IMG/VR virus record: IMGVR_UViG_3300048597_000631
Coordinates: 1-56,900 of that record
DNA from: a virus
Taxonomy: Duplodnaviria; Caudoviricetes
Length of the DNA stretch: 56,900 nt
Strand: one strand, 5' to 3'
Shown: in pieces, positions 1-56,900 of the stretch
Layout of the letters: every line of letters starts with the position of its first letter
How positions within the stretch are numbered: position 1 is the stretch's first letter
Program-made: the position numbers and the translations under genes
The notes under the pieces: generated by a model
Database searches by the model: none
Seen by the model: the letters and a program-made list of their open reading frames with translations, nothing else
What the model was told of the DNA's origin: nothing

Positions 1-225
1 ATGCGCATTGAAATCTTCTTCCACACCAATGACGGCCCAAAGGGAACTGGGATATATGAAGTAGAGGAGTCGGTTGCACAACAAATGGCCAAAGACTTCG
101 AAGACTGGCTGGTAATTTCTCGAAAGCCGGTGGGCACTTACCCCGCTAAGCACGTATTTACGAATGGCGTGCTAGAACCAACAATCCTCAGCATCAAGTT
201 TAGTGAGGTTGTGGCTATAGGTTAG
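1..225 (+). CDS. Hypothetical protein, lower GC, convergent with the late operon
   Basis: 74-aa ORF starting at window position 1, followed by hairpins. Confidence 0.6.
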   Translation: MRIEIFFHTNDGPKGTGIYEVEESVAQQMAKDFEDWLVISRKPVGTYPAKHVFTNGVLEPTILSIKFSEVVAIG

Positions 226-250
226 AAAAGAGGCGACCACTTGGTCGCCT
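226..250 (-). terminator. Intrinsic terminator ending the minus-strand late operon
   Basis: AGGCGACCA-CT-TGGTCGCCT stem (231-250) followed by CTTTT on the minus strand. Confidence 0.65.
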
Positions 251-266
251 TCATATATACTCCCCT

Positions 267-320
267 AACGCCGGCGTCTGGCTCCATCCCCCTGGGCACA
301 GACGCCGGCGTTTTGTATTT
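267..320 (+). terminator. Intrinsic terminator for the + strand gene
   Basis: 14-bp stem AACGCCGGCGTCTG/CAGACGCCGGCGTT followed by a T-rich tail (TTGTATTT). Confidence 0.55.
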
Positions 321-336
321 CCGCGGAAATGCTGCC

Positions 337-783
337 CTACCCCACCGGCTCTGCCACAGGCACCAGCCAGTCCAGTGCGAACCGCTCAGCATAGCTCAGG
401 CCCAGCGCAACCGCCTGCGCATCCACCTCGTCTTCACTAATCTTGCACACAGTCACCACACGTTCCTGCGCACGCAGCTCGTTGATGGCCTTCAGGAATG
501 CCCTGTATTTGTCCGGATCGTGGAACTCGTGCTGGCCGGTCTTTTCGTTTGGCGCGCCAAACTCGCGCACCAGCTTCATGCGCAGCACCTCATAAGCGCT
601 GTGTTCGTCTACCTCGCTCAGCACCGACTTGGCCGTGCGCGTCCAGCGGTCATAGGCCTGCACGTTGCCGTCTGGCGCGAACGGCTGGTTGATGATGCGA
701 TTCATCACAGTCAGGCTGTCGACCATTTCGCCCAGCGTGGCCACCACTTCAATCATCTCGTGCGTTCTTCGTCCTTTGCTCAT
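337..783 (-). CDS. Hypothetical phage protein (possible tail-fibre assembly chaperone)
   Basis: 148-aa ORF coupled to the upstream ORF, downstream of the tail fibre. Confidence 0.6.
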   Translation of the reverse strand: MSKGRRTHEMIEVVATLGEMVDSLTVMNRIINQPFAPDGNVQAYDRWTRTAKSVLSEVDEHSAYEVLRMKLVREFGAPNEKTGQHEFHDPDKYRAFLKAINELRAQERVVTVCKISEDEVDAQAVALGLSYAERFALDWLVPVAEPVG

Positions 784-1172
784 TTCTTTACCTCGCTGCT
801 TGTTTCGCTGCTTGTTTCAACAGACGCCGGCGCCGCTATCGGACCCTGCACCGGCTCTGCCTCGACGGCATCTTCCGGCACGATGCCGGCCATGCGGCCA
901 TACTCAAGGATTACGCCGGCCAGAACATCTTCCAGCGTGCCGCCGCGCTGGAGGATTTCGAAAATGAAATCTGATGCCGAAGCCAGCACTGCCCGGAGCG
1001 ATTCACCTGTCAAATTTGCGGAGTATGACTCCACAAAGGCATCGTCCATGTATGCCCTGATAACGAGCATTACAGACGGTGTGCCGTCTTCGGACCATCT
1101 GCCTTCGATGTGCGAAGGCTTCCACTTGTTTGCCTGTTTGAGAATGACAGGCTCATTGGTGATGAGTGGCAT
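780..1172 (-). CDS. Hypothetical phage protein
   Basis: 130 aa, GGAG Shine-Dalgarno (SD), overlaps neighbours in the operon. Confidence 0.65.
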   Translation of the reverse strand: MPLITNEPVILKQANKWKPSHIEGRWSEDGTPSVMLVIRAYMDDAFVESYSANLTGESLRAVLASASDFIFEILQRGGTLEDVLAGVILEYGRMAGIVPEDAVEAEPVQGPIAAPASVETSSETSSEVKK

Positions 1173-1476
1173 GAAAATCTCCGTGTGAAACGAAAGGCGA
1201 AAACAGTCTAAACAGGCATCTCATCTCGAACAGGCTTGCGTGCTGGTCCACGCGAACGACCAGCACGGCGAACGGATCGCCGCAGCGGTACCTCACCATG
1301 AACATCTGGCCTTTCGCAGATTCACCCCAGCACTGCACCCACCATGCATCAACCTGGCTGCATCCGTCGCGCGCCGGCGCGGTGATCGTCACGCCCTGCG
1401 TGGGCGAAAACACCTGCACCAGCGCGTCCGGCTGCGCAGCGAGCAGCGTCAGGGTGAGCACAGCAGTGACAATCAT
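1153..1476 (-). CDS. Small secreted protein
   Basis: Signal-peptide-like N-terminus, Cys pairs, C-terminal 'LFSPFV' resembling the Chloroflexota 'xxLPxV' motif. Confidence 0.6.
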   Translation of the reverse strand: MIVTAVLTLTLLAAQPDALVQVFSPTQGVTITAPARDGCSQVDAWWVQCWGESAKGQMFMVRYRCGDPFAVLVVRVDQHASLFEMRCLFRLFSPFVSHGDFHATHHQ

Positions 1477-1478
1477 GA

Positions 1479-4253
1479 TTAGTAGAAATAGCCGACAACG
1501 TTTGCGTAAATGCGATCAGTCCCCGCGCCGGCGATGCTGTAACCGATCTGATGGTTGATGTTGATGTTGATGATTGCGGTGATTTCAGACCAGTAAAGTG
1601 TGTTTGCGCGGATCGTCGCGTGATTTGTCGATCCGTCGCCAATGTCGAGGCGATTGTTTTCACTTGTCGATGTCCACTTTGCACCCAGCCTGACTGCGAT
1701 TGCCTTTGCGCCGACAGGGATGTTGTTCCCGTTGGCATTGAGCGTTATCACGTAGTTGCCCACTGCACGCCCGAGTCCAGCGTTCAAGGCAAATCCTGTT
1801 GTGTCAACAAGCCACACGTAACCGGTAAGGGGCACATAGATGCCGCCGGCGACGCCATTGCGGTTGAAGCCGCCATCACCGCGGATGATGTTGGGTGTAT
1901 AGATCGCCTTGTTGTTGTACGCGCGCAGCCACGTGGTATCGATCATGTACCAGCCGCCACCGTAGGTCTCAGAATACCAACCCGAGTCACCAACTGATCT
2001 GAACCAGTTGTTTGAATAAATGGTTCTGCTCTGCGGGGTCAGATCTATGTTCGAGTAAGCCGCAATCGTGTTACTGGCAGCAGCAAGACAGAGATCGCCA
2101 GCGTCAGCATAAATGCCCCATCTGTTCCACACAGCACCCACGCGCAATCCCTGACCTCCTGCGGTGACAGTTTCGTTGTCCCTGAAGTAATTTCGGCCAG
2201 CAGTGCCCTGGATGGACACACCGGACACCGCCAGCGTGCCTTCAACCGACACGCCCCCGCCGCCGTTCGCGCCGGCCGGCGCGCGCAGAATGATCTGCGT
2301 GCCTTTTTGCCCGACATATGCACCGTCCGACCAGCGGTAGTGGTTGACGGCAAACGTCTCGATCACCAGCGCGCTGTTGAAATCGATCGTGCCCACGTTG
2401 GGCTGGTAGCTGTCGGCATAGATGCGCCCCAGTCCCGCAGCGCCGGCCAGCGTCCAATGCTCGAACGCCAGGTGCGGCTGCCCTGTCTCAAACGCGATGG
2501 GAATGGCCGCGCCGGTTGAGTTGATGCGACCCGCTTTTGCGAGCAGCATCGAATTCTGCAACACCGCGCTCTCCATCACCGTGGTGCCGCTGACGTAGAT
2601 GTTGCCGGTGAAATCCGCGACTGTGCCATAGGTGTAAAAGCCGACGCTTTCAGAGCTTGGAGACAGCCTCACAACATTGGCGGTGTTGTTGCGCACAAAC
2701 AACGTGCCGGCGTTGGTGATATGCACGTTGCTCTTGCCCGTGCCCACCTCGCCGATGGTGAGGTTGCCGCCCGTGTCCCACTGGCCCTTTGCCACGCTCC
2801 CATACATCACACGAAAGCCGTTCGTCGCCTCGGCTGCCACCCACGTGCCGGCCGCATTGCCGGCGGCAAAGCCGAATGTGTTCGTGCCGCTATAGCCTGC
2901 GCCCCACCCGTCCAGCTTGCCGGCGCGGTAGCGCACAACACTGCCGGTGGCAGGGTGCCCTGTCCACTGCACAGCCTGTGTGTAGGGCGAATTTGCGCCA
3001 TACACGCCGTCGATGGCGTTGGTTTCCCAGATGCCGTTGCCGCTCGTGCCGTAGTCCAGCACGATGCTGTCCACAGGCACGACGGTGCCGGCGGCCATTG
3101 CGCCGGCGTTGAGCGCAACCGAGCGGGTGAATGTCCACGACTGCAAGCCTGCGTCCGCACCCGTGCCGTCCGCGTAGCTCGTCACCACACCCCAACAGTC
3201 GCTAATCGACAAACTGCCGCCGCTGCGCAAGAACGTGCGCACGCGCACGATGTCGCCTGACTGGAAGACGGCCATGTCGGGCGCGCTGGGCAGGTCGCGC
3301 GGCCACAGTGTCGCCGATCCGCCCGCCGCCGGCGCCGTGAACGGCTTGCCAAGCATCGCCACACTCTTGCTGATGATCTGGCCGCCGGCCAGCGCCTGCT
3401 CGAGGTCGGCGATGAACGACTTCGCGTGCATCTCGTCGACAAACACGTAACGGAAATCTGCAGCGCCGGCGCTGTTGATGCGCCAGCCAGAGGACTGCGA
3501 CGTGTATGCCTCGCTGCCGACGTAGCCGACAATGTGCGTGTTGTCCCACAGCTTCACGATACGCTGGCCAGCCGTGGTGCCGGCGCCCACGATGTCGAGC
3601 GCGCCAGCGGTGAAGGTCTGGTAGCCGATCTTGCCGGCATCGGCCTGTTTGCCGGCGATGCCGGCGCCGTATTCAGTCGCCATTGCGCCGGCGACGCGCT
3701 GCCCGGCGTTGAACGTATGCACGCCTGACCAGTTCGGCAGGATCGCCGGGTTGATGGCCGGCGCCGCATCGCTGCGCATCGCTGTTGTCGCCGTGCCGTT
3801 GATGGCAGTCATGCCGGCGAGCGCAGTTGGGTTGCCGAAGCCGCTGAACTGGCCGGGGAGATCGGCAGGGCCGATGGCCCTGAACGCCGGTAGGCCACTG
3901 GCCGAGATGGGCGATGCAAGAAAGAGGTTTGCGCTCAGCGTCGGCAGGGTGTGATGCGCGCCAAGCAGATCGTGCGGCGAGGGCGCGCCGGAGAAAGCTC
4001 CAGACCCTCCCATCACCGCGCTTGATCCAGATGCACCACCGCCTGCCCCACCCTGCACGCTATAAGTGCCGCCGGAATAACGCAGCCGGACAGACTGACC
4101 CACCGATGCGCCCTCGATTGCCAGACCATTGATCACATCACCGCCAGCAAGCTGCACGCGGCAGGACTTGCCCGTGATGGCGATCACGGTGCCGAACGTG
4201 TCACGCTCAAGTTCCGGGAGCATCGCTCCGGTAAATGTTGCAGGCGGTCTCAT
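1479..4253 (-). CDS. Tail fibre / receptor-binding protein
   Basis: 924 aa, Gly/Thr-rich; 'NWFRSVGDSGWYSETYGGGWYMIDTTWLRAY' motif typical of fibre and PilV/shufflon-like segments; follows the tail tip gene. Confidence 0.75.
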   Translation of the reverse strand: MRPPATFTGAMLPELERDTFGTVIAITGKSCRVQLAGGDVINGLAIEGASVGQSVRLRYSGGTYSVQGGAGGGASGSSAVMGGSGAFSGAPSPHDLLGAHHTLPTLSANLFLASPISASGLPAFRAIGPADLPGQFSGFGNPTALAGMTAINGTATTAMRSDAAPAINPAILPNWSGVHTFNAGQRVAGAMATEYGAGIAGKQADAGKIGYQTFTAGALDIVGAGTTAGQRIVKLWDNTHIVGYVGSEAYTSQSSGWRINSAGAADFRYVFVDEMHAKSFIADLEQALAGGQIISKSVAMLGKPFTAPAAGGSATLWPRDLPSAPDMAVFQSGDIVRVRTFLRSGGSLSISDCWGVVTSYADGTGADAGLQSWTFTRSVALNAGAMAAGTVVPVDSIVLDYGTSGNGIWETNAIDGVYGANSPYTQAVQWTGHPATGSVVRYRAGKLDGWGAGYSGTNTFGFAAGNAAGTWVAAEATNGFRVMYGSVAKGQWDTGGNLTIGEVGTGKSNVHITNAGTLFVRNNTANVVRLSPSSESVGFYTYGTVADFTGNIYVSGTTVMESAVLQNSMLLAKAGRINSTGAAIPIAFETGQPHLAFEHWTLAGAAGLGRIYADSYQPNVGTIDFNSALVIETFAVNHYRWSDGAYVGQKGTQIILRAPAGANGGGGVSVEGTLAVSGVSIQGTAGRNYFRDNETVTAGGQGLRVGAVWNRWGIYADAGDLCLAAASNTIAAYSNIDLTPQSRTIYSNNWFRSVGDSGWYSETYGGGWYMIDTTWLRAYNNKAIYTPNIIRGDGGFNRNGVAGGIYVPLTGYVWLVDTTGFALNAGLGRAVGNYVITLNANGNNIPVGAKAIAVRLGAKWTSTSENNRLDIGDGSTNHATIRANTLYWSEITAIINININHQIGYSIAGAGTDRIYANVVGYFY

Positions 4254-7200
4254 GGCCTAAACCCCCTGATTTGATAGGTGGCTTCCCAGGCGCGATTACC
4301 CTCGTTATCCACACTCGCGCGCACCGATTTTGTGGTGAGCACATGCGGCGAGCTTGCGTGAGACGGCGAATCGCCTCCCGGCGTATACGACAGCGCGAGT
4401 GAGTCCTCGGGCTGCAGGTGCAACAGCGGCACCGCATCAATGGTGTCTACATCCGCAAATTCGCCGGCCTCGCGCATCTGCAAAAGCGCATCCGCACCGG
4501 CCGTCTGCCAGTCCCCAACGGTCTCATTGGTAATGCTGGCAAATTGCGCGCCTTGAGCTTGTGCGAGCAGCTCGTCGATATATTCGCCTGATATCTCCGC
4601 GCCGGTGACCTCAACGTGCGGGCGCTGCACCACATCGCTGGCGCCATCGACGTGCCGCCACATGTTTTCGCTCAGGCTGCCGGCGTCGTCTCGGATCCAA
4701 AAACGTGCAAATTCCATGCCGCCAGCAGCCGTTGAGCGAGCTCGGATGTGTCGGCCCTCTTTGATCGTGTCGATGTTCATTGCCGCGCTTGATCCTTTTT
4801 GCGCGGTGTGGCGCGACAGCTCGTCGCCGAGCTCGAGCACACGGATGGTGGCCGTGTAACCAGGCACTGTGCCGGTGTGGCTCACCTGGATGGGGCCGGC
4901 ATCGTCGCGTCGCCATGAGGTGCTGCCATCCGTCATGTCGTCGAGATTAAACGTCCAGAATGGCTTGCGGTTGATCTCAACCACAACACGCTCACCGCAA
5001 ACCGCAACGCGCAGGTCGACCAGTTGCGATGTAATCTCGCTCAACGTGTAATTTGGATTGGAGCCGCTCACCACGCCGGCGACATTCACGTCGGTGTCGG
5101 GGATTGGGATGACCTTCAACCAGCGATCACCGTTTGCATCGGCGGCGATGTCCGTCGATGTGGTGGCCAGGCCAATGCGTATGACGCCAGGCCGGCCGGC
5201 AGCATAGTCGGCTGCGGTGGCATATTGCTGGATGCTCAGGCGGTAATAACCCCGAAAGAAAATGTTGAGCCGGCGCTCGTTGGCAATGCCGCCAGCGTTG
5301 GTGTCGTTCCCCGGGATGTGCACCAGCGCATCAAGCGTGAAGTTTGCCAGGTTGGTGCGCAGCGGCAGCGACTGCGGCGTTGTGGTGATGGTGCCAGACC
5401 AATTGGCCGTTGGCGCGCTGTGATCGTTGCGAAACACTGCATTACGCACACCGGCGAGAGCCGCCAGCCTGCGCAGTCCGTCCTCGACGGTTTGAAAGCG
5501 GCCCGCGTAGCGTGCCCAACGACTCACAATAACTTTCGACACATTGCCGCTCGCATCACGCGGGGAATACAGCACCGGTGCGTCAGCATCATGTGTTTCT
5601 TTCTTTGTATTCCATTGGCCGCGCCCACTCAATACGACGAGGTCGCCCTCGCGCTGGGTCTTGGCGAGCGCAGGATTGATCTCACCGTTGGCAAGCACGA
5701 TGTTTGGATCGGCGCCACGCACGCTGTTTTCAAAGGGCTTGTCGAGCGTGACGTATGACGTGTTGCCGACGGTCGGACTGGCAACCTTTGTTGCGCTGGC
5801 CACGTAATATTGCTTGTCGTCGCGGATCTCTCCGCCAGACTTCGAGACAACTTCCGCGAGCAGACCGGCCGGATTGATGCTGAAGTTGGTTTGGATATCC
5901 CCCAAATCGTCGCCTGGTTGGGCGCCGGTGTTGGAGCGCCAGTTGCGGAGAGTGCTGGTCGGCCCGGCGACTTCTGCAAGCGGCGCATAGAACGCCGGCA
6001 CAACGGTCCATGTGTTTTGAGCGAGCATGCCGCGCTTGTAGAACGTGAAGCCAGCGTAACGCAGGCACTCATCATCGACATCCAGATATGACGACGCAGG
6101 CAGTCCATGGGCGGACGGCGCGCCATCAAACACATACCCGTGATGCATCACCACACGCCACACGCTGGGCTCGCTGCCACCCGAATAGAGAGGATCGTCG
6201 TCGCTTGCAATTGGATTGGTTTCATCCCATCCAACCCGGGTGCGGTTCTCATATCCAGACCACAACCAGAAGCGCACACCATCGCTGTCCAGCATGCGAA
6301 TGGACGATGCCGTGTTGTCGTCTGAGATGAAAATGGCGCGCCCGCGAATTGATCTTCCCAGCTTTCGGGCTTTAGGGTCAATCGGAATGGCCAGATCGCC
6401 AAGCTCATCAGCCTCAGTCGCCACGTAGTTGCGCTTGCCGCAATCCGCAAAACCCCAGATATTGTCAGTCGCCAGCGTCTGGATGTAGCCATTTGCGCCA
6501 GGCGCAGTCAGATCGTAGTGTGATGTGAACGTGACGTTGTTGCCGGTGATCGAGGCGATCTTCAGGATCTTGTCAGAATTGTCTGGAATACGCAGGCGCA
6601 CATACTGCCCGACAACGAGCATGGAAGGCGTGGCCGTGCAATTAACGCTCAGACGGTCGCCAATAGGCGACTGCCCATTGCACTGAACAGCGATCACGCT
6701 GTAGTCGGCCAGCTTCGCGTTATTGGCTGCATGCGTCAGCGTTTGCTCCACGTCGTCGTATGCACTCGCCGCAAATGCGGCGGTGTCTCCCCACACATCA
6801 GTGGATAACGCAAGGCCGCACTGATCTTCTCCGGCCTGCGAGCGCTTCGCCTGCCAGTCGAACAAAAACTCCGACCAGAGGGTGTATTGCGCATTGGCGG
6901 CCCATGTCGTCGAGCCAGTCACGCGCGGCTTCACAAACACCTGAACGCGCCGACCGCTGATGCGGACCGCCACGTCATACAGATATCCCTTGATCAGTTG
7001 GTAATTGAACGCCGCTCGATACGCTCCAGGCGTCGCCTGGGTGCGCAGGCCTGATGCCAGCGCCGGCGACCAGGCCCACAGCGTGTTTGTTTTGTCCTTG
7101 AAATTCCAGCCGGTGTCTTCTTTGTCGGGGTCATCAGGATCGATGCTGTTGAGCTTGATCGTGCGCACCCTTGGGCGGTCGCAAGTCTCATACGCTGTCC

Positions 7201-8956
7201 ACGTGTTATATCTCGGCACGACGACAACATTGCCGTTGCCGTCGTCATCGCAGCCAAACACAAAACCGATGGACGACACGGCGTAGTTGTCGCCGCCGTC
7301 CATCTGCACCGTCGCCTCCATCAGCGCATCACCGGATTCATCGCTTTCCACGAGCGCAATGAAGGGCTGATTGCGTCCGTCATACACCAGGCCGTTTTTG
7401 GTGGCCTTGTAACCGCGCTCAGCCGGCGTCTTGAGGTTGAGCGCATCCAGTTCAGACAACGTGGTGCGCAGTGCCAGCTGGCTTCGCAAATCCGTCTCTG
7501 TCAGCAGGTTGTGATCGATCAGCTTCTTCTGCCCAAGGTCGCGCGCGGTGATCGCGAGCGCGCCGTGATCGACGCTTGTCTCGCCGGCTGCAAGCGCGGT
7601 GCGCTGCAGGTCATCAATGCCATATACGCCGTAAGCCTCGGCATTGCCGTCATAGCCCAGCTTGAGATATAGCGCCGCGCCATTGCGTACATGCGCATGA
7701 CCATCCCACAGCATGCCGCCACCGGCGGTCGAAGGGTTGGCAAGGCTGAGCGTAAGCTGGTCGGCGGCCTCAGCCGTTTCATCAATGCCAATGCTCTCGA
7801 TGTAGTCGTCGAGCGTTACGGATGCGCTGGCTGCCGGCACTTGCAGTTGGGTGACCGCCGCCGCAAACCCCTGACCGGCGCCGGCGTAATACAGCGTGGC
7901 AGGCGAGTCGTTGCGCAGGAGCAGCGCGCCACGGCAGTCGGTTTTTGTGATGAAGCTTGAGCGCTCATACAGGCTCCAGTGCCACGCATCAGCGGACTGC
8001 AAATACAAATCGAGCGCGGCGACTTGAATCGTGCTGGCCGGCGACACGCGCGTTTTCCGGGTAAAGCGCGCGGTGAGATAGAACACGCTATTGATGCGTG
8101 TGACCGATGCAGGCATAAGGCCGACCAAGCTGGCGCCGGCAGCGATGGGTGCAACGGGTACAAGCGCAGACTCAATGCCTGACTTGATATAAAACTGCAC
8201 CGCGCGGCCGTTTTGCTGATCATTCGCGATCACATGGATTGCGCCTGTTTCGGTGTTCGCGATGGCGGTGATGTATGAGCAGTACTTGGCGCACGAATAC
8301 CATGCACTGTATGCCTCCGAATCAAACATCGGGATCTGGATCAGCGTGTTGAGCACAATGGCAGCGCTCGCCGCCCCTGGGATCCAGTAGAACTGAATGG
8401 TCGAAAGCTTCAGCGTAAAGTCGTGCGTGCCGACGGCGACAACAACGCCATAGTCAGTCGGGCACACCGCCTCCACCCGCCGCACGCGCGACGAGTTATT
8501 GCTGAAAGCCTCACCGAAGGCCAGACCGTAATTCGAGAGCGACACAGACACCGGGTTGGTGGTGCTCGTGAGCGTGGCGCGCTTCACCTGCACGCCGGCG
8601 CCGTCCATCGTAGCGGTGTAAAGCCGGATTGTGCCGCCTTCGTTGACGATGGCCGAGCGCATCGTCTGCACCGACAGCGTCGTGTCTGCCGCCGGCATGC
8701 CATAGTCAGCGTTGTTTGACGTGTCGAACACGCGCAAATAAATGACGCCGGTGTTGTGCATGTAGGTCGCATAAGCGAGCGCGCCTGTATTGCGCATGCA
8801 GAAAGACTGCGCAATCTGTGTGTCGAGAGTGCCGGGGCTGCTCGTGGCAAACGCCGCAAAATGCAGCACCTCGTCGCGCGCGTTGATCGCGATGGCTGGG
8901 TTCACCAGCGGCTGCTGCTGGGCGGCAAGGTTCGCGCCGGAGATGCTGCGCATCAA
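4250..8956 (-). CDS. Large tail tip / baseplate hub protein
   Basis: 1568 aa, beta-rich, directly after the Dit-like gene and tape measure. Confidence 0.7.
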   Translation of the reverse strand: MMRSISGANLAAQQQPLVNPAIAINARDEVLHFAAFATSSPGTLDTQIAQSFCMRNTGALAYATYMHNTGVIYLRVFDTSNNADYGMPAADTTLSVQTMRSAIVNEGGTIRLYTATMDGAGVQVKRATLTSTTNPVSVSLSNYGLAFGEAFSNNSSRVRRVEAVCPTDYGVVVAVGTHDFTLKLSTIQFYWIPGAASAAIVLNTLIQIPMFDSEAYSAWYSCAKYCSYITAIANTETGAIHVIANDQQNGRAVQFYIKSGIESALVPVAPIAAGASLVGLMPASVTRINSVFYLTARFTRKTRVSPASTIQVAALDLYLQSADAWHWSLYERSSFITKTDCRGALLLRNDSPATLYYAGAGQGFAAAVTQLQVPAASASVTLDDYIESIGIDETAEAADQLTLSLANPSTAGGGMLWDGHAHVRNGAALYLKLGYDGNAEAYGVYGIDDLQRTALAAGETSVDHGALAITARDLGQKKLIDHNLLTETDLRSQLALRTTLSELDALNLKTPAERGYKATKNGLVYDGRNQPFIALVESDESGDALMEATVQMDGGDNYAVSSIGFVFGCDDDGNGNVVVVPRYNTWTAYETCDRPRVRTIKLNSIDPDDPDKEDTGWNFKDKTNTLWAWSPALASGLRTQATPGAYRAAFNYQLIKGYLYDVAVRISGRRVQVFVKPRVTGSTTWAANAQYTLWSEFLFDWQAKRSQAGEDQCGLALSTDVWGDTAAFAASAYDDVEQTLTHAANNAKLADYSVIAVQCNGQSPIGDRLSVNCTATPSMLVVGQYVRLRIPDNSDKILKIASITGNNVTFTSHYDLTAPGANGYIQTLATDNIWGFADCGKRNYVATEADELGDLAIPIDPKARKLGRSIRGRAIFISDDNTASSIRMLDSDGVRFWLWSGYENRTRVGWDETNPIASDDDPLYSGGSEPSVWRVVMHHGYVFDGAPSAHGLPASSYLDVDDECLRYAGFTFYKRGMLAQNTWTVVPAFYAPLAEVAGPTSTLRNWRSNTGAQPGDDLGDIQTNFSINPAGLLAEVVSKSGGEIRDDKQYYVASATKVASPTVGNTSYVTLDKPFENSVRGADPNIVLANGEINPALAKTQREGDLVVLSGRGQWNTKKETHDADAPVLYSPRDASGNVSKVIVSRWARYAGRFQTVEDGLRRLAALAGVRNAVFRNDHSAPTANWSGTITTTPQSLPLRTNLANFTLDALVHIPGNDTNAGGIANERRLNIFFRGYYRLSIQQYATAADYAAGRPGVIRIGLATTSTDIAADANGDRWLKVIPIPDTDVNVAGVVSGSNPNYTLSEITSQLVDLRVAVCGERVVVEINRKPFWTFNLDDMTDGSTSWRRDDAGPIQVSHTGTVPGYTATIRVLELGDELSRHTAQKGSSAAMNIDTIKEGRHIRARSTAAGGMEFARFWIRDDAGSLSENMWRHVDGASDVVQRPHVEVTGAEISGEYIDELLAQAQGAQFASITNETVGDWQTAGADALLQMREAGEFADVDTIDAVPLLHLQPEDSLALSYTPGGDSPSHASSPHVLTTKSVRASVDNEGNRAWEATYQIRGFRP

Positions 8957-9342
8957 TTCACCTTCCTTAAGCTCAAGTCGATGGAATACCAGCCATCCGT
9001 GCCTTCCATGGCCGGCGCAAGCTCCGGCACAAGCGCCGGCGCGCCTTCAATGATCACGTTGCCCTGCGAAGCGCCCCAGATGTCGGTGAACGCGAGTGTC
9101 CTGCCGCTCACGGTATTGGCGTCGAGCAGCGCTTGCACCGCGCTGCGCGAGTGGTAGCCGGACGCCGGCACATCCTGCACCAGCGCGGTGAACGTCCACA
9201 CCTTCGCGTGTGCGCCGATCACGGCATATGATTTTGCGCTGAGTGTGTTTCGTCCGCTGGCCGGCTGGCCGGGTTGCCGCCATGTGTTCAGGCGCACATA
9301 CAGCTTGCTCGCGCCCAGGGTGACAAACTGGTTGTATGCCAT
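8953..9342 (-). CDS. Distal tail (Dit-like) protein
   Basis: 129 aa, immediately downstream of the tape measure. Confidence 0.55.
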   Translation of the reverse strand: MAYNQFVTLGASKLYVRLNTWRQPGQPASGRNTLSAKSYAVIGAHAKVWTFTALVQDVPASGYHSRSAVQALLDANTVSGRTLAFTDIWGASQGNVIIEGAPALVPELAPAMEGTDGWYSIDLSLRKVN

Positions 9343-9345
9343 GGG

Positions 9346-11538
9346 TCAGGGCCTCCGGTAGTTGCGGCGCTGGTTCTTCGTCGTCGGCTGCGTGCCGTTG
9401 CGCACGGTTGCCTGAGCCACCGCCTGCCCGTCGACGTTAACGTTCAACGTCTGCGTCTGGTTTTGCCCCTGCCCCGCTCCCTGCCCTGGGTCTTGTCCAT
9501 CCAGTGGCGTGTCCAGGTTGCCCGGCGAGGGAATGACCGGCTGCGATCCGGTGCGCGGCGCAAAGTTGTAGAAATCGCCGGCGAGCTGGTCGAGGCCGAT
9601 GACCACCGCCCTGATCGTGACGGTCTTCTCAGTGGGCAGGCCTTTCACCCGATCATGCAGGTCATCCACCTGCGGCAGGCCGGTGACGGTTGCGTCGATC
9701 TTGACCTCGGCTTTGCCAGGCAGGTTGTCCACCCCCTGCGACATTTGCAGCACCTTTGCCGTGCCCTCGGTGGCCGCGGCGGTAAACTCATTGAGATCGT
9801 TGATATACGGCTGAGCTGCCGGGCCGGCGGCCTGCAGAGCGCGGGTGTAGTCGATCTGCCCGTTGCGTAAGGCCAGTACCAAGCCGAGCGCATCGGCCAT
9901 GCTGATGGAGCCGGCGTCGAAGCCCTTCATCACACCCTGCACGGCAATCTTCATCTGCTCTTGCGCCAGCGTAGTCTGGCCCGTGGCAAGCGCGTACGCC
10001 GATTGCAGTTTTTGCATTCGGTTCATCGGCTCCAGCGACTGCCCCATCAAGCCTTGCATCTGCTGCGTGCGCTGGGCAAGCTCTTCCTGTGCAGCAGCGA
10101 GCGCGTCGATGCCGGCGGCGGCGCCGCGTGATGCACCGCCGTGCGCGGTGAGCGCGGCAATCTGGTCATCCAGCTTCTTGTTGGCCTCGTCAATGACGGC
10201 GTTGTTGCTGCGCTCACTTTGAATCATCGCGCGCTTCTGCTCGATGTCATGCTCGCCCTGGAGCAGCGCCTGCTGCTTTTGGTAATAAGCGCGCGCCTGG
10301 GCTTGATAGCTGGAGTCGAGCACGCCTTGCGTTTGCCGCGCGATGATGAAGCCGGCATTCTGCTGCTCGTTGTAGCGCATCTGCGTGTAGGAGATCATGG
10401 CCTGTGATCGCGCCAGATCAGCCATGCGCGCGTTGAACATGTCAACGCTCACCACCATCGTCTGCGCAGCGCCGGCCATCATGGATGCGCCGGCGGCAGC
10501 TTTTGAGCCTGCCGAAATTGCAGCGTTGCCGGCGGCATCAAATTGGTTGGCCAGTCCGCTGAGCGCCGGCGAAAGAGAGAACACGCTCGCCAGCACCAGC
10601 GAGATCGAGCCGTCGAACCGCCGAAAGGCATCCTCTGTGATCGCTCCCTTGCTGGCAAACTCGCCGAGCACCTGGTTGAACGCCTGCCACGCTGCGCCGA
10701 GACGGTCGCCGCCGTCGGTGGCGCGGTTGCTGTTCTCATAAAGCTGCGCCAGGAGTGGAAGGGCTGCGTTGCCAATCACGACGTTGAAGCGATTCTGCGC
10801 GTCCTCCATGCGCTGCTGCGCGTCCTCAAATCGCTTGGCCGCGGCCAGCACGTTCTCATCAATCATTTTGCCGGCGCGAGTTGCAGCTTCTCCAAACTGC
10901 TGCATGCCGGCGCTGCCCTGCGCGAGGATGGGCAGAAGCCTTGCGCCGGCCTCGCCAAACATCTTCATGGCCATCGTGCTGCGATCAATGCCTGGCGGCA
11001 TGCGCTGCAATTGATCCGCGGCATTCATAAATTCCTGCTGGATGTTGGCCGATGATCCTTTCGTCGCCACGAGGTAACGCGCAAACGCGCTCATGCTGCT
11101 GTTGAGCGTTTCCTGGGAAATCTTGTAACGATCCGTGGCGTACGAAAGCGCGCTGACCTGCTGGAGCGACAAGCCGGTCGATTGTGCCAGTCGGTCCATC
11201 GACATCGCGAATTGCGTCGTTTTCTGCGCGGCCTGCACGACCGCCTCTCCCACGCGCTGCGGCATCGCGATGAGTTCCGTCGTCAGACCAGCGACAATGC
11301 CGCCGGTGAAGCCTGCGACGATGTCCCCTGGCAGTGACTTCAACTGGCCGATCGTGCCATCGAGCGCGCTCTGCAACTTCGTGCCGATGGCGTTCATTGC
11401 GCCCTGAGCTCGCGCGCCTACACGATTGAGACCCGTTTCCATTTGCCGCATCGACTGGTCAAAGTCGCCGGCGCTGCGCTTGGCGCTCGACACGTCAATG
11501 TCAACGCGCCCAAATGCGGAACCCAAATTGATCGGCAT
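9346..11538 (-). CDS. Tail tape measure protein
   Basis: 730 aa, Ala/Gln-rich helical; 'NLGSAFGRVDID' N-terminus and 'AMKMFGEAGARLLPIL' tape-measure motif. Confidence 0.88.
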   Translation of the reverse strand: MPINLGSAFGRVDIDVSSAKRSAGDFDQSMRQMETGLNRVGARAQGAMNAIGTKLQSALDGTIGQLKSLPGDIVAGFTGGIVAGLTTELIAMPQRVGEAVVQAAQKTTQFAMSMDRLAQSTGLSLQQVSALSYATDRYKISQETLNSSMSAFARYLVATKGSSANIQQEFMNAADQLQRMPPGIDRSTMAMKMFGEAGARLLPILAQGSAGMQQFGEAATRAGKMIDENVLAAAKRFEDAQQRMEDAQNRFNVVIGNAALPLLAQLYENSNRATDGGDRLGAAWQAFNQVLGEFASKGAITEDAFRRFDGSISLVLASVFSLSPALSGLANQFDAAGNAAISAGSKAAAGASMMAGAAQTMVVSVDMFNARMADLARSQAMISYTQMRYNEQQNAGFIIARQTQGVLDSSYQAQARAYYQKQQALLQGEHDIEQKRAMIQSERSNNAVIDEANKKLDDQIAALTAHGGASRGAAAGIDALAAAQEELAQRTQQMQGLMGQSLEPMNRMQKLQSAYALATGQTTLAQEQMKIAVQGVMKGFDAGSISMADALGLVLALRNGQIDYTRALQAAGPAAQPYINDLNEFTAAATEGTAKVLQMSQGVDNLPGKAEVKIDATVTGLPQVDDLHDRVKGLPTEKTVTIRAVVIGLDQLAGDFYNFAPRTGSQPVIPSPGNLDTPLDGQDPGQGAGQGQNQTQTLNVNVDGQAVAQATVRNGTQPTTKNQRRNYRRP

Positions 11539-11558
11539 GGTCTTAAAGCAAAATCACG

Positions 11559-11636
11559 AAAAAGCAAAGCGGCGGCATTTCCACGGAAATGCCGCCGCTG
11601 GTCTGCTGGCTGACGTTTGTTGTTCCCTCGATTATA
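11559..11636 (-). promoter_or_regulatory. Repeated late leader, copy A (TATAAT, conserved leader, GC hairpin, U-tract)
   Basis: -10-like TATAAT at 11636-11631; 15-bp arms 11568-11582/11585-11599; TTGCTTTTT tail about 20 nt before the tape measure ATG. Confidence 0.75.
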
Positions 11637-11675
11637 TCGCCGCGCCGGCGACGCAATGTGGGTCAGCACATTGCA

Positions 11676-11939
11676 TCACCAAATTCCGTCAGCGGGAATC
11701 TTGACGCGCTTGATGGGCCCGCGCGCCAGCGTGCGAACATCGCCCATGGGCCGGCCCCTGTCTTTGCCTTTGCCGCTATGCCTGTCCTGGTCATCCAGAT
11801 CGTGCGCAATCGTCAGCACCGACAGGTCGAACTGATACGCCGCGGCGCGGTTGCGTATGCCGACCATCGCGCTGGGGCGCTGGCCATACGAAGAGGCGAG
11901 CACATGAAGCGCGCGCACCTCTACTCGGTTTCTAAAAAA
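11676..11939 (-). CDS. Tail assembly chaperone, -1 frameshift extension (gpGT-like)
   Basis: Lies in the -1 frame of the upstream chaperone, entered at slippery T-TTT-TTA (11939-11933). Confidence 0.75.
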   Translation of the reverse strand, partial: FFRNRVEVRALHVLASSYGQRPSAMVGIRNRAAAYQFDLSVLTIAHDLDDQDRHSGKGKDRGRPMGDVRTLARGPIKRVKIPADGIW

Positions 11940-12403
11940 GCGAGCATTTGGTGCGGCAACAGTCCACCGCGGACGGATGTGATTTCGGTATAGATCTGAA
12001 TCAGATCGTCGATGCTGAGCTCGGTGATGGAGACGGCGCTGTCGTCATCGTCGCGCACGTCGCCCTCCACGATACGCGGCTCAATCACGCCAATGCGCAC
12101 CGCAGCACGGATGACATCAAGGTGCTTGCGCACCGCGTCAATCACCGGCACGTCCGAAGCCACCAGCTTTTCAGCGTCGGCCTGCAAAGGCTTCGGCATC
12201 TCGCCGCTGATGACCATCTCGACGAGCGACAGCCGGCGCACGCGCACCGCCAGGCCCGACTGCGTCGTTCGCCACGCGCCGGCGTGCCGGCGCTTGCGCC
12301 ATTTCGCGGCGTTTGCCGCCGGTGGTTGCACTGGCGATTGCGCCGGCGCGGTGGCCGCGCTGTTTGCGGCCACCGCGGGTTGTTCGTTGTGTTGCTCGCT
12401 CAT
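11921..12403 (-). CDS. Tail assembly chaperone (gpG-like)
   Basis: Between major tail and tape measure genes; ends GCT TTT TTA GAA ACC GAG TAG. Confidence 0.8.
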   Translation of the reverse strand: MSEQHNEQPAVAANSAATAPAQSPVQPPAANAAKWRKRRHAGAWRTTQSGLAVRVRRLSLVEMVISGEMPKPLQADAEKLVASDVPVIDAVRKHLDVIRAAVRIGVIEPRIVEGDVRDDDDSAVSITELSIDDLIQIYTEITSVRGGLLPHQMLAFLETE

Positions 12404-12414
12404 GTAAAGTCAGA

Positions 12415-12936
12415 CTAAGTCGCCGGCAGCGCAGCCGTCGTCTCGTTCTCCACGACTTGAAGATAACCACTGCCGTCACCCAGGTCCAGCGAGATGCCCT
12501 TGCACTTGGTCACCACAAATTCGCCGTCCTTGAAGCTGCCTTCAAGCCCGTCCGCGTCGAGTTTGCAGTTCACCATCTTCACGTGCGTGTCATCGCCGCT
12601 TGGCCCCATCGCCTTGCCGTAAATTTTGAAATACGGCATCACATCGCCTGCCTTGAACGTGCCGGTGGTGACGCGGTTGGGCGTCGTGCCGGTCGTCGTC
12701 ATGGTGCGCCCCGTCATCACAGCATAGCCGTCCAGCGGGATGCCGCCGGCGCTCAACTCCCACTCGACGCTGTCGCCGAACGCGACCGACGCCTTGATCG
12801 AGTCGTTGCCGCGCAGCCGCCCGCCCACCATGTTCTCCTTGAATTTCAGTTCAATCGCGGCGTCCAGCGACACCACCGTCGCGCCCTTGACCAGCTTGAT
12901 TTCGCGCAGGCCGAAGGGCTTGTCTCCATATGGCAT
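12415..12936 (-). CDS. Major tail (tube) protein
   Basis: 173 aa, 'PFGLREIK...PYFKIYGK' siphovirus tube-like sequence; canonical position. Confidence 0.78.
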   Translation of the reverse strand: MPYGDKPFGLREIKLVKGATVVSLDAAIELKFKENMVGGRLRGNDSIKASVAFGDSVEWELSAGGIPLDGYAVMTGRTMTTTGTTPNRVTTGTFKAGDVMPYFKIYGKAMGPSGDDTHVKMVNCKLDADGLEGSFKDGEFVVTKCKGISLDLGDGSGYLQVVENETTAALPAT

Positions 12937-13254
12937 TTAGGCCTCCCGGGCCATCTCGGCCCACTTCATCACGGTGTCATGCGGCGCGCCTGTTGAGCGC
13001 GAAACACGATCCACCCCTTCTTCATCCAACGCAGCCAGGTCGGCCACGGTGAACACCGAACAAAACAACGCCAGCGCGGACGCGTGGTCGCCGGCGATTT
13101 TTGCCAGCGGATCCTCAGCCGCGACGATAAACCGCTCGTCGGGCTGAGACAGCAGCTCGCCGGCCACACCGCTATCGACCTCGGCCACGCTGCCGTCCTG
13201 CCAGGTTGCGTCGAACGCAACACGCTGCCCCACCCCGTTCCACTGAATCAACAT
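12937..13254 (-). CDS. Hypothetical protein with C-terminal helix-hairpin-helix-like segment
   Basis: 'VFTVADLAALD...VMKWAEMA' pattern. Confidence 0.5.
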   Translation of the reverse strand: MLIQWNGVGQRVAFDATWQDGSVAEVDSGVAGELLSQPDERFIVAAEDPLAKIAGDHASALALFCSVFTVADLAALDEEGVDRVSRSTGAPHDTVMKWAEMAREA

Positions 13255-13272
13255 TTATTTGCCAGCCTCCTG

Positions 13273-13683
13273 TTATCCCCTTAATCGCATCACCTGATAC
13301 CGGCTGAGCGACATCGATGCCGCCAGCGTATCGTCGCTCTGGTCGAGCACATCGTCGGCGTGCATCACCTCCCATGCCTGTGTGCCGGGAAGAATCGCCC
13401 TGTTCAGCAGCGCGTAGCACCGCTCGCGCGCAGCGTCGATCTTGTCGTAGCCGGCTCGCTGATAGAAATACAGGACGAAGATCAACCCGCCAGCGGTTGC
13501 ATATACCTCCTGCTGCGCCTCGTTCTCGAAGCGCAGGAGCGCGCAGGGCAGCAGCTCGCGGTTGGCGTCATACGCCGCCGGCGTGGTGGCGCGGCTGATC
13601 AACGTCGCCGTATGAACGCCGCCTGCAAGCAACGCCATCAGTGCGCCGTCCGAAGCGAGCCGGCTCAGGATGGCATTCCTCAT
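13273..13683 (-). CDS. Tail terminator / completion protein
   Basis: 'MRNAILSRLASDGALMALL' start overlaps the upstream stop, GGAGG SD; precedes the tube gene. Confidence 0.65.
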   Translation of the reverse strand: MRNAILSRLASDGALMALLAGGVHTATLISRATTPAAYDANRELLPCALLRFENEAQQEVYATAGGLIFVLYFYQRAGYDKIDAARERCYALLNRAILPGTQAWEVMHADDVLDQSDDTLAASMSLSRYQVMRLRG

Positions 13684-14936
13684 GACGCCACCTCCATAGG
13701 CACGGACTCCATGCGGCTGTCGTGCGCTGCGCGGTCGCCCATCAGCCAGGCCAGAAGCGTTTGCAGGATCGCGCTCGCCACAATGCCTCCCATGATGCCG
13801 GTGGCCACACCGGCGCCGGATGCGACATCTTGCGAGATCGTGCGCGTGCGCAGGTTCATCGCCGGCGACAGTTGCGCGCCAAACGTTTGCGCGTAGCCAT
13901 CCATCTCCGGCCAAGACCGCTCACCGCGCATCCAGCCGCGCAACTGGCCGACGAAATCGTCCGCCGGCATCTCGACTGCGACGAGATAACACAGGCAGTT
14001 GGGATGGATCGGCAGCGACAGCATGCCGACCGGATAGATGCCCTTTCCGTCTCGCCCCCTGGCGATGATCTCATCGCACACATCCTCTTCGGGATGCGCC
14101 GGCGAGAGCCGCATCTGCTCCTCGGCCACCCACGGCATTTGCTTCATGAGTGTCTGCGTTGCCAGGTTGTGGATGCGTTGAATCTCTGTGCGCGCCAGCC
14201 GCAGCGCGTTGTAGGCCACGCCCTGTGACGCGCATTCATCGCCTCGGATCAGGCCGCGCGGATCGCCGGCGGCAATGTCGCGTTTGGTCAGCCGGTAAAG
14301 CCGAGTCGATGTCCAGCGTGGGCAGTTTGCGTTCGCGCCGAGGTATTTCTCCAGTTCCTTCGCAATGTCCCAGGCACTCTTGCCCCCCTGAGCGCCGGCG
14401 AACAGCACGGCCTGGATGCCGGCGCGGCTTTGCTGATCGAGCCTCCACAACCGTCCGCTCAGCGTCAACCCATCGGCGTAGACCGCGCGATTCGCAGCCT
14501 TCATGATGGCGTCCAATTGCGGCTTGAACAGGTAATCATCTGGCGCGGCGGCTTCATCCAGCCGTCGCACGCGGATCACCCGCCGGTGCTCGCCTGCGCC
14601 TTGCATGGCCTCCTGCACGGCGCGCCGGCCCAGCGTGCCGATGTAGTGCGCGTGCAACTCTGCCAGCGTGCCAAACGGCATGGACGCGGCTTCACGCTGC
14701 GCCGCCGTGATCAGCGCACGGACCGCATCGAATGACTCTTTCCAGATGCGCTCGAGCGCAACGCGCGCGCCCATCAAGCCCGCCGGCGTCAGCCTGCCGT
14801 CCTGCTGGTGCACGGCCGTGACGGCCTCGCGCATCGCACTGGCGGCGGCGGCGAGCGTCTCGTGAACGCGCATTTGCACATATAGCTGCAATCGCATCAC
14901 CGCCTGGTATTGGCGCTGCCATTCACGCGCGCTCAT
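13680..14936 (-). CDS. Head morphogenesis protein (SPP1 gp7 / Mu gpF-like)
   Basis: 'RLARTE...C..HPNCLC' motif; follows the portal. Confidence 0.8.
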   Translation of the reverse strand: MSAREWQRQYQAVMRLQLYVQMRVHETLAAAASAMREAVTAVHQQDGRLTPAGLMGARVALERIWKESFDAVRALITAAQREAASMPFGTLAELHAHYIGTLGRRAVQEAMQGAGEHRRVIRVRRLDEAAAPDDYLFKPQLDAIMKAANRAVYADGLTLSGRLWRLDQQSRAGIQAVLFAGAQGGKSAWDIAKELEKYLGANANCPRWTSTRLYRLTKRDIAAGDPRGLIRGDECASQGVAYNALRLARTEIQRIHNLATQTLMKQMPWVAEEQMRLSPAHPEEDVCDEIIARGRDGKGIYPVGMLSLPIHPNCLCYLVAVEMPADDFVGQLRGWMRGERSWPEMDGYAQTFGAQLSPAMNLRTRTISQDVASGAGVATGIMGGIVASAILQTLLAWLMGDRAAHDSRMESVPMEVAS

Positions 14937-16264
14937 GCATCCCCTCCATCATCGTCGTCGTCACTGGGCATGGCGCCGGCGGCCATGTCGGCTGCATTCG
15001 GCTCGCCCTGCGGCACGGCCGGCTGCAGGTCTTCGAAGCCGGGGATAAAGCGCGCAAGCGTCGCAAACACCACATCGTCACCCAGGCCGAGCGCGCGCAG
15101 GTTGAGCGCGGCATCCGTCGCTGCCTTGAGGTCGCCGGCGGTCAGCGTGCCTTTGTTTTTCCAGACCACGTCATAGTCGAGCGATTCCGGCAGGATCCCC
15201 TTCAAGAGCCACTGCAGGTGCAGCAACGGCTTGACGATTTCGTCTTCCAGCCATTGCGTGATCTGCTCCAGCTCACGGTCATATTGCTCTTTCTGCTCGT
15301 CGAGCACGTCACGGTTCAGATCCTGCCCGTAGCCCAGCAGGCCGAGCGCGATCGGCGACGCCAGCGAAAACGTGCGCACGTGGTGCATCACATCGTCGAA
15401 CTGGTGCAGGTTCGCATCGCCCTGCATGGCCGTGACGCCGCCCTCGGTGTTGGTGTAGAAATCCGCGACGCCGGCGGCGGGGTCTTCGAGCGCCTCACGG
15501 TTGCGCTCCTTGTAGGCCTCAATGGCGGTCTCGTCGGCGCCCTTGAGCACGTGCACGCGGCTCATGCCGGCACGCGCCCAGCGCCGCGTGGCCATGTTGT
15601 CCTCGCCGGTGTTCATGCGTTTATAGGACTTCGCGCCGACGCTGAACATCGGCTCGCCGTAGCGGCTGCCTTCGTCATGCTCCCATCGCGCATGGATGAT
15701 CTGCCACTGCGCAAACCACACTGCGTCGTCCGGCGGCTCCTGGCTGGCGTAGAACTCGTCGCTTTGCCAGAACGCGCGCGCGGGATCGGGAAACATGTCA
15801 CGCTCGTCGGTGTTGCGATGCATCTGAAGCGTCGGCATGCGCTTCACCAGCGCCACGTCGCCGGCGCGATCCACGCCGATCTGCAAAAATGTGTCGCCGT
15901 CTCGAAACGTGAGCCGCGCCCAGTCATCAAGGCGGCTGGGCAGCATGAGCCGCTTGATCAGGTCGGTGGCGATCTGCTCCGCCGTGGGGTTGTTCTTGAC
16001 CTTCACCGCCGGCCCGCCCTTGACCGCGTCGCGACCTGTGGCGCGCGTGGCCTTGCGCACGCGCGTGTCGGCGCGATACATGGCCCGGCTCTCTTTGATC
16101 TGGTTGAGGCGATCCTGCGAAGACGAGAACGCAACGACAGCGCGTCCGGTCGTGCTGCGCGGGCGCGGCATTTCGGCAAGCGTCGTCGCCGCCGGCGTGG
16201 GCTCAATGGCCGGGGCGCCACGCCGAAGGCGAAGGGTGCGCAGAACGTTGTCCAGGATACCCAT
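14933..16264 (-). CDS. Portal protein (T4 gp20-like)
   Basis: 'IIHAR...YGEPMF...KRMNTGEDNMATRRWARAGMSRVH' fits the gp20-family pattern; 443 aa. Confidence 0.78.
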   Translation of the reverse strand: MGILDNVLRTLRLRRGAPAIEPTPAATTLAEMPRPRSTTGRAVVAFSSSQDRLNQIKESRAMYRADTRVRKATRATGRDAVKGGPAVKVKNNPTAEQIATDLIKRLMLPSRLDDWARLTFRDGDTFLQIGVDRAGDVALVKRMPTLQMHRNTDERDMFPDPARAFWQSDEFYASQEPPDDAVWFAQWQIIHARWEHDEGSRYGEPMFSVGAKSYKRMNTGEDNMATRRWARAGMSRVHVLKGADETAIEAYKERNREALEDPAAGVADFYTNTEGGVTAMQGDANLHQFDDVMHHVRTFSLASPIALGLLGYGQDLNRDVLDEQKEQYDRELEQITQWLEDEIVKPLLHLQWLLKGILPESLDYDVVWKNKGTLTAGDLKAATDAALNLRALGLGDDVVFATLARFIPGFEDLQPAVPQGEPNAADMAAGAMPSDDDDDGGDA

Positions 16265-16289
16265 GTGAAATCAATACGGTCAGTGATGG

Positions 16290-16664
16290 TCAGTCTGCAA
16301 ATAATTGCTTGAGCATGCGCTCGATCTCCGGCAGCCACCGCTCAAGCGTCGGCATGATGACCGCGTATTTGCCGCCGTTGGCCAGCTCCAGCCACTTGCC
16401 GTAATCGACCGTGTGCCCGTGGCTGAGCCAGATCGTGACCACATCGCCGGCGGCCCGCTCGGCCACGCTGAACAGGCCGCTGCGCGCGTTGCCGGTGCGG
16501 TCCGTCCACGGCGCGCTGGAGCGCATGTCGCTCTGAATGCGCTCGGCCAGATACATGGCCAACGCATCGACGGCCTGCACGACGCGCTCGCCATATTGCG
16601 CAAACGCCTGCGCCAGAGCCGACGGCGGCGTCACCCACATGGCACCCGTTTGGATGGCCATCAC
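16290..16664 (-). CDS. HK97 gp10-like tail component
   Basis: 'APWTDRTGNARSGL...VDYGKWLE' motif. Confidence 0.8.
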   Translation of the reverse strand: MMAIQTGAMWVTPPSALAQAFAQYGERVVQAVDALAMYLAERIQSDMRSSAPWTDRTGNARSGLFSVAERAAGDVVTIWLSHGHTVDYGKWLELANGGKYAVIMPTLERWLPEIERMLKQLFAD

Positions 16665-16981
16665 TCCACCGCCTGCGCGCTGACCATCGCAGCCGTGCGC
16701 CGGTCAGGGCGCACAAATGTCACCTGAAACAACGTGTCGTGCAGCGTGAATCGGTCGCCGATCTGCACATCCATGTCCGGATCGCCCAGTAACACAATCG
16801 TTGCAATGCGCTCGTCGATCTTCACGCCCTGCATGCGCCCGCCGGCACTCCCACCGGCGACGCGCACGTTTTGTGCCTGCAGGTCAGCGTCATTGCGACG
16901 CAGCACCACATCAAATGCGTTGTCCGCACGGATCGCGCTCAAATCAGCGCGCATGGAATCCAGATCGGATTGGGTCAACAT
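16661..16981 (-). CDS. Head closure / head-tail joining protein
   Basis: 'DVQIGDRF' motif; 106 aa. Confidence 0.65.
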   Translation of the reverse strand: MLTQSDLDSMRADLSAIRADNAFDVVLRRNDADLQAQNVRVAGGSAGGRMQGVKIDERIATIVLLGDPDMDVQIGDRFTLHDTLFQVTFVRPDRRTAAMVSAQAVE

Positions 16982-16984
16982 GGT

Positions 16985-17293
16985 TCAGCAACTCTTGAGT
17001 TCACCGGCAGTCATGAAGCCGTGCCAGCCAGGTTTGTATCCATCAATGGGCAGCCGGTGAATCGACGGCGTGATCGACGGCGCTTCGCAATTGCCATCCC
17101 ATTGCCAGCCATTGGCACTCAGCGGCAGCCGGCTCATCGTGCCATTTTTTGTGCCGTCCGGCGTGCGTATCCAGATGGCTGGTGTTTCTTCCGCCGGCGC
17201 AAAGGCCCAATCGCCCAGCGCGCCCACGTTCAGCAGATCTGCCACGCCCGGCAGGAGCCGGCCCTTGGCGTTGTCTATGCAGTAATCGCTCAC
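16985..17293 (-). CDS. DUF6527-like protein
   Basis: 'WQWDG...PSITPSI...WHGF' motif. Confidence 0.6.
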   Translation of the reverse strand: MSDYCIDNAKGRLLPGVADLLNVGALGDWAFAPAEETPAIWIRTPDGTKNGTMSRLPLSANGWQWDGNCEAPSITPSIHRLPIDGYKPGWHGFMTAGELKSC

Positions 17294-17943
17294 AGCAGTC
17301 TCCCTCGTGCCATCACGGTGCCGCGCAAAACTTCCACGCGCCGGAGATAGTCTGCCTCGGCGGCATTGGCTGCCTCGAACAATGACGCGCTCAGCCCTTT
17401 TTTGTCGACCGACTCGTCGCCAATGCGATAGCTCCAGGCGCCTTCCGCTGCCTTGCCGGCCTTCAGCCGCAGCAGGTTTGCGTTCGCCTTCAGCGCCACC
17501 GCGCCGGCGGCTTCCTCGCTCAAGTCTGGATAGGCGTTGTTCTGGTCCAGCGTGTAGCGCGCTGCATATTCCATCGTGCGCGCCCCGCCATAGGCCGGCG
17601 TGGGGATGAGGGTCAACTGCGCGGTGATCACGATGCGCTCACGGGCCGGCGACTCGCCCAGTGGGACGAGTCCGGCGCCCGTGACAGCCACGTTGCCAAA
17701 CTGCGCGAGGCCCACAGGCTGCAAACGGATGAAGCGCAGGAAGTCTGCCGGCAGCGCGTAAGACGGCACCCCCGGCTGGAGGGTCACCACAGCCGTGCGA
17801 TACAGCGGCAGCCGCGCACTGAAATCAGCAACAGCATCCGTGACAGCACGCTGATACTGCTCTGCGTCAGGCAGGCCGTTTTGCGCCGGCACGTCGCGTG
17901 TTGCCCTTGCGACCATTTCCGCCAGGCTGATTGTCATCGCCAT
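17290..17943 (-). CDS. Head-tail adaptor / neck protein
   Basis: 'YALPADF' and 'SYRIGDESVD' motifs; downstream of the capsid gene. Confidence 0.65.
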   Translation of the reverse strand: MAMTISLAEMVARATRDVPAQNGLPDAEQYQRAVTDAVADFSARLPLYRTAVVTLQPGVPSYALPADFLRFIRLQPVGLAQFGNVAVTGAGLVPLGESPARERIVITAQLTLIPTPAYGGARTMEYAARYTLDQNNAYPDLSEEAAGAVALKANANLLRLKAGKAAEGAWSYRIGDESVDKKGLSASLFEAANAAEADYLRRVEVLRGTVMARGRLL

Positions 17944-18268
17944 CCTCCGCGCCTTCTTCTGCAACATCGTCTGCATCGTCGCCGTTCTCACCGCGGGCTT
18001 CGTCGCCGACGCTGCCGGCATCGCCTGCGTTTGTGAGCGCTGGCGCCGGTTCTTGGAGAAGCGTCTTGCCGGCGGCAGGGTTGAACGCAGGCTCGCTCAC
18101 GTCCTGAAATTCGTCCGGGCCAGCCTTATTGGGCACGATGGCGCCGGGGTATGCGGCCTGAAGTTCGTCGAGCTCGGCTTCGGTCACCACGTGGGTTTCG
18201 CCTTCCTCGGCATAGTGCCCGCGCAGCATGATGCGCTGCGCGATGTAGATGCTGGTTGTTTTCTTCAT
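17867..18268 (-). CDS. Hypothetical acidic protein following the capsid gene
   Basis: ORF from MKKTTSIY with an acidic low-complexity tail. Confidence 0.55.
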   Translation of the reverse strand: MKKTTSIYIAQRIMLRGHYAEEGETHVVTEAELDELQAAYPGAIVPNKAGPDEFQDVSEPAFNPAAGKTLLQEPAPALTNAGDAGSVGDEARGENGDDADDVAEEGAEDGDDNQPGGNGRKGNTRRAGAKRPA

Positions 18269-18316
18269 ATTCGATGCGATACAAGCAATGGATGCAGGCA
18301 ACAGATGCAGGATGTG

Positions 18317-18348
18317 ATGCGAGCCGGCGCCTGAGCACCGGCTCGCAT
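18317..18348 (-). terminator. Hairpin downstream of the capsid gene
   Basis: ATGCGAGCCGG...CCGGCTCGCAT stem with a G-U pair on the minus strand; weak U-tract. Confidence 0.5.
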
Positions 18349-18368
18349 ATCAAAACTTCAAACTTTCG

Positions 18369-21128
18369 TTAGGTGACGGCGACGAACGAACCTTTGCCAG
18401 CCACCGGAGACTCCATCGCGTTGTATTCCTCGATGTACCACTGCGTGGCCGCGATCAGCTTAGCGGTTGCCTGGTCATACTTCGGGAATGGACCTTGCAG
18501 CGACAAAGGCTTGTAGACGCGGAAAGCGACCAGCTCGCGGTTGACCACCATCATGATGTTGTCCGACAGTGCTGTGCTCGGCGCGGCGTAGATCGGCAGG
18601 CCCTTGAGCGTGCGGAAGAAGCCGTTGCTCTGCGCCTCGGCGTCGGGCCGGCTGCCGCTCTCCGTGAAGCCGCTCCAATTCGCGAGCAGGTCGGCGTTCG
18701 CCACCGACACAACGATGGACGTGGGCGAATAGTTGCGGTTGAGCACCTTCACCTTGGCCTTGCCCAGCTTCAGAATGGCATCGGCATAGTCCGGCGATCC
18801 CGCGCTGCCGTTCCATGTGCCGCCGCTGTTGTTCGCCACCGTGCGCAGCGTCGCGGCGGCCATGCTGAAGATGTCCTGGTCGACCTTGCGTGTCTGCTCG
18901 GTGATCAGGTTGCCCAGCGTGCGCTGCACCACGTCATAGTTCAGCTGCGAGCGCGAGAATTCGACCGCCTCGTTCGTGATGTCGATGCTCATGCGGTCGG
19001 CCTTCGCCGTGATGGTCACGTTCGACAGCGTGGTCTTGGCGCGCTCGATCGGCGCGTTCTCGCCTTTGCGAATCGCCTCATACACGTAGTCGATCAAGAG
19101 CGACTGACCGGCGGTGATCGCGCCGCCGGTGGGCACGAAGATGCGGCCGTTGCCATAGTCCACGAAGTAATCCGTGTTCTCGACATAGGTCGTCGAGCCG
19201 GCGCTATTGGTCAGCACCACCGTGCCCTGCTTCACGCGCTGGTTGGCGAGCGATCTCCATTGCGCCAGCGGGTTAGGCGCCGTGACGGCTTCATCCGTGA
19301 TCGTCACCGACATGCCCGATTCTTCGGTGTAGGTCTCGAAATACAGCAGGTCAGGCGAATTCTGCATCGGTGCCACATCGAAGATGCTCGTGGCCACCAA
19401 CTGCGGCCACACGGCCGCCACCACTGCGCGCGAGACGCTGTAGGGCAGCGACAGGTCGGTGCTGAGCTGCGCTTCGTTGAAACGCTGCGCCTCGGCGGCG
19501 AGCTTGTCCTTGAACTGCTCGTCGAAGCGCTTCAGGATTTGCGCCGCGACGATCTGGTTGCGGTTCTTCGGCTTGGCCTCGTTCCAGATCGGCGCGTATT
19601 CCCGCGCGCGCAGACCTTCGAGCAGCTCGTGCGACACGCGGCCATACTCCGGCACGCCGGCGTCGCGCTCGAGCACAGTGCCCAGCACCTGGACGCCGGC
19701 GGCGCCGCCTGCAGCAGACATGCCCATGCCGGCAAGTCGCGCGCTGGCCACCATCGCGTCGTAGCGCTTCTGCAAACGCTCGAAGGCGGCCTGCACGCCG
19801 GCGGCATCCGTCACCGCCTCGGCCAGCTCGTCGGCGAATTGCTTGTTCAGCGATTCACCATACGGCAGCTTCTCGCACGCCTTCTTCACAGCTTCGGCGA
19901 TGGCGGCCTTGCGCGCCTGCTCGTCGAGCGTGCGCTTGGCATCCATCGCCTCAGCGATGGTTTTGAACACGTCGGCGTTCGGCGCGAGGTTCAGCTTCTC
20001 GCGCAGCAAGCCCTCGATCTGTTTGGCCTGCGCCTCGGTCAGCTTGTCGAGCGCCTCGATCCCCAATGCGGCCTTCACCTGCGCCGCCAGTTCGGGATTT
20101 TGCTGGAGCATCTCCAGCAGCTTCTTCGGGTCCATGTTGTCCTCCTGATCAAATTCGTTTTTGTCGTTCTTGCTTTCGAGAACGGTGTGGTTGAGGAAGC
20201 CGGGCGTCATCACCAGGTCATAGCCGGTGAAGTGCAGCTCGGTCACCTCCTCGATCTCTCCATCGTTCTCGGTCAACGTTCGCGCGAAGCCATAGCCTCG
20301 CAGGCTGCCGCCGGGCATGACGCCGAACTCCATCAGGGTGAGTGCGTCCTTGCCTTTGCTGGTCGGGATGACGGTGCCAATGAAATCCACCGCGCCCGTG
20401 CCCTCGTCAAACGTGACTTCCGTCCAGTTGACGATGGTTTCCAGATAAAGGGGACGCTGCCCTTTGTCGCTCGGATGATCTGCCTCGCCGACCAATTGGT
20501 CGCCGTCCTTCGTGAGAAGAATGGCACGCCCCTGGCCCGCGCTCTCGTGCAAATGCTGTCTGATCTCGGTCACCGCACCGCGCACCACCTCGCGCGGGTA
20601 GCGTCGGCGGTTGCGGTTCACCGCGTCGGCCATCACCGCCTCGCGCACGCGGATGCGCCGGCCTTCGCCTTGCGCCGTCTTCACGGCCTCGCCCAGGTCG
20701 GCCTTGATCACATCGACCTGCTCGGTGAAGCGCGCTTTGCGCCCCTTGGCCCGTTCCGTCACAACGGTGGGCGCCGGCGTCGTTTGCGGAATCTTGGCCG
20801 GCGCAGCGGGCTGATAGGCCAGCTCGACGACTTCCCACTGATCCTGCGCATCGAACGCGAACTCAATGCCGGCGCCGGTCTCGGCAACCGAGTAGCCCAC
20901 GCGGTAATACTCGCCATCCTGAAGCGCGCTGCCGATGCTTTCGCTGGTGCGCGTGTATACAGAAACGATCAGGTGATCGGAGAAGATCTCGCGCACCACG
21001 TAGATCGGGCCGCGCTCAGCATCGGGGAACGCGCTGTAGAACGCGTTGCGCAGGCGCTGGAGATAGTCATCCAGCGACCCTTTCACTTCTGTGATCGCCT
21101 GGCCGCGGTTGAGTTTGCGTTTGCTCAT
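18369..21128 (-). CDS. Prohead protease-scaffold-major capsid polyprotein (T4 gp21/gp22/gp23-like)
   Basis: Protease motifs 'NRNRRRYP','GEADHP','TSKGK','SLRGYG'; helical middle region; gp23-like 'VWPQLVATSIFDVAPM'; no internal stop over 919 aa. Confidence 0.85.
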   Translation of the reverse strand: MSKRKLNRGQAITEVKGSLDDYLQRLRNAFYSAFPDAERGPIYVVREIFSDHLIVSVYTRTSESIGSALQDGEYYRVGYSVAETGAGIEFAFDAQDQWEVVELAYQPAAPAKIPQTTPAPTVVTERAKGRKARFTEQVDVIKADLGEAVKTAQGEGRRIRVREAVMADAVNRNRRRYPREVVRGAVTEIRQHLHESAGQGRAILLTKDGDQLVGEADHPSDKGQRPLYLETIVNWTEVTFDEGTGAVDFIGTVIPTSKGKDALTLMEFGVMPGGSLRGYGFARTLTENDGEIEEVTELHFTGYDLVMTPGFLNHTVLESKNDKNEFDQEDNMDPKKLLEMLQQNPELAAQVKAALGIEALDKLTEAQAKQIEGLLREKLNLAPNADVFKTIAEAMDAKRTLDEQARKAAIAEAVKKACEKLPYGESLNKQFADELAEAVTDAAGVQAAFERLQKRYDAMVASARLAGMGMSAAGGAAGVQVLGTVLERDAGVPEYGRVSHELLEGLRAREYAPIWNEAKPKNRNQIVAAQILKRFDEQFKDKLAAEAQRFNEAQLSTDLSLPYSVSRAVVAAVWPQLVATSIFDVAPMQNSPDLLYFETYTEESGMSVTITDEAVTAPNPLAQWRSLANQRVKQGTVVLTNSAGSTTYVENTDYFVDYGNGRIFVPTGGAITAGQSLLIDYVYEAIRKGENAPIERAKTTLSNVTITAKADRMSIDITNEAVEFSRSQLNYDVVQRTLGNLITEQTRKVDQDIFSMAAATLRTVANNSGGTWNGSAGSPDYADAILKLGKAKVKVLNRNYSPTSIVVSVANADLLANWSGFTESGSRPDAEAQSNGFFRTLKGLPIYAAPSTALSDNIMMVVNRELVAFRVYKPLSLQGPFPKYDQATAKLIAATQWYIEEYNAMESPVAGKGSFVAVT

Positions 21129-21150
21129 GTGTGATGCTGTCAATTGGCCG

Positions 21151-21241
21151 GAAAAGCAAAGCGGCGGCATTTCAAATGAAATGCCGCCGCTGGTCTGCTG
21201 GCCGGTATATGCCCCCTGCGGGGTTGATGTCTTGAATTCTA
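21151..21241 (-). promoter_or_regulatory. Repeated late leader, copy B
   Basis: TAGAAT at 21241-21236; same CCAGCAGACC-AGCGGCGGCATTTC...GAAATGCCGCCGCT-TTGCTTTTC element about 23 nt before the capsid ATG. Confidence 0.75.
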
Positions 21242-21272
21242 GCGCACATTTTGTTTTGTGCGCTGCATGGGT

Positions 21273-22817
21273 TCACCCGAATGGGCTGCGCCGCACCGTC
21301 GCCGGGGCCGTGCTTGTTTGCTCCGCCGGCGCAAAGACAAGATTCGACAACACGACCGCGTCGCCCTTGTCCGGCGAGCGTCCGATGCGCTTGATGATCT
21401 CCTCCTTGCTTTCAACCTGGATGCCGTTTGTCTTGAGCGACCATCTGGGCGCGCACAGATCGCTTTTGAGCTCAGGATCGTCGGGCAGCGCGATGTCCGG
21501 CACGCCGTAGTCCGGATCGAGGGCCTCGCGCATCTTCCACCACCCCTCCGCGCGCAGGTTGACAAAGCCCAGCTTCCCGCTGCGGTCGCGAGCGTCGCTG
21601 CGGCCGGCCACGTTCACGCCGACCGCGCGGCGCGTGTGCTCGCGCAGCGAGTCATACACGCTGGCGCCCACGCCGATCACGTCGACGTGGATGTCGGCGT
21701 CTGGGTGGCGGTGCTCCTTTAGCACCAGACCGGCGACGATGGGCCCGTTGGGCGTCTGGCTGCCGGGATATGTGATGACAACATCGAACCACGCGCCATA
21801 GCGCGGCGCAATGGCCGTTTTGTCGTCGCCGCCGCGCGCCACGTCCACGCCCAGCGCCGTGAGCGGCACATCTGGCCGCGGCGTCTCGCGCCAGCGTTTC
21901 TGCGCGATCTCCACCCAGCGCGTTGGGATCACTTGCCACGGGTCTTCCTTGCGGCCAGCCTTCCAATCGCCAAACATGAGTTGGCTGCGCAGCGGCTCCG
22001 GCAGGTTTTGCAGCGTCGTCATGTAATCCGTCGCCATCAGGAACGGGTTATCTGTCACCCGCGCCGGCACAAACGTGCGCGATTTCGGCTTGATCGTCAG
22101 CTCCTTGTGCGTGAAAGGTCTACCGTCCTCAACCTCTTTGTCCTTGCCATCGATGACCGCAAACCAGCGTATCTCACCGGCGACGGCCGGCTGTGGATGC
22201 TGGTCATCCAGCCACGGCGCCCAATACTCAATCACCCACTCGCCGTCGCTTGACGCCGGCGGGTTGCTGGCGCACACAACGCGGCAGCGTTGCCCAGGCA
22301 CCGTGGTGCGGTTCCATGCAATCACCGACTTGAATTGCAACCGTACAAATTCAGTCAACTCATCAAAGCCGTAATAATCCTTGGCGCGCCCACGAAACTT
22401 CTGCCAATCGGTCTCGCGTTGCATGGCGGCAAACTCCAACACGCGGCCACCCGGCGCGCCCGGCAGGCCGCGCCAGATGTTGTCGTTGGCGTTGAAGCGT
22501 CCTTTGTCTTGCACGATCTCCCTGCTTCGATCCACCATGTCTTTTAATTGCGTGTATTCACGCCTGAAAATGATCCCGCGCCGGTGCTCGTTGATGGCCA
22601 ATCCAACAAGCAGATCGGACTTGCCGCCGCCAGCGCTGCCGCCATACAACAGCTCATCCGCCTGGCTGTGATACGCCATCGTCTGCGGACCCGGCAGCGG
22701 CTTCCACAGGCGTTTGTCCATCGCCAGAAGCCGGTCCAGCTCGTCGCGTTCGCGCGGCGTCAAATAGGGCAGCAATTCGCGCAGCTCTTTGCTCGTCAGT
22801 GAGTTGGTCATCGCCAA
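21273..22817 (-). CDS. terL: Terminase large subunit
   Basis: Walker A 'GGSAGGGKS', Walker B 'GFDEL', 'ASNP', nuclease 'GVDVARGGDD' and 'SPDKGDA'. Confidence 0.93.
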   Translation of the reverse strand: MAMTNSLTSKELRELLPYLTPRERDELDRLLAMDKRLWKPLPGPQTMAYHSQADELLYGGSAGGGKSDLLVGLAINEHRRGIIFRREYTQLKDMVDRSREIVQDKGRFNANDNIWRGLPGAPGGRVLEFAAMQRETDWQKFRGRAKDYYGFDELTEFVRLQFKSVIAWNRTTVPGQRCRVVCASNPPASSDGEWVIEYWAPWLDDQHPQPAVAGEIRWFAVIDGKDKEVEDGRPFTHKELTIKPKSRTFVPARVTDNPFLMATDYMTTLQNLPEPLRSQLMFGDWKAGRKEDPWQVIPTRWVEIAQKRWRETPRPDVPLTALGVDVARGGDDKTAIAPRYGAWFDVVITYPGSQTPNGPIVAGLVLKEHRHPDADIHVDVIGVGASVYDSLREHTRRAVGVNVAGRSDARDRSGKLGFVNLRAEGWWKMREALDPDYGVPDIALPDDPELKSDLCAPRWSLKTNGIQVESKEEIIKRIGRSPDKGDAVVLSNLVFAPAEQTSTAPATVRRSPFG

Positions 22818-23301
22818 TCTCTATCGGCCCGCCGTTTTTGCCGGTGATTTCAGATTTGTCCACAAACAATCCATGTGCCCGTCCAAGTGTCACCAGTGCG
22901 CCTTGCGCGTCATACAGTTCGAACTCAGTTACCGCCTCACTTTCTCCATCTTTCAACTGCCGACGGGTGACCTTTAATTTTTTAATCAAATGCAATTGAT
23001 TAAGCGATTGCGCTTTTACAAGATCGATCGTCGCGGTTCCATCGTCATTGACCACAACAAAATCTTTCATCGAGCCCCGCGCGTGGCTGGTCAATCTCGT
23101 GACAACCTCATCAGCGCCGGCTTGCAATTCTTCCAGCCGGCGTTTGATCTCGCTCGATATTTCAGGTTTCTTCAAGTTCTCGTGCCCAATCGAACCGGCC
23201 GTCTTGGACGAGTAGCCTGCGCGCCGTGCCGCATCAGATGCATTCCAGCACTGGAGGTAGTGCTCTATAAAAGCGCGCTCCTTGTTGGTCAGCTTGCGCA
23301 T
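22654..23301 (-). CDS. terS: Terminase small subunit
   Basis: 'LTNKERAFIEHY...NASDAARRAGYS...GHENLKKP' Terminase_2-like HTH. Confidence 0.9.
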   Translation of the reverse strand: MRKLTNKERAFIEHYLQCWNASDAARRAGYSSKTAGSIGHENLKKPEISSEIKRRLEELQAGADEVVTRLTSHARGSMKDFVVVNDDGTATIDLVKAQSLNQLHLIKKLKVTRRQLKDGESEAVTEFELYDAQGALVTLGRAHGLFVDKSEITGKNGGPIEIGDDQLTDEQRAARIAALFDAARTRRAGPASGDGQTPVEAAAGSADDGVSQPGG

Positions 23302-23328
23302 AACAGTTTGCCGGCTGCCACACCGGCG

Positions 23329-23643
23329 TCATGGCTCAGTGTTGACAACGAAATACCGAATGACCTGCTCGTCCCCAATCGAGAAGCAGCACTCAACGCG
23401 GTAGAGACGCAGCGGTTGCGGCACCTGAATCAGGGGTGTGACGAATACGCCGCTTTGAATGTTTGCCGAACCTGTCAACACGCCGGACTCGGCGCTGACA
23501 TCCGCGCCGGTTGTCACATCCCACACCTTGACCGCCGGCGAGGTTGCATTGGTGCTCGCAGGAAGCTGCACCTTGTAGATGCGCTTTTCACGCACGGACT
23601 GCCGAATTGGGCTGCCGATCAATTCACGTGTATTCGTATTCAT
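23329..23643 (-). CDS. Hypothetical virion-associated beta protein
   Basis: 104 aa, coupled to the upstream repeat protein. Confidence 0.55.
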   Translation of the reverse strand: MNTNTRELIGSPIRQSVREKRIYKVQLPASTNATSPAVKVWDVTTGADVSAESGVLTGSANIQSGVFVTPLIQVPQPLRLYRVECCFSIGDEQVIRYFVVNTEP

Positions 23644-24812
23644 GACATCCTCAAGGCCGGCACCAGGGCATCCAAAGCGAGTGATACATCAACCATTTTG
23701 AATGCCTCTTCACTCGGCACGTAAAAGTCGGGCGGGAGTGGTGTCACACGGGCGGACGCGCTCAACGTTTGGTCATCCTGTGTGGCGTTGAACGTGGCAA
23801 TGATGCTGACGGCAACGATGCCAGCCAGGGTATCCCCACTGCCGGCGCCGGCCAGGATGCCAGTGATCGTGCTAACGCCAATCGCTGCAAGCCCATCACC
23901 GTCCTGAAATGCATTCAATGCGGCAGTAACATTGATGCCAGCAAATGCAACTGCAGTCTGATCCGCCTGAATGGCTCCAAGCGATCCGGCGACATCCACC
24001 GTCGCAACACCGACCAGCCCCTGTGAATCCTGCGTGGTTTCCAGGACGGCTATCGCGCCGCTGATTAAAACGGCTGTAGCAAGGAGGGTGTGCGCATCCT
24101 GCACCACGCTCAACGCGCCGGCAACATCCACAATCGCCGCAGCGGCAAGCGTCTGATCGCTATGCGTCACATTCAATGACGCACTCACAGCCACCGCCCC
24201 AGCGGCGCTCAGGCTGCCATCGTCCTGCGTCGCGATCAACGCAGCCGATACCATCATGCTGCCGGAACCGTTCAGGCTGTCATCGGCCTCCGTGACGCTC
24301 AGACCACCAGCAACCCCGACCGACACAATTGCGTTCAGCGTGTCATCGGCTGGTGTGCTACTCAGCAATGCAGCGACTGCAACTGTCGCACTTGCGTTCA
24401 GTGCCTGGTCATCCTGCGTCGCATCCAGCGTCGCCGTCACACCAGAGCTGACTATCGCTGTTGCACTGAGTGTGTCATCTGCCTGCGTCGCGATCAGTGC
24501 AGCGGAGACAAGCAACAAGCCGGCAGCATCCAGACTGTTGTCAGCCTGCGCCGCATTTAGCGTGCCGGCGACGCCCACCGTTGCCGATGCGGCAAGCGAT
24601 TGATCATCCTGCGTGCTGCTGAGTGCGCCATTGACGGCCACCGACACCGAAGCGCTGAGTGTGTTGTCACCAACAGCAGACGACAGCACGCCGGCCACGT
24701 CCACCGTCCCAGTGGCGGCCAGCGCGTGATCAGCCTGCGTCGTGTTGAGCGTGGCGTTGACGCCACCCCCCGCCGGCGCGAGCAGGTTATTCAGCAGCAG
24801 CGTGAGCAGCAT
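23640..24812 (-). CDS. 21-aa tandem repeat (beta-solenoid/fibre-like) protein
   Basis: About 16 repeats of V-x-[AG]-x-L-x-x-T-Q-x-D-x-x-L-x-A. Confidence 0.75.
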   Translation of the reverse strand: MLLTLLLNNLLAPAGGGVNATLNTTQADHALAATGTVDVAGVLSSAVGDNTLSASVSVAVNGALSSTQDDQSLAASATVGVAGTLNAAQADNSLDAAGLLLVSAALIATQADDTLSATAIVSSGVTATLDATQDDQALNASATVAVAALLSSTPADDTLNAIVSVGVAGGLSVTEADDSLNGSGSMMVSAALIATQDDGSLSAAGAVAVSASLNVTHSDQTLAAAAIVDVAGALSVVQDAHTLLATAVLISGAIAVLETTQDSQGLVGVATVDVAGSLGAIQADQTAVAFAGINVTAALNAFQDGDGLAAIGVSTITGILAGAGSGDTLAGIVAVSIIATFNATQDDQTLSASARVTPLPPDFYVPSEEAFKMVDVSLALDALVPALRMS

Positions 24813-24834
24813 GATTCAGTAAGCGCGATCAAGG

Positions 24835-25233
24835 TCAGGCGTTGCCGGCGTTGATGGTGAAGCCGGTCACAGTCACAGACTGGCCGCTGGCAATGCTGGT
24901 GTTGTCGAGCTGCAGATCGCCTGTGCCGATGCCGCACGTGCCCTGCATATGCGTGGTTGTGCCGGCGGAATCTTTCAGGCGGAAATGGGCAGCGGTGCCG
25001 CTGGCCACGCCGGTGCCCTGCCACGTGCCGCTCTTTGCTTTGGAGCCGCTGGCGGCCGCTGCCATCCAGTCGCTGGGTAGCGTGATCTCAACCAGCAGCG
25101 AGCCGCTGTCAGCGGCCGCGCAGCTGGCCGGCGCCGCGCCGGAGCGAATCTGAAGCTTTGCAGACACGCCGACTGTAGCTTCGACCTGGTCGAGCTGGTT
25201 GTTGCGGACAGTCACTGAATACTGAATTGCCAT
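24835..25233 (-). CDS. Small virion structural protein
   Basis: 'SGTAAHFRLKDS...DLQLDNTSIASGQSVTVT' pattern, common in phage accessory structural genes. Confidence 0.65.
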   Translation of the reverse strand: MAIQYSVTVRNNQLDQVEATVGVSAKLQIRSGAAPASCAAADSGSLLVEITLPSDWMAAAASGSKAKSGTWQGTGVASGTAAHFRLKDSAGTTTHMQGTCGIGTGDLQLDNTSIASGQSVTVTGFTINAGNA

Positions 25234-25242
25234 GTGGTTACC

Positions 25243-26631
25243 TCACTTGAAAAGAACATTGACGACGATCTCATTTGCCGCGACGGCGCCGGTGTCGGCA
25301 TCAGCGACACCGGTGGTCAGTGCATACGCAATGCCGGTTGCGAAGGCAATGCCCATGCCGCCGGTGTCCAGCACAAAGCCGGCGCCGGCGGTGTTGCCAG
25401 GAATGGGAAGGGTGAGCACCGGCGTGTCGGTGCCGACGGTGGGCGCGCTGGCTTTGTTGTAGAGCTTCAAATAGCGCACGGCTGCATTGGCATTCATGGC
25501 GATGATCGTGAACACCTGGCCAGCGCTCGCCTTTGCCACCGTGCCGTTGGTCGATGCGGCGCTGATGACACGGCTGATACTCAGCCCGCCAGCGGTGTGC
25601 GGTGTGGGCGTGATGGCCAGTGCACCCGATGCGTTCACTGTGGCGCGCTGACCGCGCGTGGTGGCGTCTTCAATCACGCCAACCGTCGCGCGCTTCGAAT
25701 CGATGCGCGGCGCGGCAGCGTCGTTCTCGGTCAGCGCCGTGCCGGCGACCTCATCAAACACATAGCCAACCAGATGCACCCGGCTGGTGCCATCGGTAAA
25801 CGCGGCATTGTCCACAACGTTGCCGAGCGTGTTGATCTGGCCAGTGCTGTCAGAAGCAACCGTGACGCGCAAGGTGTTGGCACTCGATGCGCCGTTGTTG
25901 GCGGCAGCCGTTCCGCCGGCCACCTGCGCAATGTTGACCGACTGGTTTGCAGTGAGTGCGCCAATGACGTTCGAACCAGCCGGCAAAGGCGCATCGAGCC
26001 CGATCAGGGCGGTCGTTTTGGTGGCTCGCAGGCTGACAACGGCCGTGCCGGTGCCAGTGACCGAGCAGCGCGCGCGCACATTCACCAGGCTGCTCATTTC
26101 GGCTTGCCACTGGCCATTAGCGGTTGTGGTACCTGCGGCGGTCAGCACGCCGGCAAACGACAGGATCGGCAACGCAAACCAGTTGGTGCCATCGAGCGTG
26201 CCTTCAACGATGATCGTGCCGGTCCATGTGCCGGCGATCTGAACGCCGAGCGTGGCATCAGCGTTCAGGCCGGAAAGTGTGACGGCGTTGGCCGTTGCGT
26301 TCATGGCCAGGTTTTGCGCGATTGCCGCAACGTCAGACTCGCTGCGCACGCGATCCCACGTCGCGCCGTTCCACCCCATCAGGTGGGCAGCCACTGCCGG
26401 CGCGGTTGGATTGGCCGTTGCATCCACGAGCGCAGCCGCTGCGGGCAGCTCGGTGTCCACCGGCAGCCCGTTCGACGCGTCCACATCGCGCAGTGAGCCG
26501 TCAGATCCAAAACCCACTTTTACACGCTGGGCCTTTACGTTGCTGACAGCGCCGCCGTTCAATGTTGCCAGATCGTCGGTGGCGATCACATCGCCGCCTG
26601 CCCCTGTGTTCAATGTGGTGTTATCTGCCAT
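25243..26631 (-). CDS. Putative virion fibre/decoration protein
   Basis: Ala/Thr/Gly-rich; C-terminal 'YLKLYNKASAPTVGTDTP...GIAFATGIAY' domain. Confidence 0.65.
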   Translation of the reverse strand: MADNTTLNTGAGGDVIATDDLATLNGGAVSNVKAQRVKVGFGSDGSLRDVDASNGLPVDTELPAAAALVDATANPTAPAVAAHLMGWNGATWDRVRSESDVAAIAQNLAMNATANAVTLSGLNADATLGVQIAGTWTGTIIVEGTLDGTNWFALPILSFAGVLTAAGTTTANGQWQAEMSSLVNVRARCSVTGTGTAVVSLRATKTTALIGLDAPLPAGSNVIGALTANQSVNIAQVAGGTAAANNGASSANTLRVTVASDSTGQINTLGNVVDNAAFTDGTSRVHLVGYVFDEVAGTALTENDAAAPRIDSKRATVGVIEDATTRGQRATVNASGALAITPTPHTAGGLSISRVISAASTNGTVAKASAGQVFTIIAMNANAAVRYLKLYNKASAPTVGTDTPVLTLPIPGNTAGAGFVLDTGGMGIAFATGIAYALTTGVADADTGAVAANEIVVNVLFK

Positions 26632-26653
26632 CACCTCTCCTTCAATTCACGTT

Positions 26654-27325
26654 TTAACCCGCGCCAAGTAGCATCAGACGGGGTGCCGCAACTGCCGCTG
26701 CGGTGGGAATGTTGTTTGCGTCGTCCCACAGCGCAACGTCGTCGAACCACAGCGTCGCTGTCTGCGACCATGCCTCTTCACTGCCGCCAATTTGCAACTC
26801 ATCTGGCATTCCGGTTGTGCCAGCGGTCATATCCGTGAAGTTGATGATTTCCGCGTTGTCTTGCCAAACTTTTAAGTTTGGATTCGCGCCTGAAACATCG
26901 TAAAGAACATCAAACTTCACCCATTGCGCCGTAGGAATGCCGCCAGAAATTGAGATTGTTTCTGTGTCTCCATCCTTCCTTCGAAGGTAAGCGTTCCAGC
27001 TTCCGTAGTAATCAGCGATGCGGAACAGATTGAAGAGACCACTTCCGTTAAAGCGAAAGATTCTCAGGCCGCCTCCCGCGGTGACGGTTTGAATATTCAA
27101 CCAAAAACGGGCGTGAATGACGTTGCTTGCCGGCGGCGTGATTGTTCGAACAGGGTAAGCATTCCAGTTTTGCCCGCCGGTCAAACCTTCAGCGATCATG
27201 CCGTAGCTGCCGGCGCGTGCTGCTGCGCCGGCAACCGTGAGGCTTGCGCCGGTGCCGTTTACTGTTGTCCACGACCAGGCAGAAAAGTCGCCCGTCTCAA
27301 ACGTGTCAGCAAATATCTGTGCCAT
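26654..27325 (-). CDS. Lectin/LamG-like (concanavalin-fold) protein, lower GC
   Basis: 'FADTFETGDFSAW...LWFDDV' jelly-roll pattern. Confidence 0.55.
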   Translation of the reverse strand: MAQIFADTFETGDFSAWSWTTVNGTGASLTVAGAAARAGSYGMIAEGLTGGQNWNAYPVRTITPPASNVIHARFWLNIQTVTAGGGLRIFRFNGSGLFNLFRIADYYGSWNAYLRRKDGDTETISISGGIPTAQWVKFDVLYDVSGANPNLKVWQDNAEIINFTDMTAGTTGMPDELQIGGSEEAWSQTATLWFDDVALWDDANNIPTAAAVAAPRLMLLGAG

Positions 27326-29043
27326 CAGTTCGGATACTGAATCAAACGCAGGTCAGGCCGCGGATCATGCTCCAGCTCGGCACCGAGCGCCTGCGCCGGC
27401 ACGCCCGGCGGCATGTTGCGCGCCGGCTGGTCAGTGAAGAAATCATCTCGGTATTGGAGCGACTTGCCCGCTGGCACATTCAGCAGCTCATACGGGATGC
27501 AGTTCGGGCCGGCGCCGGTGCAGGCAGACGCAATCGCGCCCGTTCGATCCGTGAAGCCCTTGTATGTGATCAGGCCGTTGGAAACCGTCGCGCCTGGGAT
27601 GCTGTCGGGGATCTGCCCAAACACGCCGTGCAGCTGGCGTTTGCTGTTGTCATTGCCGCATGTGTTGGCATACACGCGCCGGTTTTCGGCCAGGTTGTAG
27701 TTGTCAGCAGACGACAGGCCGGTGCACATCGAGATGCCATTGCGCGGCATGGCGCCGGCGGTGAAATAGTCCCAGGTGTCGGATGCCTGGATGCTGACGC
27801 TGAGCACCTGATCGTCGCAGGGATACCACGTCACGAAGTTGCGATTGCCGGTGGCGTTGTAATGGAGCTTGCCGTTGGTGCGGCACACCTCGGCGCCAAG
27901 CGGTTGGCCATCGAGAATGATCGTGCCGAAGTCCTGATGCCGGCCGGCGCGGATGATGCCGCAGCGCGCCGGGTTGCTGACCTCGCACACCCGCGCCTCG
28001 CCATAGAACGAATGCCGCTGTGCGTTGGCGTCCAGTTCAGAGCCGACGAAGTGCGACCACACGCGAATGTCGGTCACGCACAACTCAGAACCGAATACTG
28101 AACGGCAGGGCAGGCCTTCGCGCGTGAAGATCTTGTAACCCTGGTGCTTGCCGTTCGGCCACACATCGTTTTCCATCATGATGTGGCCGCCCGGCATCGT
28201 CATCGATGTCTGCCAGGGGTAGCCCAGCTCGAAGCCGCCCATGGTTTGATAGATGGCCGTACCGAACACGTCGTCGAGCGCGTGAGGATCCTGGCCGTGC
28301 TCATGATCGTAGTAACAGTTTTGCGCTGGGTCATACAACCCGTGCCACTTGCGCGGATCATGCACGGCACAACGCGTCACGCTCGCCGGCAGCGGTGTGG
28401 CTGCAATTGCCGGCGTCGCGGTCGGCGCCGGCATGTCTGTGGCAGGAATGGGCGTTGCGCTGGGTTGCGCCGTCGGCGCTGGGTTGCCGACAAAAAACAG
28501 GATCGTGCTGGGCGGGGTGATCTGCCGGCCTTCGGCGTCATATGCAGCCGCCGACAACGAGTAGCTGCCATTCGGGTATTGCCTCGTGTCCCAGCCAGCG
28601 GGCGCGCCTTGAAAATCACCGAAGTAGAAATATGGCGCGGCGCGCTCCGTGCGTGTGTCGGTCGATGCACCGCTCAAGGCGAACACCACGCTGGCCGGCG
28701 TGACGTTGTTCACAACAGCCTCGATGGCCACCACGCCGCTGATGGTCGTGCCGGCGGTGATGCCGCGGAAGATGATCGAGCCGGCCGGCGTCGCACTCGG
28801 TGATGGCGTCGACTGTGCCGTCGCGCCGTAGTTGGCCTGGATGACGGTGCTGAGCATCGTCACGTCTCGGATGTCCATCACGCCATCGTTGTTGACATCG
28901 AAGTGTGGGTCATAGCCATTCGGCACCTGCGCCGGCGGCGATGCCGATGCGGGCATCACAGCCGATGCCGCAATCAGCAGCACGCTGGCGATCAATGCCG
29001 CGCGCAATGCGAATCGTGAGGCCAATTGTTTTTCTCCTTTCAT
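27325..29043 (-). CDS. Secreted multidomain protein (dockerin/EF-hand-like, Ig-like, PT linker, Cys/His-rich domain)
   Basis: Signal peptide; 'DVNNDGVMDIRD'; 'WDTRQYPNGSYSL'; 'CYYDHEHGQDP'; AAGGAG SD. Confidence 0.7.
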   Translation of the reverse strand: MKGEKQLASRFALRAALIASVLLIAASAVMPASASPPAQVPNGYDPHFDVNNDGVMDIRDVTMLSTVIQANYGATAQSTPSPSATPAGSIIFRGITAGTTISGVVAIEAVVNNVTPASVVFALSGASTDTRTERAAPYFYFGDFQGAPAGWDTRQYPNGSYSLSAAAYDAEGRQITPPSTILFFVGNPAPTAQPSATPIPATDMPAPTATPAIAATPLPASVTRCAVHDPRKWHGLYDPAQNCYYDHEHGQDPHALDDVFGTAIYQTMGGFELGYPWQTSMTMPGGHIMMENDVWPNGKHQGYKIFTREGLPCRSVFGSELCVTDIRVWSHFVGSELDANAQRHSFYGEARVCEVSNPARCGIIRAGRHQDFGTIILDGQPLGAEVCRTNGKLHYNATGNRNFVTWYPCDDQVLSVSIQASDTWDYFTAGAMPRNGISMCTGLSSADNYNLAENRRVYANTCGNDNSKRQLHGVFGQIPDSIPGATVSNGLITYKGFTDRTGAIASACTGAGPNCIPYELLNVPAGKSLQYRDDFFTDQPARNMPPGVPAQALGAELEHDPRPDLRLIQYPN

Positions 29044-29072
29044 GTCTCTCCTTTGAAGATCACTTGTGAAGA

Positions 29073-29654
29073 TCACTTGAATACGCCTGGCCGCCGGTGC
29101 TTGATCGCGTCGATCAAGTCGCGCATGCGGTCCGTGTTGCGCATGTGCTGCACAAGGTGCATCGCGCGCGTCGGCGCACTGTCGCCGGCCAGCGAATCCC
29201 ACTTCACGCCGAGCTCGTAGGCCAGCGTTTGCAGTTCCTCCATGTCGAACCGATCCATCAACACATCCAGCACCTGGCCATCCGCCTGCACCGTGCTGGG
29301 CTGGTGGGCCAGCGCCGGCGAGTTGCGGACGTAGAAATCCATCACGAAGTCAAGTCGCGCCTGCATTCGCTTTTCAGCGTCTCTCGCGCGCGCCTCGGCC
29401 TGGATTGCGCGCTCCTCCGCCTCCTTCACCCGCTGCGTGTTCTCGGCGCGGATGGCGTTGATCTGCCGGGTGTGCTGTGTCTGGAGCCACGCGCCATAGG
29501 CCAGAAACGCTATGGCCTGCGAGCCGAACAGGAGCATGGCCTCCGGCACGGTCAAGATGAACGTGGCCGGGTCGGCCAGCTGCGTATAGAGGGCTGCAGG
29601 CGCGGCAGCCGCGCGCAATGAGGACGTGGCCAGAATGAGGAGGGGCATGAACAT
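29073..29654 (-). CDS. Membrane-anchored coiled-coil protein with C-terminal EAD7-like domain
   Basis: Hydrophobic N-terminus, coiled coil, then 'FDMEELQTLAYELGVKWDSLAG...AMHLV...RP'. Confidence 0.65.
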   Translation of the reverse strand: MFMPLLILATSSLRAAAAPAALYTQLADPATFILTVPEAMLLFGSQAIAFLAYGAWLQTQHTRQINAIRAENTQRVKEAEERAIQAEARARDAEKRMQARLDFVMDFYVRNSPALAHQPSTVQADGQVLDVLMDRFDMEELQTLAYELGVKWDSLAGDSAPTRAMHLVQHMRNTDRMRDLIDAIKHRRPGVFK

Positions 29655-29656
29655 GA

Positions 29657-29851
29657 TCAGGGACGTGGGATATACATTGCGCCAGCGTCGTCCGAGTCCC
29701 ACCAGCAGCTGCGCGCCACGATGCCGCGATACACCTCGACCGTCTGCGCCTCGCACTGCGCGCGCAGATGATGGAGCGTCAGGCAAAACACCAGCACGAT
29801 CATCAGGGTGAGCAGCACGCACGCGACGACGTAGTTCCACAAGTTCCTCAT
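29657..29851 (-). CDS. Small membrane protein
   Basis: One TM helix; 64 aa. Confidence 0.5.
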   Translation of the reverse strand: MRNLWNYVVACVLLTLMIVLVFCLTLHHLRAQCEAQTVEVYRGIVARSCWWDSDDAGAMYIPRP

Positions 29852-29878
29852 TGCGCAGACGCCGGCAGGCCGGCGCAG

Positions 29879-30289
29879 TCAAAATAGCTTGCCGCCCGCC
29901 GGCGATTCATTCAGCGTGACGGGCAGCCCGATCTCGCGCAACCGCTGGTCGTCACGCTGCGCATCGCGCAGCCGGCGCGCCGCGAGAAACACGCCGTCGG
30001 TCGACGCCAGGCTCAGCACCGCAGCGATCACCACGCCCAGCACGTAGTCGCCAATCGACTGCACATTGCACGCTGGCGCGCCCGTCACCACGCCGACGCA
30101 GCCGCCGGCGATGAACAGCGCGGCCAGCGCCAGCACAATGACGCCGCGCACAGACCGCTGCGCATCGGCGCCAAGCGCCTCAAAGCGCGCGCGGGTCTGC
30201 GGGATCAGCAGCGCAATCACCGTGAGGGTCACGCTGGTGGCCAACGTCAGGCCGGCTGCCGTGGTCAGGTCGAAAGTCGTGTTGGTCAA
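29879..30289 (-). CDS. Holin-like three-TM membrane protein
   Basis: Three hydrophobic helices and a charged C-terminus; AAGGAG SD before TTG. Confidence 0.55.
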   Translation of the reverse strand: MTNTTFDLTTAAGLTLATSVTLTVIALLIPQTRARFEALGADAQRSVRGVIVLALAALFIAGGCVGVVTGAPACNVQSIGDYVLGVVIAAVLSLASTDGVFLAARRLRDAQRDDQRLREIGLPVTLNESPAGGKLF

Positions 30290-30527
30290 GGGTTGTCTCC
30301 TTTGGCGCCGGCGCATCCTGTGACATGTTCTGTGGAGCGTCCTGCTCCAGGATGCGCAGCGGCTCCAATATCGTTGCGCGGCAGATTGCCTTTCGCCGGC
30401 CCGCGGCGGTCATGCCGGCGCACATCGCTACAAGTGCGATGTCCATCTCGTGATATGCGACCTGTTGGTCGCCCTGCTCGCGCTGCTCGATGAGCAGGGT
30501 TGCGCGAATAACGTGATAAGTCTTCAT
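30180..30527 (-). CDS. Hypothetical protein, paralog of 30849-31049
   Basis: First 52 aa near-identical to the upstream ORF. Confidence 0.5.
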   Translation of the reverse strand: MKTYHVIRATLLIEQREQGDQQVAYHEMDIALVAMCAGMTAAGRRKAICRATILEPLRILEQDAPQNMSQDAPAPKETTLDQHDFRPDHGSRPDVGHQRDPHGDCAADPADPRAL

Positions 30528-30538
30528 GCTTGCGAGTG

Positions 30539-30623
30539 GAAAAGCAGAAGCGGCGGCAACCTATCGTTGGATAGATTGCCGCCGCATGAATGCTGAACCG
30601 GCTATTGAATTGAATGAATTATA
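30539..30623 (-). promoter_or_regulatory. Repeated late leader, diverged copy D
   Basis: TATAAT at 30623-30618; GCGGCGGCAA...TTGCCGCCGC stem with a different upper stem and a U-G pair on the minus strand; U-tract. Confidence 0.65.
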
Positions 30624-30627
30624 TGCC

Positions 30628-30852
30628 TTATTCCGCCTCACTCATAAAGCGTCTGCTATCGAGATCATCGATCAACATCGTGGGCGCATCAGCGCGACGG
30701 TGTCGACGCACACGACACCATTCATACTGCACAAATATGCCTGCGCGCTCAAATGCACGCAGACCGCGCAGCAAGTTACGCACGAGTTCGCGCTCCTCAG
30801 GCGTTTGAGGTGTCAGGTCGGCGTCGGGCCTTCGAGAAGATTCTCTGGTCAT
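30628..30852 (-). CDS. Hypothetical protein
   Basis: ATGA-coupled to 30849-31049. Confidence 0.45.
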   Translation of the reverse strand: MTRESSRRPDADLTPQTPEERELVRNLLRGLRAFERAGIFVQYEWCRVRRHRRADAPTMLIDDLDSRRFMSEAE

Positions 30853-31049
30853 GTGGTGCATGTCGGCGCCGGCGCAGCGGACCCGAACCGCATCGTTGCG
30901 CGGCAGATTGCCTTTCGCCGGCCCGCGGCGGCCATGCCGGCGCACATCGCTTCAAGAGCGATGTCCATCTCGTGATGTGCGACCTGTTGGTCGCCCTGCT
31001 CGCGCTGCTCGATGAGCAAGGTTGCGCGGATGACGTAGTAGGTCTTCAT
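30849..31049 (-). CDS. Hypothetical protein, first gene of the late operon
   Basis: 66 aa, directly behind leader copy C. Confidence 0.55.
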   Translation of the reverse strand: MKTYYVIRATLLIEQREQGDQQVAHHEMDIALEAMCAGMAAAGRRKAICRATMRFGSAAPAPTCTT

Positions 31050-31059
31050 GTCTACGGGC

Positions 31060-31137
31060 GGAAAAGCAAAGCGGCGGCATTTCCGTGGAAATGCCGCCGC
31101 TGGTCTGCTGGCCGGTGATTTAGTTGAGGTGATTATA
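31060..31137 (-). promoter_or_regulatory. Repeated late leader, copy C (probable main late promoter)
   Basis: TATAAT at 31137-31132; element identical to copy B except in the apical bases. Confidence 0.75.
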
Positions 31138-31212
31138 TGCCCGTTTCGGCATCGTCACACCTTGAATGCATTGCACCGGCTGACCAAATCCCAAGATGGT
31201 TGTGCACAGGTA

Positions 31213-31241
31213 TTGACAAACCAAAGCGCTTGGGTTATCAT
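31213..31241 (+). promoter_or_regulatory. Sigma70 promoter of the + strand moron
   Basis: TTGACA-N17-TATCAT with a near-palindromic spacer. Confidence 0.7.
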
Positions 31242-31266
31242 CTGCACAACTCAAGGAGCAAACGCG

Positions 31267-32055
31267 ATGGCAAAGTTCACCAAAAACTACGGCAGCAACT
31301 GGGCGCTCGAATTGACCCCGGACGAACACAGAGCCGTGCAGTCCGGCAACACCGCTGTCACGGTTTACATGGCTGACGGCAGCAAAAAGACGATGACCGT
31401 GACGCGACACAAAGGCGGGCGCGAGCATGCCGGCAAGCAATATCATGGCTACGAGTTCATCGCCGACGAAAGGAAGCCCGTGCAGCAGGCCAAACCCACC
31501 CCGCAACCCCGCAAGGAAGCGCCAGTCATCCCCGCCAATGCTCAGAGCATTCAGCGCCGCTCCGCCGGCAAGGCCGACGGCTACGAGGTCGGCGCAATCA
31601 TGCGGCTGGGCAACGTCGCCGGCGGCGGCGGCCCCGATGGTCATTACTTCCGCGTGATCAGCGCCAGCAAGTATCGCGATGACGATTACGACGAGTGGTA
31701 TGCGACCGCCTATGTGGTGCCGGCGACCGATGCCGAAGCCGCGCCTGTGGCCGAGCGCATCGCGCGCAAGGCGGCCGCGAAGGCTGAAGCCGAAGCCTTG
31801 ATGCGCGCACTCGGCGCATCGAAGTCGGCCAGCATGCATCTTGACCAGGAGCCTGCCGGCGCGATGGTGACGCTGTGGGAAGATCGCCGCGCCGCCGGCA
31901 GCGAGGCATGGATCGCCATTGGTCAGCAGGTCTACTACACCCAGTCGAGCTACGATGACGGCCCCCGCTGGTGGGCCACAAGCGCGACCATTGAGCAGGT
32001 TGAGCAGGCAAAAGCCACCGGACTGATCCGCCCGAATCTGCTGTGGAGCAAATAA
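31267..32055 (+). CDS. Hypothetical protein
   Basis: AAGGAG SD, ATG at 31267. Confidence 0.7.
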   Translation: MAKFTKNYGSNWALELTPDEHRAVQSGNTAVTVYMADGSKKTMTVTRHKGGREHAGKQYHGYEFIADERKPVQQAKPTPQPRKEAPVIPANAQSIQRRSAGKADGYEVGAIMRLGNVAGGGGPDGHYFRVISASKYRDDDYDEWYATAYVVPATDAEAAPVAERIARKAAAKAEAEALMRALGASKSASMHLDQEPAGAMVTLWEDRRAAGSEAWIAIGQQVYYTQSSYDDGPRWWATSATIEQVEQAKATGLIRPNLLWSK

Positions 32056-32057
32056 TC

Positions 32058-32825
32058 ATGCAGGCAAGCGAACTCATCAACCGCCACCATCGCGTCATCC
32101 TCGCACGGCGCACTTATCGCCGCAATGGCGCATCCATGCTCGAAGCGACCAGCGCTGTCGCCGACGAGGGCAAACTGCTCGGCATCGAGCGCAACGAGAC
32201 GTGCATCGACCCCAAACACTGCCAGGTGCGCGTCAATGGCGAATGGATGGACTACGACGCAGAGCGCCCACCGGCAAACGCAGACCAGCGATGGGACGAG
32301 GGCGACCAAAGCTACGACCTGGTCACACGGTGGGTGCATGACCCGCTGGACGATGCGGCCTTCGCAGCTGAGACCGCGCGGCTGCTGGCCCTCCCCACGC
32401 ACACGCTGGAGGTGTGGCTCACGCCGATCCAGCGCGGGCGGGTGTCGCTCGCCGGCTCGCGCGACCGCTGGATCTATGCGACCGGCATGGGCGGGTATCT
32501 TGAGAATGCGCGCAGCGCATACGGCACCGCCGGCGAAGCCGAGGCCGCCGCCCGCGCACACCTGGAATCGCTGCGCGACGAGATCGCGCAGGGCATCCGA
32601 GCGATCTTTGCGCCGGTCGCTGATGTCACGATCCAGATGCCGCCCATCGGCATCGAGATCGTCGGCGATGCATCTCTCGTCTTCCCACAGCCACCACGAC
32701 GCGCCGAACGTCGCGCAATGGCTGCGGCGCTGGGTGCAGCTGGCGGCGGCAGCACCAGCGACGCCAAAGCCGCCGCGGCGCGCGCCAATGGTCGCAAGGG
32801 CGGCCGGCCACGGAAGCAGCCATGA
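32058..32825 (+). CDS. Hypothetical protein with C-terminal 'ANGRKGGRP' basic motif
   Basis: GGAG SD; AT-hook-like tail. Confidence 0.7.
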   Translation: MQASELINRHHRVILARRTYRRNGASMLEATSAVADEGKLLGIERNETCIDPKHCQVRVNGEWMDYDAERPPANADQRWDEGDQSYDLVTRWVHDPLDDAAFAAETARLLALPTHTLEVWLTPIQRGRVSLAGSRDRWIYATGMGGYLENARSAYGTAGEAEAAARAHLESLRDEIAQGIRAIFAPVADVTIQMPPIGIEIVGDASLVFPQPPRRAERRAMAAALGAAGGGSTSDAKAAAARANGRKGGRPRKQP

Positions 32826-33295
32826 GCGAAAAAACCGCGCCCGTCGGCACCTGCGACCATTGCGGCGGCTCCATCCACCCCGACGAGTGGTATACCCGGC
32901 GCGGCCCGCGCCGCTATTGTTGCCGGGACTGCAAAAACACAGCCAACAGCCGCGCCGGCGCGCCGATCCGCAGCGACAAAGGCAAGCAGCGCGTGGCCTT
33001 AGGCACTTGGACAAACCCGCGCGACGTGATGACGCAGGAGCAGATCAGCGCGGTACAATCGCAAGCCTCACGCAAGGCCCGGCTGCGCGAGGTGCGTGAA
33101 GGTCGCTGGCGCAACCCAGCGCTTGACGATGCCGCGCGAGAGAAGCTAAGCCGGCCCCGCAAGCATGTTGGCATCATCCATCGCGTGCTGGAGAAGCTGC
33201 GACTCGGCAGCGTGCGCGATCTCACCGACGAGGAGCGAGAAGCACACAACGCATACCGGCGTGATCTAGCCCAAAAGAAACGCGGCACTCAATGA
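32822..33295 (+). CDS. Zinc-finger DNA-binding protein
   Basis: CxxC...YCxxxC motif followed by basic helices. Confidence 0.65.
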   Translation: MSEKTAPVGTCDHCGGSIHPDEWYTRRGPRRYCCRDCKNTANSRAGAPIRSDKGKQRVALGTWTNPRDVMTQEQISAVQSQASRKARLREVREGRWRNPALDDAAREKLSRPRKHVGIIHRVLEKLRLGSVRDLTDEEREAHNAYRRDLAQKKRGTQ

Positions 33296-33316
33296 GTGCC
33301 GCGTTGTTTTCTTTTT
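33281..33316 (+). terminator. Intrinsic terminator
   Basis: CGCGGCACTCA-A-TGAGTGCCGCG followed by TTGTTTTCTTTTT. Confidence 0.75.
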
Positions 33317-33338
33317 CGTCCCCTGCCCTCATCTGCCC

Positions 33339-33602
33339 TCACCTGCCCCGCTCGTCATCCGGCACAAATGCGCCTGGGTCAAACTCATAGCGATAGGTCT
33401 TGTCACTACCGCGTGGCTTGAGTCTCACAGCGATCCACGCGCGTGTAAAGTCCACTGTGACTGCACGCCGCAAGCCGCGCAATTCCCGAATAGCGCGTTG
33501 CAGGTTGAGCACCAGCCCGTGCTCGACCGCGTCGGCGACGGTCACCGTTTGTGGGTATTGCATCGGCTGCGTGGGTTGCTGCGTATTTTGCGGGGAATTC
33601 AT
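33339..33602 (-). CDS. Hypothetical protein
   Basis: ATG directly behind hairpin copy E. Confidence 0.55.
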   Translation of the reverse strand: MNSPQNTQQPTQPMQYPQTVTVADAVEHGLVLNLQRAIRELRGLRRAVTVDFTRAWIAVRLKPRGSDKTYRYEFDPGAFVPDDERGR

Positions 33603-33614
33603 TGTTGCTAGTCC

Positions 33615-33646
33615 GCCGCCGGCATTTCCGTGGAAATGCCGGCGGC
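33615..33646. repeat. Hairpin copy E with CATTTCC-GT-GGAAATG core
   Basis: GCCGCCGGCATTTCC-GT-GGAAATGCCGGCGGC; no U-tract. Confidence 0.75.
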
Positions 33647-33901
33647 ATCCTGGAGGAGATGCGTCTTGCACCTTGATTGTCGGCAAAGAACGGGTGTTCT
33701 ACAACGGCGCTGACAGCAATTCAGCCTTTGGTCTGATATCCCTTTCGGCGCTTGTCTGCCTTGATCGGCTTTCCAGCCGGCGTCCACTGCCCGCGCCAGG
33801 CGATGCGCTGCCACCCCGCGCTGAGTTCGCGGCCATTACGGTCGAGCACCTGATACCAGGCGCGACCGCCGGCAACCCGGCGCACCATCAACGTGGTCGC
33901 T

Positions 33902-34171
33902 TCACTTAGAGGCATGTTCCACCTCACCCTTGTCATCCAGCCCGCCACGCGCCACAAACAACGCCGCCATGACGCGCGGGTTATATCCCTTGCCCTGGCC
34001 CAGCCCCATCTTTTCGTAAATTCGCGTGATGTGCGTCTTGAGCGTCTTCATCGAGATCACCAGCGCGCCGGCGATCTCGCGATCCGTCATCCCCAGCGCC
34101 AGCAGGCGCAGCACATCACATTCGCGCGCGGTCAACGGCGTCAGGATCGACACAGCGAGGGCGCGGGTCAC
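33902..34171 (-). CDS. LuxR-family HTH regulator
   Basis: 'LTARECDVLRLLALGMTDREIAGALVISMKTLKTHITRIYEKMG'. Confidence 0.85.
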   Translation of the reverse strand: MTRALAVSILTPLTARECDVLRLLALGMTDREIAGALVISMKTLKTHITRIYEKMGLGQGKGYNPRVMAALFVARGGLDDKGEVEHASK

Positions 34172-34509
34172 GGTTGCTCCTCGAGTTGATACCTGCCCTG
34201 GGCGATCTGCTCGCGCTGGCTGCGGATGCGCTGGCGCGACTGGTGCGCAGCTTTCAGCGCCGCCGGCGCCCAGGCCGGCACAAACTGGCGCGCGCCGGTT
34301 TTGCCCAGGCTGGCCAGCTCGCCGGCCTTCACCAGCTCGCGCAGGTAGTGCCGCACGTGGCTGGTCGATGCAATCTGCGTGGCGCTGCATATCTCGCGCA
34401 TGCTCGGCGGCCGGCAGTTGCTGACGAAGTAGCTTTCGATGAACGCAACGATCCTCGCGCGCCGTTCGTGGTTCACCTGGTAAGGCTTGAGGTTGTGGAC
34501 GTTCATCAT
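34168..34509 (-). CDS. LexA-type N-terminal wHTH protein (no peptidase domain)
   Basis: 'RIVAFIESY...PPSMREI...IASTSHVRHYLREL..AG'. Confidence 0.82.
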   Translation of the reverse strand: MMNVHNLKPYQVNHERRARIVAFIESYFVSNCRPPSMREICSATQIASTSHVRHYLRELVKAGELASLGKTGARQFVPAWAPAALKAAHQSRQRIRSQREQIAQGRYQLEEQP

Positions 34510-35723
34510 CGTGGCTGAACTTTGCCGGCCAGCCGCTGGGCGGCCAGTCGCTGCTTTTCTGCGCGCTCATCGTCGGTGTAGGCCACCTGCGGCCGGCGAA
34601 ACGTCCTGCCGCTCGTTTGCTGGCTCTCGGCGGCTTTGCGCTCCCGTTCGGCGCGCTTTCGCGCGGCGTCGTCGCTGCCCTGAACCGGCACATCCGGCGG
34701 CGCTTCAAACAGCACCATCTGGCCGGTTTCGGCGTAGTCCTCGAGTATCTTCACCATCACCGCCGGCGCGCTCTTCACGTCCTTGCGCGCGGCAGTGCGT
34801 TCCTGGGCCTTGCGCATGTCGGCCAGGATTTCCTCGGCGCGCTCGGCTGAGAATGACTTTGCGGCCAGCGCGACGATGTGGCCGGCCAGCGCCGTCCGCT
34901 TTGGGTTGCCGATGCCGAACTCAGCCAGCAGGTTGTTCACCCGCTTCCGGAAATCCGCTAAAAGTTCAAAGTTCAGATTTTGGTCAGCATGCATGCATGC
35001 ATGCAGTGATTCACTATTACTAGTACGTACTTGTACAGAATGCATGGTTGAACTTTGAACTTTGAACTCTGAACTTTGAACTTTGAGACCGCTTTCGGGC
35101 GCTTTTATGCTCAAATCTGAACTTTGAGCCGTGGCTAAAAGTTCAGAGTTCATTTTCTCCGGTTCGTTTATGGAAGAATCTGAACTTTGAGAAGTTGAAA
35201 GTTCATTTTTTATGCTCAAATCTGAACACTCTGGAGAGTGCAGCACGCTTTGAACTTTGAACTCTGAACTTTGAAGATGTTGATCTTCGTGGCCGGCGGG
35301 CGGCGTGGGGTGTGCTGGGGGGTGCTGGGGTGTGCTGGGGGGTGCTGGCGCAAGGGGGGCTAGTGTTGGGGCGCTCATGCCGGGTGATGTTGCATCCGGC
35401 TGGGCGTGCTGAAAAGCGGCCTGTTCTGGCGATGCATTGGCCTGTTCTGGCCTGTGCTCTGGCCGGGTCAGCAGGTATTCAGTGGCGCCGTGCTTGTGGC
35501 GCACGCGCGCGATCCAGCCGGCCTCTTCCAGTTCGCCGAGATATTTCACGACGAGTGAATAGGCGCAGCCGGCCTGCGCGGCAATCGCCTTCCCGCTGGA
35601 GGTGAGCCGGCGCGCGGCGCCGGCGGTGCGGGAAAGATGTTCATACAGCAGCTGGGCTTTTCTGCCGAGCCACGGTGTTTCGTTCTGCAATGTCGTGACC
35701 TCGTCGGTCACAGGGCTTGACAT
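34506..35723 (-). CDS. Replication initiator (N-terminal wHTH) with internal iterons
   Basis: wHTH 'SGKAIAAQAGCAYSLVVKYLGELEEAGWI'; internal heptamer repeats as in lambda O-type genes. Confidence 0.72.
   Translation of the reverse strand: MSSPVTDEVTTLQNETPWLGRKAQLLYEHLSRTAGAARRLTSSGKAIAAQAGCAYSLVVKYLGELEEAGWIARVRHKHGATEYLLTRPEHRPEQANASPEQAAFQHAQPDATSPGMSAPTLAPLAPAPPSTPQHPPAHPTPPAGHEDQHLQSSEFKVQSVLHSPECSDLSIKNELSTSQSSDSSINEPEKMNSELLATAQSSDLSIKAPESGLKVQSSEFKVQSSTMHSVQVRTSNSESLHACMHADQNLNFELLADFRKRVNNLLAEFGIGNPKRTALAGHIVALAAKSFSAERAEEILADMRKAQERTAARKDVKSAPAVMVKILEDYAETGQMVLFEAPPDVPVQGSDDAARKRAERERKAAESQQTSGRTFRRPQVAYTDDERAEKQRLAAQRLAGKVQPR
34958..35275. repeat. Putative replication origin (TGAACT[T/C] iterons)
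   Basis: Five tandem heptamers at 35049-35083, three at 35251-35271, inverted copies near 34961 and 35138, 20-bp direct repeat 35103-35122/35208-35227, AT-rich segment. Confidence 0.75.
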
Positions 35724-35829
35724 GCGTTGCAAGATAATTACAATCTTGCACGGTGTTCACTGCCCGTGACCACCAGTCCTAAGTCCGATCGATTTCCTGA
35801 GGAGGATGCGTCGAGCGGACTTTTTTTTT
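35717..35829 (+). ncRNA. Putative counter-transcribed antisense RNA (~80 nt) with its promoter, over the initiator leader
   Basis: TTGACA(35717)-N16-TACAAT(35739); hairpin AAGTCCGATCGA...TCGAGCGGACTT followed by a long T run ending at 35829. Confidence 0.6.
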
Positions 35830-35832
35830 GCC

Positions 35833-36135
35833 TTACGCCGGCACAAGTTCTTCGATGGGGACATACTCAGTCCTGCTTTTTGCGTTTTTGGTTGCGCCGG
35901 CGGCCTCTTTTGGGGTGAGCCCCAGATATTCGCGCGCCGCCGTTCTCCACACTGCTGCACGGTCAACCTTCGCATTCGGGTTTTCGCGTTTTATTTCATC
36001 GACATAGGCGTCGATGGCTTCGTCGAGTTCTGGGTCGACGCGGATCGTGTCGCGCTTTTCTGCGGGAAGCTCCCGCTTGATCTGCTGCTTCAACCGATTC
36101 AACACTTCTTCATTGATCGCTCGCTTTTTTGTCAC
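35833..36135 (-). CDS. Ribbon-helix-helix / Arc-like regulator
   Basis: 'TIRVDPELDEAIDAYV...VDRAAVWRTAAREYL'; AGGAGG SD before GTG. Confidence 0.7.
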   Translation of the reverse strand: MTKKRAINEEVLNRLKQQIKRELPAEKRDTIRVDPELDEAIDAYVDEIKRENPNAKVDRAAVWRTAAREYLGLTPKEAAGATKNAKSRTEYVPIEELVPA

Positions 36136-36164
36136 TCTTAATCGCCTCCTGACAGGTTTCAATA

Positions 36165-36197
36165 GTGACTATAAGGTCACGTCGGACATTTTGTCAA
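36165..36197 (-). promoter_or_regulatory. Leftward early promoter with GTGAC-N6-GTCAC operator
   Basis: TTGACA-N18-TATAGT; operator 36165-36180 overlaps the -10. Confidence 0.65.
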
Positions 36198-36204
36198 GTG
36201 CAAC

Positions 36205-36234
36205 AAAAAACCCCGTTCGATTGAACGGGGTTTT
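36205..36234 (-). terminator. Bidirectional intrinsic terminator
   Basis: AAAAAACCCCGTTC-GATT-GAACGGGGTTTT. Confidence 0.8.
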
Positions 36235-36250
36235 GTGAACGCGTTTCAGG

Positions 36251-36568
36251 CTACTCATACGTCAGCGCCAGCATGTGCCAGGTTGCCTCGCGCCATTCCA
36301 TCCGGCATCTGTAGTGCATGCGCAGCATGGCGCCGAAGCTGTTTTCGGCATCAACATACGAATACACATTCCACTTGCTGGTGTTGGCTTGATCGATCTC
36401 GATGCGCGCTTCATCCGCCGGCGGAAATTTTGCAGTGGCTGGCGCTTTGAGTTTGGTCAACACGAAGTCGTAACAGGTGCGCACAGCCAGCGTCTCACGT
36501 GAGGGCGGCGGCTGGTTGCAGCTCGTGAGCAGCCAGAAGACCAGAAGAAGATAGGTTGTCGTTTTCAT
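36251..36568 (-). CDS. Lipoprotein
   Basis: LTSC lipobox; 'LKAPATAKFP...SYVDAENSFGA' family motif. Confidence 0.75.
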   Translation of the reverse strand: MKTTTYLLLVFWLLTSCNQPPPSRETLAVRTCYDFVLTKLKAPATAKFPPADEARIEIDQANTSKWNVYSYVDAENSFGAMLRMHYRCRMEWREATWHMLALTYE

Positions 36569-37311
36569 TTCTCTTCAATCGAGCCCATCTCCAGCGTCCG
36601 CACTGTTTGCAATCCATACAGACGATAGGGCACGCCCGCGAACTCGGTTTCTTTCACCACGCCAGGCTCAGTGATCGTTCCCATTGTGGTAGCCACCCAC
36701 TCGCGCGCGTCGCGCGGCTGCGCGTTGTCATACGGCATGGTGGCGATGAATCCCAGAATGCCCATTGCAGCCAGATCCTCGTCGCTATACTGGATCACCG
36801 TCGCATCGATGTAATCGACCGACTGAAGCGACCTGCCCCACACTTCCACGCTCGACTCATATTGCAGCGCCGGCTTCTCGCTCTTGCACCGCCACACGTA
36901 GTAATTGCCCGAGGGCGTCGGCTCGGCGGCCTCGCACGTGAAGTCGCGCTGCTCCAGGTTGACCGTGATATCTGCCGGCTGCAACCCAGGGATCGTGCCG
37001 CCGCCGGCGCTCACCTGATCAGGCGCAGCGACCGCTGCCACCGTCGGCGCCGCTGTGGGGGCTTCTGCCGGCGCAGCGGTCGCTTGTTCGGTCGGGGCTG
37101 CCGCAGGTGGCTCGGTGGCCGTCGGTTCGGTGGCCGTCGGCTCGATGAGCACGTCTTGCACAGCTGGGGCGGGCGTTGCCGTCGCCGGCTGGCTCGGCGA
37201 CAGCACTGCGCCGAGCACGCTCAGCCCGCAGCAGGCGATGACGATCGCAAGTGCGCCAATGAGGATTTTCGAAAGGGTGCTACGTTTGGGTTTGGAAGAT
37301 GTGTTTTGCAT
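36565..37311 (-). CDS. Membrane-anchored surface protein with PT-rich linker
   Basis: N-terminal TM with 'IACCG', PT repeats, globular C-terminal domain. Confidence 0.75.
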   Translation of the reverse strand: MQNTSSKPKRSTLSKILIGALAIVIACCGLSVLGAVLSPSQPATATPAPAVQDVLIEPTATEPTATEPPAAAPTEQATAAPAEAPTAAPTVAAVAAPDQVSAGGGTIPGLQPADITVNLEQRDFTCEAAEPTPSGNYYVWRCKSEKPALQYESSVEVWGRSLQSVDYIDATVIQYSDEDLAAMGILGFIATMPYDNAQPRDAREWVATTMGTITEPGVVKETEFAGVPYRLYGLQTVRTLEMGSIEEK

Positions 37312-37442
37312 GGGATCCTCGACAACAGTGATGCCAAGGGATGCAAACACATTACACAGCGTGCGACATCCCCCGCCTCACCTGGTCTAGGGTGATAGTC
37401 GCACATCGCCGGCGCCGGCGCATCGGTCAGAGGCATGAATGC

Positions 37443-37475
37443 AAAAGAAAACCCCGCCAGTGCCGGCGGGGTAAA
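37443..37475 (-). terminator. Intrinsic terminator after the GHKL gene
   Basis: ACCCCGCC...GGCGGGGT stem followed by TTTCTTTT on the minus strand. Confidence 0.7.
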
Positions 37476-37501
37476 CATTGCCTTGCGAATCTGCTGTGTC
37501 T

Positions 37502-39454
37502 CTACGCTGGATCAGTAACCGTCACGGGTTCAACGTGGATGCTTGTGTCTGCGAATACATCCTTGTTCAACTTCTGAATCTTATCTTTTAGCCTGAATGT
37601 GCGAGCATGTGCACGGCGGATGATGACTTCATACGGCGCCGCGAAGATGGTTGTGTTGCCTTCTTGTATTACGTCGCGCGCATTGGACTTAACCTCACAA
37701 CCAAGCACGTAACAGACGATCTTTGTATATTCCTGTATCTTGCCACTCTCTCGAAGAATTGACGCATAGTTGGCCGCCTGCATCCGTTCTTCTCGTCCAA
37801 TTTTGAATCCGCCACGCTTAAGTTCAAGGATAAATATGTGATCAAACCCAACAACTTCAGGATCGACACTTTGATCAAGAGATCCAAAACGCTCGCTGGC
37901 ATAGAAACCCAAAGAGCCATCTGGAAGCGCTACAAAATCCGCCCGCTTGCGTGGGTCACTGAGCTTTGCCTTATCATCGCCCAGAAGATCGCGCACCACT
38001 GTCGCGAGTGTTCGGTTGGATTGGAAGTGCACTGACTCATATTCTGGGCCAAATATCCATAGCCCATTTTCAAACAGCGGGTGAATTTCATGCAGCTCAT
38101 CAGTCGTTGGATTGCCCACGCGTTCCTCAAGTGCTTCAATCAACTTCAGCCGCCGATCCAATTCATCTAAAACGAGATACGCCTCTCTCACAGACCACTT
38201 CTCAAGCAGTGTATGCAGCTGATCCAGTTCGCTTGAAGATAGATGCGCAAGCTGTCTAAGCAAATCGGTTCCAGACCGAGAACGCTCCATCTGTGTAAGG
38301 ACGGTCAGCATGTAATCCAAATCCTTATTCGATAGCGTAGGGCGTTCCCGCTGCGCGATGTCGATAAACTCATTGATGAAATAACGAGATCCGTTGGACA
38401 ACTCTCGCAACTCTCTGCCGTGGTTGCTCAAAGCCTTCTTTTTTTGTGCCAACAATTCCGCGCTGAATAGACGTTGGATTTCACGGTTAATGTAGTCACG
38501 AACTTCGATGCGCACCTTCTCCACTGCAGGGGAATCTTTGAATCCTGTCCAGTCCGTTTCTACGTGGTCTTCCAGCACATCGGCTTTCACAATGAAGCTA
38601 TAACTTCGCGCTTCAGCCAACCGGCGATCAATGGCCATCTGTTGTTCATCGCCATGCTTCCATGATGGCGTGTCGATCAGTTTTTTGTTCACCCACCACG
38701 CAATCCCATGCTGGGTGCTTGCCCGACCAACCACGGGGCTTTGCACACGAAAGACAATAACGTCGCCAACATCTTTCACATGCAATGTCTTGCTATGTCC
38801 TGTATTTAGATCGGTGAAATCAATGGGTTGATCGTTGACCATGATTTTGAATGCAGGATCCAATGCGAATTTTGTGCTCAGCAGCTTGCTTACATCGCTG
38901 ACCGACAATGCTCCGCGCACAAGCCTGCAAGACAAAATCGTACCATGGCCATCCCTTGGCGCAAGCTTCTCGCGGGTAACTTGAACTGGCAACTTTGCCA
39001 TTCCTTTTACCCACCGCACATGCCATCGCGAACATTCACCGTTCTTCCACGTTTCGACTGTGTATAAGTCAGCAAAGCAGAACATGCTGTGTCTGCCCTT
39101 GCCGTTGCGTCCGTGGGCCTTTCGGGGTGATGTTGCGTTGCCTGCTGGGAAAATCACTTCCCGCCCCTGCTTTGATACACGGCTGTAATTCCATGTCATC
39201 CAGCGATCTTGGAATTCAGCGATGGTCATTCCCGTGCCATCATCCTCAATCACAATTTCTTCATCTGGCGCTGCGTCCATCGACTTTTCAATTTTTGGCC
39301 ATGTGATCTTCACAACATTCGCGCCAGCATCCCATGCATTGGAGATCACTTCGACGAGTGCGATTTGTGAATCTTTGAGTAAACGCCCAGCATGGTCGAT
39401 GAGAAATTCAGACCCATACGTAAATGCTATTGATGATTTAGGTGTTTTGGGCAT
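37502..39454 (-). CDS. GHKL (HATPase_c_3/MORC-like) ATPase fused to a PD-(D/E)xK nuclease-like domain
   Basis: 'EVISNAWDA','DDGTGM','GRNGKG' GHKL motifs; C-terminal 'RADF...ILELKR...QAANY'; visibly lower GC. Confidence 0.8.
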   Translation of the reverse strand: MPKTPKSSIAFTYGSEFLIDHAGRLLKDSQIALVEVISNAWDAGANVVKITWPKIEKSMDAAPDEEIVIEDDGTGMTIAEFQDRWMTWNYSRVSKQGREVIFPAGNATSPRKAHGRNGKGRHSMFCFADLYTVETWKNGECSRWHVRWVKGMAKLPVQVTREKLAPRDGHGTILSCRLVRGALSVSDVSKLLSTKFALDPAFKIMVNDQPIDFTDLNTGHSKTLHVKDVGDVIVFRVQSPVVGRASTQHGIAWWVNKKLIDTPSWKHGDEQQMAIDRRLAEARSYSFIVKADVLEDHVETDWTGFKDSPAVEKVRIEVRDYINREIQRLFSAELLAQKKKALSNHGRELRELSNGSRYFINEFIDIAQRERPTLSNKDLDYMLTVLTQMERSRSGTDLLRQLAHLSSSELDQLHTLLEKWSVREAYLVLDELDRRLKLIEALEERVGNPTTDELHEIHPLFENGLWIFGPEYESVHFQSNRTLATVVRDLLGDDKAKLSDPRKRADFVALPDGSLGFYASERFGSLDQSVDPEVVGFDHIFILELKRGGFKIGREERMQAANYASILRESGKIQEYTKIVCYVLGCEVKSNARDVIQEGNTTIFAAPYEVIIRRAHARTFRLKDKIQKLNKDVFADTSIHVEPVTVTDPA

Positions 39455-39486
39455 GAGCAATTAAGGCTTTTGTTAGTAATAAGTGG

Positions 39487-39861
39487 TTACCGCCCAATCC
39501 AGCACCGCACGCCGCCATGCCGGCTGCACGCGCCGCTGCCCGTCGCGCTCGACGAGGTGCCGTCATTGCAAATCGCCCCCACCCTCGTCGTGCCGGTGCT
39601 GTTTGGGCACCACGGCGCGCCGGTGGGCGGATTCGGCGGTTGCGGGTTTGCCGTGGGCAGGACCGTCGGCGCCGGCGCTGTTGTCGGCACCAGCGTCGGC
39701 ACAGGTGCAGCCGTCGGCGCCGGCGCTGTTGCCGCAGCCGGCTTTTGCACGATCGGCAAATACGACACCGGCACAACGCCCTCGGCGCTCGCCGGCAGAA
39801 TCGCCACGGCAACGAAGCACACACACGCGATGATGAGCGCAATGACACTGCGCTGTTTCAT
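39487..39861 (-). CDS. Secreted DUF3761-like protein
   Basis: Signal peptide, 'SYLPIV', PT linker, 'AICNDGT.S...GACSRHGGV'. Confidence 0.75.
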   Translation of the reverse strand: MKQRSVIALIIACVCFVAVAILPASAEGVVPVSYLPIVQKPAAATAPAPTAAPVPTLVPTTAPAPTVLPTANPQPPNPPTGAPWCPNSTGTTRVGAICNDGTSSSATGSGACSRHGGVRCWIGR

Positions 39862-39962
39862 GATCTAACCCCCGTTATTTTTAGTCCACGAATACCCACA
39901 GCCGGCCGTCATCGCCGATCTGCCACGTGCCGCGCTGAAGCTGGCGCTCGATCTTGACCACT

Positions 39963-40385
39963 TCAATGACGAGCGGGAGCACGCCCGCCCTTCGCACCCT
40001 GTTTGCCAGCACCCGCGCTTGTATTCTTTTTGCCCCGCTGCGCGACATGTCGAATAAGGGTTGCCACCAGCGAGAATGTCTGCTTTCGCTCTTCCGGATC
40101 GTCGATGTCATTGAGCAGCCCTGAAAGAACCTGTGCTTCCTCATCGTCCATCACCTGCTTTTCTGGAAGAATCCCGAACTCTCTATATACGACCTCAGTA
40201 GGCATCCCCAGACCGGACGCTATTCCAGTTGCAAGTTTTTTCCCAACGTTTCGTTTACCTGAATAGACGTTGGTCAATGCAGCAGGATTGAAATTGCCGC
40301 GTCGGGCCAACTCCGCGCGATCAATGCCTTGCGCTCGCAATTGTTCATTCAACCACGCGAGTCCTTCGTCAGTCGTTTTGTTCAC
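39963..40385 (-). CDS. CI-like XRE-family repressor
   Basis: HTH 'RAELARRGNFNPAALTNVYSGKR'; divergent from the rightward early operon. Confidence 0.8.
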   Translation of the reverse strand: MNKTTDEGLAWLNEQLRAQGIDRAELARRGNFNPAALTNVYSGKRNVGKKLATGIASGLGMPTEVVYREFGILPEKQVMDDEEAQVLSGLLNDIDDPEERKQTFSLVATLIRHVAQRGKKNTSAGAGKQGAKGGRAPARH

Positions 40386-40414
40386 AGGAATACAGTTTAA
40401 AACTCATTACTTTT

Positions 40415-40490
40415 GTGACCACAAAGTCACTATTGACAAAACGTCAGACATTTGCTAAAGTCACTTTTGTATCCAAAAGTTCACTATTGA
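40415..40490 (+). promoter_or_regulatory. Rightward early promoter and operators
   Basis: GTGAC-N6-GTCAC at 40415-40430; TTGACA(40433)-N17-TAAAGT; further GTCACT/TTCACTATTGA half-sites. Confidence 0.72.
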
Positions 40491-40551
40491 TTAGTCTCCT
40501 TTTAGGCTTAGGACACCTGAAAACGAGGCAAAGGACAAAGGTCACGGGCAT

Positions 40552-40950
40552 ATGGAATCGAATGAAATGAACAACCCCACGCCGGCAATCGAGGACGCCA
40601 TCGCCGACACGCATGCCGTCCCCGCCACGCACGCCGGCATCGAGTGGTATCGCCGGCAGCTCTACCGCACCGAGTGCGCGCTCGCCGACGCCACCGCCGT
40701 CAATCAAGACCTCAAGACCGAGAACGCAAACCTGCGTCAGGAAGCGGTCGAGCTGCACGAGCTGCTCGCCGTGGCCAACGAGACGATTGGCAACCTTGAG
40801 CGGTCGCTGCAAACCGAGCGCGGGCTGGTGCGGCTGGCCATCGACGCCGCCGGCCTGTTCAGCCTCACCGAGCGCAGCCGGCGCATGCTGCGCGTCCACA
40901 ACGCCGTTCGCATCCACAACGCCGTGCGCATGCAGCGCATGCACCTGTAG
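40552..40950 (+). CDS. Coiled-coil hypothetical protein
   Basis: First ORF after the promoter; heptad pattern. Confidence 0.6.
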   Translation: MESNEMNNPTPAIEDAIADTHAVPATHAGIEWYRRQLYRTECALADATAVNQDLKTENANLRQEAVELHELLAVANETIGNLERSLQTERGLVRLAIDAAGLFSLTERSRRMLRVHNAVRIHNAVRMQRMHL

Positions 40951-40990
40951 GGCTCATCCACACCCCATTCATCCGACAGGAGAACCACCG

Positions 40991-41419
40991 ATGACCACCT
41001 ACAGACAGCGATGGAAATATCACCAGACCGGCACGCCGGCCAGCATCGCTCACCACGCCGCCATCCGTGCCGCTGAGACCATGCCGCCGGCGCCGCCGAC
41101 ACTGGCGTCGCGCATGAGCCAGGCCGCCTGGGACGCCGTGTTTGGGCGCACCGAAGCCGAGCGCGAAGCAGCCATCGTCGCGCTGGCCGGCCTCGTGCAG
41201 GAGGCACACGAGGCCGGCCTCATGATCGATGTGACCCACAACCGCGACGATCTGCGCCGCGATTCATCGAAGCACTGCATTGTGTTTCACCTGCGCCGGC
41301 CAGGCCAGCCGGAGGATGTGCCGGCAACGCGCGTGTTCCTGCGCACCGTCACGCGCACCACGCACGATGCGATCATGCCGCGAGTGCGCAAGATGTTCGT
41401 GGAGGAGGTGCCGGCGTGA
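40991..41419 (+). CDS. Hypothetical protein
   Basis: AGGAG SD; ends EVPA. Confidence 0.65.
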   Translation: MTTYRQRWKYHQTGTPASIAHHAAIRAAETMPPAPPTLASRMSQAAWDAVFGRTEAEREAAIVALAGLVQEAHEAGLMIDVTHNRDDLRRDSSKHCIVFHLRRPGQPEDVPATRVFLRTVTRTTHDAIMPRVRKMFVEEVPA

Positions 41420-41694
41420 TCCAGTTCCCCTCCGACCGCCCCGACCGCGATCAAAAGCACGTCGCCGGCAGCCAGCGGGCCGCCGACAAGCAGATCGCCC
41501 GCAACACGCGCAAGGCCGCGCGCCGCGCGCAATCCACGCCCTCGCAACGGCACCTCACCACCGAGCCTGTCGAAGCCCGACGCGAGGAACGGCCTGGCTG
41601 CATGATGAGCATGCCCGACAAAATGCTCTACGTTTTTGCGTTTGGATGCATGGCGCTGGCCATCGTGGCCGCGTTGATAGGAGGTGCGCGATGA
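41416..41694 (+). CDS. Small protein with C-terminal TM helix
   Basis: GTGA coupling; hydrophobic tail. Confidence 0.6.
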   Translation: MIQFPSDRPDRDQKHVAGSQRAADKQIARNTRKAARRAQSTPSQRHLTTEPVEARREERPGCMMSMPDKMLYVFAFGCMALAIVAALIGGAR

Positions 41695-42035
41695 GCCTTG
41701 TCGGCACGCAACTCACCTTCACCGCGCCGGCGCCTGCGCACAACGGCACACCCACCAGTCGCGCCGCAGCCGAGCGCATCGAACCCGCCGCCGGCACGTT
41801 GCGCCGGCAAGTGCTCGATTACATCCGCGCCCGGGGCGAGCAGGGCGCGACCGACGAAGAGATGCAGGATGCGCTGCGCATGAACCCATCGACGCAGCGT
41901 CCGCGCCGCATCGAGCTGTGCGACATGGGCTGGGTTGAGCGCACCGACACGACGCGCAAGACCCGCAGCGGCCGCGACGCCGCTGTATATCGCACTACGG
42001 CAATCACGCCCGTCATTGTTGAGGTGAAGCCGTGA
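41691..42035 (+). CDS. Winged-helix DNA-binding protein
   Basis: 'QVLDYI...GATDEE...RPRRIEL...RKTRSGRDAAV'. Confidence 0.75.
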   Translation: MSLVGTQLTFTAPAPAHNGTPTSRAAAERIEPAAGTLRRQVLDYIRARGEQGATDEEMQDALRMNPSTQRPRRIELCDMGWVERTDTTRKTRSGRDAAVYRTTAITPVIVEVKP

Positions 42036-42691
42036 GCAACGACAGCTACAACTCCCTCGACCTCAAGGGCGGCCGGCGCGTGAGCGGCGACGATCTGCGC
42101 AACACGCGCACGACGATGCGCTTCGGCGATTCACCCCGCACGATCTGGCGCAATCCGCGCCCCACAGGCCGCGCCGGCAGTGCGCCCACGTTTCAAGTGA
42201 TCCAGCAGGCTGACGGCCGGCTGAACACTCGGCGGCTCGCAGCGGCGTCCCCCCTGCAAACCGTCGTGAATTCCTCCCCTCGCCGGCGCGCCCTGAGCAA
42301 GCGTGCCGGCCTTCTCCTCCTCGTCCTGGCGCTGGTGGCGCTGGCGTTCTTCGCCTCCCCGATCCTCAGTCCTCGTTCCTCGGACAGAGGAACGAGGATC
42401 TGGGGAGGCGCCGCCAGTGCCAGGGCCCAGGAGATCGGGGAGCCCTGGTGCCAGGTCAGCGCGCCCATGCTGCCATCACAGGCAGGTCTGCGGTGTATTG
42501 AACCGCGCATCTATCTGCCGCTCATCATCGGAGGCCGACATGGAGATCAGTCCGCTCGGAATCATCGTCGTGCTGGTGATTCTCTTTCTGTGGGCAATCA
42601 CGGAAGAGCGTCATCCGCAATAGGAGTGAATCGTGCGCTGTTGTCGCGTGACATCAGCGTGGCCAATGGCTCGGGCTCACGATTGCGCTGA
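42032..42691 (+). CDS. Membrane/secreted protein with 'IYLPLI' motif (C-terminal extent uncertain)
   Basis: TM helix and Chloroflexota-type YLPLI motif. Confidence 0.45.
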   Translation: MSNDSYNSLDLKGGRRVSGDDLRNTRTTMRFGDSPRTIWRNPRPTGRAGSAPTFQVIQQADGRLNTRRLAAASPLQTVVNSSPRRRALSKRAGLLLLVLALVALAFFASPILSPRSSDRGTRIWGGAASARAQEIGEPWCQVSAPMLPSQAGLRCIEPRIYLPLIIGGRHGDQSARNHRRAGDSLSVGNHGRASSAIGVNRALLSRDISVANGSGSRLR

Positions 42692-42759
42692 GCCGCGTTG
42701 CCGGCGCGTGGTGAATGAATACCCCCCACTACGCGCCGGCTCTCCTGGAGGAGAAAGAC

Positions 42760-43947
42760 ATGGAATCCATTCAATTCGAGGCGATGCTATCGGTGCTCAA
42801 CCGAATCGCCATTGCGCTGGAAGCGTCAAAGCCGGCGGAGATCGAGACGATCACGCTGCCCATCGGCGCATACAAAGACTTCGACTGGTCGCAGATCAAT
42901 TGCCGCGTGTTTGCGGAGGATGAATTCGGGGTCGCGCAGGTGTTTTGCCTCAACGACGGACGCGTCTACACGCGGCGCACCAACGACAAATTCGGGTCTG
43001 AGATTTGGTATTCGCGCGGCGACGGCAAAACTGCCGACGGCACGCCGCGCTACAAACGCCTGATCGAGTTTCGAGAGATCAAGGATGCAGAGCCAATGGG
43101 CCGCAAAGCCGAGCAGGCCCTCAAGCACGCACCCGCTGTGCAGTCGCCGGCACTCAATCCACCTGTTGCCACACTGGGCGAGCGCATTTCTGCACAACAA
43201 CCGCCGGCAGCGCAACAGGTGATCGAGCAAAAACCGACTCTGCCGCCGCCGCCAGAGCGGCAAGAATTGCCGGCAGCGCTGCGCAAAGATTGGCTGCACT
43301 GGCACGACCAGGCGGCCAAGTTCGGCACGGTGCCGGCTGAGCTGGGCCTGTATGACACCGACACCATCGCGAGCGTCAACGAAAAGATCGGTCAGCTTAT
43401 CAAGCTGGTCGAGATCGGCGCGGAAGACGCAGCGCTGCAACTGTACGACAAACTGGTCATAGCGCTGGCCGACGCGAAAGAGGCCGGCGTCGACGTGCCA
43501 GCTGAGTTCTACGAAACTGCCGGCGTTGCGATCAGCGTGATCGAAATGCGCATCGGCACGATCGGCAACCTGATCGCGGCGAAGCAGGGCGCGCAGGTGA
43601 TGACGCAGCAGCAACCGCAAACGCAAATCGCCGGCGTGACTGGACAGCAGGTCATCAATGCGCTTCAGGACGCTGCCGCCAAAAGCGCCAGCCGCGTGAT
43701 GAGCAACAGCATGTCGTTCGACACGGTGAGCGCGCTGGAATACATCGCCGGCAACGAGGCCATGCGCCACGCATTCTGCGGGCGCGTGTTCGGGCAGCCG
43801 AAGTTCGGCGAGCTGAAAGACGCGCAGAAATACGCCCTCTTTAGCTGGCTGAAGCCGGCGCGCGTGAACGGCAAGGCCCAGCCCACCAATCAGAAGGCTG
43901 CAAGCGAATTCGCCGCGGTGATGGCGATTCACGAGGTGCCGGCGTGA
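42760..43947 (+). CDS. DdrB-like ssDNA-binding/annealing protein with extended C-terminus
   Basis: 'LPI...DFDWSQI','GRVYTRR','IWYSRG','YKRLIEFR' parallel Deinococcus DdrB motifs in order. Confidence 0.6.
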   Translation: MESIQFEAMLSVLNRIAIALEASKPAEIETITLPIGAYKDFDWSQINCRVFAEDEFGVAQVFCLNDGRVYTRRTNDKFGSEIWYSRGDGKTADGTPRYKRLIEFREIKDAEPMGRKAEQALKHAPAVQSPALNPPVATLGERISAQQPPAAQQVIEQKPTLPPPPERQELPAALRKDWLHWHDQAAKFGTVPAELGLYDTDTIASVNEKIGQLIKLVEIGAEDAALQLYDKLVIALADAKEAGVDVPAEFYETAGVAISVIEMRIGTIGNLIAAKQGAQVMTQQQPQTQIAGVTGQQVINALQDAAAKSASRVMSNSMSFDTVSALEYIAGNEAMRHAFCGRVFGQPKFGELKDAQKYALFSWLKPARVNGKAQPTNQKAASEFAAVMAIHEVPA

Positions 43948-44213
43948 CACAGGCTGCTGCATGGCGATCCATCCCCCGCGCGCAGGCGCCGGCACGCCGG
44001 CCAGGCGGCCCGAAGAGCAAATACATCGCGCCGATCAACGCCGCGCTGCGATCCACCGACCACGTGATCGAGATCGACTGCGCCGGCAAACAAGCGCGCA
44101 CCGTCTACGCCGCCGTGAAGACCGCCGCAAAGCGCATGGGCGCGGCCCAGCGCGTCAGCGCGTGGATCCTCGACGGCAAGGTCTACGTGGCACAGAAGGA
44201 GTCAGGACAATGA
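43944..44213 (+). CDS. Small basic hypothetical protein
   Basis: Translationally coupled at both ends. Confidence 0.6.
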   Translation: MTQAAAWRSIPRAQAPARRPGGPKSKYIAPINAALRSTDHVIEIDCAGKQARTVYAAVKTAAKRMGAAQRVSAWILDGKVYVAQKESGQ

Positions 44214-45187
44214 CCGACCATCTCATCTTCCTCAACCACACCCAGCTCGCGCGGCACACGCACAACATGCGCCGCGCATATCCCGCCACGGCCGTGCGCA
44301 AGATGGGCGCAAGCCAGCTCGACCGCGCGCGCGAAGGCAAGCCGTGCTGCCTGCAGCCGCTGGTGGTCACCGCCGGCGCCGGCATTGAATATGACCCGCA
44401 GCAGCACACCGCCTTCACCATCGTCGCTGGCCACCTGCGCCACGCCGGCAATGCCTGGCTTGGCGAGAAAGCGCCGCCGCTGCCGTGCATCGTTCGCTAC
44501 TATGCCACCGAGGCCGACATGCTCGCCGACATGGGCACCGAGAACGGCGTGCGCGAGGATGTGGGCGTGATCGGCTGGGCGCAATACCTCAAAGGCCAGA
44601 TCGCCGCCGGCGTGCCGATGCATCAGTTGTTGCGCCGCACGGGTCTGCCGCTGTCGCGCGTCGAGCGCCTGCTCGATGTGGCTGAGATGCCCGGCCTCGT
44701 GCAGGGCGTCTTCGACCGCGGCGAATTGCCGCTGCTAGCCGTCGTGCCGCTGAAGTGGATCACCGATCGCGCCCAGCTGATCGAGCTGGCCGTCAAGCTG
44801 GGTGAGAAGCGCGCCACGCTGTCGCAGGTCGAGATGGCCGTGAAGGCCCTGCGCACCGGCACGCCGACCGAGCGCAAATATCAGCGCAAGGTGCACGCTG
44901 TGCGGGCAGAGATTCCCGCGCTCGATGGCGTGCCAGCCGCGTTGCCGGCCACCCTGGGTGATGTGCGGCGTGGCGCGGCAAAGGCCTGCGCTGCGTGCGA
45001 AATCGGGCGCGACCTGCCGCTCGACGAGCCGGCCTGGCGCATCGCCGTGGAAGCAGCGTCGAACACGTGCAAGGCCTGCGACCTGAAGGCTTTCGAGCAG
45101 GTGTGCAAAGCCTGCCCGCTGGCCGAGGCCATGCGCAACGTGGTCAAGGCCATCAAAGCCGAGGTGAAAGCCGAGGTGCCGGCGTGA
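44210..45187 (+). CDS. ParB-like protein with C-terminal Cys cluster
   Basis: 'LQPLVV...IVAGHLR...PCIV...EN.VRED' ParB/Srx motifs, HTH, three CxxC. Confidence 0.75.
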   Translation: MTDHLIFLNHTQLARHTHNMRRAYPATAVRKMGASQLDRAREGKPCCLQPLVVTAGAGIEYDPQQHTAFTIVAGHLRHAGNAWLGEKAPPLPCIVRYYATEADMLADMGTENGVREDVGVIGWAQYLKGQIAAGVPMHQLLRRTGLPLSRVERLLDVAEMPGLVQGVFDRGELPLLAVVPLKWITDRAQLIELAVKLGEKRATLSQVEMAVKALRTGTPTERKYQRKVHAVRAEIPALDGVPAALPATLGDVRRGAAKACAACEIGRDLPLDEPAWRIAVEAASNTCKACDLKAFEQVCKACPLAEAMRNVVKAIKAEVKAEVPA

Positions 45188-46383
45188 CCATCGACACGCT
45201 GCTCACCCGCGTCGCCTGGGCAACCGACAAGAGCCGCCGGCGCGCCGCGGCACGCCGCTGGACGAAGGCCGAGATCGTGCGGCTGCATGACCTGGTCGGC
45301 AAGCGCAATGTCACGGCCATCGCCCGCGAGCTGGGCCGCTCGCGCAACGCCGTCGCGTCGAAGCTGATGCAGCTCGGCTACCGCATCAAGCGCGACGTGC
45401 AGCAGCCGGTCGGCCTCAACGCCCGCGAGCTGAGCGCGCTGATCGACGTGCCCTACGAGCAGGTTGTGCGCGACATCAACGCCGGCGTGATCAAAGGCGC
45501 GTTCCGTGAAAGCAAGAAGGACTTCATGGTGCCGTGGCGCAGTGTGCGGTCATATGAGAATCGCATGCAGCGCATCCGCACCCGCCGCGAAAAGGCCATT
45601 GCGCGCATCAAGGAAGAGACGATCACCAAGCAGGAGGCCATGCAGATCCTCGGCCTGAGCGAGACGCACCTCACACGCTACCTGCAGGGCAAGATTGTCA
45701 AAGCGTGGAAGATCCCGACGATCTTCACCACCGTCACCAAGTGGCGATGGGAATGGCTGGTGTCGAAGCGCGACGCCGAGCGTGTGCGCGACCTGCGCGC
45801 TGCCGGCAAGCTCCACGTGCGCATGCGCAAAAAGGCATATCGCAAGATCGCCGACGCGGCAAACCAGACGGTGCTGCAGATGCGCCGCGAGCAGCGCGCT
45901 GGACAGCGATCTGCCAAAACACTCAAGGCATTCGGGCCGCGCAATGCCGTGGTGCCAGGTCACTACACCATCGCCCAGGTTGCGCAGATCGTCGGCATCT
46001 CGACGCAGCAGGTTTACGAGCACAGCCGCAACGGCCGGCTGCAGTCCGCAAGCGTGCGCGTGGGCCGGCGCGCCTTCCGCACGATCACACCCGAGGCGCT
46101 CGAAGCCTACAAGGCCTGGCACGCGCGCCCGGTCAAGGCGACCGGCCCGATGGAGGCATGGCGCACAGGCCGCAACGCCGTGCACAAGGCCGGCCTGCTC
46201 ACCACGCGCGAGTCGGCTGATCGCTACGGCCTGGTCTTCGGCTCGCTGGTGTGCGCTGCGCGCGATGGACGAGTGAAGCATCGCAAGATCAAAAACCTCT
46301 TGGCTTTCAAGCCTGAGGATGTTGAAGCATACGCAGCCGGCATGCGCCGGCGCAAGGGAAAGAGTTTGAAGGAGGAAGCATGA
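45184..46383 (+). CDS. Multi-HTH (excisionase/MerR-like repeats) DNA-binding protein
   Basis: 'WTKAEI...IARELGRSRNAV' plus several HTH_17-like repeats. Confidence 0.72.
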   Translation: MTIDTLLTRVAWATDKSRRRAAARRWTKAEIVRLHDLVGKRNVTAIARELGRSRNAVASKLMQLGYRIKRDVQQPVGLNARELSALIDVPYEQVVRDINAGVIKGAFRESKKDFMVPWRSVRSYENRMQRIRTRREKAIARIKEETITKQEAMQILGLSETHLTRYLQGKIVKAWKIPTIFTTVTKWRWEWLVSKRDAERVRDLRAAGKLHVRMRKKAYRKIADAANQTVLQMRREQRAGQRSAKTLKAFGPRNAVVPGHYTIAQVAQIVGISTQQVYEHSRNGRLQSASVRVGRRAFRTITPEALEAYKAWHARPVKATGPMEAWRTGRNAVHKAGLLTTRESADRYGLVFGSLVCAARDGRVKHRKIKNLLAFKPEDVEAYAAGMRRRKGKSLKEEA

Positions 46384-47363
46384 ACGTCATTGGTCTGGAT
46401 CTGGGCATGGGCGCCACGAAATTGTGGAGCGCAAACGGCGGCAAGGTCATCCTGTCGCAGGTCGCCATGCCGACCCGCGAGGACATCGACCTGAAGGCGC
46501 TCGGCATGAGCGCGAAGCGCAAGCCTGTCGTCATCCTGAACGGCATGGGCCGGCTGCTGGTGGGCGAAGGCGCCCACGACGCCGGCACGCCGATCGAGCG
46601 GCTCGATTACGAGCGCCTCACCGGCTCACCTGAAATGAAGGCGCTGGTCTACGCCGCGCTGGCCACCCAGGACACGAGCGAGACGGACCCCATCGCCTTG
46701 ATGGTCGGCCTGCCGCTGGGCCTGGCCGCCGGCGACGAGTCCAAGCGCCGCATCGATGCCGTGAAGACCTGGCTGACCGGCGCGCACGTGTGGAAGGCCG
46801 ACCGGCGCGAGCACGTGGCCGTCGTCGACCGCGTCGGCTGTGTGTCGCAGGCGCACGCTGCATATCTCGACTGGCTGCTGAACGACGATGGCAAGCCCAT
46901 GGGCCGGCCCGTGAAGGGCAGAGAGATCGCGGTGATATCCGTCGGCTTCAACACCATCGAGATGGTCGTCCTGCGCGACAACCAGGCCATCAGTCGCTTC
47001 GTCGCCGGCGAGAAGCTGGGCGTACGGCGCTTTCTCGAGCTGGTGAACGAAGGCCGGCGCGGGTTGTTCTCCCTGGGTGAGCTCGACATCAAGCTGCGCG
47101 CCGGCGGGCTCGACGAGCCGGTGGCGCAATCGAAATGGAGCGCCCAGGTGCACGGCCACATCGAGCGCACCTGGTCGGATGCCGCTGGCCGTTTCGATCA
47201 GGTCATCGCCGTCGGCGGCGGTTCGCTGCTCCTGCATGACGCGCTCGTCGATCTGTTCGGCGGCCGGCTGATCGAGAGTGACGAGCCGGTGCTCAGCGTC
47301 GCGCGCGGCCTTTACAAGTTTGGGCTGATGCAAAAACTGAACGTGAAGGAGGCGGTGAAGTAA
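46380..47363 (+). CDS. ParM/StbA-like actin ATPase
   Basis: 'IGLDLGMGATK','VGLP','SVGFNTIE','VGGGS' actin-fold motifs. Confidence 0.85.
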   Translation: MNVIGLDLGMGATKLWSANGGKVILSQVAMPTREDIDLKALGMSAKRKPVVILNGMGRLLVGEGAHDAGTPIERLDYERLTGSPEMKALVYAALATQDTSETDPIALMVGLPLGLAAGDESKRRIDAVKTWLTGAHVWKADRREHVAVVDRVGCVSQAHAAYLDWLLNDDGKPMGRPVKGREIAVISVGFNTIEMVVLRDNQAISRFVAGEKLGVRRFLELVNEGRRGLFSLGELDIKLRAGGLDEPVAQSKWSAQVHGHIERTWSDAAGRFDQVIAVGGGSLLLHDALVDLFGGRLIESDEPVLSVARGLYKFGLMQKLNVKEAVK

Positions 47364-47581
47364 TGGGACGCAAGCCGGCGCCGGTGCGGCTGGTAAAGCG
47401 TGTGATCAAGCTCACGCTGCATCCAGAGCGCGAGCGGCACCTGATCGACCTCATCGATCACGCCCCGCACAAGGGCCGGCTCGTCATTGACGCGCTCGAA
47501 GGCCGGCGACAAGTGGAAGCGCCGGCGCCGGCGGATGAAAGCGACGAGCTGCGCGAGCAGCTTGCAGAGTTCTTGATGTAA
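47363..47581 (+). CDS. ParR-like adaptor
   Basis: 72 aa directly after ParM; basic N-terminus, acidic amphipathic C-terminal helix. Confidence 0.6.
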   Translation: MGRKPAPVRLVKRVIKLTLHPERERHLIDLIDHAPHKGRLVIDALEGRRQVEAPAPADESDELREQLAEFLM

Positions 47582-47591
47582 AGGAGATCGT

Positions 47592-48161
47592 ATGACTGAA
47601 CAAACAAAGACCGTGACCTGGGAAACGCTGCTGGCCAATGTGGCACAGCCAGAAACATACACCATCCGGCGCGCCACACGCGGCGAGCGCCTGTATCAGT
47701 CGCCGCCGGCCACCGTGACGATGCCGCCCAACCTCGACGCGCAACACCTGCGCGATTCGCTGGCGGCGTTGCCTGATGGCCTTAGGGCTGATTTCACCAT
47801 GCAGGTGAGTGGGCGAGCGCCGGCGATGTATGTCATCAAGCGCGCCGGCGGCGTCACATCGCACTGGGCGACGTATGCATTGCACATCGACCCGGTTTAT
47901 GGCCAGTTCGCCGGACGCGAGCTGCCGCGCCATGCGCGCAAGTGGCTGGGCCGCACGCCCTGGGCGACGGCGCTGATGATCGCGCACGAGGTGCCGGCGT
48001 GGTGCCTGTCCTCATATCCAGACCCGCGCACGCTGCCGGTGAATCACCTCGTGAGCGACATGGCCGGCATCAGCCGCGCGACGATTGACCCGATCCTGTA
48101 TGGCGTGGTTGCAGCTGGCCAGCAGTGGGCGTTCGTTCCATTGGCCGAGTGGAGGCTGTGA
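47592..48161 (+). CDS. Hypothetical protein
   Basis: AAGGAG SD; 189 aa. Confidence 0.7.
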   Translation: MTEQTKTVTWETLLANVAQPETYTIRRATRGERLYQSPPATVTMPPNLDAQHLRDSLAALPDGLRADFTMQVSGRAPAMYVIKRAGGVTSHWATYALHIDPVYGQFAGRELPRHARKWLGRTPWATALMIAHEVPAWCLSSYPDPRTLPVNHLVSDMAGISRATIDPILYGVVAAGQQWAFVPLAEWRL

Positions 48162-48325
48162 TGGAAGACCCGGAGCGCGCGTTCCTCATGGCGCTTGTTT
48201 TTTTCGTGGTTGTGTTTCTGGTGACAGCAGTGGTCACGCTGGCCGTGATGTCACGCAGGGACACGCGCAACGATGCTGCACGCGCTGAACACGAGCGCAG
48301 CCGGCGATTCTTTGACGGGTGGTGA
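48161..48325 (+). CDS. Single-TM protein
   Basis: Long hydrophobic helix. Confidence 0.6.
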   Translation: MEDPERAFLMALVFFVVVFLVTAVVTLAVMSRRDTRNDAARAEHERSRRFFDGW

Positions 48326-48328
48326 CAC

Positions 48329-48748
48329 ATGAAAAGTGAAAAGCGAATGCCTGATGAGCCGATGCTTGAAGGCAAACCAGCGAGTGCATGGGGGTGGTTC
48401 CTTGCCGGCGTCGCGTGGTTGATGCTTGTGACCGTGATTGTTGTGCCGGCGGCATTTGCGCCCGACGCGGCACGCGATGCCGCTATCGAAGCGACCCGAA
48501 CCGAACTGGGCGACACGAGATACACACTGGTTGTGTTTGTGTTGATGATGTGTGCACTTTGGCCCTTCCTGTTTGCACTTGACCGCGCTGTCATCATCAA
48601 GCATCGCTACCGCCGCGAGCGCGGGATGGTGACCGCCGACGAGCAGACGCTTTACGAGAAGGGGAACTTTTTCAAAACACTGGCGCTCGTCATGCTGCCG
48701 GTGCTGATCGGTTTGATGATCTATTTGCAAACTGCGGGCGGGCAATAA
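48329..48748 (+). CDS. Three-TM membrane protein
   Basis: Three hydrophobic segments. Confidence 0.65.
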   Translation: MKSEKRMPDEPMLEGKPASAWGWFLAGVAWLMLVTVIVVPAAFAPDAARDAAIEATRTELGDTRYTLVVFVLMMCALWPFLFALDRAVIIKHRYRRERGMVTADEQTLYEKGNFFKTLALVMLPVLIGLMIYLQTAGGQ

Positions 48749-48756
48749 CAGATTAG

Positions 48757-48793
48757 GTAACCCGCAACGCGCTGTGATTGCGTTGCGGGTTAC
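48757..48793. repeat. 14-bp perfect inverted repeat with 9-nt spacer
   Basis: GTAACCCGCAACGC-GCTGTGATT-GCGTTGCGGGTTAC, intergenic. Confidence 0.8.
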
Positions 48794-48804
48794 TGAGAAA
48801 CAGC

Positions 48805-49254
48805 ATGAAGAGGTGCATCGTGGCGACGTTGATCTCATTTCTGATCGTGGTGCAGCCGGCGCACGCACAGTGCACTGTGCCAGGCTGCGAGGAGGCCACG
48901 GCCGTGGTGAGCGCCGCGCGCGCAACCGCCCGGGCCGTCCTCACGCGTGAAGCGCCGCCGACGGCCACGCCGCTGCCAACCATGACGCCTGTGCCCACTC
49001 AGACGCCGGCGCCCACCGCCACGGCAATGCCGACGGCGACACCGCGACCAACCGACACGCCAGAACCGACAGCAACCGGCACACCTTTGCCCACTCAGCA
49101 GCCGACCGAGACACCGACGAGCACGCCGGCGCCGGCGCCGAGCAGCTCCCGAACGGGGTTGCCCATCGAGTTGTGGTGCGTCATCAGCATTCTGCTGATG
49201 TGCCTGGGCATTGGTTTGTTGATGAGGATGGTGAGCAAATGGCTCAGACGATAA
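48805..49254 (+). CDS. Secreted PT-rich protein with C-terminal membrane anchor
   Basis: Signal peptide, PT repeats, TM and basic tail. Confidence 0.7.
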   Translation: MKRCIVATLISFLIVVQPAHAQCTVPGCEEATAVVSAARATARAVLTREAPPTATPLPTMTPVPTQTPAPTATAMPTATPRPTDTPEPTATGTPLPTQQPTETPTSTPAPAPSSSRTGLPIELWCVISILLMCLGIGLLMRMVSKWLRR

Positions 49255-49991
49255 AGGGCGACAGCGGCGTGACCACAGAGCAGACGCAAGGGTGGGGCGC
49301 ATCAATGCTCGCACATGGCCCGAAGTTCATGGGCGCCATTGCCTTGGTGCTGATCGGTGCATTCGTCGCCGTGCGTGTCTTCATCGGCGAGTTCGTCGGT
49401 GATCCAAAAGTTGCGCTTGCACTGACCGGCATCACCTGCATTGCTGCTGTGCTGGCTGCTGGCCTGGCGCCACTCATCATCTGGATCATCCGCGAGGCAT
49501 CCAAAGCGGCGGTCGCCGGCGTGTCACAGCAGGTCAGCGAGACCAACCAACTCGTGAAGAGCAACATCGATCAGAGCAGCGCAGTGATGAGTGCATTGAT
49601 CGCGCTCACCTCGCAGACGCTGAACCAGCGCGCCGGCCCGATGCAGCTCACCGGCGCCACACGCGCGCCACAGCGCTTCGAGCTGGGCCAGTTCCAGGAT
49701 GCCAATGGCGACGGCCAGGATGATGACGATGTGGTGACGGTGTGGATTCGAGAGGGTACGCAGTGGCGCAAGGTTGAATATTCATTCTCGCTGCTCGACG
49801 ACTTCATCCGCATGGCCACCCCATCGCGTGATCGGTGGACACACGAGAACGCAAAGTATGGCGAGACCGCCGGCGTCATCGAATCGATCAACGGATCGCC
49901 TCTCGTCAAAAACGGGAACGGGTGGGTGTGGCGCGTGCCGCACGAGCAGGTGCTGGCCTGGTGGGAACGCGCTCAAGGAGGGAAGGGGTAA
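49239..49991 (+). CDS. Two-TM membrane protein with soluble C-terminal domain
   Basis: Two N-terminal hydrophobic helices. Confidence 0.65.
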   Translation: MAQTIKGDSGVTTEQTQGWGASMLAHGPKFMGAIALVLIGAFVAVRVFIGEFVGDPKVALALTGITCIAAVLAAGLAPLIIWIIREASKAAVAGVSQQVSETNQLVKSNIDQSSAVMSALIALTSQTLNQRAGPMQLTGATRAPQRFELGQFQDANGDGQDDDDVVTVWIREGTQWRKVEYSFSLLDDFIRMATPSRDRWTHENAKYGETAGVIESINGSPLVKNGNGWVWRVPHEQVLAWWERAQGGKG

Positions 49992-49993
49992 CC

Positions 49994-50497
49994 ATGAATA
50001 GAGTGATTGGCGCGCCCGCGCACGCGCGCGCACGCGTAATGATTGGCTGCCCCTCCCCTCTTCCGGAAGCGGCGAGCAGGCCGTCCGCATCCGTCCTTTC
50101 CCAGGACGGACAGGACGGACGGACGGACGGAGTGGCTTTGCCTCAGGCAAAGTCCCCCCGGTCAATTTCGACCGGCGTGACCATGAAATCAAGTGATGTG
50201 ATCGACGTGCTGATGCAGCGAGGCGATTTTTTGCGCGCAACCGCGTTCAACGTGCGCGGGCGTGGCCGCGTGGTGATCGACTTTGCCGGCGCTTTGCCGG
50301 TAACCACGAAGCGCGTGCATCTCGTGTCAACCCTGGTGCAGCACGCTATTAAGACACGCCGGCTCACCGCCAGGGCGTTGGGTGTATCACCCCGGTTGCA
50401 TCGGCAGGTGCTTGCCGAACTGGAGCGGAAAGGACTGATTGTGTGGCCGCGCACGCGAGGCGTGCAGGCGCATTGGAAAACTAACACTCATGCTTGA
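49994..50497 (+). CDS. Hypothetical protein with C-terminal wHTH-like segment (start uncertain)
   Basis: 'TARALGVS...VLAELERKGLI'. Confidence 0.5.
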   Translation: MNRVIGAPAHARARVMIGCPSPLPEAASRPSASVLSQDGQDGRTDGVALPQAKSPRSISTGVTMKSSDVIDVLMQRGDFLRATAFNVRGRGRVVIDFAGALPVTTKRVHLVSTLVQHAIKTRRLTARALGVSPRLHRQVLAELERKGLIVWPRTRGVQAHWKTNTHA

Positions 50498-50795
50498 AAT
50501 CATTCTTCGTGAAATCATCGCCGGCAGCCGGCCCACGCCGCACCACATGACCAATGGCGCGCGGCTGGACTATGACGCGCAAACGCACCAGCTCACCATC
50601 ACGCGGCTGAACAAGTCGCCGGACGACCGCGAGATGGGCATCTTCCGTGCCTTCATCAAACGCGTCGGCTATCGCGTGAGCACATCGTCGCCGGCGGAGA
50701 TCGAGCCGGGCATCAATAGCTTCGTCGGCTACCGGCTTCAGCTCGTGGCGCTGGTGCCCGAGTCGCCGGCAGCCAAACAGGAGAGCTTGTTCTGA
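50490..50795 (+). CDS. Hypothetical protein
   Basis: Overlap-coupled ORF. Confidence 0.55.
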   Translation: MLEIILREIIAGSRPTPHHMTNGARLDYDAQTHQLTITRLNKSPDDREMGIFRAFIKRVGYRVSTSSPAEIEPGINSFVGYRLQLVALVPESPAAKQESLF

Positions 50796-51136
50796 TGCCA
50801 CGCAACATGAGCTTCATGCTCACCACACAGCAGGTGATCGCCGGCACAAAGGACGTGACGCGCCGGCTTGGCTGGTGGACGCTCCGTCCAGGCGACCAGC
50901 TCAGCGCCGTTGAGAAGGGCATAGGCTTGAAGCGCGGGCAGAAGATCGTCAAGCTGCGCCGCATTGAGGTGGTCTCGATCCGACATGAGCGTCTGGACGC
51001 CATCACGCCAGAGGACGTGGCGCGTGAAGGATTCCCGGAGATGACGCCGCTGCAGTTCATCGAGATGTTCTGCGAGACACATCAGGGCTGCACGCCGGCC
51101 ACGATTGTGAATCGCATTGAATTCAAATATCTATGA
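50795..51136 (+). CDS. ASCH-domain protein
   Basis: 'GTKDVTRR...GD...ERLDAITPEDVAREGF' ASCH motif. Confidence 0.85.
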   Translation: MPRNMSFMLTTQQVIAGTKDVTRRLGWWTLRPGDQLSAVEKGIGLKRGQKIVKLRRIEVVSIRHERLDAITPEDVAREGFPEMTPLQFIEMFCETHQGCTPATIVNRIEFKYL

Positions 51137-52170
51137 GCACACCTACGCCCGACATCCGCACTCGCGTCGACGATGCTTTCAACGGCTTCATCGGCAACAC
51201 GCCGGCGGTGTATGCCATCAAGCGCAGTCTGCGCGTTGCGCTCACGCACACGCCGCCGCGTATGGATCGCGTGTTCTTGTTCGTCGGCGGGCCGTCGCTG
51301 GGCAAGACCACGATCGCCAAGCGCACCGCCGGGGCGCTCGGCCTGCCGTTCCTTCAGCTCGACGGCACCGCCATCAAGACCCGCGAACAACTGTTCGATG
51401 CGCTCGAAGACATGCTCGTCGACAGCGGCCTGCCGACGAAGCGGGTGGGGGAGCGCAGCGGCATGCCGATGATCGAGTATCCGCCCTGCGCCATCTTCAT
51501 CGACGAGATTCACACCCTCGGCGCCGGCGTGCAGAACGCGCTGCTGACTGCGCTTGAAGCCAACGACCGCAGCGTCGTGCTATCGCGCGCCGGCGTGCGC
51601 CGCGTGGCCGTGGTCGGCAACGTCCTGTTCATGTTCGCCACCACGAAGCAGGGCCTGCTCGACGACGCCTTCCGCAGCCGCTGCACCGAGATACTGCTGC
51701 AGCCGTATTCGCAAAGCGAGATCGAGGAGATGGTGCGCCTGAACTATCGCGATCTGCCGGCGGAGGCCGTGCCGCTGGTGGCCCGGGCGTCTCGCCTGGT
51801 GCCGCGCCGTGCCTTCATGCTCGCGCGCGATGTGGCCGAGGAGATCGCCGACACTGGAAAGCCGGTCGACACGTGCTTCGCGCATGTCATGTATGGCCTC
51901 GGCATTGTCAGCCGCAACGGACTGACGCATGACGACCTCGCATATCTCGACATCCTGGTCAACGAGCGCCGGCCGCTGGGTGAGCGCGTCATCATCGCCT
52001 CGCTCGAAGGCATCGAGAGTGAGCGTGTACGAGACGAGATCGAGCCTTATCTGAAACGCCTCGGCTACATCAAATTGGCCAAGGACGGCCGGGTGATCAC
52101 GCCGGACGGCCTCGACGCGCATAGTCGCATCAAGGCCCGCCTGGCCGAGCTTCCGCTGGGGGTGAATTGA
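51133..52170 (+). CDS. RuvB-like AAA+ ATPase
   Basis: 'FIGN', Walker A 'GGPSLGKTT', 'FIDEIH','ATT','FRSR', C-terminal 'IEPYL..LGYI....GRVIT' wHTH. Confidence 0.85.
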   Translation: MSTPTPDIRTRVDDAFNGFIGNTPAVYAIKRSLRVALTHTPPRMDRVFLFVGGPSLGKTTIAKRTAGALGLPFLQLDGTAIKTREQLFDALEDMLVDSGLPTKRVGERSGMPMIEYPPCAIFIDEIHTLGAGVQNALLTALEANDRSVVLSRAGVRRVAVVGNVLFMFATTKQGLLDDAFRSRCTEILLQPYSQSEIEEMVRLNYRDLPAEAVPLVARASRLVPRRAFMLARDVAEEIADTGKPVDTCFAHVMYGLGIVSRNGLTHDDLAYLDILVNERRPLGERVIIASLEGIESERVRDEIEPYLKRLGYIKLAKDGRVITPDGLDAHSRIKARLAELPLGVN

Positions 52171-52661
52171 TGAACAATCTGCCAATCAAGAACCGCACCA
52201 GCACGGTGCCGCCAGAGCGCACAGCAGCGCGCATTGAGGAGATGCTTGCAAGGGCCGGCGCCAGCGACATCCGCAAGCGCTACGAAGCCGGCGAGATGCG
52301 CGGCCTCGACTTCATCATCCCGACCGAACACGGCGAGATGTCGTTCAGGATGCCCGTCGACAGCGACGCCGCCTACCAGGTCCTCTATGACGAGCGACGC
52401 AAGCGCCGGCTCTCCACGACGCTCGCACAGCAAAAGTCCTTGCGCGAGCAGGCAAAGCGCACAGCCTGGAAGCTGGCGCAGGAGTGGATCGAGATACAGC
52501 TCGCAATGGTGGCCATGAAGCAGGCCGAGCTGGCGCAGGTGCTGCTGCCGTATGCGGTGCGCGGCGAGCAGACGTTCTTCCAGGCGTTCAAGCAGTCGGG
52601 CTACGCCGGCCTGCTGGCTGCGCCAAAGGATGACGCCGGCGATGTGGTTGATGCGGGGTAG
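52167..52661 (+). CDS. Conserved hypothetical phage protein
   Basis: 'QAKRTAWKLAQEW...LLPY' pattern. Confidence 0.65.
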   Translation: MMNNLPIKNRTSTVPPERTAARIEEMLARAGASDIRKRYEAGEMRGLDFIIPTEHGEMSFRMPVDSDAAYQVLYDERRKRRLSTTLAQQKSLREQAKRTAWKLAQEWIEIQLAMVAMKQAELAQVLLPYAVRGEQTFFQAFKQSGYAGLLAAPKDDAGDVVDAG

Positions 52662-52664
52662 GGC

Positions 52665-53300
52665 ATGTTGACAGTCGAACAAGCATTCGGCCAAGATGCG
52701 ATCTGGTGCCAACAGCAATGGATCGCGCATCACTATCTTCACTCGAAGATTGATCCACGATGCCGGCCCATCGCCTATATCGTCAAAGTCAATGGTGAGC
52801 GGCGCGGCGCGCTGGGCTTTGGCCGGCCAGAGTCCACCCGCTGCAATGGCTGGTATGGCGGTGTTGATGACGTGAAGGCCGGACGCGCCCGCCTCACGCG
52901 CTGGGAGATCATCAACCTCGCGCGCGTGTGGCTTGACCCGCGCATCCAGCCAGGCGGCGAGGAAGAGATTCACAACGCGGCCACGCAGGCAATCGGGCAG
53001 GCGCTGAAGCGTGTCGTGGTGGATTACCTCATCACGCACCCGCCGTGCTTCCTCGACGAGCCGTATGCGCTGCGTGAGTGCATCAGCTACTGCGACAGCA
53101 CGACGCATCGCGGCATTTTGTATCGGGCTGCCAACTTCCGGCTGATGCGCACCAACGAGCGTGGGCTGCAAACCTACATGCGCCCGCTGCGCGGGCTGCA
53201 GCCGCATGAGCACGCGGCCATTCGGCGCGCGTCGGAGTATGACGAGCGCGCCCGGCGATTCAGGGCACGCCAAATGCAGCCTGCATTGCTGGCTGTCTAG
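52665..53300 (+). CDS. Mom-like (GNAT-fold) DNA modification protein
   Basis: 'HYLHS','LARVWL','ISYCD...HRGILYRAANF' match the Mu Mom-family pattern. Confidence 0.65.
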   Translation: MLTVEQAFGQDAIWCQQQWIAHHYLHSKIDPRCRPIAYIVKVNGERRGALGFGRPESTRCNGWYGGVDDVKAGRARLTRWEIINLARVWLDPRIQPGGEEEIHNAATQAIGQALKRVVVDYLITHPPCFLDEPYALRECISYCDSTTHRGILYRAANFRLMRTNERGLQTYMRPLRGLQPHEHAAIRRASEYDERARRFRARQMQPALLAV

Positions 53301-53374
53301 ATTTGCTTAATTTAAGTCCAGTTAAAGGAAGCAATGAGCCTTACATTGTGATTGACGCAGTAAGGAAGTGTTCC

Positions 53375-53872
53375 ATGGAAGAAATCCAGTTTGATTACAA
53401 AGGCAAGACGCATGCCGTCGCAGTTGATGACGATGCACTAGAGACATTGAACAAGCATCAATGGTATGGGTTCGAATCGCCTGGTGGCTATCTTTATTGC
53501 GCACGATTCTCGGGCGACTTTTCCAATCCTGTTTGGTTTTTGCATTGGGACATTATGGGCAAGCCTGCGAAGGGGTATCACGTTGACCATAGAGACGGCA
53601 ACACACTAAATTGTCAGCGCGTCAACATGAGGATATGCACTCATCGCGAGAACCTGACAAACAGGAAGCGGCACAAAAACAACACGTCGGGATACAAGGG
53701 CGTAACACGCAACAAGGGCAAGTGGGGTGCACAGATAAAGTCCAACTATAAGTTGATTTGGTTGGGAACATTTGACGATCCAGTGTCTGCTGCATTGGCC
53801 TATGACAGAGCTGCACGTGAAATCTTTGGAGAGTTTGCGAATCTCAACTTTCCAGACGCGTCAAAGTCGTGA
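53375..53872 (+). CDS. HNH-AP2 homing endonuclease
   Basis: 'VDHRDGNTLNCQRVNMR' plus 'SGYKGV...LGTF...AALAYD.AA...FGEFA.LNF'; lower GC. Confidence 0.9.
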   Translation: MEEIQFDYKGKTHAVAVDDDALETLNKHQWYGFESPGGYLYCARFSGDFSNPVWFLHWDIMGKPAKGYHVDHRDGNTLNCQRVNMRICTHRENLTNRKRHKNNTSGYKGVTRNKGKWGAQIKSNYKLIWLGTFDDPVSAALAYDRAAREIFGEFANLNFPDASKS

Positions 53873-53892
53873 TCGTAAATTCAAGTTTGAGA

Positions 53893-54861
53893 ATGGAGAA
53901 ATCACCGATTGTTCAGAACCCCGCCGGCGCACCGGACACGACCACCGTGTCTGACTCAACGGCGCGTTATATCCGCGCCTCGCGTGCCTACAACACCCGC
54001 CGCGCTTACCAGTCCGATCTGCGCGACTTTCGCGAATGGTGTGAGGACAACAACCGTGCGCACTTCCCAGCGGTGCCAAAGACGGTTGCTGATTACCTTG
54101 CATACCTGGCTGATCAAGGCATGAAGGTCTCGACGATCGAGCGGCGCAACGTGGCCATCAGCGAGGCGCACAAGTCTGCCGGCGTGCCGAACCCGACCGC
54201 GACAGAGATCGTGCGCAAAGCCATGAGCGGCATTCGACGAGAACACGGCGCGCCCAGGCGCAAGGTGCGCGCCGTGACCGTGCGCGAGCTGCGCGCAATG
54301 TGTGAGGCCATGCCTGACACGCTCGCCGGCTATCGAGATCGCGCGATCCTTTGTGTGCAGTTCGCCGGCGCCATGCGCAGGTCTGAGCTGTCGAGCCTGA
54401 TCGTCGAGGATGTGGAGTGGGGTGTGGATGAGGTAGCGCTGACCATTCGACGCTCGAAGACCGACCAGGCCGGCGAGGGCATGCGCAAAGTGCTGCCGGC
54501 CTCAAGCGATCCAGCTATCTGCCCTGTGCGGCTGCTCAGGCGATGGCTGACCACCGCCGGTATTGACGACGGCGCGGTGTTTCGTGGGGTCGATCAGCAC
54601 GGCCACGTGGGCGCCGGCGCGCTGACGCCTGGCAACATCGCGCTGGTCTGGAAGCGCGCAGCCGAGCGGGTGGGGATTGCAGCAGATCGGGTGAGTGGCC
54701 ACAGCGCGCGGCGCGGCTTCATCACAGAAGCATTCAAGGCTGAGGTGGCCGAGGCGGACATTCAACAGGTCACTGGACACAAGTCCATCGCCGTCTTGCG
54801 CGACTACCGCGCCGATGCCGGCCAGGCACAGCGCAAGGCCGTGAACAAAGTGATGGGATAA
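53893..54861 (+). CDS. Cre-like tyrosine recombinase
   Basis: SAM-like 'NTRRAYQSD', 'RDRA...RRSEL','SKTDQ','GHSARRG','TGHKS...Y'. Confidence 0.9.
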   Translation: MEKSPIVQNPAGAPDTTTVSDSTARYIRASRAYNTRRAYQSDLRDFREWCEDNNRAHFPAVPKTVADYLAYLADQGMKVSTIERRNVAISEAHKSAGVPNPTATEIVRKAMSGIRREHGAPRRKVRAVTVRELRAMCEAMPDTLAGYRDRAILCVQFAGAMRRSELSSLIVEDVEWGVDEVALTIRRSKTDQAGEGMRKVLPASSDPAICPVRLLRRWLTTAGIDDGAVFRGVDQHGHVGAGALTPGNIALVWKRAAERVGIAADRVSGHSARRGFITEAFKAEVAEADIQQVTGHKSIAVLRDYRADAGQAQRKAVNKVMG

Positions 54862-54874
54862 AGCCCTTTCGGCG

Positions 54875-54909
54875 GTCGTGATTGATAAGCTTTTATTATC
54901 AATCGCGAC
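54875..54909. other. lox/dif-like recombination site
   Basis: 14-bp arms GTCGTGATTGATAA / TTATCAATCGCGAC (1 mismatch) around asymmetric 7-bp spacer GCTTTTA, 13 bp after the recombinase stop. Confidence 0.7.
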
Positions 54910-54967
54910 ACGCGGACGATTTTTAGACGATCAGGGCATTCCGATATAAGGAAACTTACATCGGAAT

Positions 54968-55171
54968 ATGGGAGAGCGAATGGCAGAAGAGATTTACATC
55001 GTGCGCGACCAGATCACGCCGGTGAACGAAGTGACAATCAAGCAGTTGATCGAAGAGAACATCAAGTTGCGCGCCGACATCTCGCGCATCGGCCACGAGC
55101 GCGACGACATGGCCAGAGCTGCGCAAGAACTTCAGGCGCGGCTGAGCCGGCTGGAGGATGACCGCAAATGA
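54968..55171 (+). CDS. Small coiled-coil protein
   Basis: Heptad pattern; coupled to the next ORF. Confidence 0.55.
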   Translation: MGERMAEEIYIVRDQITPVNEVTIKQLIEENIKLRADISRIGHERDDMARAAQELQARLSRLEDDRK

Positions 55172-55359
55172 CCGACAAGCGCAAACTCCCCCACCCTCGC
55201 CGGCCTGGCCGGCCCAAGCGCGCACCGAATGTTGCGCGGCTGCCAGTCGTCGCGCGCAAGCGCCTCGACACGTATCCACCGCGCGTGCAGCGCCTCCTGC
55301 GCGCCATCGCCGCCGCTGAAGCCCAGCGCCAGCCAGCACCACAGCCTGAGCCGGCATGA
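55168..55359 (+). CDS. Small basic protein (possible recombination directionality factor)
   Basis: ATGA overlap with the integrase. Confidence 0.45.
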   Translation: MTDKRKLPHPRRPGRPKRAPNVARLPVVARKRLDTYPPRVQRLLRAIAAAEAQRQPAPQPEPA

Positions 55360-56900
55360 CACGCATCGCCTTGTATCTTCGCTACTCTAGCGAGGAGCAG
55401 TCCGAGGGCTGGAGCTTGGAAGCGCAGGAGCGCGGCTGCCGGTCGTTCGTCGATGGCAAGGCCGGCTGGGCCATCACCGCGATTTACACCGACGAGGCGC
55501 GCAGCGGCAAGAGCACCGACCGTCCCGGCTTTCAGGATATGCTCAAAGCCGCGCACGCCGGCGCGTTCGATGTGCTGGTGTGCCACAAGCTCGACCGCTT
55601 CTCGCGCAACCTGGTCGACGTGCTGCTCACGCTCGACGATCTGCAGCGGCATGACGTGACCTTTGCCAGCGCCACTGAGCCAATTGACTTCACCACGCCG
55701 CTGGGCAAGGTCGTGCTCATCATTCTGGCGTTCTTCGCCGAGTGGTATCTGCAAAACCTCAGTGCCGAGACGACGAAGGGCAAGCGTGAGCGATTCCAGG
55801 CCGGCCTGTGGAATGGCGACCTGCGCTATGGCTACACCCGCGGGGACGACGGCAAGCCCCAACTCGCAGACGAATCGCGCCACGTGCTCACGGCCTACCA
55901 GCTTTGCGCCGCCGGCAAGAGCGACCAGCAGGTCGCAGACGCCATCAACGCCGCCGGCGCCCGCACGCTGCGACTGCGCACGAACAGCAAAAAGAAGGCG
56001 ACGGTCGACACGCCGATCGACGAGCGCCGGCCATGGACGAAAGACAGCGTTGGCGCGCTCTTCACGCCGGAGGCCGCCGCGTTCTACAGCGGCCACACCA
56101 CCTACATCGGCGAGGGCGAGCGCAAAAAGCGCAAGCGCGACCGGCGCATGGAGATCATCCACGACACCCACCCAGTCGTCATTGATGACGAGCTGGCGCG
56201 CAGCGCGCTGGCCGCCCGCGTCAAGCGGCGCAACCCGGGCCGGCTGGCCACCACCCCCCTGAAGCACGACTACATTTTCGGCGAGCGCGTGGCCGTGTGT
56301 AGCGTTTGCGGCAAGCCCATGCGCGCCTGGCACAGCACGACGAGCAAGCGCGCCTACTATCGCTGTGCAGCTGCCCAGCGCGGCGAAACCTGCGCGGCGC
56401 CGGCGCGCCCTGTGGCCGAGGACGTGCTTGTCGAAGCGATGCACGATTACATCGCCGACCTGGAATTGCCTGACGACTGGCGCGAGGCTGTGCGCGAGGT
56501 CAACGCGCTGGATGATGCGCGCCTGCAGGCGATGGAGGCGCGTGAGAAGCTGGCCGGTCAGCTCAGGCGCATCAACTACCAGATCAACGCCGGCATGGTG
56601 CTCGACGATGACCTGCCCAGCATGGAGCGCCGCGCGCGGGCGCTGAAGGAGCAGATTGAAAACATGGTGATCCCGGCGCCGGCGAAGACCGTGGAGAGCG
56701 GGGAGCGCATGGTGCGCCTGCGCCAGATCTGGCCGACGGCCAGCAAATACATTCGCCGCGAGATCGTGCAGGCCATCTGCGCGGCGGTGGTGGTGGACAC
56801 CGAGCGCCGGCGGATTGCTGGTATCAAGCCGCATCCGGAGTTCGTGCTACTATTCGAGTGCACGCGGCTTGAACGCGACGGCGACCTGTGGCGCATATGA
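55356..56900 (+). CDS. Large serine recombinase (integrase)
   Basis: 'YLRYSS..Q','SG...RPGF','LDRFSR', recombinase domain, Zn ribbon 'CSVCG...YYRC...C', coiled coil. Confidence 0.93.
   Translation: MTRIALYLRYSSEEQSEGWSLEAQERGCRSFVDGKAGWAITAIYTDEARSGKSTDRPGFQDMLKAAHAGAFDVLVCHKLDRFSRNLVDVLLTLDDLQRHDVTFASATEPIDFTTPLGKVVLIILAFFAEWYLQNLSAETTKGKRERFQAGLWNGDLRYGYTRGDDGKPQLADESRHVLTAYQLCAAGKSDQQVADAINAAGARTLRLRTNSKKKATVDTPIDERRPWTKDSVGALFTPEAAAFYSGHTTYIGEGERKKRKRDRRMEIIHDTHPVVIDDELARSALAARVKRRNPGRLATTPLKHDYIFGERVAVCSVCGKPMRAWHSTTSKRAYYRCAAAQRGETCAAPARPVAEDVLVEAMHDYIADLELPDDWREAVREVNALDDARLQAMEAREKLAGQLRRINYQINAGMVLDDDLPSMERRARALKEQIENMVIPAPAKTVESGERMVRLRQIWPTASKYIRREIVQAICAAVVVDTERRRIAGIKPHPEFVLLFECTRLERDGDLWRI

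Follow-up and report, generated by a model that had tools for sequence, protein, structure and literature searches.

Putative promoter-terminator cassettes repeated ahead of late genes in a probable Chloroflexota prophage, with a small orphan protein as candidate read-through factor

To our knowledge, antitermination of late genes has been described in detail almost only for the lambdoid phages of enterobacteria and for a few systems of Proteobacteria. Antiterminators that work with a short box or hairpin in the nascent RNA include lambda N, whose nut site is composed of boxA and the boxB hairpin, and the proteins of the BglG/LicT type. In the lambda-type late switch, as presented in PMC7547250, the PR' promoter is always active but its transcription is terminated, and the short RNA produced by early termination acts as a regulatory RNA. 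AlpA of Pseudomonas aeruginosa is described as a small antiterminator that is loaded at the promoter and bypasses the intrinsic terminators downstream (PMC7969949); it has more than one target promoter, and an intrinsic terminator follows each of them (PMC7969949, PMC9371919). According to PMC11150451, GafZ bypasses terminators within the gene transfer agent (GTA) cluster of Caulobacter.

The window, that is the whole stretch of 56.9 kb analysed here, is probably a prophage of a Chloroflexota host and carries on its minus strand four cassettes of about 80 bases each, named A to D (Table 1). Each is composed, in this order, of a -10 hexamer, a spacer, a CAGCA box, a GC hairpin of 14-17 bp and an interrupted T-run, and they stand before the tape measure gene, the protease-capsid fusion gene and the pair of genes that opens the late operon. 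Homologous cassettes were found in four other records (G001, G407, G871 and L033), giving nine distinct copies in total, all of them intergenic, oriented as the genes and placed 6-26 nt before an ATG (9/9). The preliminary description of this DNA had already located copies A, B and C, which indeed have in common an identical 11-nt box, a 14-bp stem and the tail TTGCTTTT, as well as a diverged copy D and a tail-less hairpin E, both of which are real; its estimate of roughly 12-23 nt between element and ATG agrees with the distances found.

Table 1. Positions of the cassettes and associated genes in the window
Feature	Position	Strand	Description
Cassette A (type 1)	11559..11636	-	TATAAT 11631-11636, spacer, box, hairpin 11568-11599, T-run to 11559, 20 nt ahead of the tape measure ATG (11538); CM 77.9 bits
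Cassette B (type 1)	21152..21241	-	TAGAAT 21236-21241, box, hairpin 21160-21191, T-run to 21152, 23 nt ahead of the protease-capsid fusion ATG (21128); CM 87.7 bits
Cassette C (type 1)	31062..31137	-	TATAAT 31132-31137, hairpin 31070-31101, T-run to 31062, 12 nt ahead of ATG 31049; CM 82.7 bits
Cassette D (type 2)	30540..30623	-	TATAAT 30618-30623, box TTCAGCATTCAT, hairpin 30550-30585 (16-17 bp, one U-G pair), T-run to 30540, 12 nt ahead of ATG 30527; CM 63.3 bits
Hairpin E	33615..33646	-	15-bp stem, 12 nt ahead of the P0001 ATG; CM 24.5 bits
Tape measure protein gene	9346..11538	-	PHROG tape measure families, best E 1.1e-11
Prohead protease + Ig-like domain + major capsid fusion gene	18369..21128	-	
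Terminase large subunit gene	21273..22817	-	stop 31 nt upstream of the cassette B -10 box
First late gene	30180..30527	-	115 aa; retained behind the cassette in G001, G407 and G871
Truncated duplicate of first late gene	30849..31049	-	about the first 52 codons; 92% over 177 nt; downstream of cassette C
P0005 gene	30628..30861	-	small orphan protein of about 77 aa, type-2/3-associated subfamily
P0001 gene	33339..33602	-	small orphan protein of 87 aa, type-1-associated subfamily
Extra ORFs (~2.2 kb) and bidirectional terminator (33279-33305)	31120..33305	-	separates P0001 from cassette C

A -10-like hexamer had been noted before each of the four tailed copies, and the association is stronger than was then claimed. 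On both strands of the window TATAAT occurs three times and TAGAAT once, and all four are cassette boxes, the single TAGAAT being that of cassette B; when the window is taken together with G001, G407 and L033, which have one TATAAT each, the six occurrences are all cassette boxes, and one of the two copies of TAGAAT in G001 is also a cassette box. The hexamer is present in every one of the nine distinct cassettes having the core, as an exact match to the sigma-70 -10 consensus in seven and with A2 and T6 retained in the other two. No -35 was found on reading the sequence upstream of the boxes in the window, as previously stated, and perfect TTGACA promoters are present elsewhere in it; no shared motif was seen upstream of the -10 among the cassettes. 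The distance from -10 to hairpin is 31-34 nt in seven cassettes and 45 nt in two, with a spacer that is variable in sequence and carries a semi-conserved CAA-N-TAAA-N3-CCGG, a possible counterpart of the sigma-dependent promoter-proximal pause element of the lambda-type switch, though poor as a -10-like hexamer. Cassette B has a longer leader that contains a small CCCC/GGGG hairpin. The lack of a Shine-Dalgarno sequence before the ATG codons stands too, but it is not special to the genes behind the cassettes, because many other putative starts in the window are without one.

In scans of positions 1-40000, the hairpins of A to D are the four terminator-like sites with the longest stems on the minus strand. 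When the stems of the nine distinct sequences were compared, 97.6% of positions were paired, against 35-60% in slid alignments used as controls; three stem pairs have compensatory changes on both sides between cassette types and one changes from U-A to U-G. The C-G to A-T covariation formerly reported in the stem of copy B does not belong to this set, since those bases are the outer two of a 4-nt loop. The comparison did bear out that the mismatch of copy D is a U-G pair only on the minus strand, and in both types 2 and 3, whose apical helices differ, the single imperfection is a U-G pair that can form only in the transcribed sense. Upper stem sequences have been replaced with pairing retained, which suggests selection on structure and not on half-site sequence. 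The loops vary (CGTG, CACG, ATTT, ATAT, CAAC, AAC and TCAG), and those of A and C are reverse complements of each other, indicating an inversion at the DNA level. The T-run is found in all nine cassettes and is interrupted by GC, so that termination may be partial.

The RNA folds predicted for these hairpins have z-scores of -4.4 to -6.3, and in every one of them AGCA of the box pairs with UGCU of the T-run. An unpaired conserved box, CCAGCAGACC, had been proposed as the site recognized by a factor; in fact the only part kept in all cassette types is CAGCA, for which the folds predict pairing with the T-run. No alternative antiterminator fold is predicted for the cassettes. An Rfam match for the element was not obtained either: Rfam 15 covariance models gave no match in the window at gathering scores, and over 30480-31200 only chance-level hairpin matches (best E 0.039, a microRNA precursor model).

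A small orphan gene immediately precedes the first late cassette in four lineages (G001, G407, G871 and cassette D of the window), with 0-22 nt between its stop and the -10 hexamer; in the window the TAA stop of P0005 abuts GGCATATAAT of cassette D. This count covers four loci of a family that has roughly 18 further members. Two subfamilies can be distinguished, which are related to each other (hhalign probability 90%, E 1.5e-6), and the subfamily tracks the type of cassette: P0001 and its G001 homolog P0002 (57/79 identical), the latter directly upstream of the first late cassette of G001, accompany type 1; with type 2 are found P0005 and its G871 counterpart (43/62 identical), and with type 3, P0006. 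P0001 itself sits 2.2 kb from cassette C, and the intervening stretch is without counterpart at the same place in G001. Hairpin E, in front of the P0001 gene, has neither T-run nor -10; the 20 nt at its centre match the apex of C exactly, and its lower stem is flipped. The likeness of E to the cassettes is confined to the window; at the corresponding position G001 carries a hairpin that is not related to it.

The proteins are small and Arg-rich (70-87 aa). No Pfam family was matched by P0001 or P0005, and hence none of the Q families in Pfam; a PDB sequence search gave no match for the P0001 family, and Foldseek gave no match in PDB for the model of the P0005 family, a comparison made with structure models of poor quality. 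No helix-turn-helix (HTH) is predicted in these models, whose pLDDT values are 49 and 63. The regulators named in the preliminary description are not supported as candidates: no homolog of the LuxR-type protein (33902) was found in 38 kb of the relative G001, the multi-HTH protein (45184) has no link to the cassettes, and one of the duplicated ORFs 30849/30180 is a truncated copy.

We favour, with moderate confidence, the reading that promoter-proximal terminators are read through with the help of a factor and that further cassettes have been seeded within the late operon. Each cassette would be the start of a late transcription unit that is closed by default, in which a host-type -10 box lacking a -35 initiates a short transcript (roughly 65-75 nt) and a strong intrinsic terminator closes it, with only 6-26 nt left to the next start codon. 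As there is no space for a further promoter, the essential genes behind the cassettes, namely those for capsid and tape measure together with the remainder of the late operon, would be transcribed only by polymerase reading through the hairpin. A phage factor would allow this read-through, and the best candidate is the small orphan protein of the P0001 and P0005 families whose gene immediately precedes the first late cassette just as Q precedes pR' in lambda; the positional linkage thus provides a candidate for the missing factor. The additional cassettes before head and tail genes may offer more entry points to read-through polymerase and halt unmodified polymerase in the lysogen.

A resemblance to the pR'/tR'/Q switch of lambda had been suggested before, and both the architecture and the analogy are supported by sequence statistics and comparison; recognition of an unpaired box and the regulators then named are not. 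The lambdoid layout, in which Q, pR' and tR' are followed by lysis, terminase, head and tail genes, is paralleled by a small gene, a putative promoter and a putative terminator, followed by terminase, head and tail genes, and the likeness is one of sequence, with a -10 in 9/9 cassettes, a hairpin and T-run 31-45 nt further on, and late genes behind. As in lambdoid phages, a gene of the size of a regulator, so considered by position only, is directly upstream of the promoter, and the predicted short RNA would be a by-product like the 6S/StxS-type RNAs from tR'. Like PR' as described in PMC7547250, the cassette promoter may plausibly fire in the lysogen while its transcripts are cut short by termination. 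Unlike Q, however, the candidate factor is only 70-87 aa long and without homology to Q; moreover, the cassette is repeated inside the operon, moves between unrelated phages, and probably belongs to a Chloroflexota host. The sites of Q, AlpA and GafZ are located between -35 and -10 in the accounts of PMC7969949 and PMC11150451, whereas the conserved sequence of the cassettes lies downstream of the -10. With AlpA the candidate would share small size and several target promoters each with an intrinsic terminator (PMC7969949, PMC9371919), but no sequence similarity appeared in Pfam scans and the models of the small proteins have no predicted HTH. GafZ is comparable in that terminators within a phage-like structural gene cluster would need bypass by a factor, but its element, as reported in PMC11150451, serves a single cluster promoter, whereas in the cassettes every putative terminator comes with a -10 box. 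The succession of a short box and a hairpin, and protein and RNA variants changing together between related phages, recall lambda N/nut and BglG/LicT; in the cassettes, however, the hairpin would be the terminator itself, with a loop free to vary, and no alternative antiterminator helix is predicted.

It is unlikely that internal promoters and leaky terminators suffice, with no dedicated factor and a small protein unrelated to the cassettes, which would then divide up the late operon, shield it in the lysogen from transcription arriving from upstream, and fix how much packaging transcript is made relative to head and tail transcripts. Such an arrangement would suit the interrupted T-run, the absence of any recognized regulator fold in the small proteins, and the plain terminator hairpin that the distant relatives L028 and L029 also have before the capsid gene. 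However, a -10-only promoter firing into its own terminator would be wasteful unless read-through is regulated, and neither the linkage of small gene and cassette in four lineages nor the way in which protein subfamily and cassette type change together would be explained.

That the cassettes primarily encode a family of trans-acting small RNAs (about 65-75 nt), with cis regulation secondary, is distinctly improbable, even if they have the features expected of such genes (a -10 of their own, a stable hairpin terminator, a U tail, several nearly identical copies) and the short PR' transcript is a known regulatory RNA in PMC7547250. Placement before start codons in 9/9 cases is not needed for action in trans, the stretch that could serve as a seed is paired in the predicted folds, and the window gave no good complementary target, its plus-strand matches to the box 15-mer all having 3 mismatches. 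The two ideas are compatible if the RNA is a by-product of read-through control, like the short RNA of PMC7547250.

We consider it very unlikely that the palindrome is a DNA operator at which a dimer of the small protein, bound downstream of the -10, blocks or controls late transcription in the manner of a stoperator or roadblock. The palindrome is near-perfect over 28-34 bp, the inversion between the A and C loops is a DNA-level event, and copy E is ahead of the P0001 gene as an autoregulatory operator would be; nevertheless, the conservation of the T-run would have no explanation, and the sense-specific U-G pair and the swapped upper stems speak for an RNA structure. Least probable of all is an element of RNA processing, stability or translation, with the AU-rich hexamer as cleavage site and the hairpin as 5' stabilizer or SD-less leader, for while the hairpins are immediately ahead of start codons, as are five unrelated small ones in L029, the match of the hexamers to the sigma-70 consensus, the normal GGAGG after the cassette in L033 and the many other genes of the window lacking an SD all argue against it.

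Returning to read-through control, we tentatively propose, as a possibility less likely than not, that P0001/P0005 form a new family of terminator-override factors of Chloroflexota phages, each variant matched to its own variant of the ~80-nt cassette, and that the cassette is a portable unit, copied to new sites in late operons, ahead of head and tail genes, and exchanged between unrelated phages, bringing the genes behind it under late control. L033, an unrelated HK97-type phage, has a type-2 cassette between its portal and prohead protease genes, and no small gene in the 15 kb examined. The terminase-capsid junction is without hairpin in the related phage Rctr41k and in 10 of 11 other distant capsid relatives, from which it follows that the cassettes were acquired. 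The same logic of late control would be at work in phages whose host is uncultured and probably belongs to Chloroflexota, with three features: (i) a compact cassette repeated in one late operon; (ii) transfer between unrelated phages; (iii) variants of a tiny orphan protein tracking those of the cassette. If confirmed, this would represent a new antiterminator family with matched cis elements, possibly usable as orthogonal switches, and an example of regulatory cassettes acting as mobile modules.

A randomly placed host repeat of REP or MITE type, which would have contradicted the preliminary description, was rejected on the genomes searched. The 4.3-Mb genome of G871 has one cassette, in a prophage-like region (150 of about 1418 first-look candidates were scored), and 401 sampled Chloroflexota genomes, all distinct from the window's own host, have no full-length match, 32 of them having partial matches of 19-44 nt. 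As a separate observation, the hairpins of L029 are five copies of one small element, and the capsid gene is among those that they directly precede.

The window spans the whole of an IMG/VR provirus record (56.9 kb, 61.8% G+C). Between about 35.7 and 1.5 kb its minus strand carries a single long train of co-oriented genes, in the order: a block of unknown genes, the small and large terminase subunits, a protease/Ig-like/capsid fusion, head and tail genes, the tape measure gene and large tail genes. The cassettes lie on the same strand as units of about 80 bases, each composed of a -10 hexamer, a spacer, a CAGCA box, a GC hairpin and an interrupted T-run. The three type-1 copies (A, before the tape measure gene; B, before the fusion gene; C, at the start of the late operon) lie where the preliminary description placed them; box, 14-bp stem and tail are identical in all three, and only the 4-nt loop differs. 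The type-2 copy, D, shares lower stem and tail with them and has a different box as well as the different upper stem first described, and E is, as first described, a hairpin without the tail. In scans of positions 1-40000, the four tailed hairpins rank 1-4 by stem length among minus-strand terminator-like sites. The whole window, both strands included, contains three TATAAT and one TAGAAT, and all four lie upstream of tailed copies (TATAAT at A, C and D, TAGAAT at B), which bears out the -10 boxes proposed for them. No -35 was seen upstream of these four boxes, again in agreement with the first reading; a perfect TTGACA stands 16-18 bp from a -10-like hexamer at four other sites in the window.

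Genes of the window with their coordinates
Feature	Position	Strand	Remark
Terminase small subunit	22654-23301	minus	part of late gene train
Terminase large subunit	21273-22817	minus	part of late gene train
Protease, Ig-like, capsid fusion	18369-21128	minus	part of late gene train
Tape measure gene	9346-11538	minus	part of late gene train
GHKL-type ATPase	37502-39460		gene within 36251-56900
DdrB-like protein	42715-43947		gene within 36251-56900
462-aa protein, several HTH motifs including excisionase-type	44995-46383		gene within 36251-56900
Actin-like ParM/ALP protein	46380-47363		79% identical to a protein near the G871 cassette

Relatives were sought by pattern scans and with a covariance model, R1, and homologous cassettes were found in four other records; one of these searches drew on 40 of 202 entries, and BLAST matches were taken from those above 60 bits in one comparison and above 70 bits in another. 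One of them, G001 (38 kb, capsid 87% identical), has two type-1 cassettes at the places corresponding to B and C. L033, an unrelated HK97-type phage whose sequence is identical to that of L045, has a type-2 cassette between its portal and prohead protease genes; in G407, a viral record of 32.8 kb, the hairpin is of a third variant and precedes a gene homologous to the first late gene; and G871, a bacterial genome of 4.3 Mb, has a type-2 cassette. All nine distinct cassettes have the upstream hexamer, TATAAT in seven and TAGAAT in two. TATAAT is present once each in G001, G407 and L033, every time as the cassette box, and one of its four copies in the 60 kb around the G871 cassette, unrelated DNA included, is the cassette box. 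In seven of the nine, 31-34 nt separate the -10 from the hairpin; the two B-type copies have 45 nt here. From tail to ATG there are 6-26 nt in the nine cassettes, a distance too short for a further promoter, and since capsid and tape measure are essential, the polymerase must, on this arrangement of the sequence, read past the hairpins during lytic growth.

The possibility raised at the outset that the motif is a host REP-like repeat was set aside as not supported by the genomes searched: R1 finds one cassette in the 4.3 Mb G871 genome, and a 96-nt cassette query against 401 sampled Chloroflexota genomes gave only fragments of 19-44 nt, in 32 of them. The exact 19-mer of the box had two matches only, both by chance and in coding sequence. 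A broad hairpin pattern matched at least 118 metagenome loci and 36 viral loci, almost all of them generic terminators, and the cassette was in none of the metagenome loci listed.

Pairing in the 14-pair stem common to the nine cassettes reaches 97.6% (it was also scored in a version with seven sequences). Three pairs are altered on both sides and one changes from U-A to U-G, and in every case the division runs between type 1 and the other two types; in a control in which the 3' partner was slid by 1-3 columns, 35-60% of positions were paired and double changes were almost absent. The compensatory changes support a hairpin under selection but, because they are few events shared by descent, they do not amount to many independent proofs. 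The apical helices of types 2 and 3 differ. The covariation originally assigned to copy B concerns two outer loop bases and not the stem. The loops of A (CGTG, 11581-11584) and C (CACG, 31085-31088) are reverse complements inside otherwise identical palindromes, which points to an inversion at the DNA level and suggests recombination between the arms. The box, which had been taken as unpaired, does not stand out as single-stranded: every predicted fold pairs its AGCA with the UGCU interrupting the T-run and, further out, CCGG with CCGG. Neither AGCA nor UGCU varies among the seven cassettes counted; the adjoining pair is G-U in the window, A-U in the two copies of G001, and the variation between types lies in the bulge that separates this helix from the main stem. 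As invariant pairs prove nothing, this extended helix is a prediction only.

Small orphan genes accompany the cassettes at four loci. In G001 the gene for P0002 (84 aa) lies directly upstream of the first late cassette, and its product is 72% identical to P0001 of the window (33339-33602); in the window, extra ORFs spanning about 2.2 kb and a bidirectional terminator stand between P0001 and cassette C. The ORF for P0005 is directly upstream of cassette D, its stop codon abutting the -10 region, and in G407 (P0006) and G871 a homolog likewise immediately precedes the cassette. Protein group and cassette type correspond: type 1 is accompanied by P0001 and P0002, type 2 by P0005 and the G871 protein (43/62 identical), and type 3 by P0006 (34/59 identical to P0005). 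In a profile comparison the P0001 and P0005 groups matched with a probability of 90% (E 1.5e-6, 58 columns). In their modelled core a helix leads into a beta hairpin whose turn is rich in Arg; the AlphaFold models are poor (pLDDT 49 and 63). Foldseek against the PDB gave nothing at E <= 0.001, the Atlas no usable match, a sequence profile search of the PDB at best E ~1, and Pfam and NCBIfam no family. Both families are rare. That of P0001 has three real members in 1.84 billion representatives and is found among viral contigs only in G001; that of P0005 has 20 members in a word-indexed search, found among viral contigs only in G407 and among genomes in G871, with one hit in the 401 genomes of the class sample, one in 50 of G871's order and two marginal matches in 151 genomes of G006's order. 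Hairpin E precedes the P0001 ATG by 12 nt, and its central 20 nt are the same as the apex of C; we give E little weight, because the hairpin at the same place in G001 is unrelated.

The reading we prefer is one of antitermination. A -10-only promoter, weak or constitutive, would yield a short terminated RNA, and a phage factor would make either the polymerase or the RNA being transcribed resist termination; the additional cassettes inside the operon would stop unmodified polymerase and provide new starts before genes whose products are required in quantity. Small gene, promoter, terminator, first late genes, terminase, head and tail follow one another as in lambda Q-pR'-tR'. The lambda-type PR' is reported to be always active but terminated, with a short RNA that is regulatory (PMC7547250); AlpA (PMC7969949) and GafZ, with terminators inside the GTA cluster (PMC11150451), follow the same antitermination logic. 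For AlpA and GafZ the binding elements lie between -35 and -10, whereas in the cassettes the conserved sequence is downstream of -10, so that recognition, if any, may differ in mode from that of AlpA and GafZ, and it could take place at the RNA level. Less likely readings are that the cassettes are leaky punctuation without a dedicated factor, that they are genes for small RNAs, that they form an operator in the DNA to which the small protein binds, or that they act in processing or stabilising RNA. An SD-independent translation leader, suggested initially, was rejected since many genes of the window lack an SD, and a leader peptide because the ATG in the 3' arm is in the capsid frame only in B and leads in A and C to a stop or another frame. 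The LuxR-type protein put forward as a candidate factor was rejected too, as it has an ordinary GerE-type C-terminal domain and the 38 kb of G001 yielded no homolog.

Cassette C is followed by a 66-codon ORF that duplicates, in truncated form, the gene downstream of D (92% identical over 177 nt, the first 52 codons in common). Since the cassette parts of C and D diverge far more than the coding parts, and P0005 with cassette D is arranged as in G407 and G871, D and its small gene were most likely acquired by recombination with another phage rather than by slow divergence from C. At the terminase-capsid junction, Rctr41k and 10 of 11 other distant capsid relatives have no cassette; the genes nearly abut or are joined by coding sequence, and an SD is present. 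Given this absence, the cassette family is, as far as these sequences go, a lineage-specific acquisition. L028 and L029 have unrelated terminator hairpins at the junction. Capsid relatives at 38-46% identity are mostly genome bins of Anaerolineae and other Chloroflexota, and one P0005-group member is labelled Caldilinea sp. by its source; on these two grounds the proposed Chloroflexota host is plausible, though indirectly so. No viral relatives of the tape measure protein were found.

Several minor features were observed. Cassettes A, B and C are nearly evenly spaced (9592 and 9910 nt) and the two of G001 are 10456 nt apart, a spacing that could be fortuitous or reflect a favoured length of transcription unit. 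Immediately upstream of B's box, 21207-21214 reads GGCATATA followed directly by CCGG, as in G001; B looks like a C-type cassette with -10 and spacer partly deleted, and the TAGAAT that lies 34 nt beyond, on the upstream side, may have taken the place of the lost -10. The segment 31120-33305 holds four unknown ORFs in about 2.2 kb, with a 12-bp bidirectional terminator (33279-33305) as its boundary; it has no counterpart at the same place in G001 and may be a moron-type insertion. At 35039-35275 there is a dense array of short direct repeats (families D10 and D11) with units built on CTTTGAAC; it adjoins plus-strand promoter-like sites at 35083 and 35187, lies inside a long, probably spurious ORF (34506-35732) and has the look of iterons or operators belonging to the replication or immunity region. 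ORF 23640-24812 (390 aa) contains a 41-nt repeat (family D2) five times, irregularly spaced over 23758-24755, presumably a repeated protein motif. Dispersed intergenic elements unrelated to the cassette occur in other capsid relatives: five small hairpins (TTTCC...GGAAA) immediately preceding start codons, the one of the capsid gene among them, in L029 (162, 5272, 7976, 12476, 15762), five two-hairpin units of 72 nt with compensatory changes in L020 (3663, 7555, 8366, 17853, 19126) and two box and terminator units in L024 (1599, 4966). Dispersed cis elements before late genes may thus be a broader habit in these phages.

Follow-up and report, generated by a model that had tools for sequence, protein, structure and literature searches.

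A membrane-anchored EAD7 protein of an integrated temperate phage, encoded beside a holin-like gene and possibly acting as a decoy

Death-fold adaptors (CARD, Pyrin, Death and the bacterial effector-associated domains, EADs) are the wiring of cell-suicide immunity, and animal viruses carry adaptor-only decoys. Phage holins have small membrane partners of their own, the holin accessory proteins and antiholins, e.g. the one-TM charged-tail partners of mycobacteriophage holins. To our knowledge, none of the holin partners described so far is equipped with an immune-system adaptor domain. The source papers on EADs are those of Kaur, Burroughs, Iyer and Aravind (eLife 2020, PMC7159879; eLife 2021, PMC8195603). 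As set out in the main text of the earlier paper, EADs are adaptors whose proposed task is to link effectors with core NTPase systems through homotypic contacts, and a second copy of the EAD is usually present in an adjacent gene or in the same genome (PMC7159879). The words 'prophage', 'holin' and 'phage-encoded' do not occur in that main text, the main text of PMC8195603 uses 'phage' only twice, in an unrelated way, and neither of the two papers reports a mechanism for EAD7-coupled systems.

Two described systems bring Death-fold machinery and phages or phage-derived elements together. As described in the preprint of Wein et al. (bioRxiv 2023, PMC10312443), pCARD of Acinetobacter phage 133 is a CARD-only inhibitor of a gasdermin defence that depends on CARD; its gene lies next to rIIAB, the membrane-linked phage locus which triggers that defence. 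LypABC, a host-encoded CARD-NLR-like system of three proteins with peptidase and NTPase, is reported to be needed for lysis by the gene transfer agent (GTA) of Caulobacter (Banks et al., Nat Microbiol 2026, PMC13236601). In the searchable literature, we found no paper joining an effector-associated domain with a holin, or a death-like domain with a lysis cassette.

In this study, we describe a gene in a viral DNA stretch of 56,900 nt (hereafter the window) and its protein, P0001. The original prediction, made from the sequence of the window, had proposed a membrane-anchored coiled-coil protein with an EAD7-like domain beside a holin-like gene, captured by the phage as a decoy for host immune effectors or for the recruitment of death effectors to lysis. 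We find that P0001 is the product of a phage gene for a small, predicted bitopic membrane protein, whose family adjoins one particular family of holin-like proteins with three hydrophobic segments, within a group of membrane and cell-wall-binding genes ahead of the packaging genes.

The P0001 gene and its phage setting

With a length of 56.9 kb and a CheckV completeness of 54%, the window corresponds to a provirus record of IMG/VR. Its minus strand holds, from about 1.4 to 30.3 kb, tape-measure-like, head-morphogenesis, portal-like, protease-capsid fusion and SU10-type adaptor genes as well as the large and small terminase subunits. The plus strand carries DdrB-like, HTH, actin-like, RuvB-like and integrase genes from 30.5 kb onwards. 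The phage origin assumed in the original prediction is borne out by the structural and packaging matches, the integrase and the provirus record; judged by its gene content, the element is an integrated temperate phage. In the protein collection, P0001 sits on a 534-kb contig.

Table 1. Features of the window discussed in the text
Feature	Position (nt)	Strand	Description
P0001 gene (gene under study)	29073..29654	-	193 aa; predicted anchor, long helix, linker, EAD7 at residues 129-189
64-aa ORF	29657..29851	-	one hydrophobic segment; stop 2 nt before P0001 start; uncertain gene
145-aa holin-like membrane protein	29879..30316	-	three hydrophobic segments; conserved partner of P0001
571-aa secreted dockerin-type protein	27325..29040	-	signal-like N-terminus, dockerin-like segment, uncatalogued C-terminal domain
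Operon upstream region	30370..31101	-	two copies of a 177-nt repeat, 92% identical
Integrase	53869-54861	+	temperate-phage marker

P0001 is encoded by the third ORF of the late (structural) block on the minus strand, just upstream of the packaging genes, in the order 145-aa membrane protein, 64-aa ORF, P0001 and 571-aa dockerin-type protein (Table 1). The 64-aa ORF has a relative in none of the compared loci, and the corresponding gap in the related viral contig L002 holds a different ORF of 47 aa. In the region upstream of the operon, each repeat copy has a terminator-like hairpin before it on the minus strand; the region may serve late-operon control, and an Rfam search on it returned sub-threshold noise only.

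On the other side of P0001, the 571-aa gene starts about 30 nt further on, with an AGGAG-type ribosome site 5-6 nt before its ATG at 29040. Its product gave a weak Dockerin_1 match under the Pfam cut-off (E 0.031), and its Atlas neighbours are dockerin clusters only, with scores of at most 0.81. Relatives are P0158-P0165, and a 336-aa protein encoded in the same cassette of contig L084 (4831-5841) aligns to it with 26% identity. PDB sequence and profile searches with the C-terminal domain were empty, and AlphaFold2 gave a poor model of this domain (mean pLDDT 51).

The gene under study had been placed correctly: the interval is an ATG-started ORF, stop codon included, with a translation of 193 aa. 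Full-length homologues are P0002 and P0003 (62-66% identity). Since the N-terminus MFMPL is common to P0001, P0003 and the L002 copy, and since the open frame 5' of the ATG shows no conservation in L002, the 193-aa form is taken as the product. A longer form with a TTG start at 29882 was ruled out, as its upstream part is not conserved. Between P0001 and the L002 copy, 43, 30 and 81 nucleotide differences fall on codon positions 1, 2 and 3, respectively, a pattern which supports the minus-strand frame; the differing codons comprise 51 synonymous and 52 non-synonymous ones. Comparison of the window with L002 thus indicates purifying selection on this frame, the EAD7 tip included. The EAD7 part is the more conserved one, with 57 of 68 residues as against 73 of 114 in the N-terminal part.

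The EAD7 domain and the predicted topology

The EAD7-like nature of the C-terminal domain, which the original prediction had recognised by its pattern, was confirmed by Pfam. PF19960 (EAD7) matches residues 129-189 of P0001 with E 8.2e-15 and 54.8 bits, at a cut-off of 32, and spans profile positions 2-62 of 62; EAD1 stays below its own Pfam cut-off. A six-frame search of the whole record gave a single EAD7 match (E 8e-17, 57.2 bits), and the same search gave no EAD7 match in any of 14 control genomes. By profile, the C-terminal domain of P0001 is a genuine EAD7. Profile searches matched no enzymatic family in P0001, and according to Pfam and AlphaFold2 the C-terminal EAD7 is joined to an anchor and a long helix only, neither an effector nor a core domain being found.

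The AlphaFold2 model, calculated from the 22-row family alignment A2, has a mean pLDDT of 86.4. It consists of a hydrophobic helix at residues 3-16, a continuous helix at 29-111 (pLDDT >95 for residues 41-100), a linker of low confidence and a compact bundle at 120-187. The EAD7 part is modelled with helices at 120-135, 138-147, 160-173 and 177-187, mostly with pLDDT >90. In VIA-align comparisons of model residues 117-193, the nine best rows were all CARD or Death domains (Z 7.4-8.3, rmsd 2.2-3.1, 69-74 residues), among them the CARDs of NOD1 (Z 8.3), NLRC4 (8.2) and caspase-1 (8.0) and the death domain of FADD (7.4), and a bacterial death-like domain reached Z 7.3, values to be read with the fact that a Z of about 8 is common for helical models and reachable by chance. 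Foldseek with the EAD7 model had no match up to E 0.001, and CARD rows appeared only at E 1.0-5.3. The modelled domain is consistent with a Death/CARD-like fold, the match being a middling one.

The transmembrane segment and coiled coil of the original prediction stand in part. An N-terminal anchor and the long helix 29-111 are found in the model; the hydrophobic stretch at 33-51, with a Kyte-Doolittle value of 1.62, is barely at the transmembrane threshold of 1.6, and what was called a coiled coil is a long-helix prediction. Residues 3-16 form a second hydrophobic stretch, and the N-terminal anchor as a whole comprises residues 3-16 and 29-56. In the family, where the anchor is more distinct, an N-terminal transmembrane segment is predicted in 21 of 22 members, and 19 of these 21 have at least two K/R in the flank on the C-side and none or one in the flank on the N-side. 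By the positive-inside rule, these flanking charges lead us to expect the long helix and the EAD7 in the cytoplasm. From the sequences we infer a topology with a short N-terminus outside, one anchor helix and a cytoplasmic helix which carries the EAD7.

An Rz-like spanin was considered and rejected: the sole match, to phrog_2466, is weak (E 0.023 over residues 48-102), and spanins of this kind are oriented N-in, C-out, opposite to the orientation predicted for P0001. With the E limit set at 1, Pfam detected no EACC1 in P0001.

Pairing with a holin-like gene family and distribution of relatives

Conservation of the neighbourhood was followed in ten viral records; these were reached from the terminase or from the membrane protein as seed and are not a random sample of EAD7 phages. 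A terminase alignment led to 80 related viral loci, on which the A2 family profile was run. It detected a P0001-type gene in three further contigs, L002/L003, L004 and L009, whose terminases are 87%, 91% and 54% identical to that of the window. In these contigs the gene always follows a small membrane protein belonging, with the 145-aa protein, to one collinear family. In a second scan, only the holin-like membrane protein (alignment A6) served as seed. Of the eight contigs obtained, two were already known, and in six of the eight an EAD7 protein is encoded directly downstream of the membrane gene.

Pfam reports exactly one above-cut-off EAD7 in seven of the nine other records and none in the remaining two. 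Thus eight of the ten records with the holin-like family carry a single EAD7 gene, which in each case adjoins the membrane gene, and a second EAD7 copy, be it in an adjacent gene or elsewhere on the record, is absent from the window and the nine other viral records. The description of the gene as lying beside a holin-like gene therefore holds well, with the qualification that in the window itself the 64-aa ORF intervenes. The phage EAD7 proteins of different lineages are 28-45% identical, mostly in the EAD7 part only; the records are thus no near-copies of each other, except for L085 and L086.

EAD7 is missing from L087, which is a fragment (17% complete), and from L088, whose genome is complete and carries terminal repeats. 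Next to the membrane gene, each of them encodes an EAD7-less protein of 105 or 124 aa with anchor and coiled coil, and its presence in the same slot suggests that this scaffold by itself plays a part in lysis. A further variant is seen in L004, where the anchor plus coiled-coil frame stops at 4115 and an 81-aa EAD7-only frame starts at 4112, with a GTGA overlap; these separate frames are either a real split or a frameshift.

The 145-aa membrane protein is 61% identical to its counterpart in L002 (9438-9848), which in turn matches a 96-aa protein of L009 (E 5e-5). The family alignment with nine members is collinear, with invariant P39, C73, G75, C83 and L103. The 145-aa protein has no Pfam, PHROG or NCBIfam match past threshold. 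A complex prediction for the holin-like protein (A8) and residues 1-115 of P0001 (A2) gave a score of 0.00 and a mark of 0.32, which weighs neither way.

By position and content, the P0001 block is probably a lysis cassette; family matches do not show it, and the terms holin-like and lysis cassette are drawn from size, hydrophobic segments, position and SH3_3 neighbours. In L009 the order is SH3_3 protein, unknown 205-aa protein, holin-like gene, second 3-TM protein, EAD7 gene, HNH endonuclease and terminase. In L002 an SH3_3 protein directly follows the EAD7 gene, and a weak PHROG endolysin match is found there (E 0.0011). The C-terminal domain of the L002 SH3_3 protein, about 300 aa long, is common to L009 and L089, and PDB sequence and profile searches with this SH3-linked domain were empty for all three. 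Seven cassette proteins gave nothing against NCBIfam, and the membrane proteins and candidate lysins have no Pfam, PHROG, NCBIfam or PDB match past threshold. The original prediction had stated that no endolysin is evident. It is true that the window proteins match no known lysin family; the argument drawn from this is weakened, though not abolished, by the SH3_3 candidates of related cassettes and by the slot after the EAD7 gene, which in the window is filled by the dockerin-type protein where L002 has its SH3_3 lysin candidate. The 571-aa protein is hence a lysin candidate by position only.

Beyond these phages, HMMER detected 453 proteins with E 0.001 or better among 1.84 billion representative sequences, for the most part large proteins with EAD7 domains. 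A Pfam architecture scan of the top 10 large hits identified six nSTAND1 NTPases (2-6 EAD7 copies; SIR2 in addition in one), two CHAT plus NTPase proteins with four EAD7 copies and two EAD7-only arrays. About 20 short proteins (147-213 aa) share the layout of anchor, helix and EAD7. The nearest Atlas clusters by features include short EAD7 clusters which are 100%, 63% and 80% viral among few recorded members, a lead at scores of 0.77-0.80. The Atlas structure neighbours of P0001 are EAD7 clusters most often assigned to Chloroflexota (scores <0.9), which fits the earlier remark that EAD7 is common in this phylum and serves as a lead; on the strength of these Atlas rows, the hosts of these uncultured phages are probably Chloroflexota. 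A profile search of a set of 5.8 billion proteins returned 10 proteins.

In a FastTree analysis of 329 EAD7 domains (about 60 columns, the set being chosen by likeness to P0001), the short-TM/phage domains showed 13 label changes as compared to a mean of 33.6 (30-35) in 200 shuffles, i.e. more clustering than by chance, and they form at least three separate groups among the cellular domains. The tree is too poorly resolved to separate one capture from several. No relative was found by tblastn of P0001 against 50,697 GenBank phage records, in genome contigs (searched with P0001 and with the terminase alignment) or in metagenome contigs (one scan). Viral scans seeded with P0007 and P0012 gave nothing, and a back-translated EAD7 motif had no matching stretch.

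Candidate roles and comparison with described systems

We tentatively favour, at somewhat less than an even chance, the reading of P0001 as a membrane-tethered Death-fold decoy against host EAD7-coupled immunity. P0001 would be made late, along with the holin-like protein and the terminase. Its EAD7 tip, held under the membrane, would act as an adaptor mimic which occupies or sequesters host EAD7 proteins, and an EAD7-coupled suicide response would be blocked from assembling before the timed lysis of the phage itself. As there is one EAD7 per phage record, the partner should be either P0001 itself or a host EAD7 protein, e.g. one of the STAND NTPases with tandem EAD7, in which its closest cellular relatives are found. 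We rank this reading first because of the single EAD7 per phage, because of the soluble EAD7-only frame in L004, which suits a decoy better than membrane clustering, and because of predicted co-expression with late proteins of the kind reportedly recognised by STAND sensors; Avs2, for instance, is described as recognising terminase (PMC11564622).

Several points speak against the decoy. The P0001 gene lies in a late, lysis-linked block, and decoys are usually expected early in infection. The EAD7-less protein with transmembrane segment and coiled coil in the same place in two of the ten records, one of them a complete genome, suggests a role in lysis for the scaffold as such. Conservation of the EAD7 between the window and L002 is not what a fast arms race would leave at short range. 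The modelled Death-fold match is middling, and the label of a lysis cassette is itself drawn from sequence features, with the holin and lysin families unmatched. The present data fit both options of the original prediction, the decoy and the recruitment of host death effectors for lysis, each of which now has a published precedent, in pCARD and LypABC, respectively.

P0001 may instead be a holin partner or antiholin, an alternative we regard as possible but doubtful, in which threshold-type self-assembly of the EAD7 would help to time or trigger the holes or the EAD7 would dock host death effectors for release. It is ranked second on account of the scaffold without EAD7 in the same slot and the strict pairing with the holin-like gene: the EAD7 gene adjoins that gene in eight of ten records and the EAD7-less scaffold does so in the other two. 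Tight spacing to the upstream ORF on the same strand points the same way, as do the nucleated polymerisation of Death-fold domains, with which the main text of PMC7159879 draws a parallel for EADs, the CARD-NLR-like system reported as essential for GTA lysis in Caulobacter (PMC13236601) and the lack of a recognisable endolysin among the profile matches of the window. On the other hand, the split in L004, if real, would separate the EAD7 from the membrane part, the holin family is unmatched, self-association of the EAD7 is hypothetical and, given the SH3_3 lysin candidates in related cassettes, a dependence of lysis on host effectors is not obvious. A bolder reading, which we consider unlikely, would be a phage lysis clock wired into the Death-fold suicide network of the host. 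The tip would dock activated host EAD7 arrays (STAND NTPases) and trigger the holin early, allowing escape before abortive infection completes, or would bring death effectors for release; this would be a counterpart of CARD-NLR-dependent GTA lysis.

It is improbable, in our estimate, that P0001 serves prophage-borne defence, as a membrane-perturbing effector recruited by host EAD7 sensors during infection by other phages. In the manner of the EAD-tagged effectors known from cellular conflict systems, it would shield the population by death or arrest of the lysogen. The element is integrated and temperate, EAD7 is listed among the EADs which mainly recruit effectors (PMC7159879), and EACC1, a domain with one transmembrane helix that is in some cases joined to EAD1 or EAD2, offers a cellular example of a transmembrane segment with an EAD (main text of PMC7159879). 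Yet the gene is inside the late operon and outside any moron or immunity region, the cognate EAD copy in an adjacent gene, the defining rule of EADs, is missing (one EAD7 per record in the window and seven of the nine others, none in two), the short EAD7 clusters closest to P0001 bear mostly viral labels, and one anchor helix with a coiled coil makes a weak candidate for a pore-former. Finally, the tip might be a helical cap kept by descent, with no function in an EAD network. The scaffold does occur without it, and phage EAD7 domains are highly divergent across lineages (28-45% identity). Despite this divergence, however, the EAD7 of the window and of seven of the nine other records scores above the Pfam cut-off, and the purifying selection on the tip between the window and L002 is a further argument against a mere cap, which we consider very unlikely.

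If the favoured decoy reading is correct, P0001 represents a second, different form of phage Death-fold adaptor after pCARD. If the tip binds host EAD7 proteins, it would provide a handle on EAD7-coupled systems, and cross-talk between phage lysis timing and abortive-infection signalling would become testable. The pairing raises the possibility that phage release is connected with suicide signalling in the host.

Like holin accessory proteins and antiholins, P0001 is a small, predicted membrane protein whose gene adjoins one of the holin type and whose predicted cytoplasmic tail is charged or helical; no sequence relationship of P0001 to them was found. With cellular EAD7 proteins (PF19960) it shares family membership and a small, all-helical, non-catalytic terminal domain, the closest matches to its predicted fold being CARD and Death domains. 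It differs from them in being phage-encoded, in the fusion to an anchor and predicted coiled coil instead of an enzyme or NTPase, and in having no second EAD7 copy in a neighbouring gene or on the record. EACC1, the single-TM component of a two-gene caspase system in the main text of PMC7159879, also joins a single membrane helix to an EAD in some cases, whereas the partner of P0001 is a holin-like gene and no caspase, its neighbours are membrane and dockerin-type proteins, and the setting is a phage.

Closer in context are the two systems linked to phages. Both pCARD, as described in PMC10312443, and P0001 are phage-encoded with a Death-fold adaptor as the sole recognisable domain, and the same interference with homotypic contacts is proposed for both; the 81-aa EAD7-only frame of L004 is, like pCARD, a phage adaptor-only form. 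In contrast to P0001, pCARD is soluble, has neither anchor nor coiled coil and belongs to another Death-fold family, and its inhibition of defence is experimental, whereas we infer the role of P0001 from sequence and model. LypABC, according to PMC13236601, and the P0001 locus both tie lysis by a phage or phage-derived element to immune-type machinery of the Death fold; LypABC is host-encoded, whereas the P0001 module is phage-borne and consists of a bare adaptor beside holin-like genes. Already known, then, are the EAD7 domain as a catalogued family and one published phage Death-fold decoy. What is new, by the sequence comparisons presented here, is a predicted membrane-anchored coiled-coil EAD7 protein genetically locked to a family of holin-like genes.

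Holin-like family and its upstream region

Among the Pfam, PHROG and NCBIfam models, none matched the holin-like protein of the window or its eight homologues. Alignment of these nine members revealed two invariant cysteines, C73 and C83 (numbering of the window protein), which are located at the end of the second hydrophobic segment and just beyond it. In the holin-like forms of the window and of the related viral locus L002, the N-terminus is extended by an arginine-rich stretch and the C-terminus by a charged tail; the 96-aa forms have neither.

Immediately upstream of the holin-like gene of the window lies a direct repeat of two copies (92% identical), each preceded on the minus strand by a strong terminator-like hairpin. 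Each copy also contains a version of a duplicated small ORF (MKTY..VIRATLLIEQ..). Rfam families matching this repeat and hairpin region were not found. The region may be a control region of the late operon.

Neighbouring genes of the cassette

The secreted dockerin-type protein ends in an uncatalogued domain, near the start of which invariant W, H and C residues and an H-x-H-G motif are found. Eight database relatives of the window protein were retrieved, and the protein is found again in the same putative lysis cassette of a second phage (L084, 4831-5841). Its AlphaFold2 model was poor (pLDDT 51). At the junction with the EAD7 gene (window 29041-29075, minus strand) there are two copies of the 12-nt unit AAGTGATCTTCA (coding strand) with a single base between them. 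The first overlaps the stop codon of the EAD7 gene; the second ends just short of the following gene's ribosome-binding site.

In L004, another related viral locus, the frame encoding the anchor and coiled coil is separate from the EAD7 frame (region 4100-4120), the two overlapping as GTGA. Either the gene is naturally split, giving a membrane protein plus an EAD7-only protein of 81 aa, or the contig contains a frameshift. By eye, the ORF lists suggest a second conserved small protein, encoded in or near the cassette gene block (L084 4460-4867, L004 7537-7890), with an N-terminal hydrophobic segment, a coiled coil and the ending ..SLEWNVN..W..C(K/R).

Structural and replication genes

Features of the window
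Feature	Position	Strand	Details
933-aa ORF	18369-21170	-	Peptidase_S77 (prohead serine protease), Ig-like tail-protein and weak major-head-protein matches
Secreted dockerin-type protein	27325-29040	-	C-terminal domain uncatalogued
Holin-like gene	29879-30316	-	
Direct repeat copies	30370-30546; 30892-31068		177 nt
Terminator-like hairpins	30585-30550; 31101-31070	-	stems 16 and 14 bp
HATPase_c_3 protein	37502-39460	-	652 aa; early/replication side
DdrB-like protein	42715-43947	+	early/replication side
Actin-like (ALP/ParM-type) protein	46380-47363	+	early/replication side
RuvB-like AAA ATPase	51133-52170	+	early/replication side

The 933-aa ORF looks like a protease-capsid fusion.

What the first reader, a model, noticed from the sequence alone, without database searches (positions are those of the whole stretch)
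34506..56900. Complete plasmid-maintenance kit alongside a serine integrase
Seen: an iteron-containing initiator with a putative antisense RNA, a ParM-like ATPase with a ParR-like neighbour, a ParB-like protein without a recognisable ParA, a Cre-like recombinase with a lox-like site, and an intact large serine integrase. Known: P1-type phage-plasmids use rep, par and Cre/lox, whereas integrating phages use an integrase. Inference: the element may switch between integrated and episomal states, or use the actin-like system to position replicating DNA during lytic growth (as with AlpC of corynephage CGP3).
Basis: partly seen in the sequence, partly recalled or inferred. Interest (0 to 1): 0.7.

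Follow-up and report, generated by a model that had tools for sequence, protein, structure and literature searches.

The report
Integrated phage carrying plasmid-style maintenance genes
This is a complete tailed prophage, probably of a Chloroflexi (Anaerolineae) bacterium, that sits integrated in the chromosome yet also carries plasmid-type replication, DNA-positioning and dimer-resolution genes, most likely for handling its circular DNA after excision rather than for living as a plasmid.

Summary
They are an iteron-bearing initiator, a plausible antisense RNA, a ParM-like ATPase with a ParR-like neighbour, a ParB-family protein without ParA, a Cre-like recombinase with a lox-like site, and an intact large serine integrase. 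The window is a whole virus record that IMG/VR classes as a provirus. Two of its own proteins lie on a 534,352-bp contig, so this copy is integrated. In four close relatives the integrase stop is followed directly by tail genes, the unintegrated (attP) arrangement. Here the genome is opened exactly between integrase and tail genes, which implicates the serine integrase in integration. The "kit" is not inherited as a unit. Among five related records ParM occurs in 2, the ParB-like gene in 1 and the initiator in 0. The ParM/72-aa pair also sits in two other integrated prophages that carry tyrosine integrases. My best reading (confidence 0.55) is that these modules replicate, resolve and position the excised or infecting circular genome, as shown for AlpAC of prophage CGP3 and SrpMRC of SXT/R391 elements. 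A facultative plasmid state stays possible (about 0.2). I rate this a new member of a known kind, of moderate interest.

The parts
226..262 (.). Probable left prophage junction (attL region). Similarity to the sequence that follows the integrase in relatives begins here.
   Evidence: Alignment A6 and the printed sequences. To the right of about 250 the window matches the region downstream of the integrase in L016-L019. To the left it has a 74-aa ORF (1-225, GC 47.6%) in place of the integrase.
34168..34509 (-). 113-aa protein with a LexA-type winged-helix DNA-binding domain, directly downstream of the initiator gene
   Evidence: PF01726 LexA_DNA_bind E 9.7e-8
34506..35723 (-). Replication initiator (lambda O-like layout): N-terminal winged-helix domain, iteron-encoded middle part, C-terminal domain
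   Evidence: phrog_270 and phrog_391. There are 13 family members in all. The invariant residues are the winged-helix motif and the iteron-encoded peptide.
34961..35276 (.). Origin-like region inside the initiator gene: arrays of the heptamer TGAACTY in both orientations flanking an AT-rich stretch
   Evidence: 11 hits against 0.11 expected; GC 42%; the frame is kept open
35717..35826 (+). Candidate counter-transcript: a promoter-like site (35717-35744) and a 77-nt RNA (35750-35826) with a terminator hairpin and U-run, antisense to the leader of the initiator mRNA
   Evidence: no Rfam family. Expression is not shown.
35833..36162 (-). 109-aa basic protein upstream of the initiator, preceded by the promoter-like site 36197-36168 (-). 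It looks like a ribbon-helix-helix protein by eye only.
   Evidence: ORF; promoter TTGACA-18-TATAGT, 11 of 12; no family in Pfam or NCBIfam
40409..40490 (+). Two 28-nt operator-like repeats that bracket the only good promoter-like site of the right arm (40433-40461)
   Evidence: (family D4)
42715..43947 (+). DdrB-like single-strand DNA-binding/annealing protein
   Evidence: PF12747 E 4.7e-8
44210..45187 (+). ParB/Noc-family protein (N-terminal domain plus ParB helix-turn-helix) with a Cys-rich C-terminal part. No ParA partner.
   Evidence: no ParA
45184..46383 (+). 399-aa protein with several helix-turn-helix domains. Its stop overlaps the ParM start.
   Evidence: HTH_17 E 4.6e-15 and others
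46380..47363 (+). ParM-type actin-like ATPase
47363..47581 (+). 72-aa ParR-like adaptor candidate with a conserved C-terminal helix
   Evidence: 16 family members, all 71-74 aa; alignment A1; predicted complex
51133..52170 (+). RuvB-like AAA+ ATPase, syntenic with the ParM module in L001 and L003
53869..54861 (+). Cre-like tyrosine recombinase with an intact catalytic set
54875..54909 (.). lox-like site: 14-bp inverted arms (13 of 14 complementary) around a 7-bp asymmetric spacer, starting 14 bp after the recombinase stop
54968..55359 (+). Two small genes (67 and 63 aa) conserved together with the integrase in relatives. Their role as directionality factors is inference only.
55356..56900 (+). 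Large serine integrase, the terminal gene of the provirus record
   Evidence: Resolvase E 1.7e-35, Recombinase, Zn_ribbon_recom; complete ORF

Best explanation
The window is a complete temperate tailed phage, probably of an Anaerolineae (Chloroflexota) host. It was captured as a prophage integrated by its terminal large serine integrase through an attP that lies between the integrase and the tail genes.

The plasmid-like genes most likely act on the circular genome after excision or infection, in a transient plasmid-like phase:
- The O-like initiator fires the iteron origin that lies inside its own gene. Its synthesis is possibly tuned by a small upstream protein and a counter-transcript.
- The Cre-like recombinase resolves multimers at its adjacent lox-like site.
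- ParM filaments, coupled to the DNA by the 72-aa adaptor, position or separate the copies. This would help replication and prevent loss at cell division, as shown for AlpAC of prophage CGP3 and SrpMRC of SXT/R391 elements.
- The ParB/Noc-family protein is an orphan DNA-binding accessory of unknown target.

What is shown: gene identities, the integrated state, the permutation relative to relatives, and the mosaic distribution of the modules. What is inferred: timing of expression, DNA binding by the adaptor, and the roles in resolution and positioning.
For: Integrated state:
- The record is a provirus.
- Its own initiator (P0122) and 72-aa protein (P0135) lie on a 534,352-bp contig.
- The window starts on an ATG and ends on the integrase stop codon.

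Integration by the serine integrase:
- In 4 of 4 close relatives (integrase 86-92% identical) the integrase stop is followed by a conserved stretch of about 170 bp and then by tail genes.
- In L018 and L019 those tail genes are homologous to the window's left-end tail genes.
- Similarity to the window's left end begins at about position 250.

A real phage: terminase, portal-like, head and tape-measure genes are present.

ParM:
- Actin-fold model with pLDDT 90.1 and pTM 0.89. Top Foldseek hits are solved ParMs (pSK41 ParM E 2.1e-19; Dh-cParM1 TMq 0.80).
- The phosphate and adenosine motif residues are invariant across 44 sequences.

Adaptor:
- Predicted complex score 0.72, best of 3 controls 0.00. 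This mark was reached by 58 of 80 solved complexes and 2 of 110 mismatched pairs.
- The runs agree in at least 96% of contacts, and the partner's pLDDT is at least 66.
- The interface is formed by partner residues 59-72.
- A ParM-ParR peptide complex has been solved (4a62, listed). The pass may therefore reflect likeness to that structure rather than show that this pair binds.

Module in other integrated prophages:
- G001:C7 has ParM at 78.5 kb of a 148,665-bp Anaerolineae contig, with terminase, portal, head and tail genes and a tyrosine integrase nearby.
- G002 is a provirus, 93% complete, that also carries ParM.

Early-operon position: one promoter-like site with operator repeats at 40409-40490, tightly packed or overlapping genes, and a terminator-like site at 48179.

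Precedents, from passages read:
- PMC4446434: AlpAC connects circular CGP3 DNA to filaments, is induced early, and its mutants have lower circular copy number.
- PMC4489591: srpMRC stabilises an integrating element.
Against: - No centromere-like repeat array was found next to the ParM operon. The adaptor's DNA-binding fold was not confirmed: the monomer model has pLDDT 61 and shows no strand.
- An iteron replicon preceded by a small protein and a counter-transcript is the classic layout of plasmid copy control. That would be unnecessary for purely lytic replication (recalled knowledge of pMV158 and R1 control).
- The initiator gene lies on the strand opposite to the early operon, beside moron-like genes, so it might be expressed in lysogeny.
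- Nothing here measures expression, copy number or excision.
- CheckV rates the record only 54% complete, which does not fit my reading that the genome is whole.
Confidence: 0.55

Rival explanations
1. Facultative phage-plasmid. The phage can lysogenise either by integration (serine integrase) or as a low-copy plasmid. In the plasmid state it would be maintained by the iteron replicon under counter-transcript control, ParM/ParR-like partition and Cre/lox-like multimer resolution, and it could switch between the two states.
For: - All three plasmid functions are present and intact.
- The layout small protein, counter-transcript, initiator resembles plasmid copy control (recalled knowledge).
- Four relatives are assembled in the unintegrated arrangement.
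- The literature accepts elements that oscillate between the two states, and P1-like elements found integrated (passages of PMC7969092 and PMC10879196).
Against: - This copy, and two other ParM-bearing relatives, are integrated.
- The modules are not co-inherited: the initiator is in 0 of 5 related records, the ParB-like gene in 1 of 5 and ParM in 2 of 5.
- ParM sits in what looks like the repressor-controlled early operon, not in a separately expressed maintenance locus.
- The attP-form contigs are equally well explained by virion or replicating DNA.
Confidence: 0.2
2. No joint function. The 'kit' is a chance mosaic of independently acquired accessory genes. The Cre-like enzyme would be a second or alternative integrase, and the ParB-family protein a transcriptional silencer or a factor aimed at competing elements. 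The ParM pair would be a selfish portable cassette, and the initiator simply the lytic replicon.
For: - The parts are distributed independently among relatives.
- A 39%-identical homologue of the Cre-like protein lies at the very end of provirus G002, which has no serine integrase. There it probably is the integrase.
- L016 carries two Cre-like genes.
- ParB-family proteins such as KorB and Noc have roles other than partition (chains listed).
Against: - The ParM/72-aa pair is well conserved (64-94% identity) and stays syntenic with downstream genes in three relatives, which argues for a function useful to the phage.
- The lox-like site is single-copy and uninterrupted in an integrated genome. 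The Cre-like enzyme therefore did not integrate this copy.
Confidence: 0.2

Closest known systems
AlpC/AlpA of Corynebacterium glutamicum prophage CGP3 (PMC4446434, passages read)
   Same: An actin-like ATPase and a small co-transcribed adaptor encoded by an integrated prophage. In CGP3 they are induced early, tether circular phage DNA to filaments and raise circular copy number.
   Different: The gene order here is motor then adaptor, as in plasmid parMR; the paper says alpAC differs from that order. The host phylum is different. Sequence relatedness to AlpC was not tested. No binding site was identified here.
SrpMRC of SXT/R391 integrative conjugative elements (PMC4489591, passages read)
   Same: A ParM-type partition system carried by an element that normally sits integrated. 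It stabilises the excised plasmid-like form and lies near the integrase gene.
   Different: Those are conjugative elements rather than phages. srpC lies upstream of srpM, whereas no such repeat array is seen here.
Phage P1 (rep, par, Cre/loxP) and P1-like elements found integrated (PMC10879196, passages read)
   Same: A phage with replication, partition and Cre/lox-type functions. The recombinase here is closer to Cre than to any other solved recombinase. Integrated derivatives of P1-like elements exist.
   Different: P1 uses ParA/ParB, not ParM, and has no serine integrase. The site here is 14-7-14 rather than the 13-8-13 recalled for loxP. There is no DNA similarity to any record in the phage or plasmid collections.
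Lambda O/ori with the oop RNA, and plasmid counter-transcript control (pMV158 CopG/RNAII). Both are recalled knowledge, not checked in papers.
   Same: The origin iterons lie inside the initiator gene. A short antisense RNA gene lies immediately upstream of the initiator, and a small protein gene precedes it.
   Different: The initiator matches the O-like PHROG only weakly (E 5.3e-5). No P-like helicase loader was identified. The candidate RNA covers only the intergenic leader and does not overlap the upstream coding region.

Membership tests
Type II (ParMRC) partition system | Actin-fold ATPase with conserved nucleotide-binding motifs | tested here: met
   ALP_N E 1.4e-9. Residues G9, G11, K14, S187, G189, T192 and G279-G281 are invariant across 44 sequences. 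The model has pLDDT 90.1 and its top structural hits are solved ParMs. NCBIfam ParM scores 57.7 bits, far below its cut-off of 417, so this is a distant member.
Type II (ParMRC) partition system | Small adaptor encoded downstream of ParM whose C-terminus binds ParM and whose N-terminus binds DNA | tested here: inconclusive
   Binding through residues 59-72 is predicted: score 0.72, best control 0.00; the mark was reached by 58 of 80 solved complexes and 2 of 110 mismatched pairs; the runs agree in at least 96% of contacts; partner pLDDT is at least 66. Likeness to the solved ParM-ParR peptide complex may explain the pass. The DNA-binding fold is not shown: the monomer model has pLDDT 61.
Type II (ParMRC) partition system | Centromere-like repeat array (parC) next to the operon | tested here: not met
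   No repeat array was found in 40100-48800. ParM's start overlaps the upstream gene. Relatives L001 and L003 do have a promoter with an inverted repeat upstream of ParM.
Lambda O-type initiator with the origin inside its own gene | Iterons and an AT-rich stretch inside the initiator's own open reading frame | tested here: met
   The iteron-encoded peptide is invariant or nearly so in all 13 family members.
Lambda O-type initiator with the origin inside its own gene | Sequence membership in the O family, and a P-like partner | tested here: inconclusive
   phrog_391 E 5.3e-5 and phrog_270 E 1.6e-7, both covering the N-terminal part only. No Pfam or NCBIfam family was hit. No helicase loader was recognised.
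Cre/lox-type tyrosine recombination module | Tyrosine recombinase with a complete catalytic set and full-length similarity to Cre | tested here: met
   Cre E 2.4e-19 over residues 42-314, against 1e-4 for a XerC-like chain. In the alignment the query has R, K, H-x-x-R and Y at the places recalled as catalytic in Cre, and H where Cre has W.
Cre/lox-type tyrosine recombination module | An adjacent site made of two inverted 13-14-bp arms around a 6-8-bp asymmetric spacer | tested here: met
   The site is at 54875-54909 and is single-copy, with 0 expected by chance. It is present in 3 of 3 loci that carry the gene (window, L016, L017) and absent from 2 of 2 loci without it (L018, L019). Recombination at the site was not tested.
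ParB/Noc family | ParB N-terminal domain plus ParB helix-turn-helix | tested here: met
   The family profile matches ParB, Spo0J and Noc chains at E 2e-40 to 1e-36. Of 47 members, 44 match HTH_ParB and 26 match ParB_N. The window's own copy passes no Pfam threshold and scores 19.5 bits against a cut-off of 58.45 for TIGR00180.
ParB/Noc family | A ParA partner and a parS-type site | tested here: not met
   No ParA was found. Five NBS-like palindromes exist in the window, but they also occur in relatives where no ParB-like gene was detected.
Large serine integrase | Resolvase catalytic domain, recombinase domain and zinc ribbon, in a complete ORF | tested here: met
Phage-plasmid | Extrachromosomal maintenance during lysogeny | tested here: not met
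   This copy is a provirus on a 534,352-bp contig. That says nothing about other cells or other conditions.

The most novel reading that the evidence does not exclude
A dual-lifestyle phage of Chloroflexota. The same genome would lysogenise either by serine-integrase integration or as a low-copy plasmid. The plasmid state would use a counter-transcript-controlled iteron replicon, actin-type partition and a Cre/lox-type resolvase. The integrase and its two small companion genes would set the switch.
Probability: 0.2. Interest if true: 0.7.

Novelty: new member of a known kind. Interest (0 to 1): 0.42.

Why it matters
Phages of Chloroflexota are almost unstudied. Two literature searches listed no paper whose title dealt with ParM in prophages of this phylum (listings only).

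This element and its relatives show that actin-type DNA-positioning cassettes are recurrent accessories of integrating phages well outside Actinobacteria. That widens the AlpAC and SrpMRC precedent.

It also offers compact parts that could be tested as tools: a new Cre-like recombinase with its 35-bp site, a large serine integrase with a nearly mapped attP, and a self-contained initiator/origin.

If the facultative-plasmid reading were true, the element would be a natural system for studying how a phage chooses between chromosomal and plasmid lysogeny.

Tried and rejected
- Megablast of 34000-56900 against the phage and plasmid collections: no match.
- tRNA scan: none, so there is no tRNA-type attachment site.
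- Rfam on the whole window: no family.
- Exact 60-base search for the parent contig in metagenome contigs: nothing. The tool says the window's own records may be left out.
- ORF 1-225 searched in 301 genomes of the class of G001: no match, so whether it is host or phage stays open.
- Initiator relatives in viral contigs: none. The initiator was also not found in 5 related records.
- Integrase relatives in metagenome contigs: 26 loci, all 53% identity or lower. Only L020 was compared further; the other 25 were not used.
- Public runs: 4 runs of one study hold only 0.07-0.15 of the sampled words. Laying them gave short low-depth contigs, mostly of relatives, with no joints and no information on the ends or on copy number. 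This says nothing about junctions.
- Second palindrome 54938-54967 (13-4-13) as the lox-like site: rejected. It is present in L018 and L019, which lack the recombinase gene in the fetched loci, and absent from L016 and L017, which have it.
- The five ATTTCC-NN-GGAAAT palindromes as binding sites of the ParB/Noc-like protein: weakened. They form the stems of minus-strand terminator hairpins. They also occur 3, 2 and 3 times in G304, G305 and G306, where no ParB-like gene was found; those records are 51%, 44% and 87% complete.
- Shufflon idea (a tail-fibre switch run by the tyrosine recombinase): the tail protein 1479-4253 has a Shufflon_N match. However, the recombinase-site arms occur nowhere else, and no inverted cassettes were found in 1-4600. 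Rejected.
- Search for a parC-like array near ParM: none.
- Monomer model of the 72-aa protein: low confidence.
- Supplementary files of the phage-plasmid papers were not opened. Their element lists could bear on whether similar Chloroflexota elements are already catalogued.

Full report
**What the window is.** The 56,900-bp window is the whole record held for this genome. The genome tool calls it a virus record that IMG/VR classes as a provirus, with a CheckV completeness estimate of 54%. GC is about 62%. No tRNA genes were found.

The left 30 kb, on the minus strand, encodes a tailed-phage structural module:
- large terminase, 21273-22817;
- a 933-aa protease/major-head fusion;
- portal-like and MuF-like head proteins;
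- a tape-measure protein, 9346-11538;
- two very large tail proteins, 4250-8956 and 1479-4253.

The right arm (40552-56900, + strand) and a minus-strand block (34168-40144) hold the genes of the finding. There is no nucleotide-level relative in the phage or plasmid collections. Homologues of the ParM-like protein that carry a source name are called ParM/StbA family proteins of Anaerolineae, Thermoflexales and Chloroflexi genomes assembled from metagenomes. The one hit in the species-genome collection is an uncultured Anaerolineae bacterium. The host is therefore probably a member of Chloroflexota.

**Checking the observation.**

*Initiator.* ORF 34506-35723 (-) matches phage replication-initiation families through its N-terminal part (phrog_270 E 1.6e-7; O-like phrog_391 E 5.3e-5). 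Inside it, between 34961 and 35276, are arrays of the heptamer TGAACTY in both orientations around an AT-rich stretch. The 12-mer TGAACTTTGAAC with up to one mismatch occurs 11 times, all there, against 0.11 expected. Over 34940-35300 (GC 42%) the initiator frame has no stop, while the other five frames have 4-10 each. The family is small, with 13 proteins found. In their alignment the invariant positions are the winged-helix motif and the peptide encoded by the repeats (QSS.F.VQSS), even at 37-43% overall identity. This is what a DNA-level constraint on iterons inside the gene would produce. The layout matches that recalled for lambda O and its origin.

*Antisense RNA.* A + strand promoter-like site (TTGACA-16-TACAAT, 11 of 12) overlaps the initiator's start. 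Downstream of it, 35750-35826 folds into two hairpins, the second followed by a run of U. The MFE is -31 kcal/mol against -20 for shuffles (z -3.55), and 1 of 200 shuffles folds as well. It lies between a 109-aa gene (35833-36162, with its own 11-of-12 promoter-like site at 36197-36168) and the initiator. It would therefore be antisense to the initiator's leader. No Rfam family matches, and expression is untested.

*ParM and its neighbour.* The 46380-47363 product matches ALP_N (E 1.4e-9) and the PHROG 'partition protein' family over its full length (E 9.4e-25). Its matches to NCBIfam ParM and PRTRC protein D fall far below their cut-offs. There are 226 relatives at E up to 0.001. The nucleotide-binding residues are invariant in an alignment of 44. 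The AlphaFold model (pLDDT 90.1, pTM 0.89) is closest to solved ParMs: pSK41 ParM at E 2.1e-19, Ta0583, Clostridium pCBH ParM, CorM, and Dh-cParM1 with TMq 0.80.

The next gene overlaps ParM's stop. It encodes a 72-aa protein of no known family, with 15 homologues of 71-74 aa and an invariant C-terminal Q..L...LM. The complex prediction gave 0.72 against a best control of 0.00. That mark was reached by 58 of 80 solved complexes and 2 of 110 mismatched pairs. The runs agree in at least 96% of contacts, and the partner's pLDDT is at least 66. Only residues 59-72 of the partner touch ParM. A ParM-ParR peptide complex has been solved (4a62, listed), so this pass may show likeness rather than binding. 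The monomer model of the 72-aa protein is poor (pLDDT 61), and its DNA-binding fold is not established.

*ParB-like protein.* The long ORF 43961-45187 begins with Arg/Pro-rich residues that look out of frame. The probable gene is 44210-45187. It matches a PHROG ParB-like family (E 9.7e-8), TIGR00180 weakly (E 6.4e-4) and Spo0J (E 0.027). An exhaustive search found 224 family representatives. A profile of 47 of them matches ParB, Spo0J and Noc structures at E 2e-40 to 1e-36 over the N-terminal and helix-turn-helix domains. Of the 47 members, 44 match HTH_ParB and 26 match ParB_N, although the window's own copy passes no Pfam threshold. Six Cys are invariant or nearly so in the C-terminal part. 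ParA-type families are absent from all six frames of the window, while the same searches ring in 14 of 14 control genomes.

*Cre-like recombinase and lox-like site.* The 330-aa tyrosine recombinase is far closer to P1 Cre (E 2.4e-19, residues 42-314) than to any other solved recombinase; the next, a XerC-like chain, scores 1e-4. In the alignment the catalytic Arg, Lys, His-x-x-Arg and Tyr are present, with His where Cre has Trp (the residue roles are recalled). Fourteen bases after its stop lies a 35-bp site, 54875-54909. It has 14-bp inverted arms (13 of 14 complementary) around a 7-bp asymmetric spacer. The site is unique in the window, with 0 expected. The arms are perfect in L016 and L017, which carry the same gene at 93-94% identity. 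The site is absent from L018 and L019, whose fetched loci lack the gene. A second palindrome (54938-54967) shows the opposite distribution, so it belongs with the downstream gene.

*Serine integrase.* 55356-56900 has the resolvase, recombinase and zinc-ribbon domains. It is complete, and its stop codon is the last triplet of the window.

**Integrated or not.** Three results agree that this copy is integrated.
- The record is classed as a provirus.
- The window's own initiator and 72-aa protein are on record on a contig of 534,352 bp.
- Both ends of the window fall exactly on gene boundaries, as expected for a cut-out.

Four viral contigs carry an integrase 86-92% identical. In all four, the integrase stop is followed by about 170 bp of conserved sequence and then by tail genes on the opposite strand. 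These genes match Sipho_Gp37, gp53-like and Sipho_tail in L015. In L018 and L019 they are homologues of the window's own left-end tail proteins (sequences). The window's left end aligns with that conserved stretch only to the right of about position 250. To the left it has a 74-aa ORF of 47.6% GC where the relatives have the integrase. The window is therefore the same circle opened between integrase and tail genes. This is the arrangement expected if the serine integrase recombined an attP at that place. The exact crossover cannot be read, because the window stops at the integrase and the parent contig could not be retrieved.

**Is it a kit?** The parts do not travel together.
- Among five related viral records, the ParM gene is present in 2 (G002, G003).
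- The ParB-like gene is present in 1 (G003).
- The initiator is present in none.
- G306 is 87% complete and has the integrase, but none of the three.
- The Cre-like gene is present in G003 and G304, twice in the latter's locus L016. A 39% homologue lies at the very end of provirus G002, which has no serine integrase. There it is probably the integrase.

The ParM/72-aa pair, together with several downstream genes and a RuvB-like ATPase, is syntenic in L001, L002 and L003. L001 lies in the middle of a 148,665-bp Anaerolineae contig. Terminase, portal, major head, tape-measure and tail genes lie on one side and a tyrosine integrase on the other. So three of the three ParM-bearing elements with enough context are integrated prophages, and they use different integrases.

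**Likely working.** In the window the right arm has one good promoter-like site (40433-40461), bracketed by two 28-nt operator-like repeats. From 42715 the genes abut or overlap as far as a terminator-like site at 48179. This suggests that the DdrB-like, ParB-like, multi-HTH, ParM and adaptor genes are early genes under repressor control. That is inference. It fits what was shown for AlpAC of CGP3: early induction, tethering of circular phage DNA to filaments, and a two-fold lower circular copy number in mutants (passages). It also fits srpMRC of SXT/R391, which stabilises the excised form of an integrating element (passages).

I therefore favour a transient plasmid-like phase after excision or infection. 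In that phase the initiator replicates the circle, the Cre-like enzyme resolves multimers at its site, and ParM with its adaptor positions or separates the copies.

The main point against this reading is the replicon's layout. A small protein, a counter-transcript and an iteron initiator form the classic plasmid copy-control arrangement (recalled). The block also sits on the other strand, next to moron-like genes. Stable episomal lysogeny therefore remains possible. The literature already allows for such oscillating elements and for P1-like elements found integrated (passages). The public runs found could not settle it.

**Novelty.** Each module is a distant new member of a known family. The idea of partition systems in integrating elements is established. 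What is new is the host phylum and the particular combination. Two literature searches listed no paper whose title deals with ParM in prophages of Chloroflexota (listings only).

Noticed in passing
window 317-330, 11577-11590, 21169-21182, 31079-31092, 33624-33637: The palindrome ATTTC-N4-GAAAT occurs five times, against 0.04 expected. It forms the core of long GC-rich hairpins that read as strong terminators on the minus strand. Three of the copies lie in a 61-nt repeat that is 84-92% identical. Four of the five copies match the published Noc-binding site at 12 of 14 positions and the copy at 21169 at 10 of 14. The palindrome also occurs in relatives where no ParB-like gene was found.
   Followed up: partly
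window 30370-30546 and 30892-31068: A 177-nt direct repeat, 92% identical, with copies 522 bp apart. It lies at the start of the + strand block 30526-33909, whose five ORFs match no Pfam family.
   Followed up: no
window 36251-40144 (-): A lower-GC block (53-57%) of moron-like genes. It includes a 652-aa HATPase_c_3 protein that resembles BbrUII/HgiDII-type restriction enzymes (NCBIfam E 3.6e-26; PADLOC REase_II E 1.1e-11) and predicted secreted or membrane proteins. No methyltransferase was recognised beside it.
   Followed up: partly
window 52665-53872 (+): A Mom-like protein (E 9.3e-5, below the Pfam cut-off) followed by an HNH-AP2 endonuclease, just upstream of the Cre-like gene.
   Followed up: no
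window 1479-4253 (-): The 924-aa tail protein has a Shufflon_N match (E 3.7e-10, residues 731-793). No shufflon-type repeats or inverted cassettes were found.
   Followed up: yes
window 18369-21170 (-): A single 933-aa ORF combines matches to a head maturation protease, an Ig-like domain and, weakly, a major head protein. This looks like a protease/capsid fusion.
   Followed up: no
window 1-225 (+): The first gene of the record (74 aa) has 47.6% GC against 61.8% for the window. It has no family and no match in 301 genomes of the class of G001. It may be host or foreign DNA left of attL.
   Followed up: partly
window 34987-35005 and 35306-35348: Inside the initiator gene, beside the iterons, are a (GCAT)x4.8 run and a (TGGGGGGTGC)x4.3 tandem repeat. 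Their role is unknown.
   Followed up: no
L001 9905-9960 and L003 9860-9915: In two relatives the ParM gene has its own promoter-like sequence with an embedded inverted repeat (ACGAAAT...ATTTCGT). This is a candidate adaptor-binding site that is missing upstream of the window's ParM.
   Followed up: no
whole record: CheckV rates the record 54% complete, although structural, regulatory, replication and integration modules are all present. The circular permutation seen in relatives also leaves no room for a missing half.
   Followed up: no
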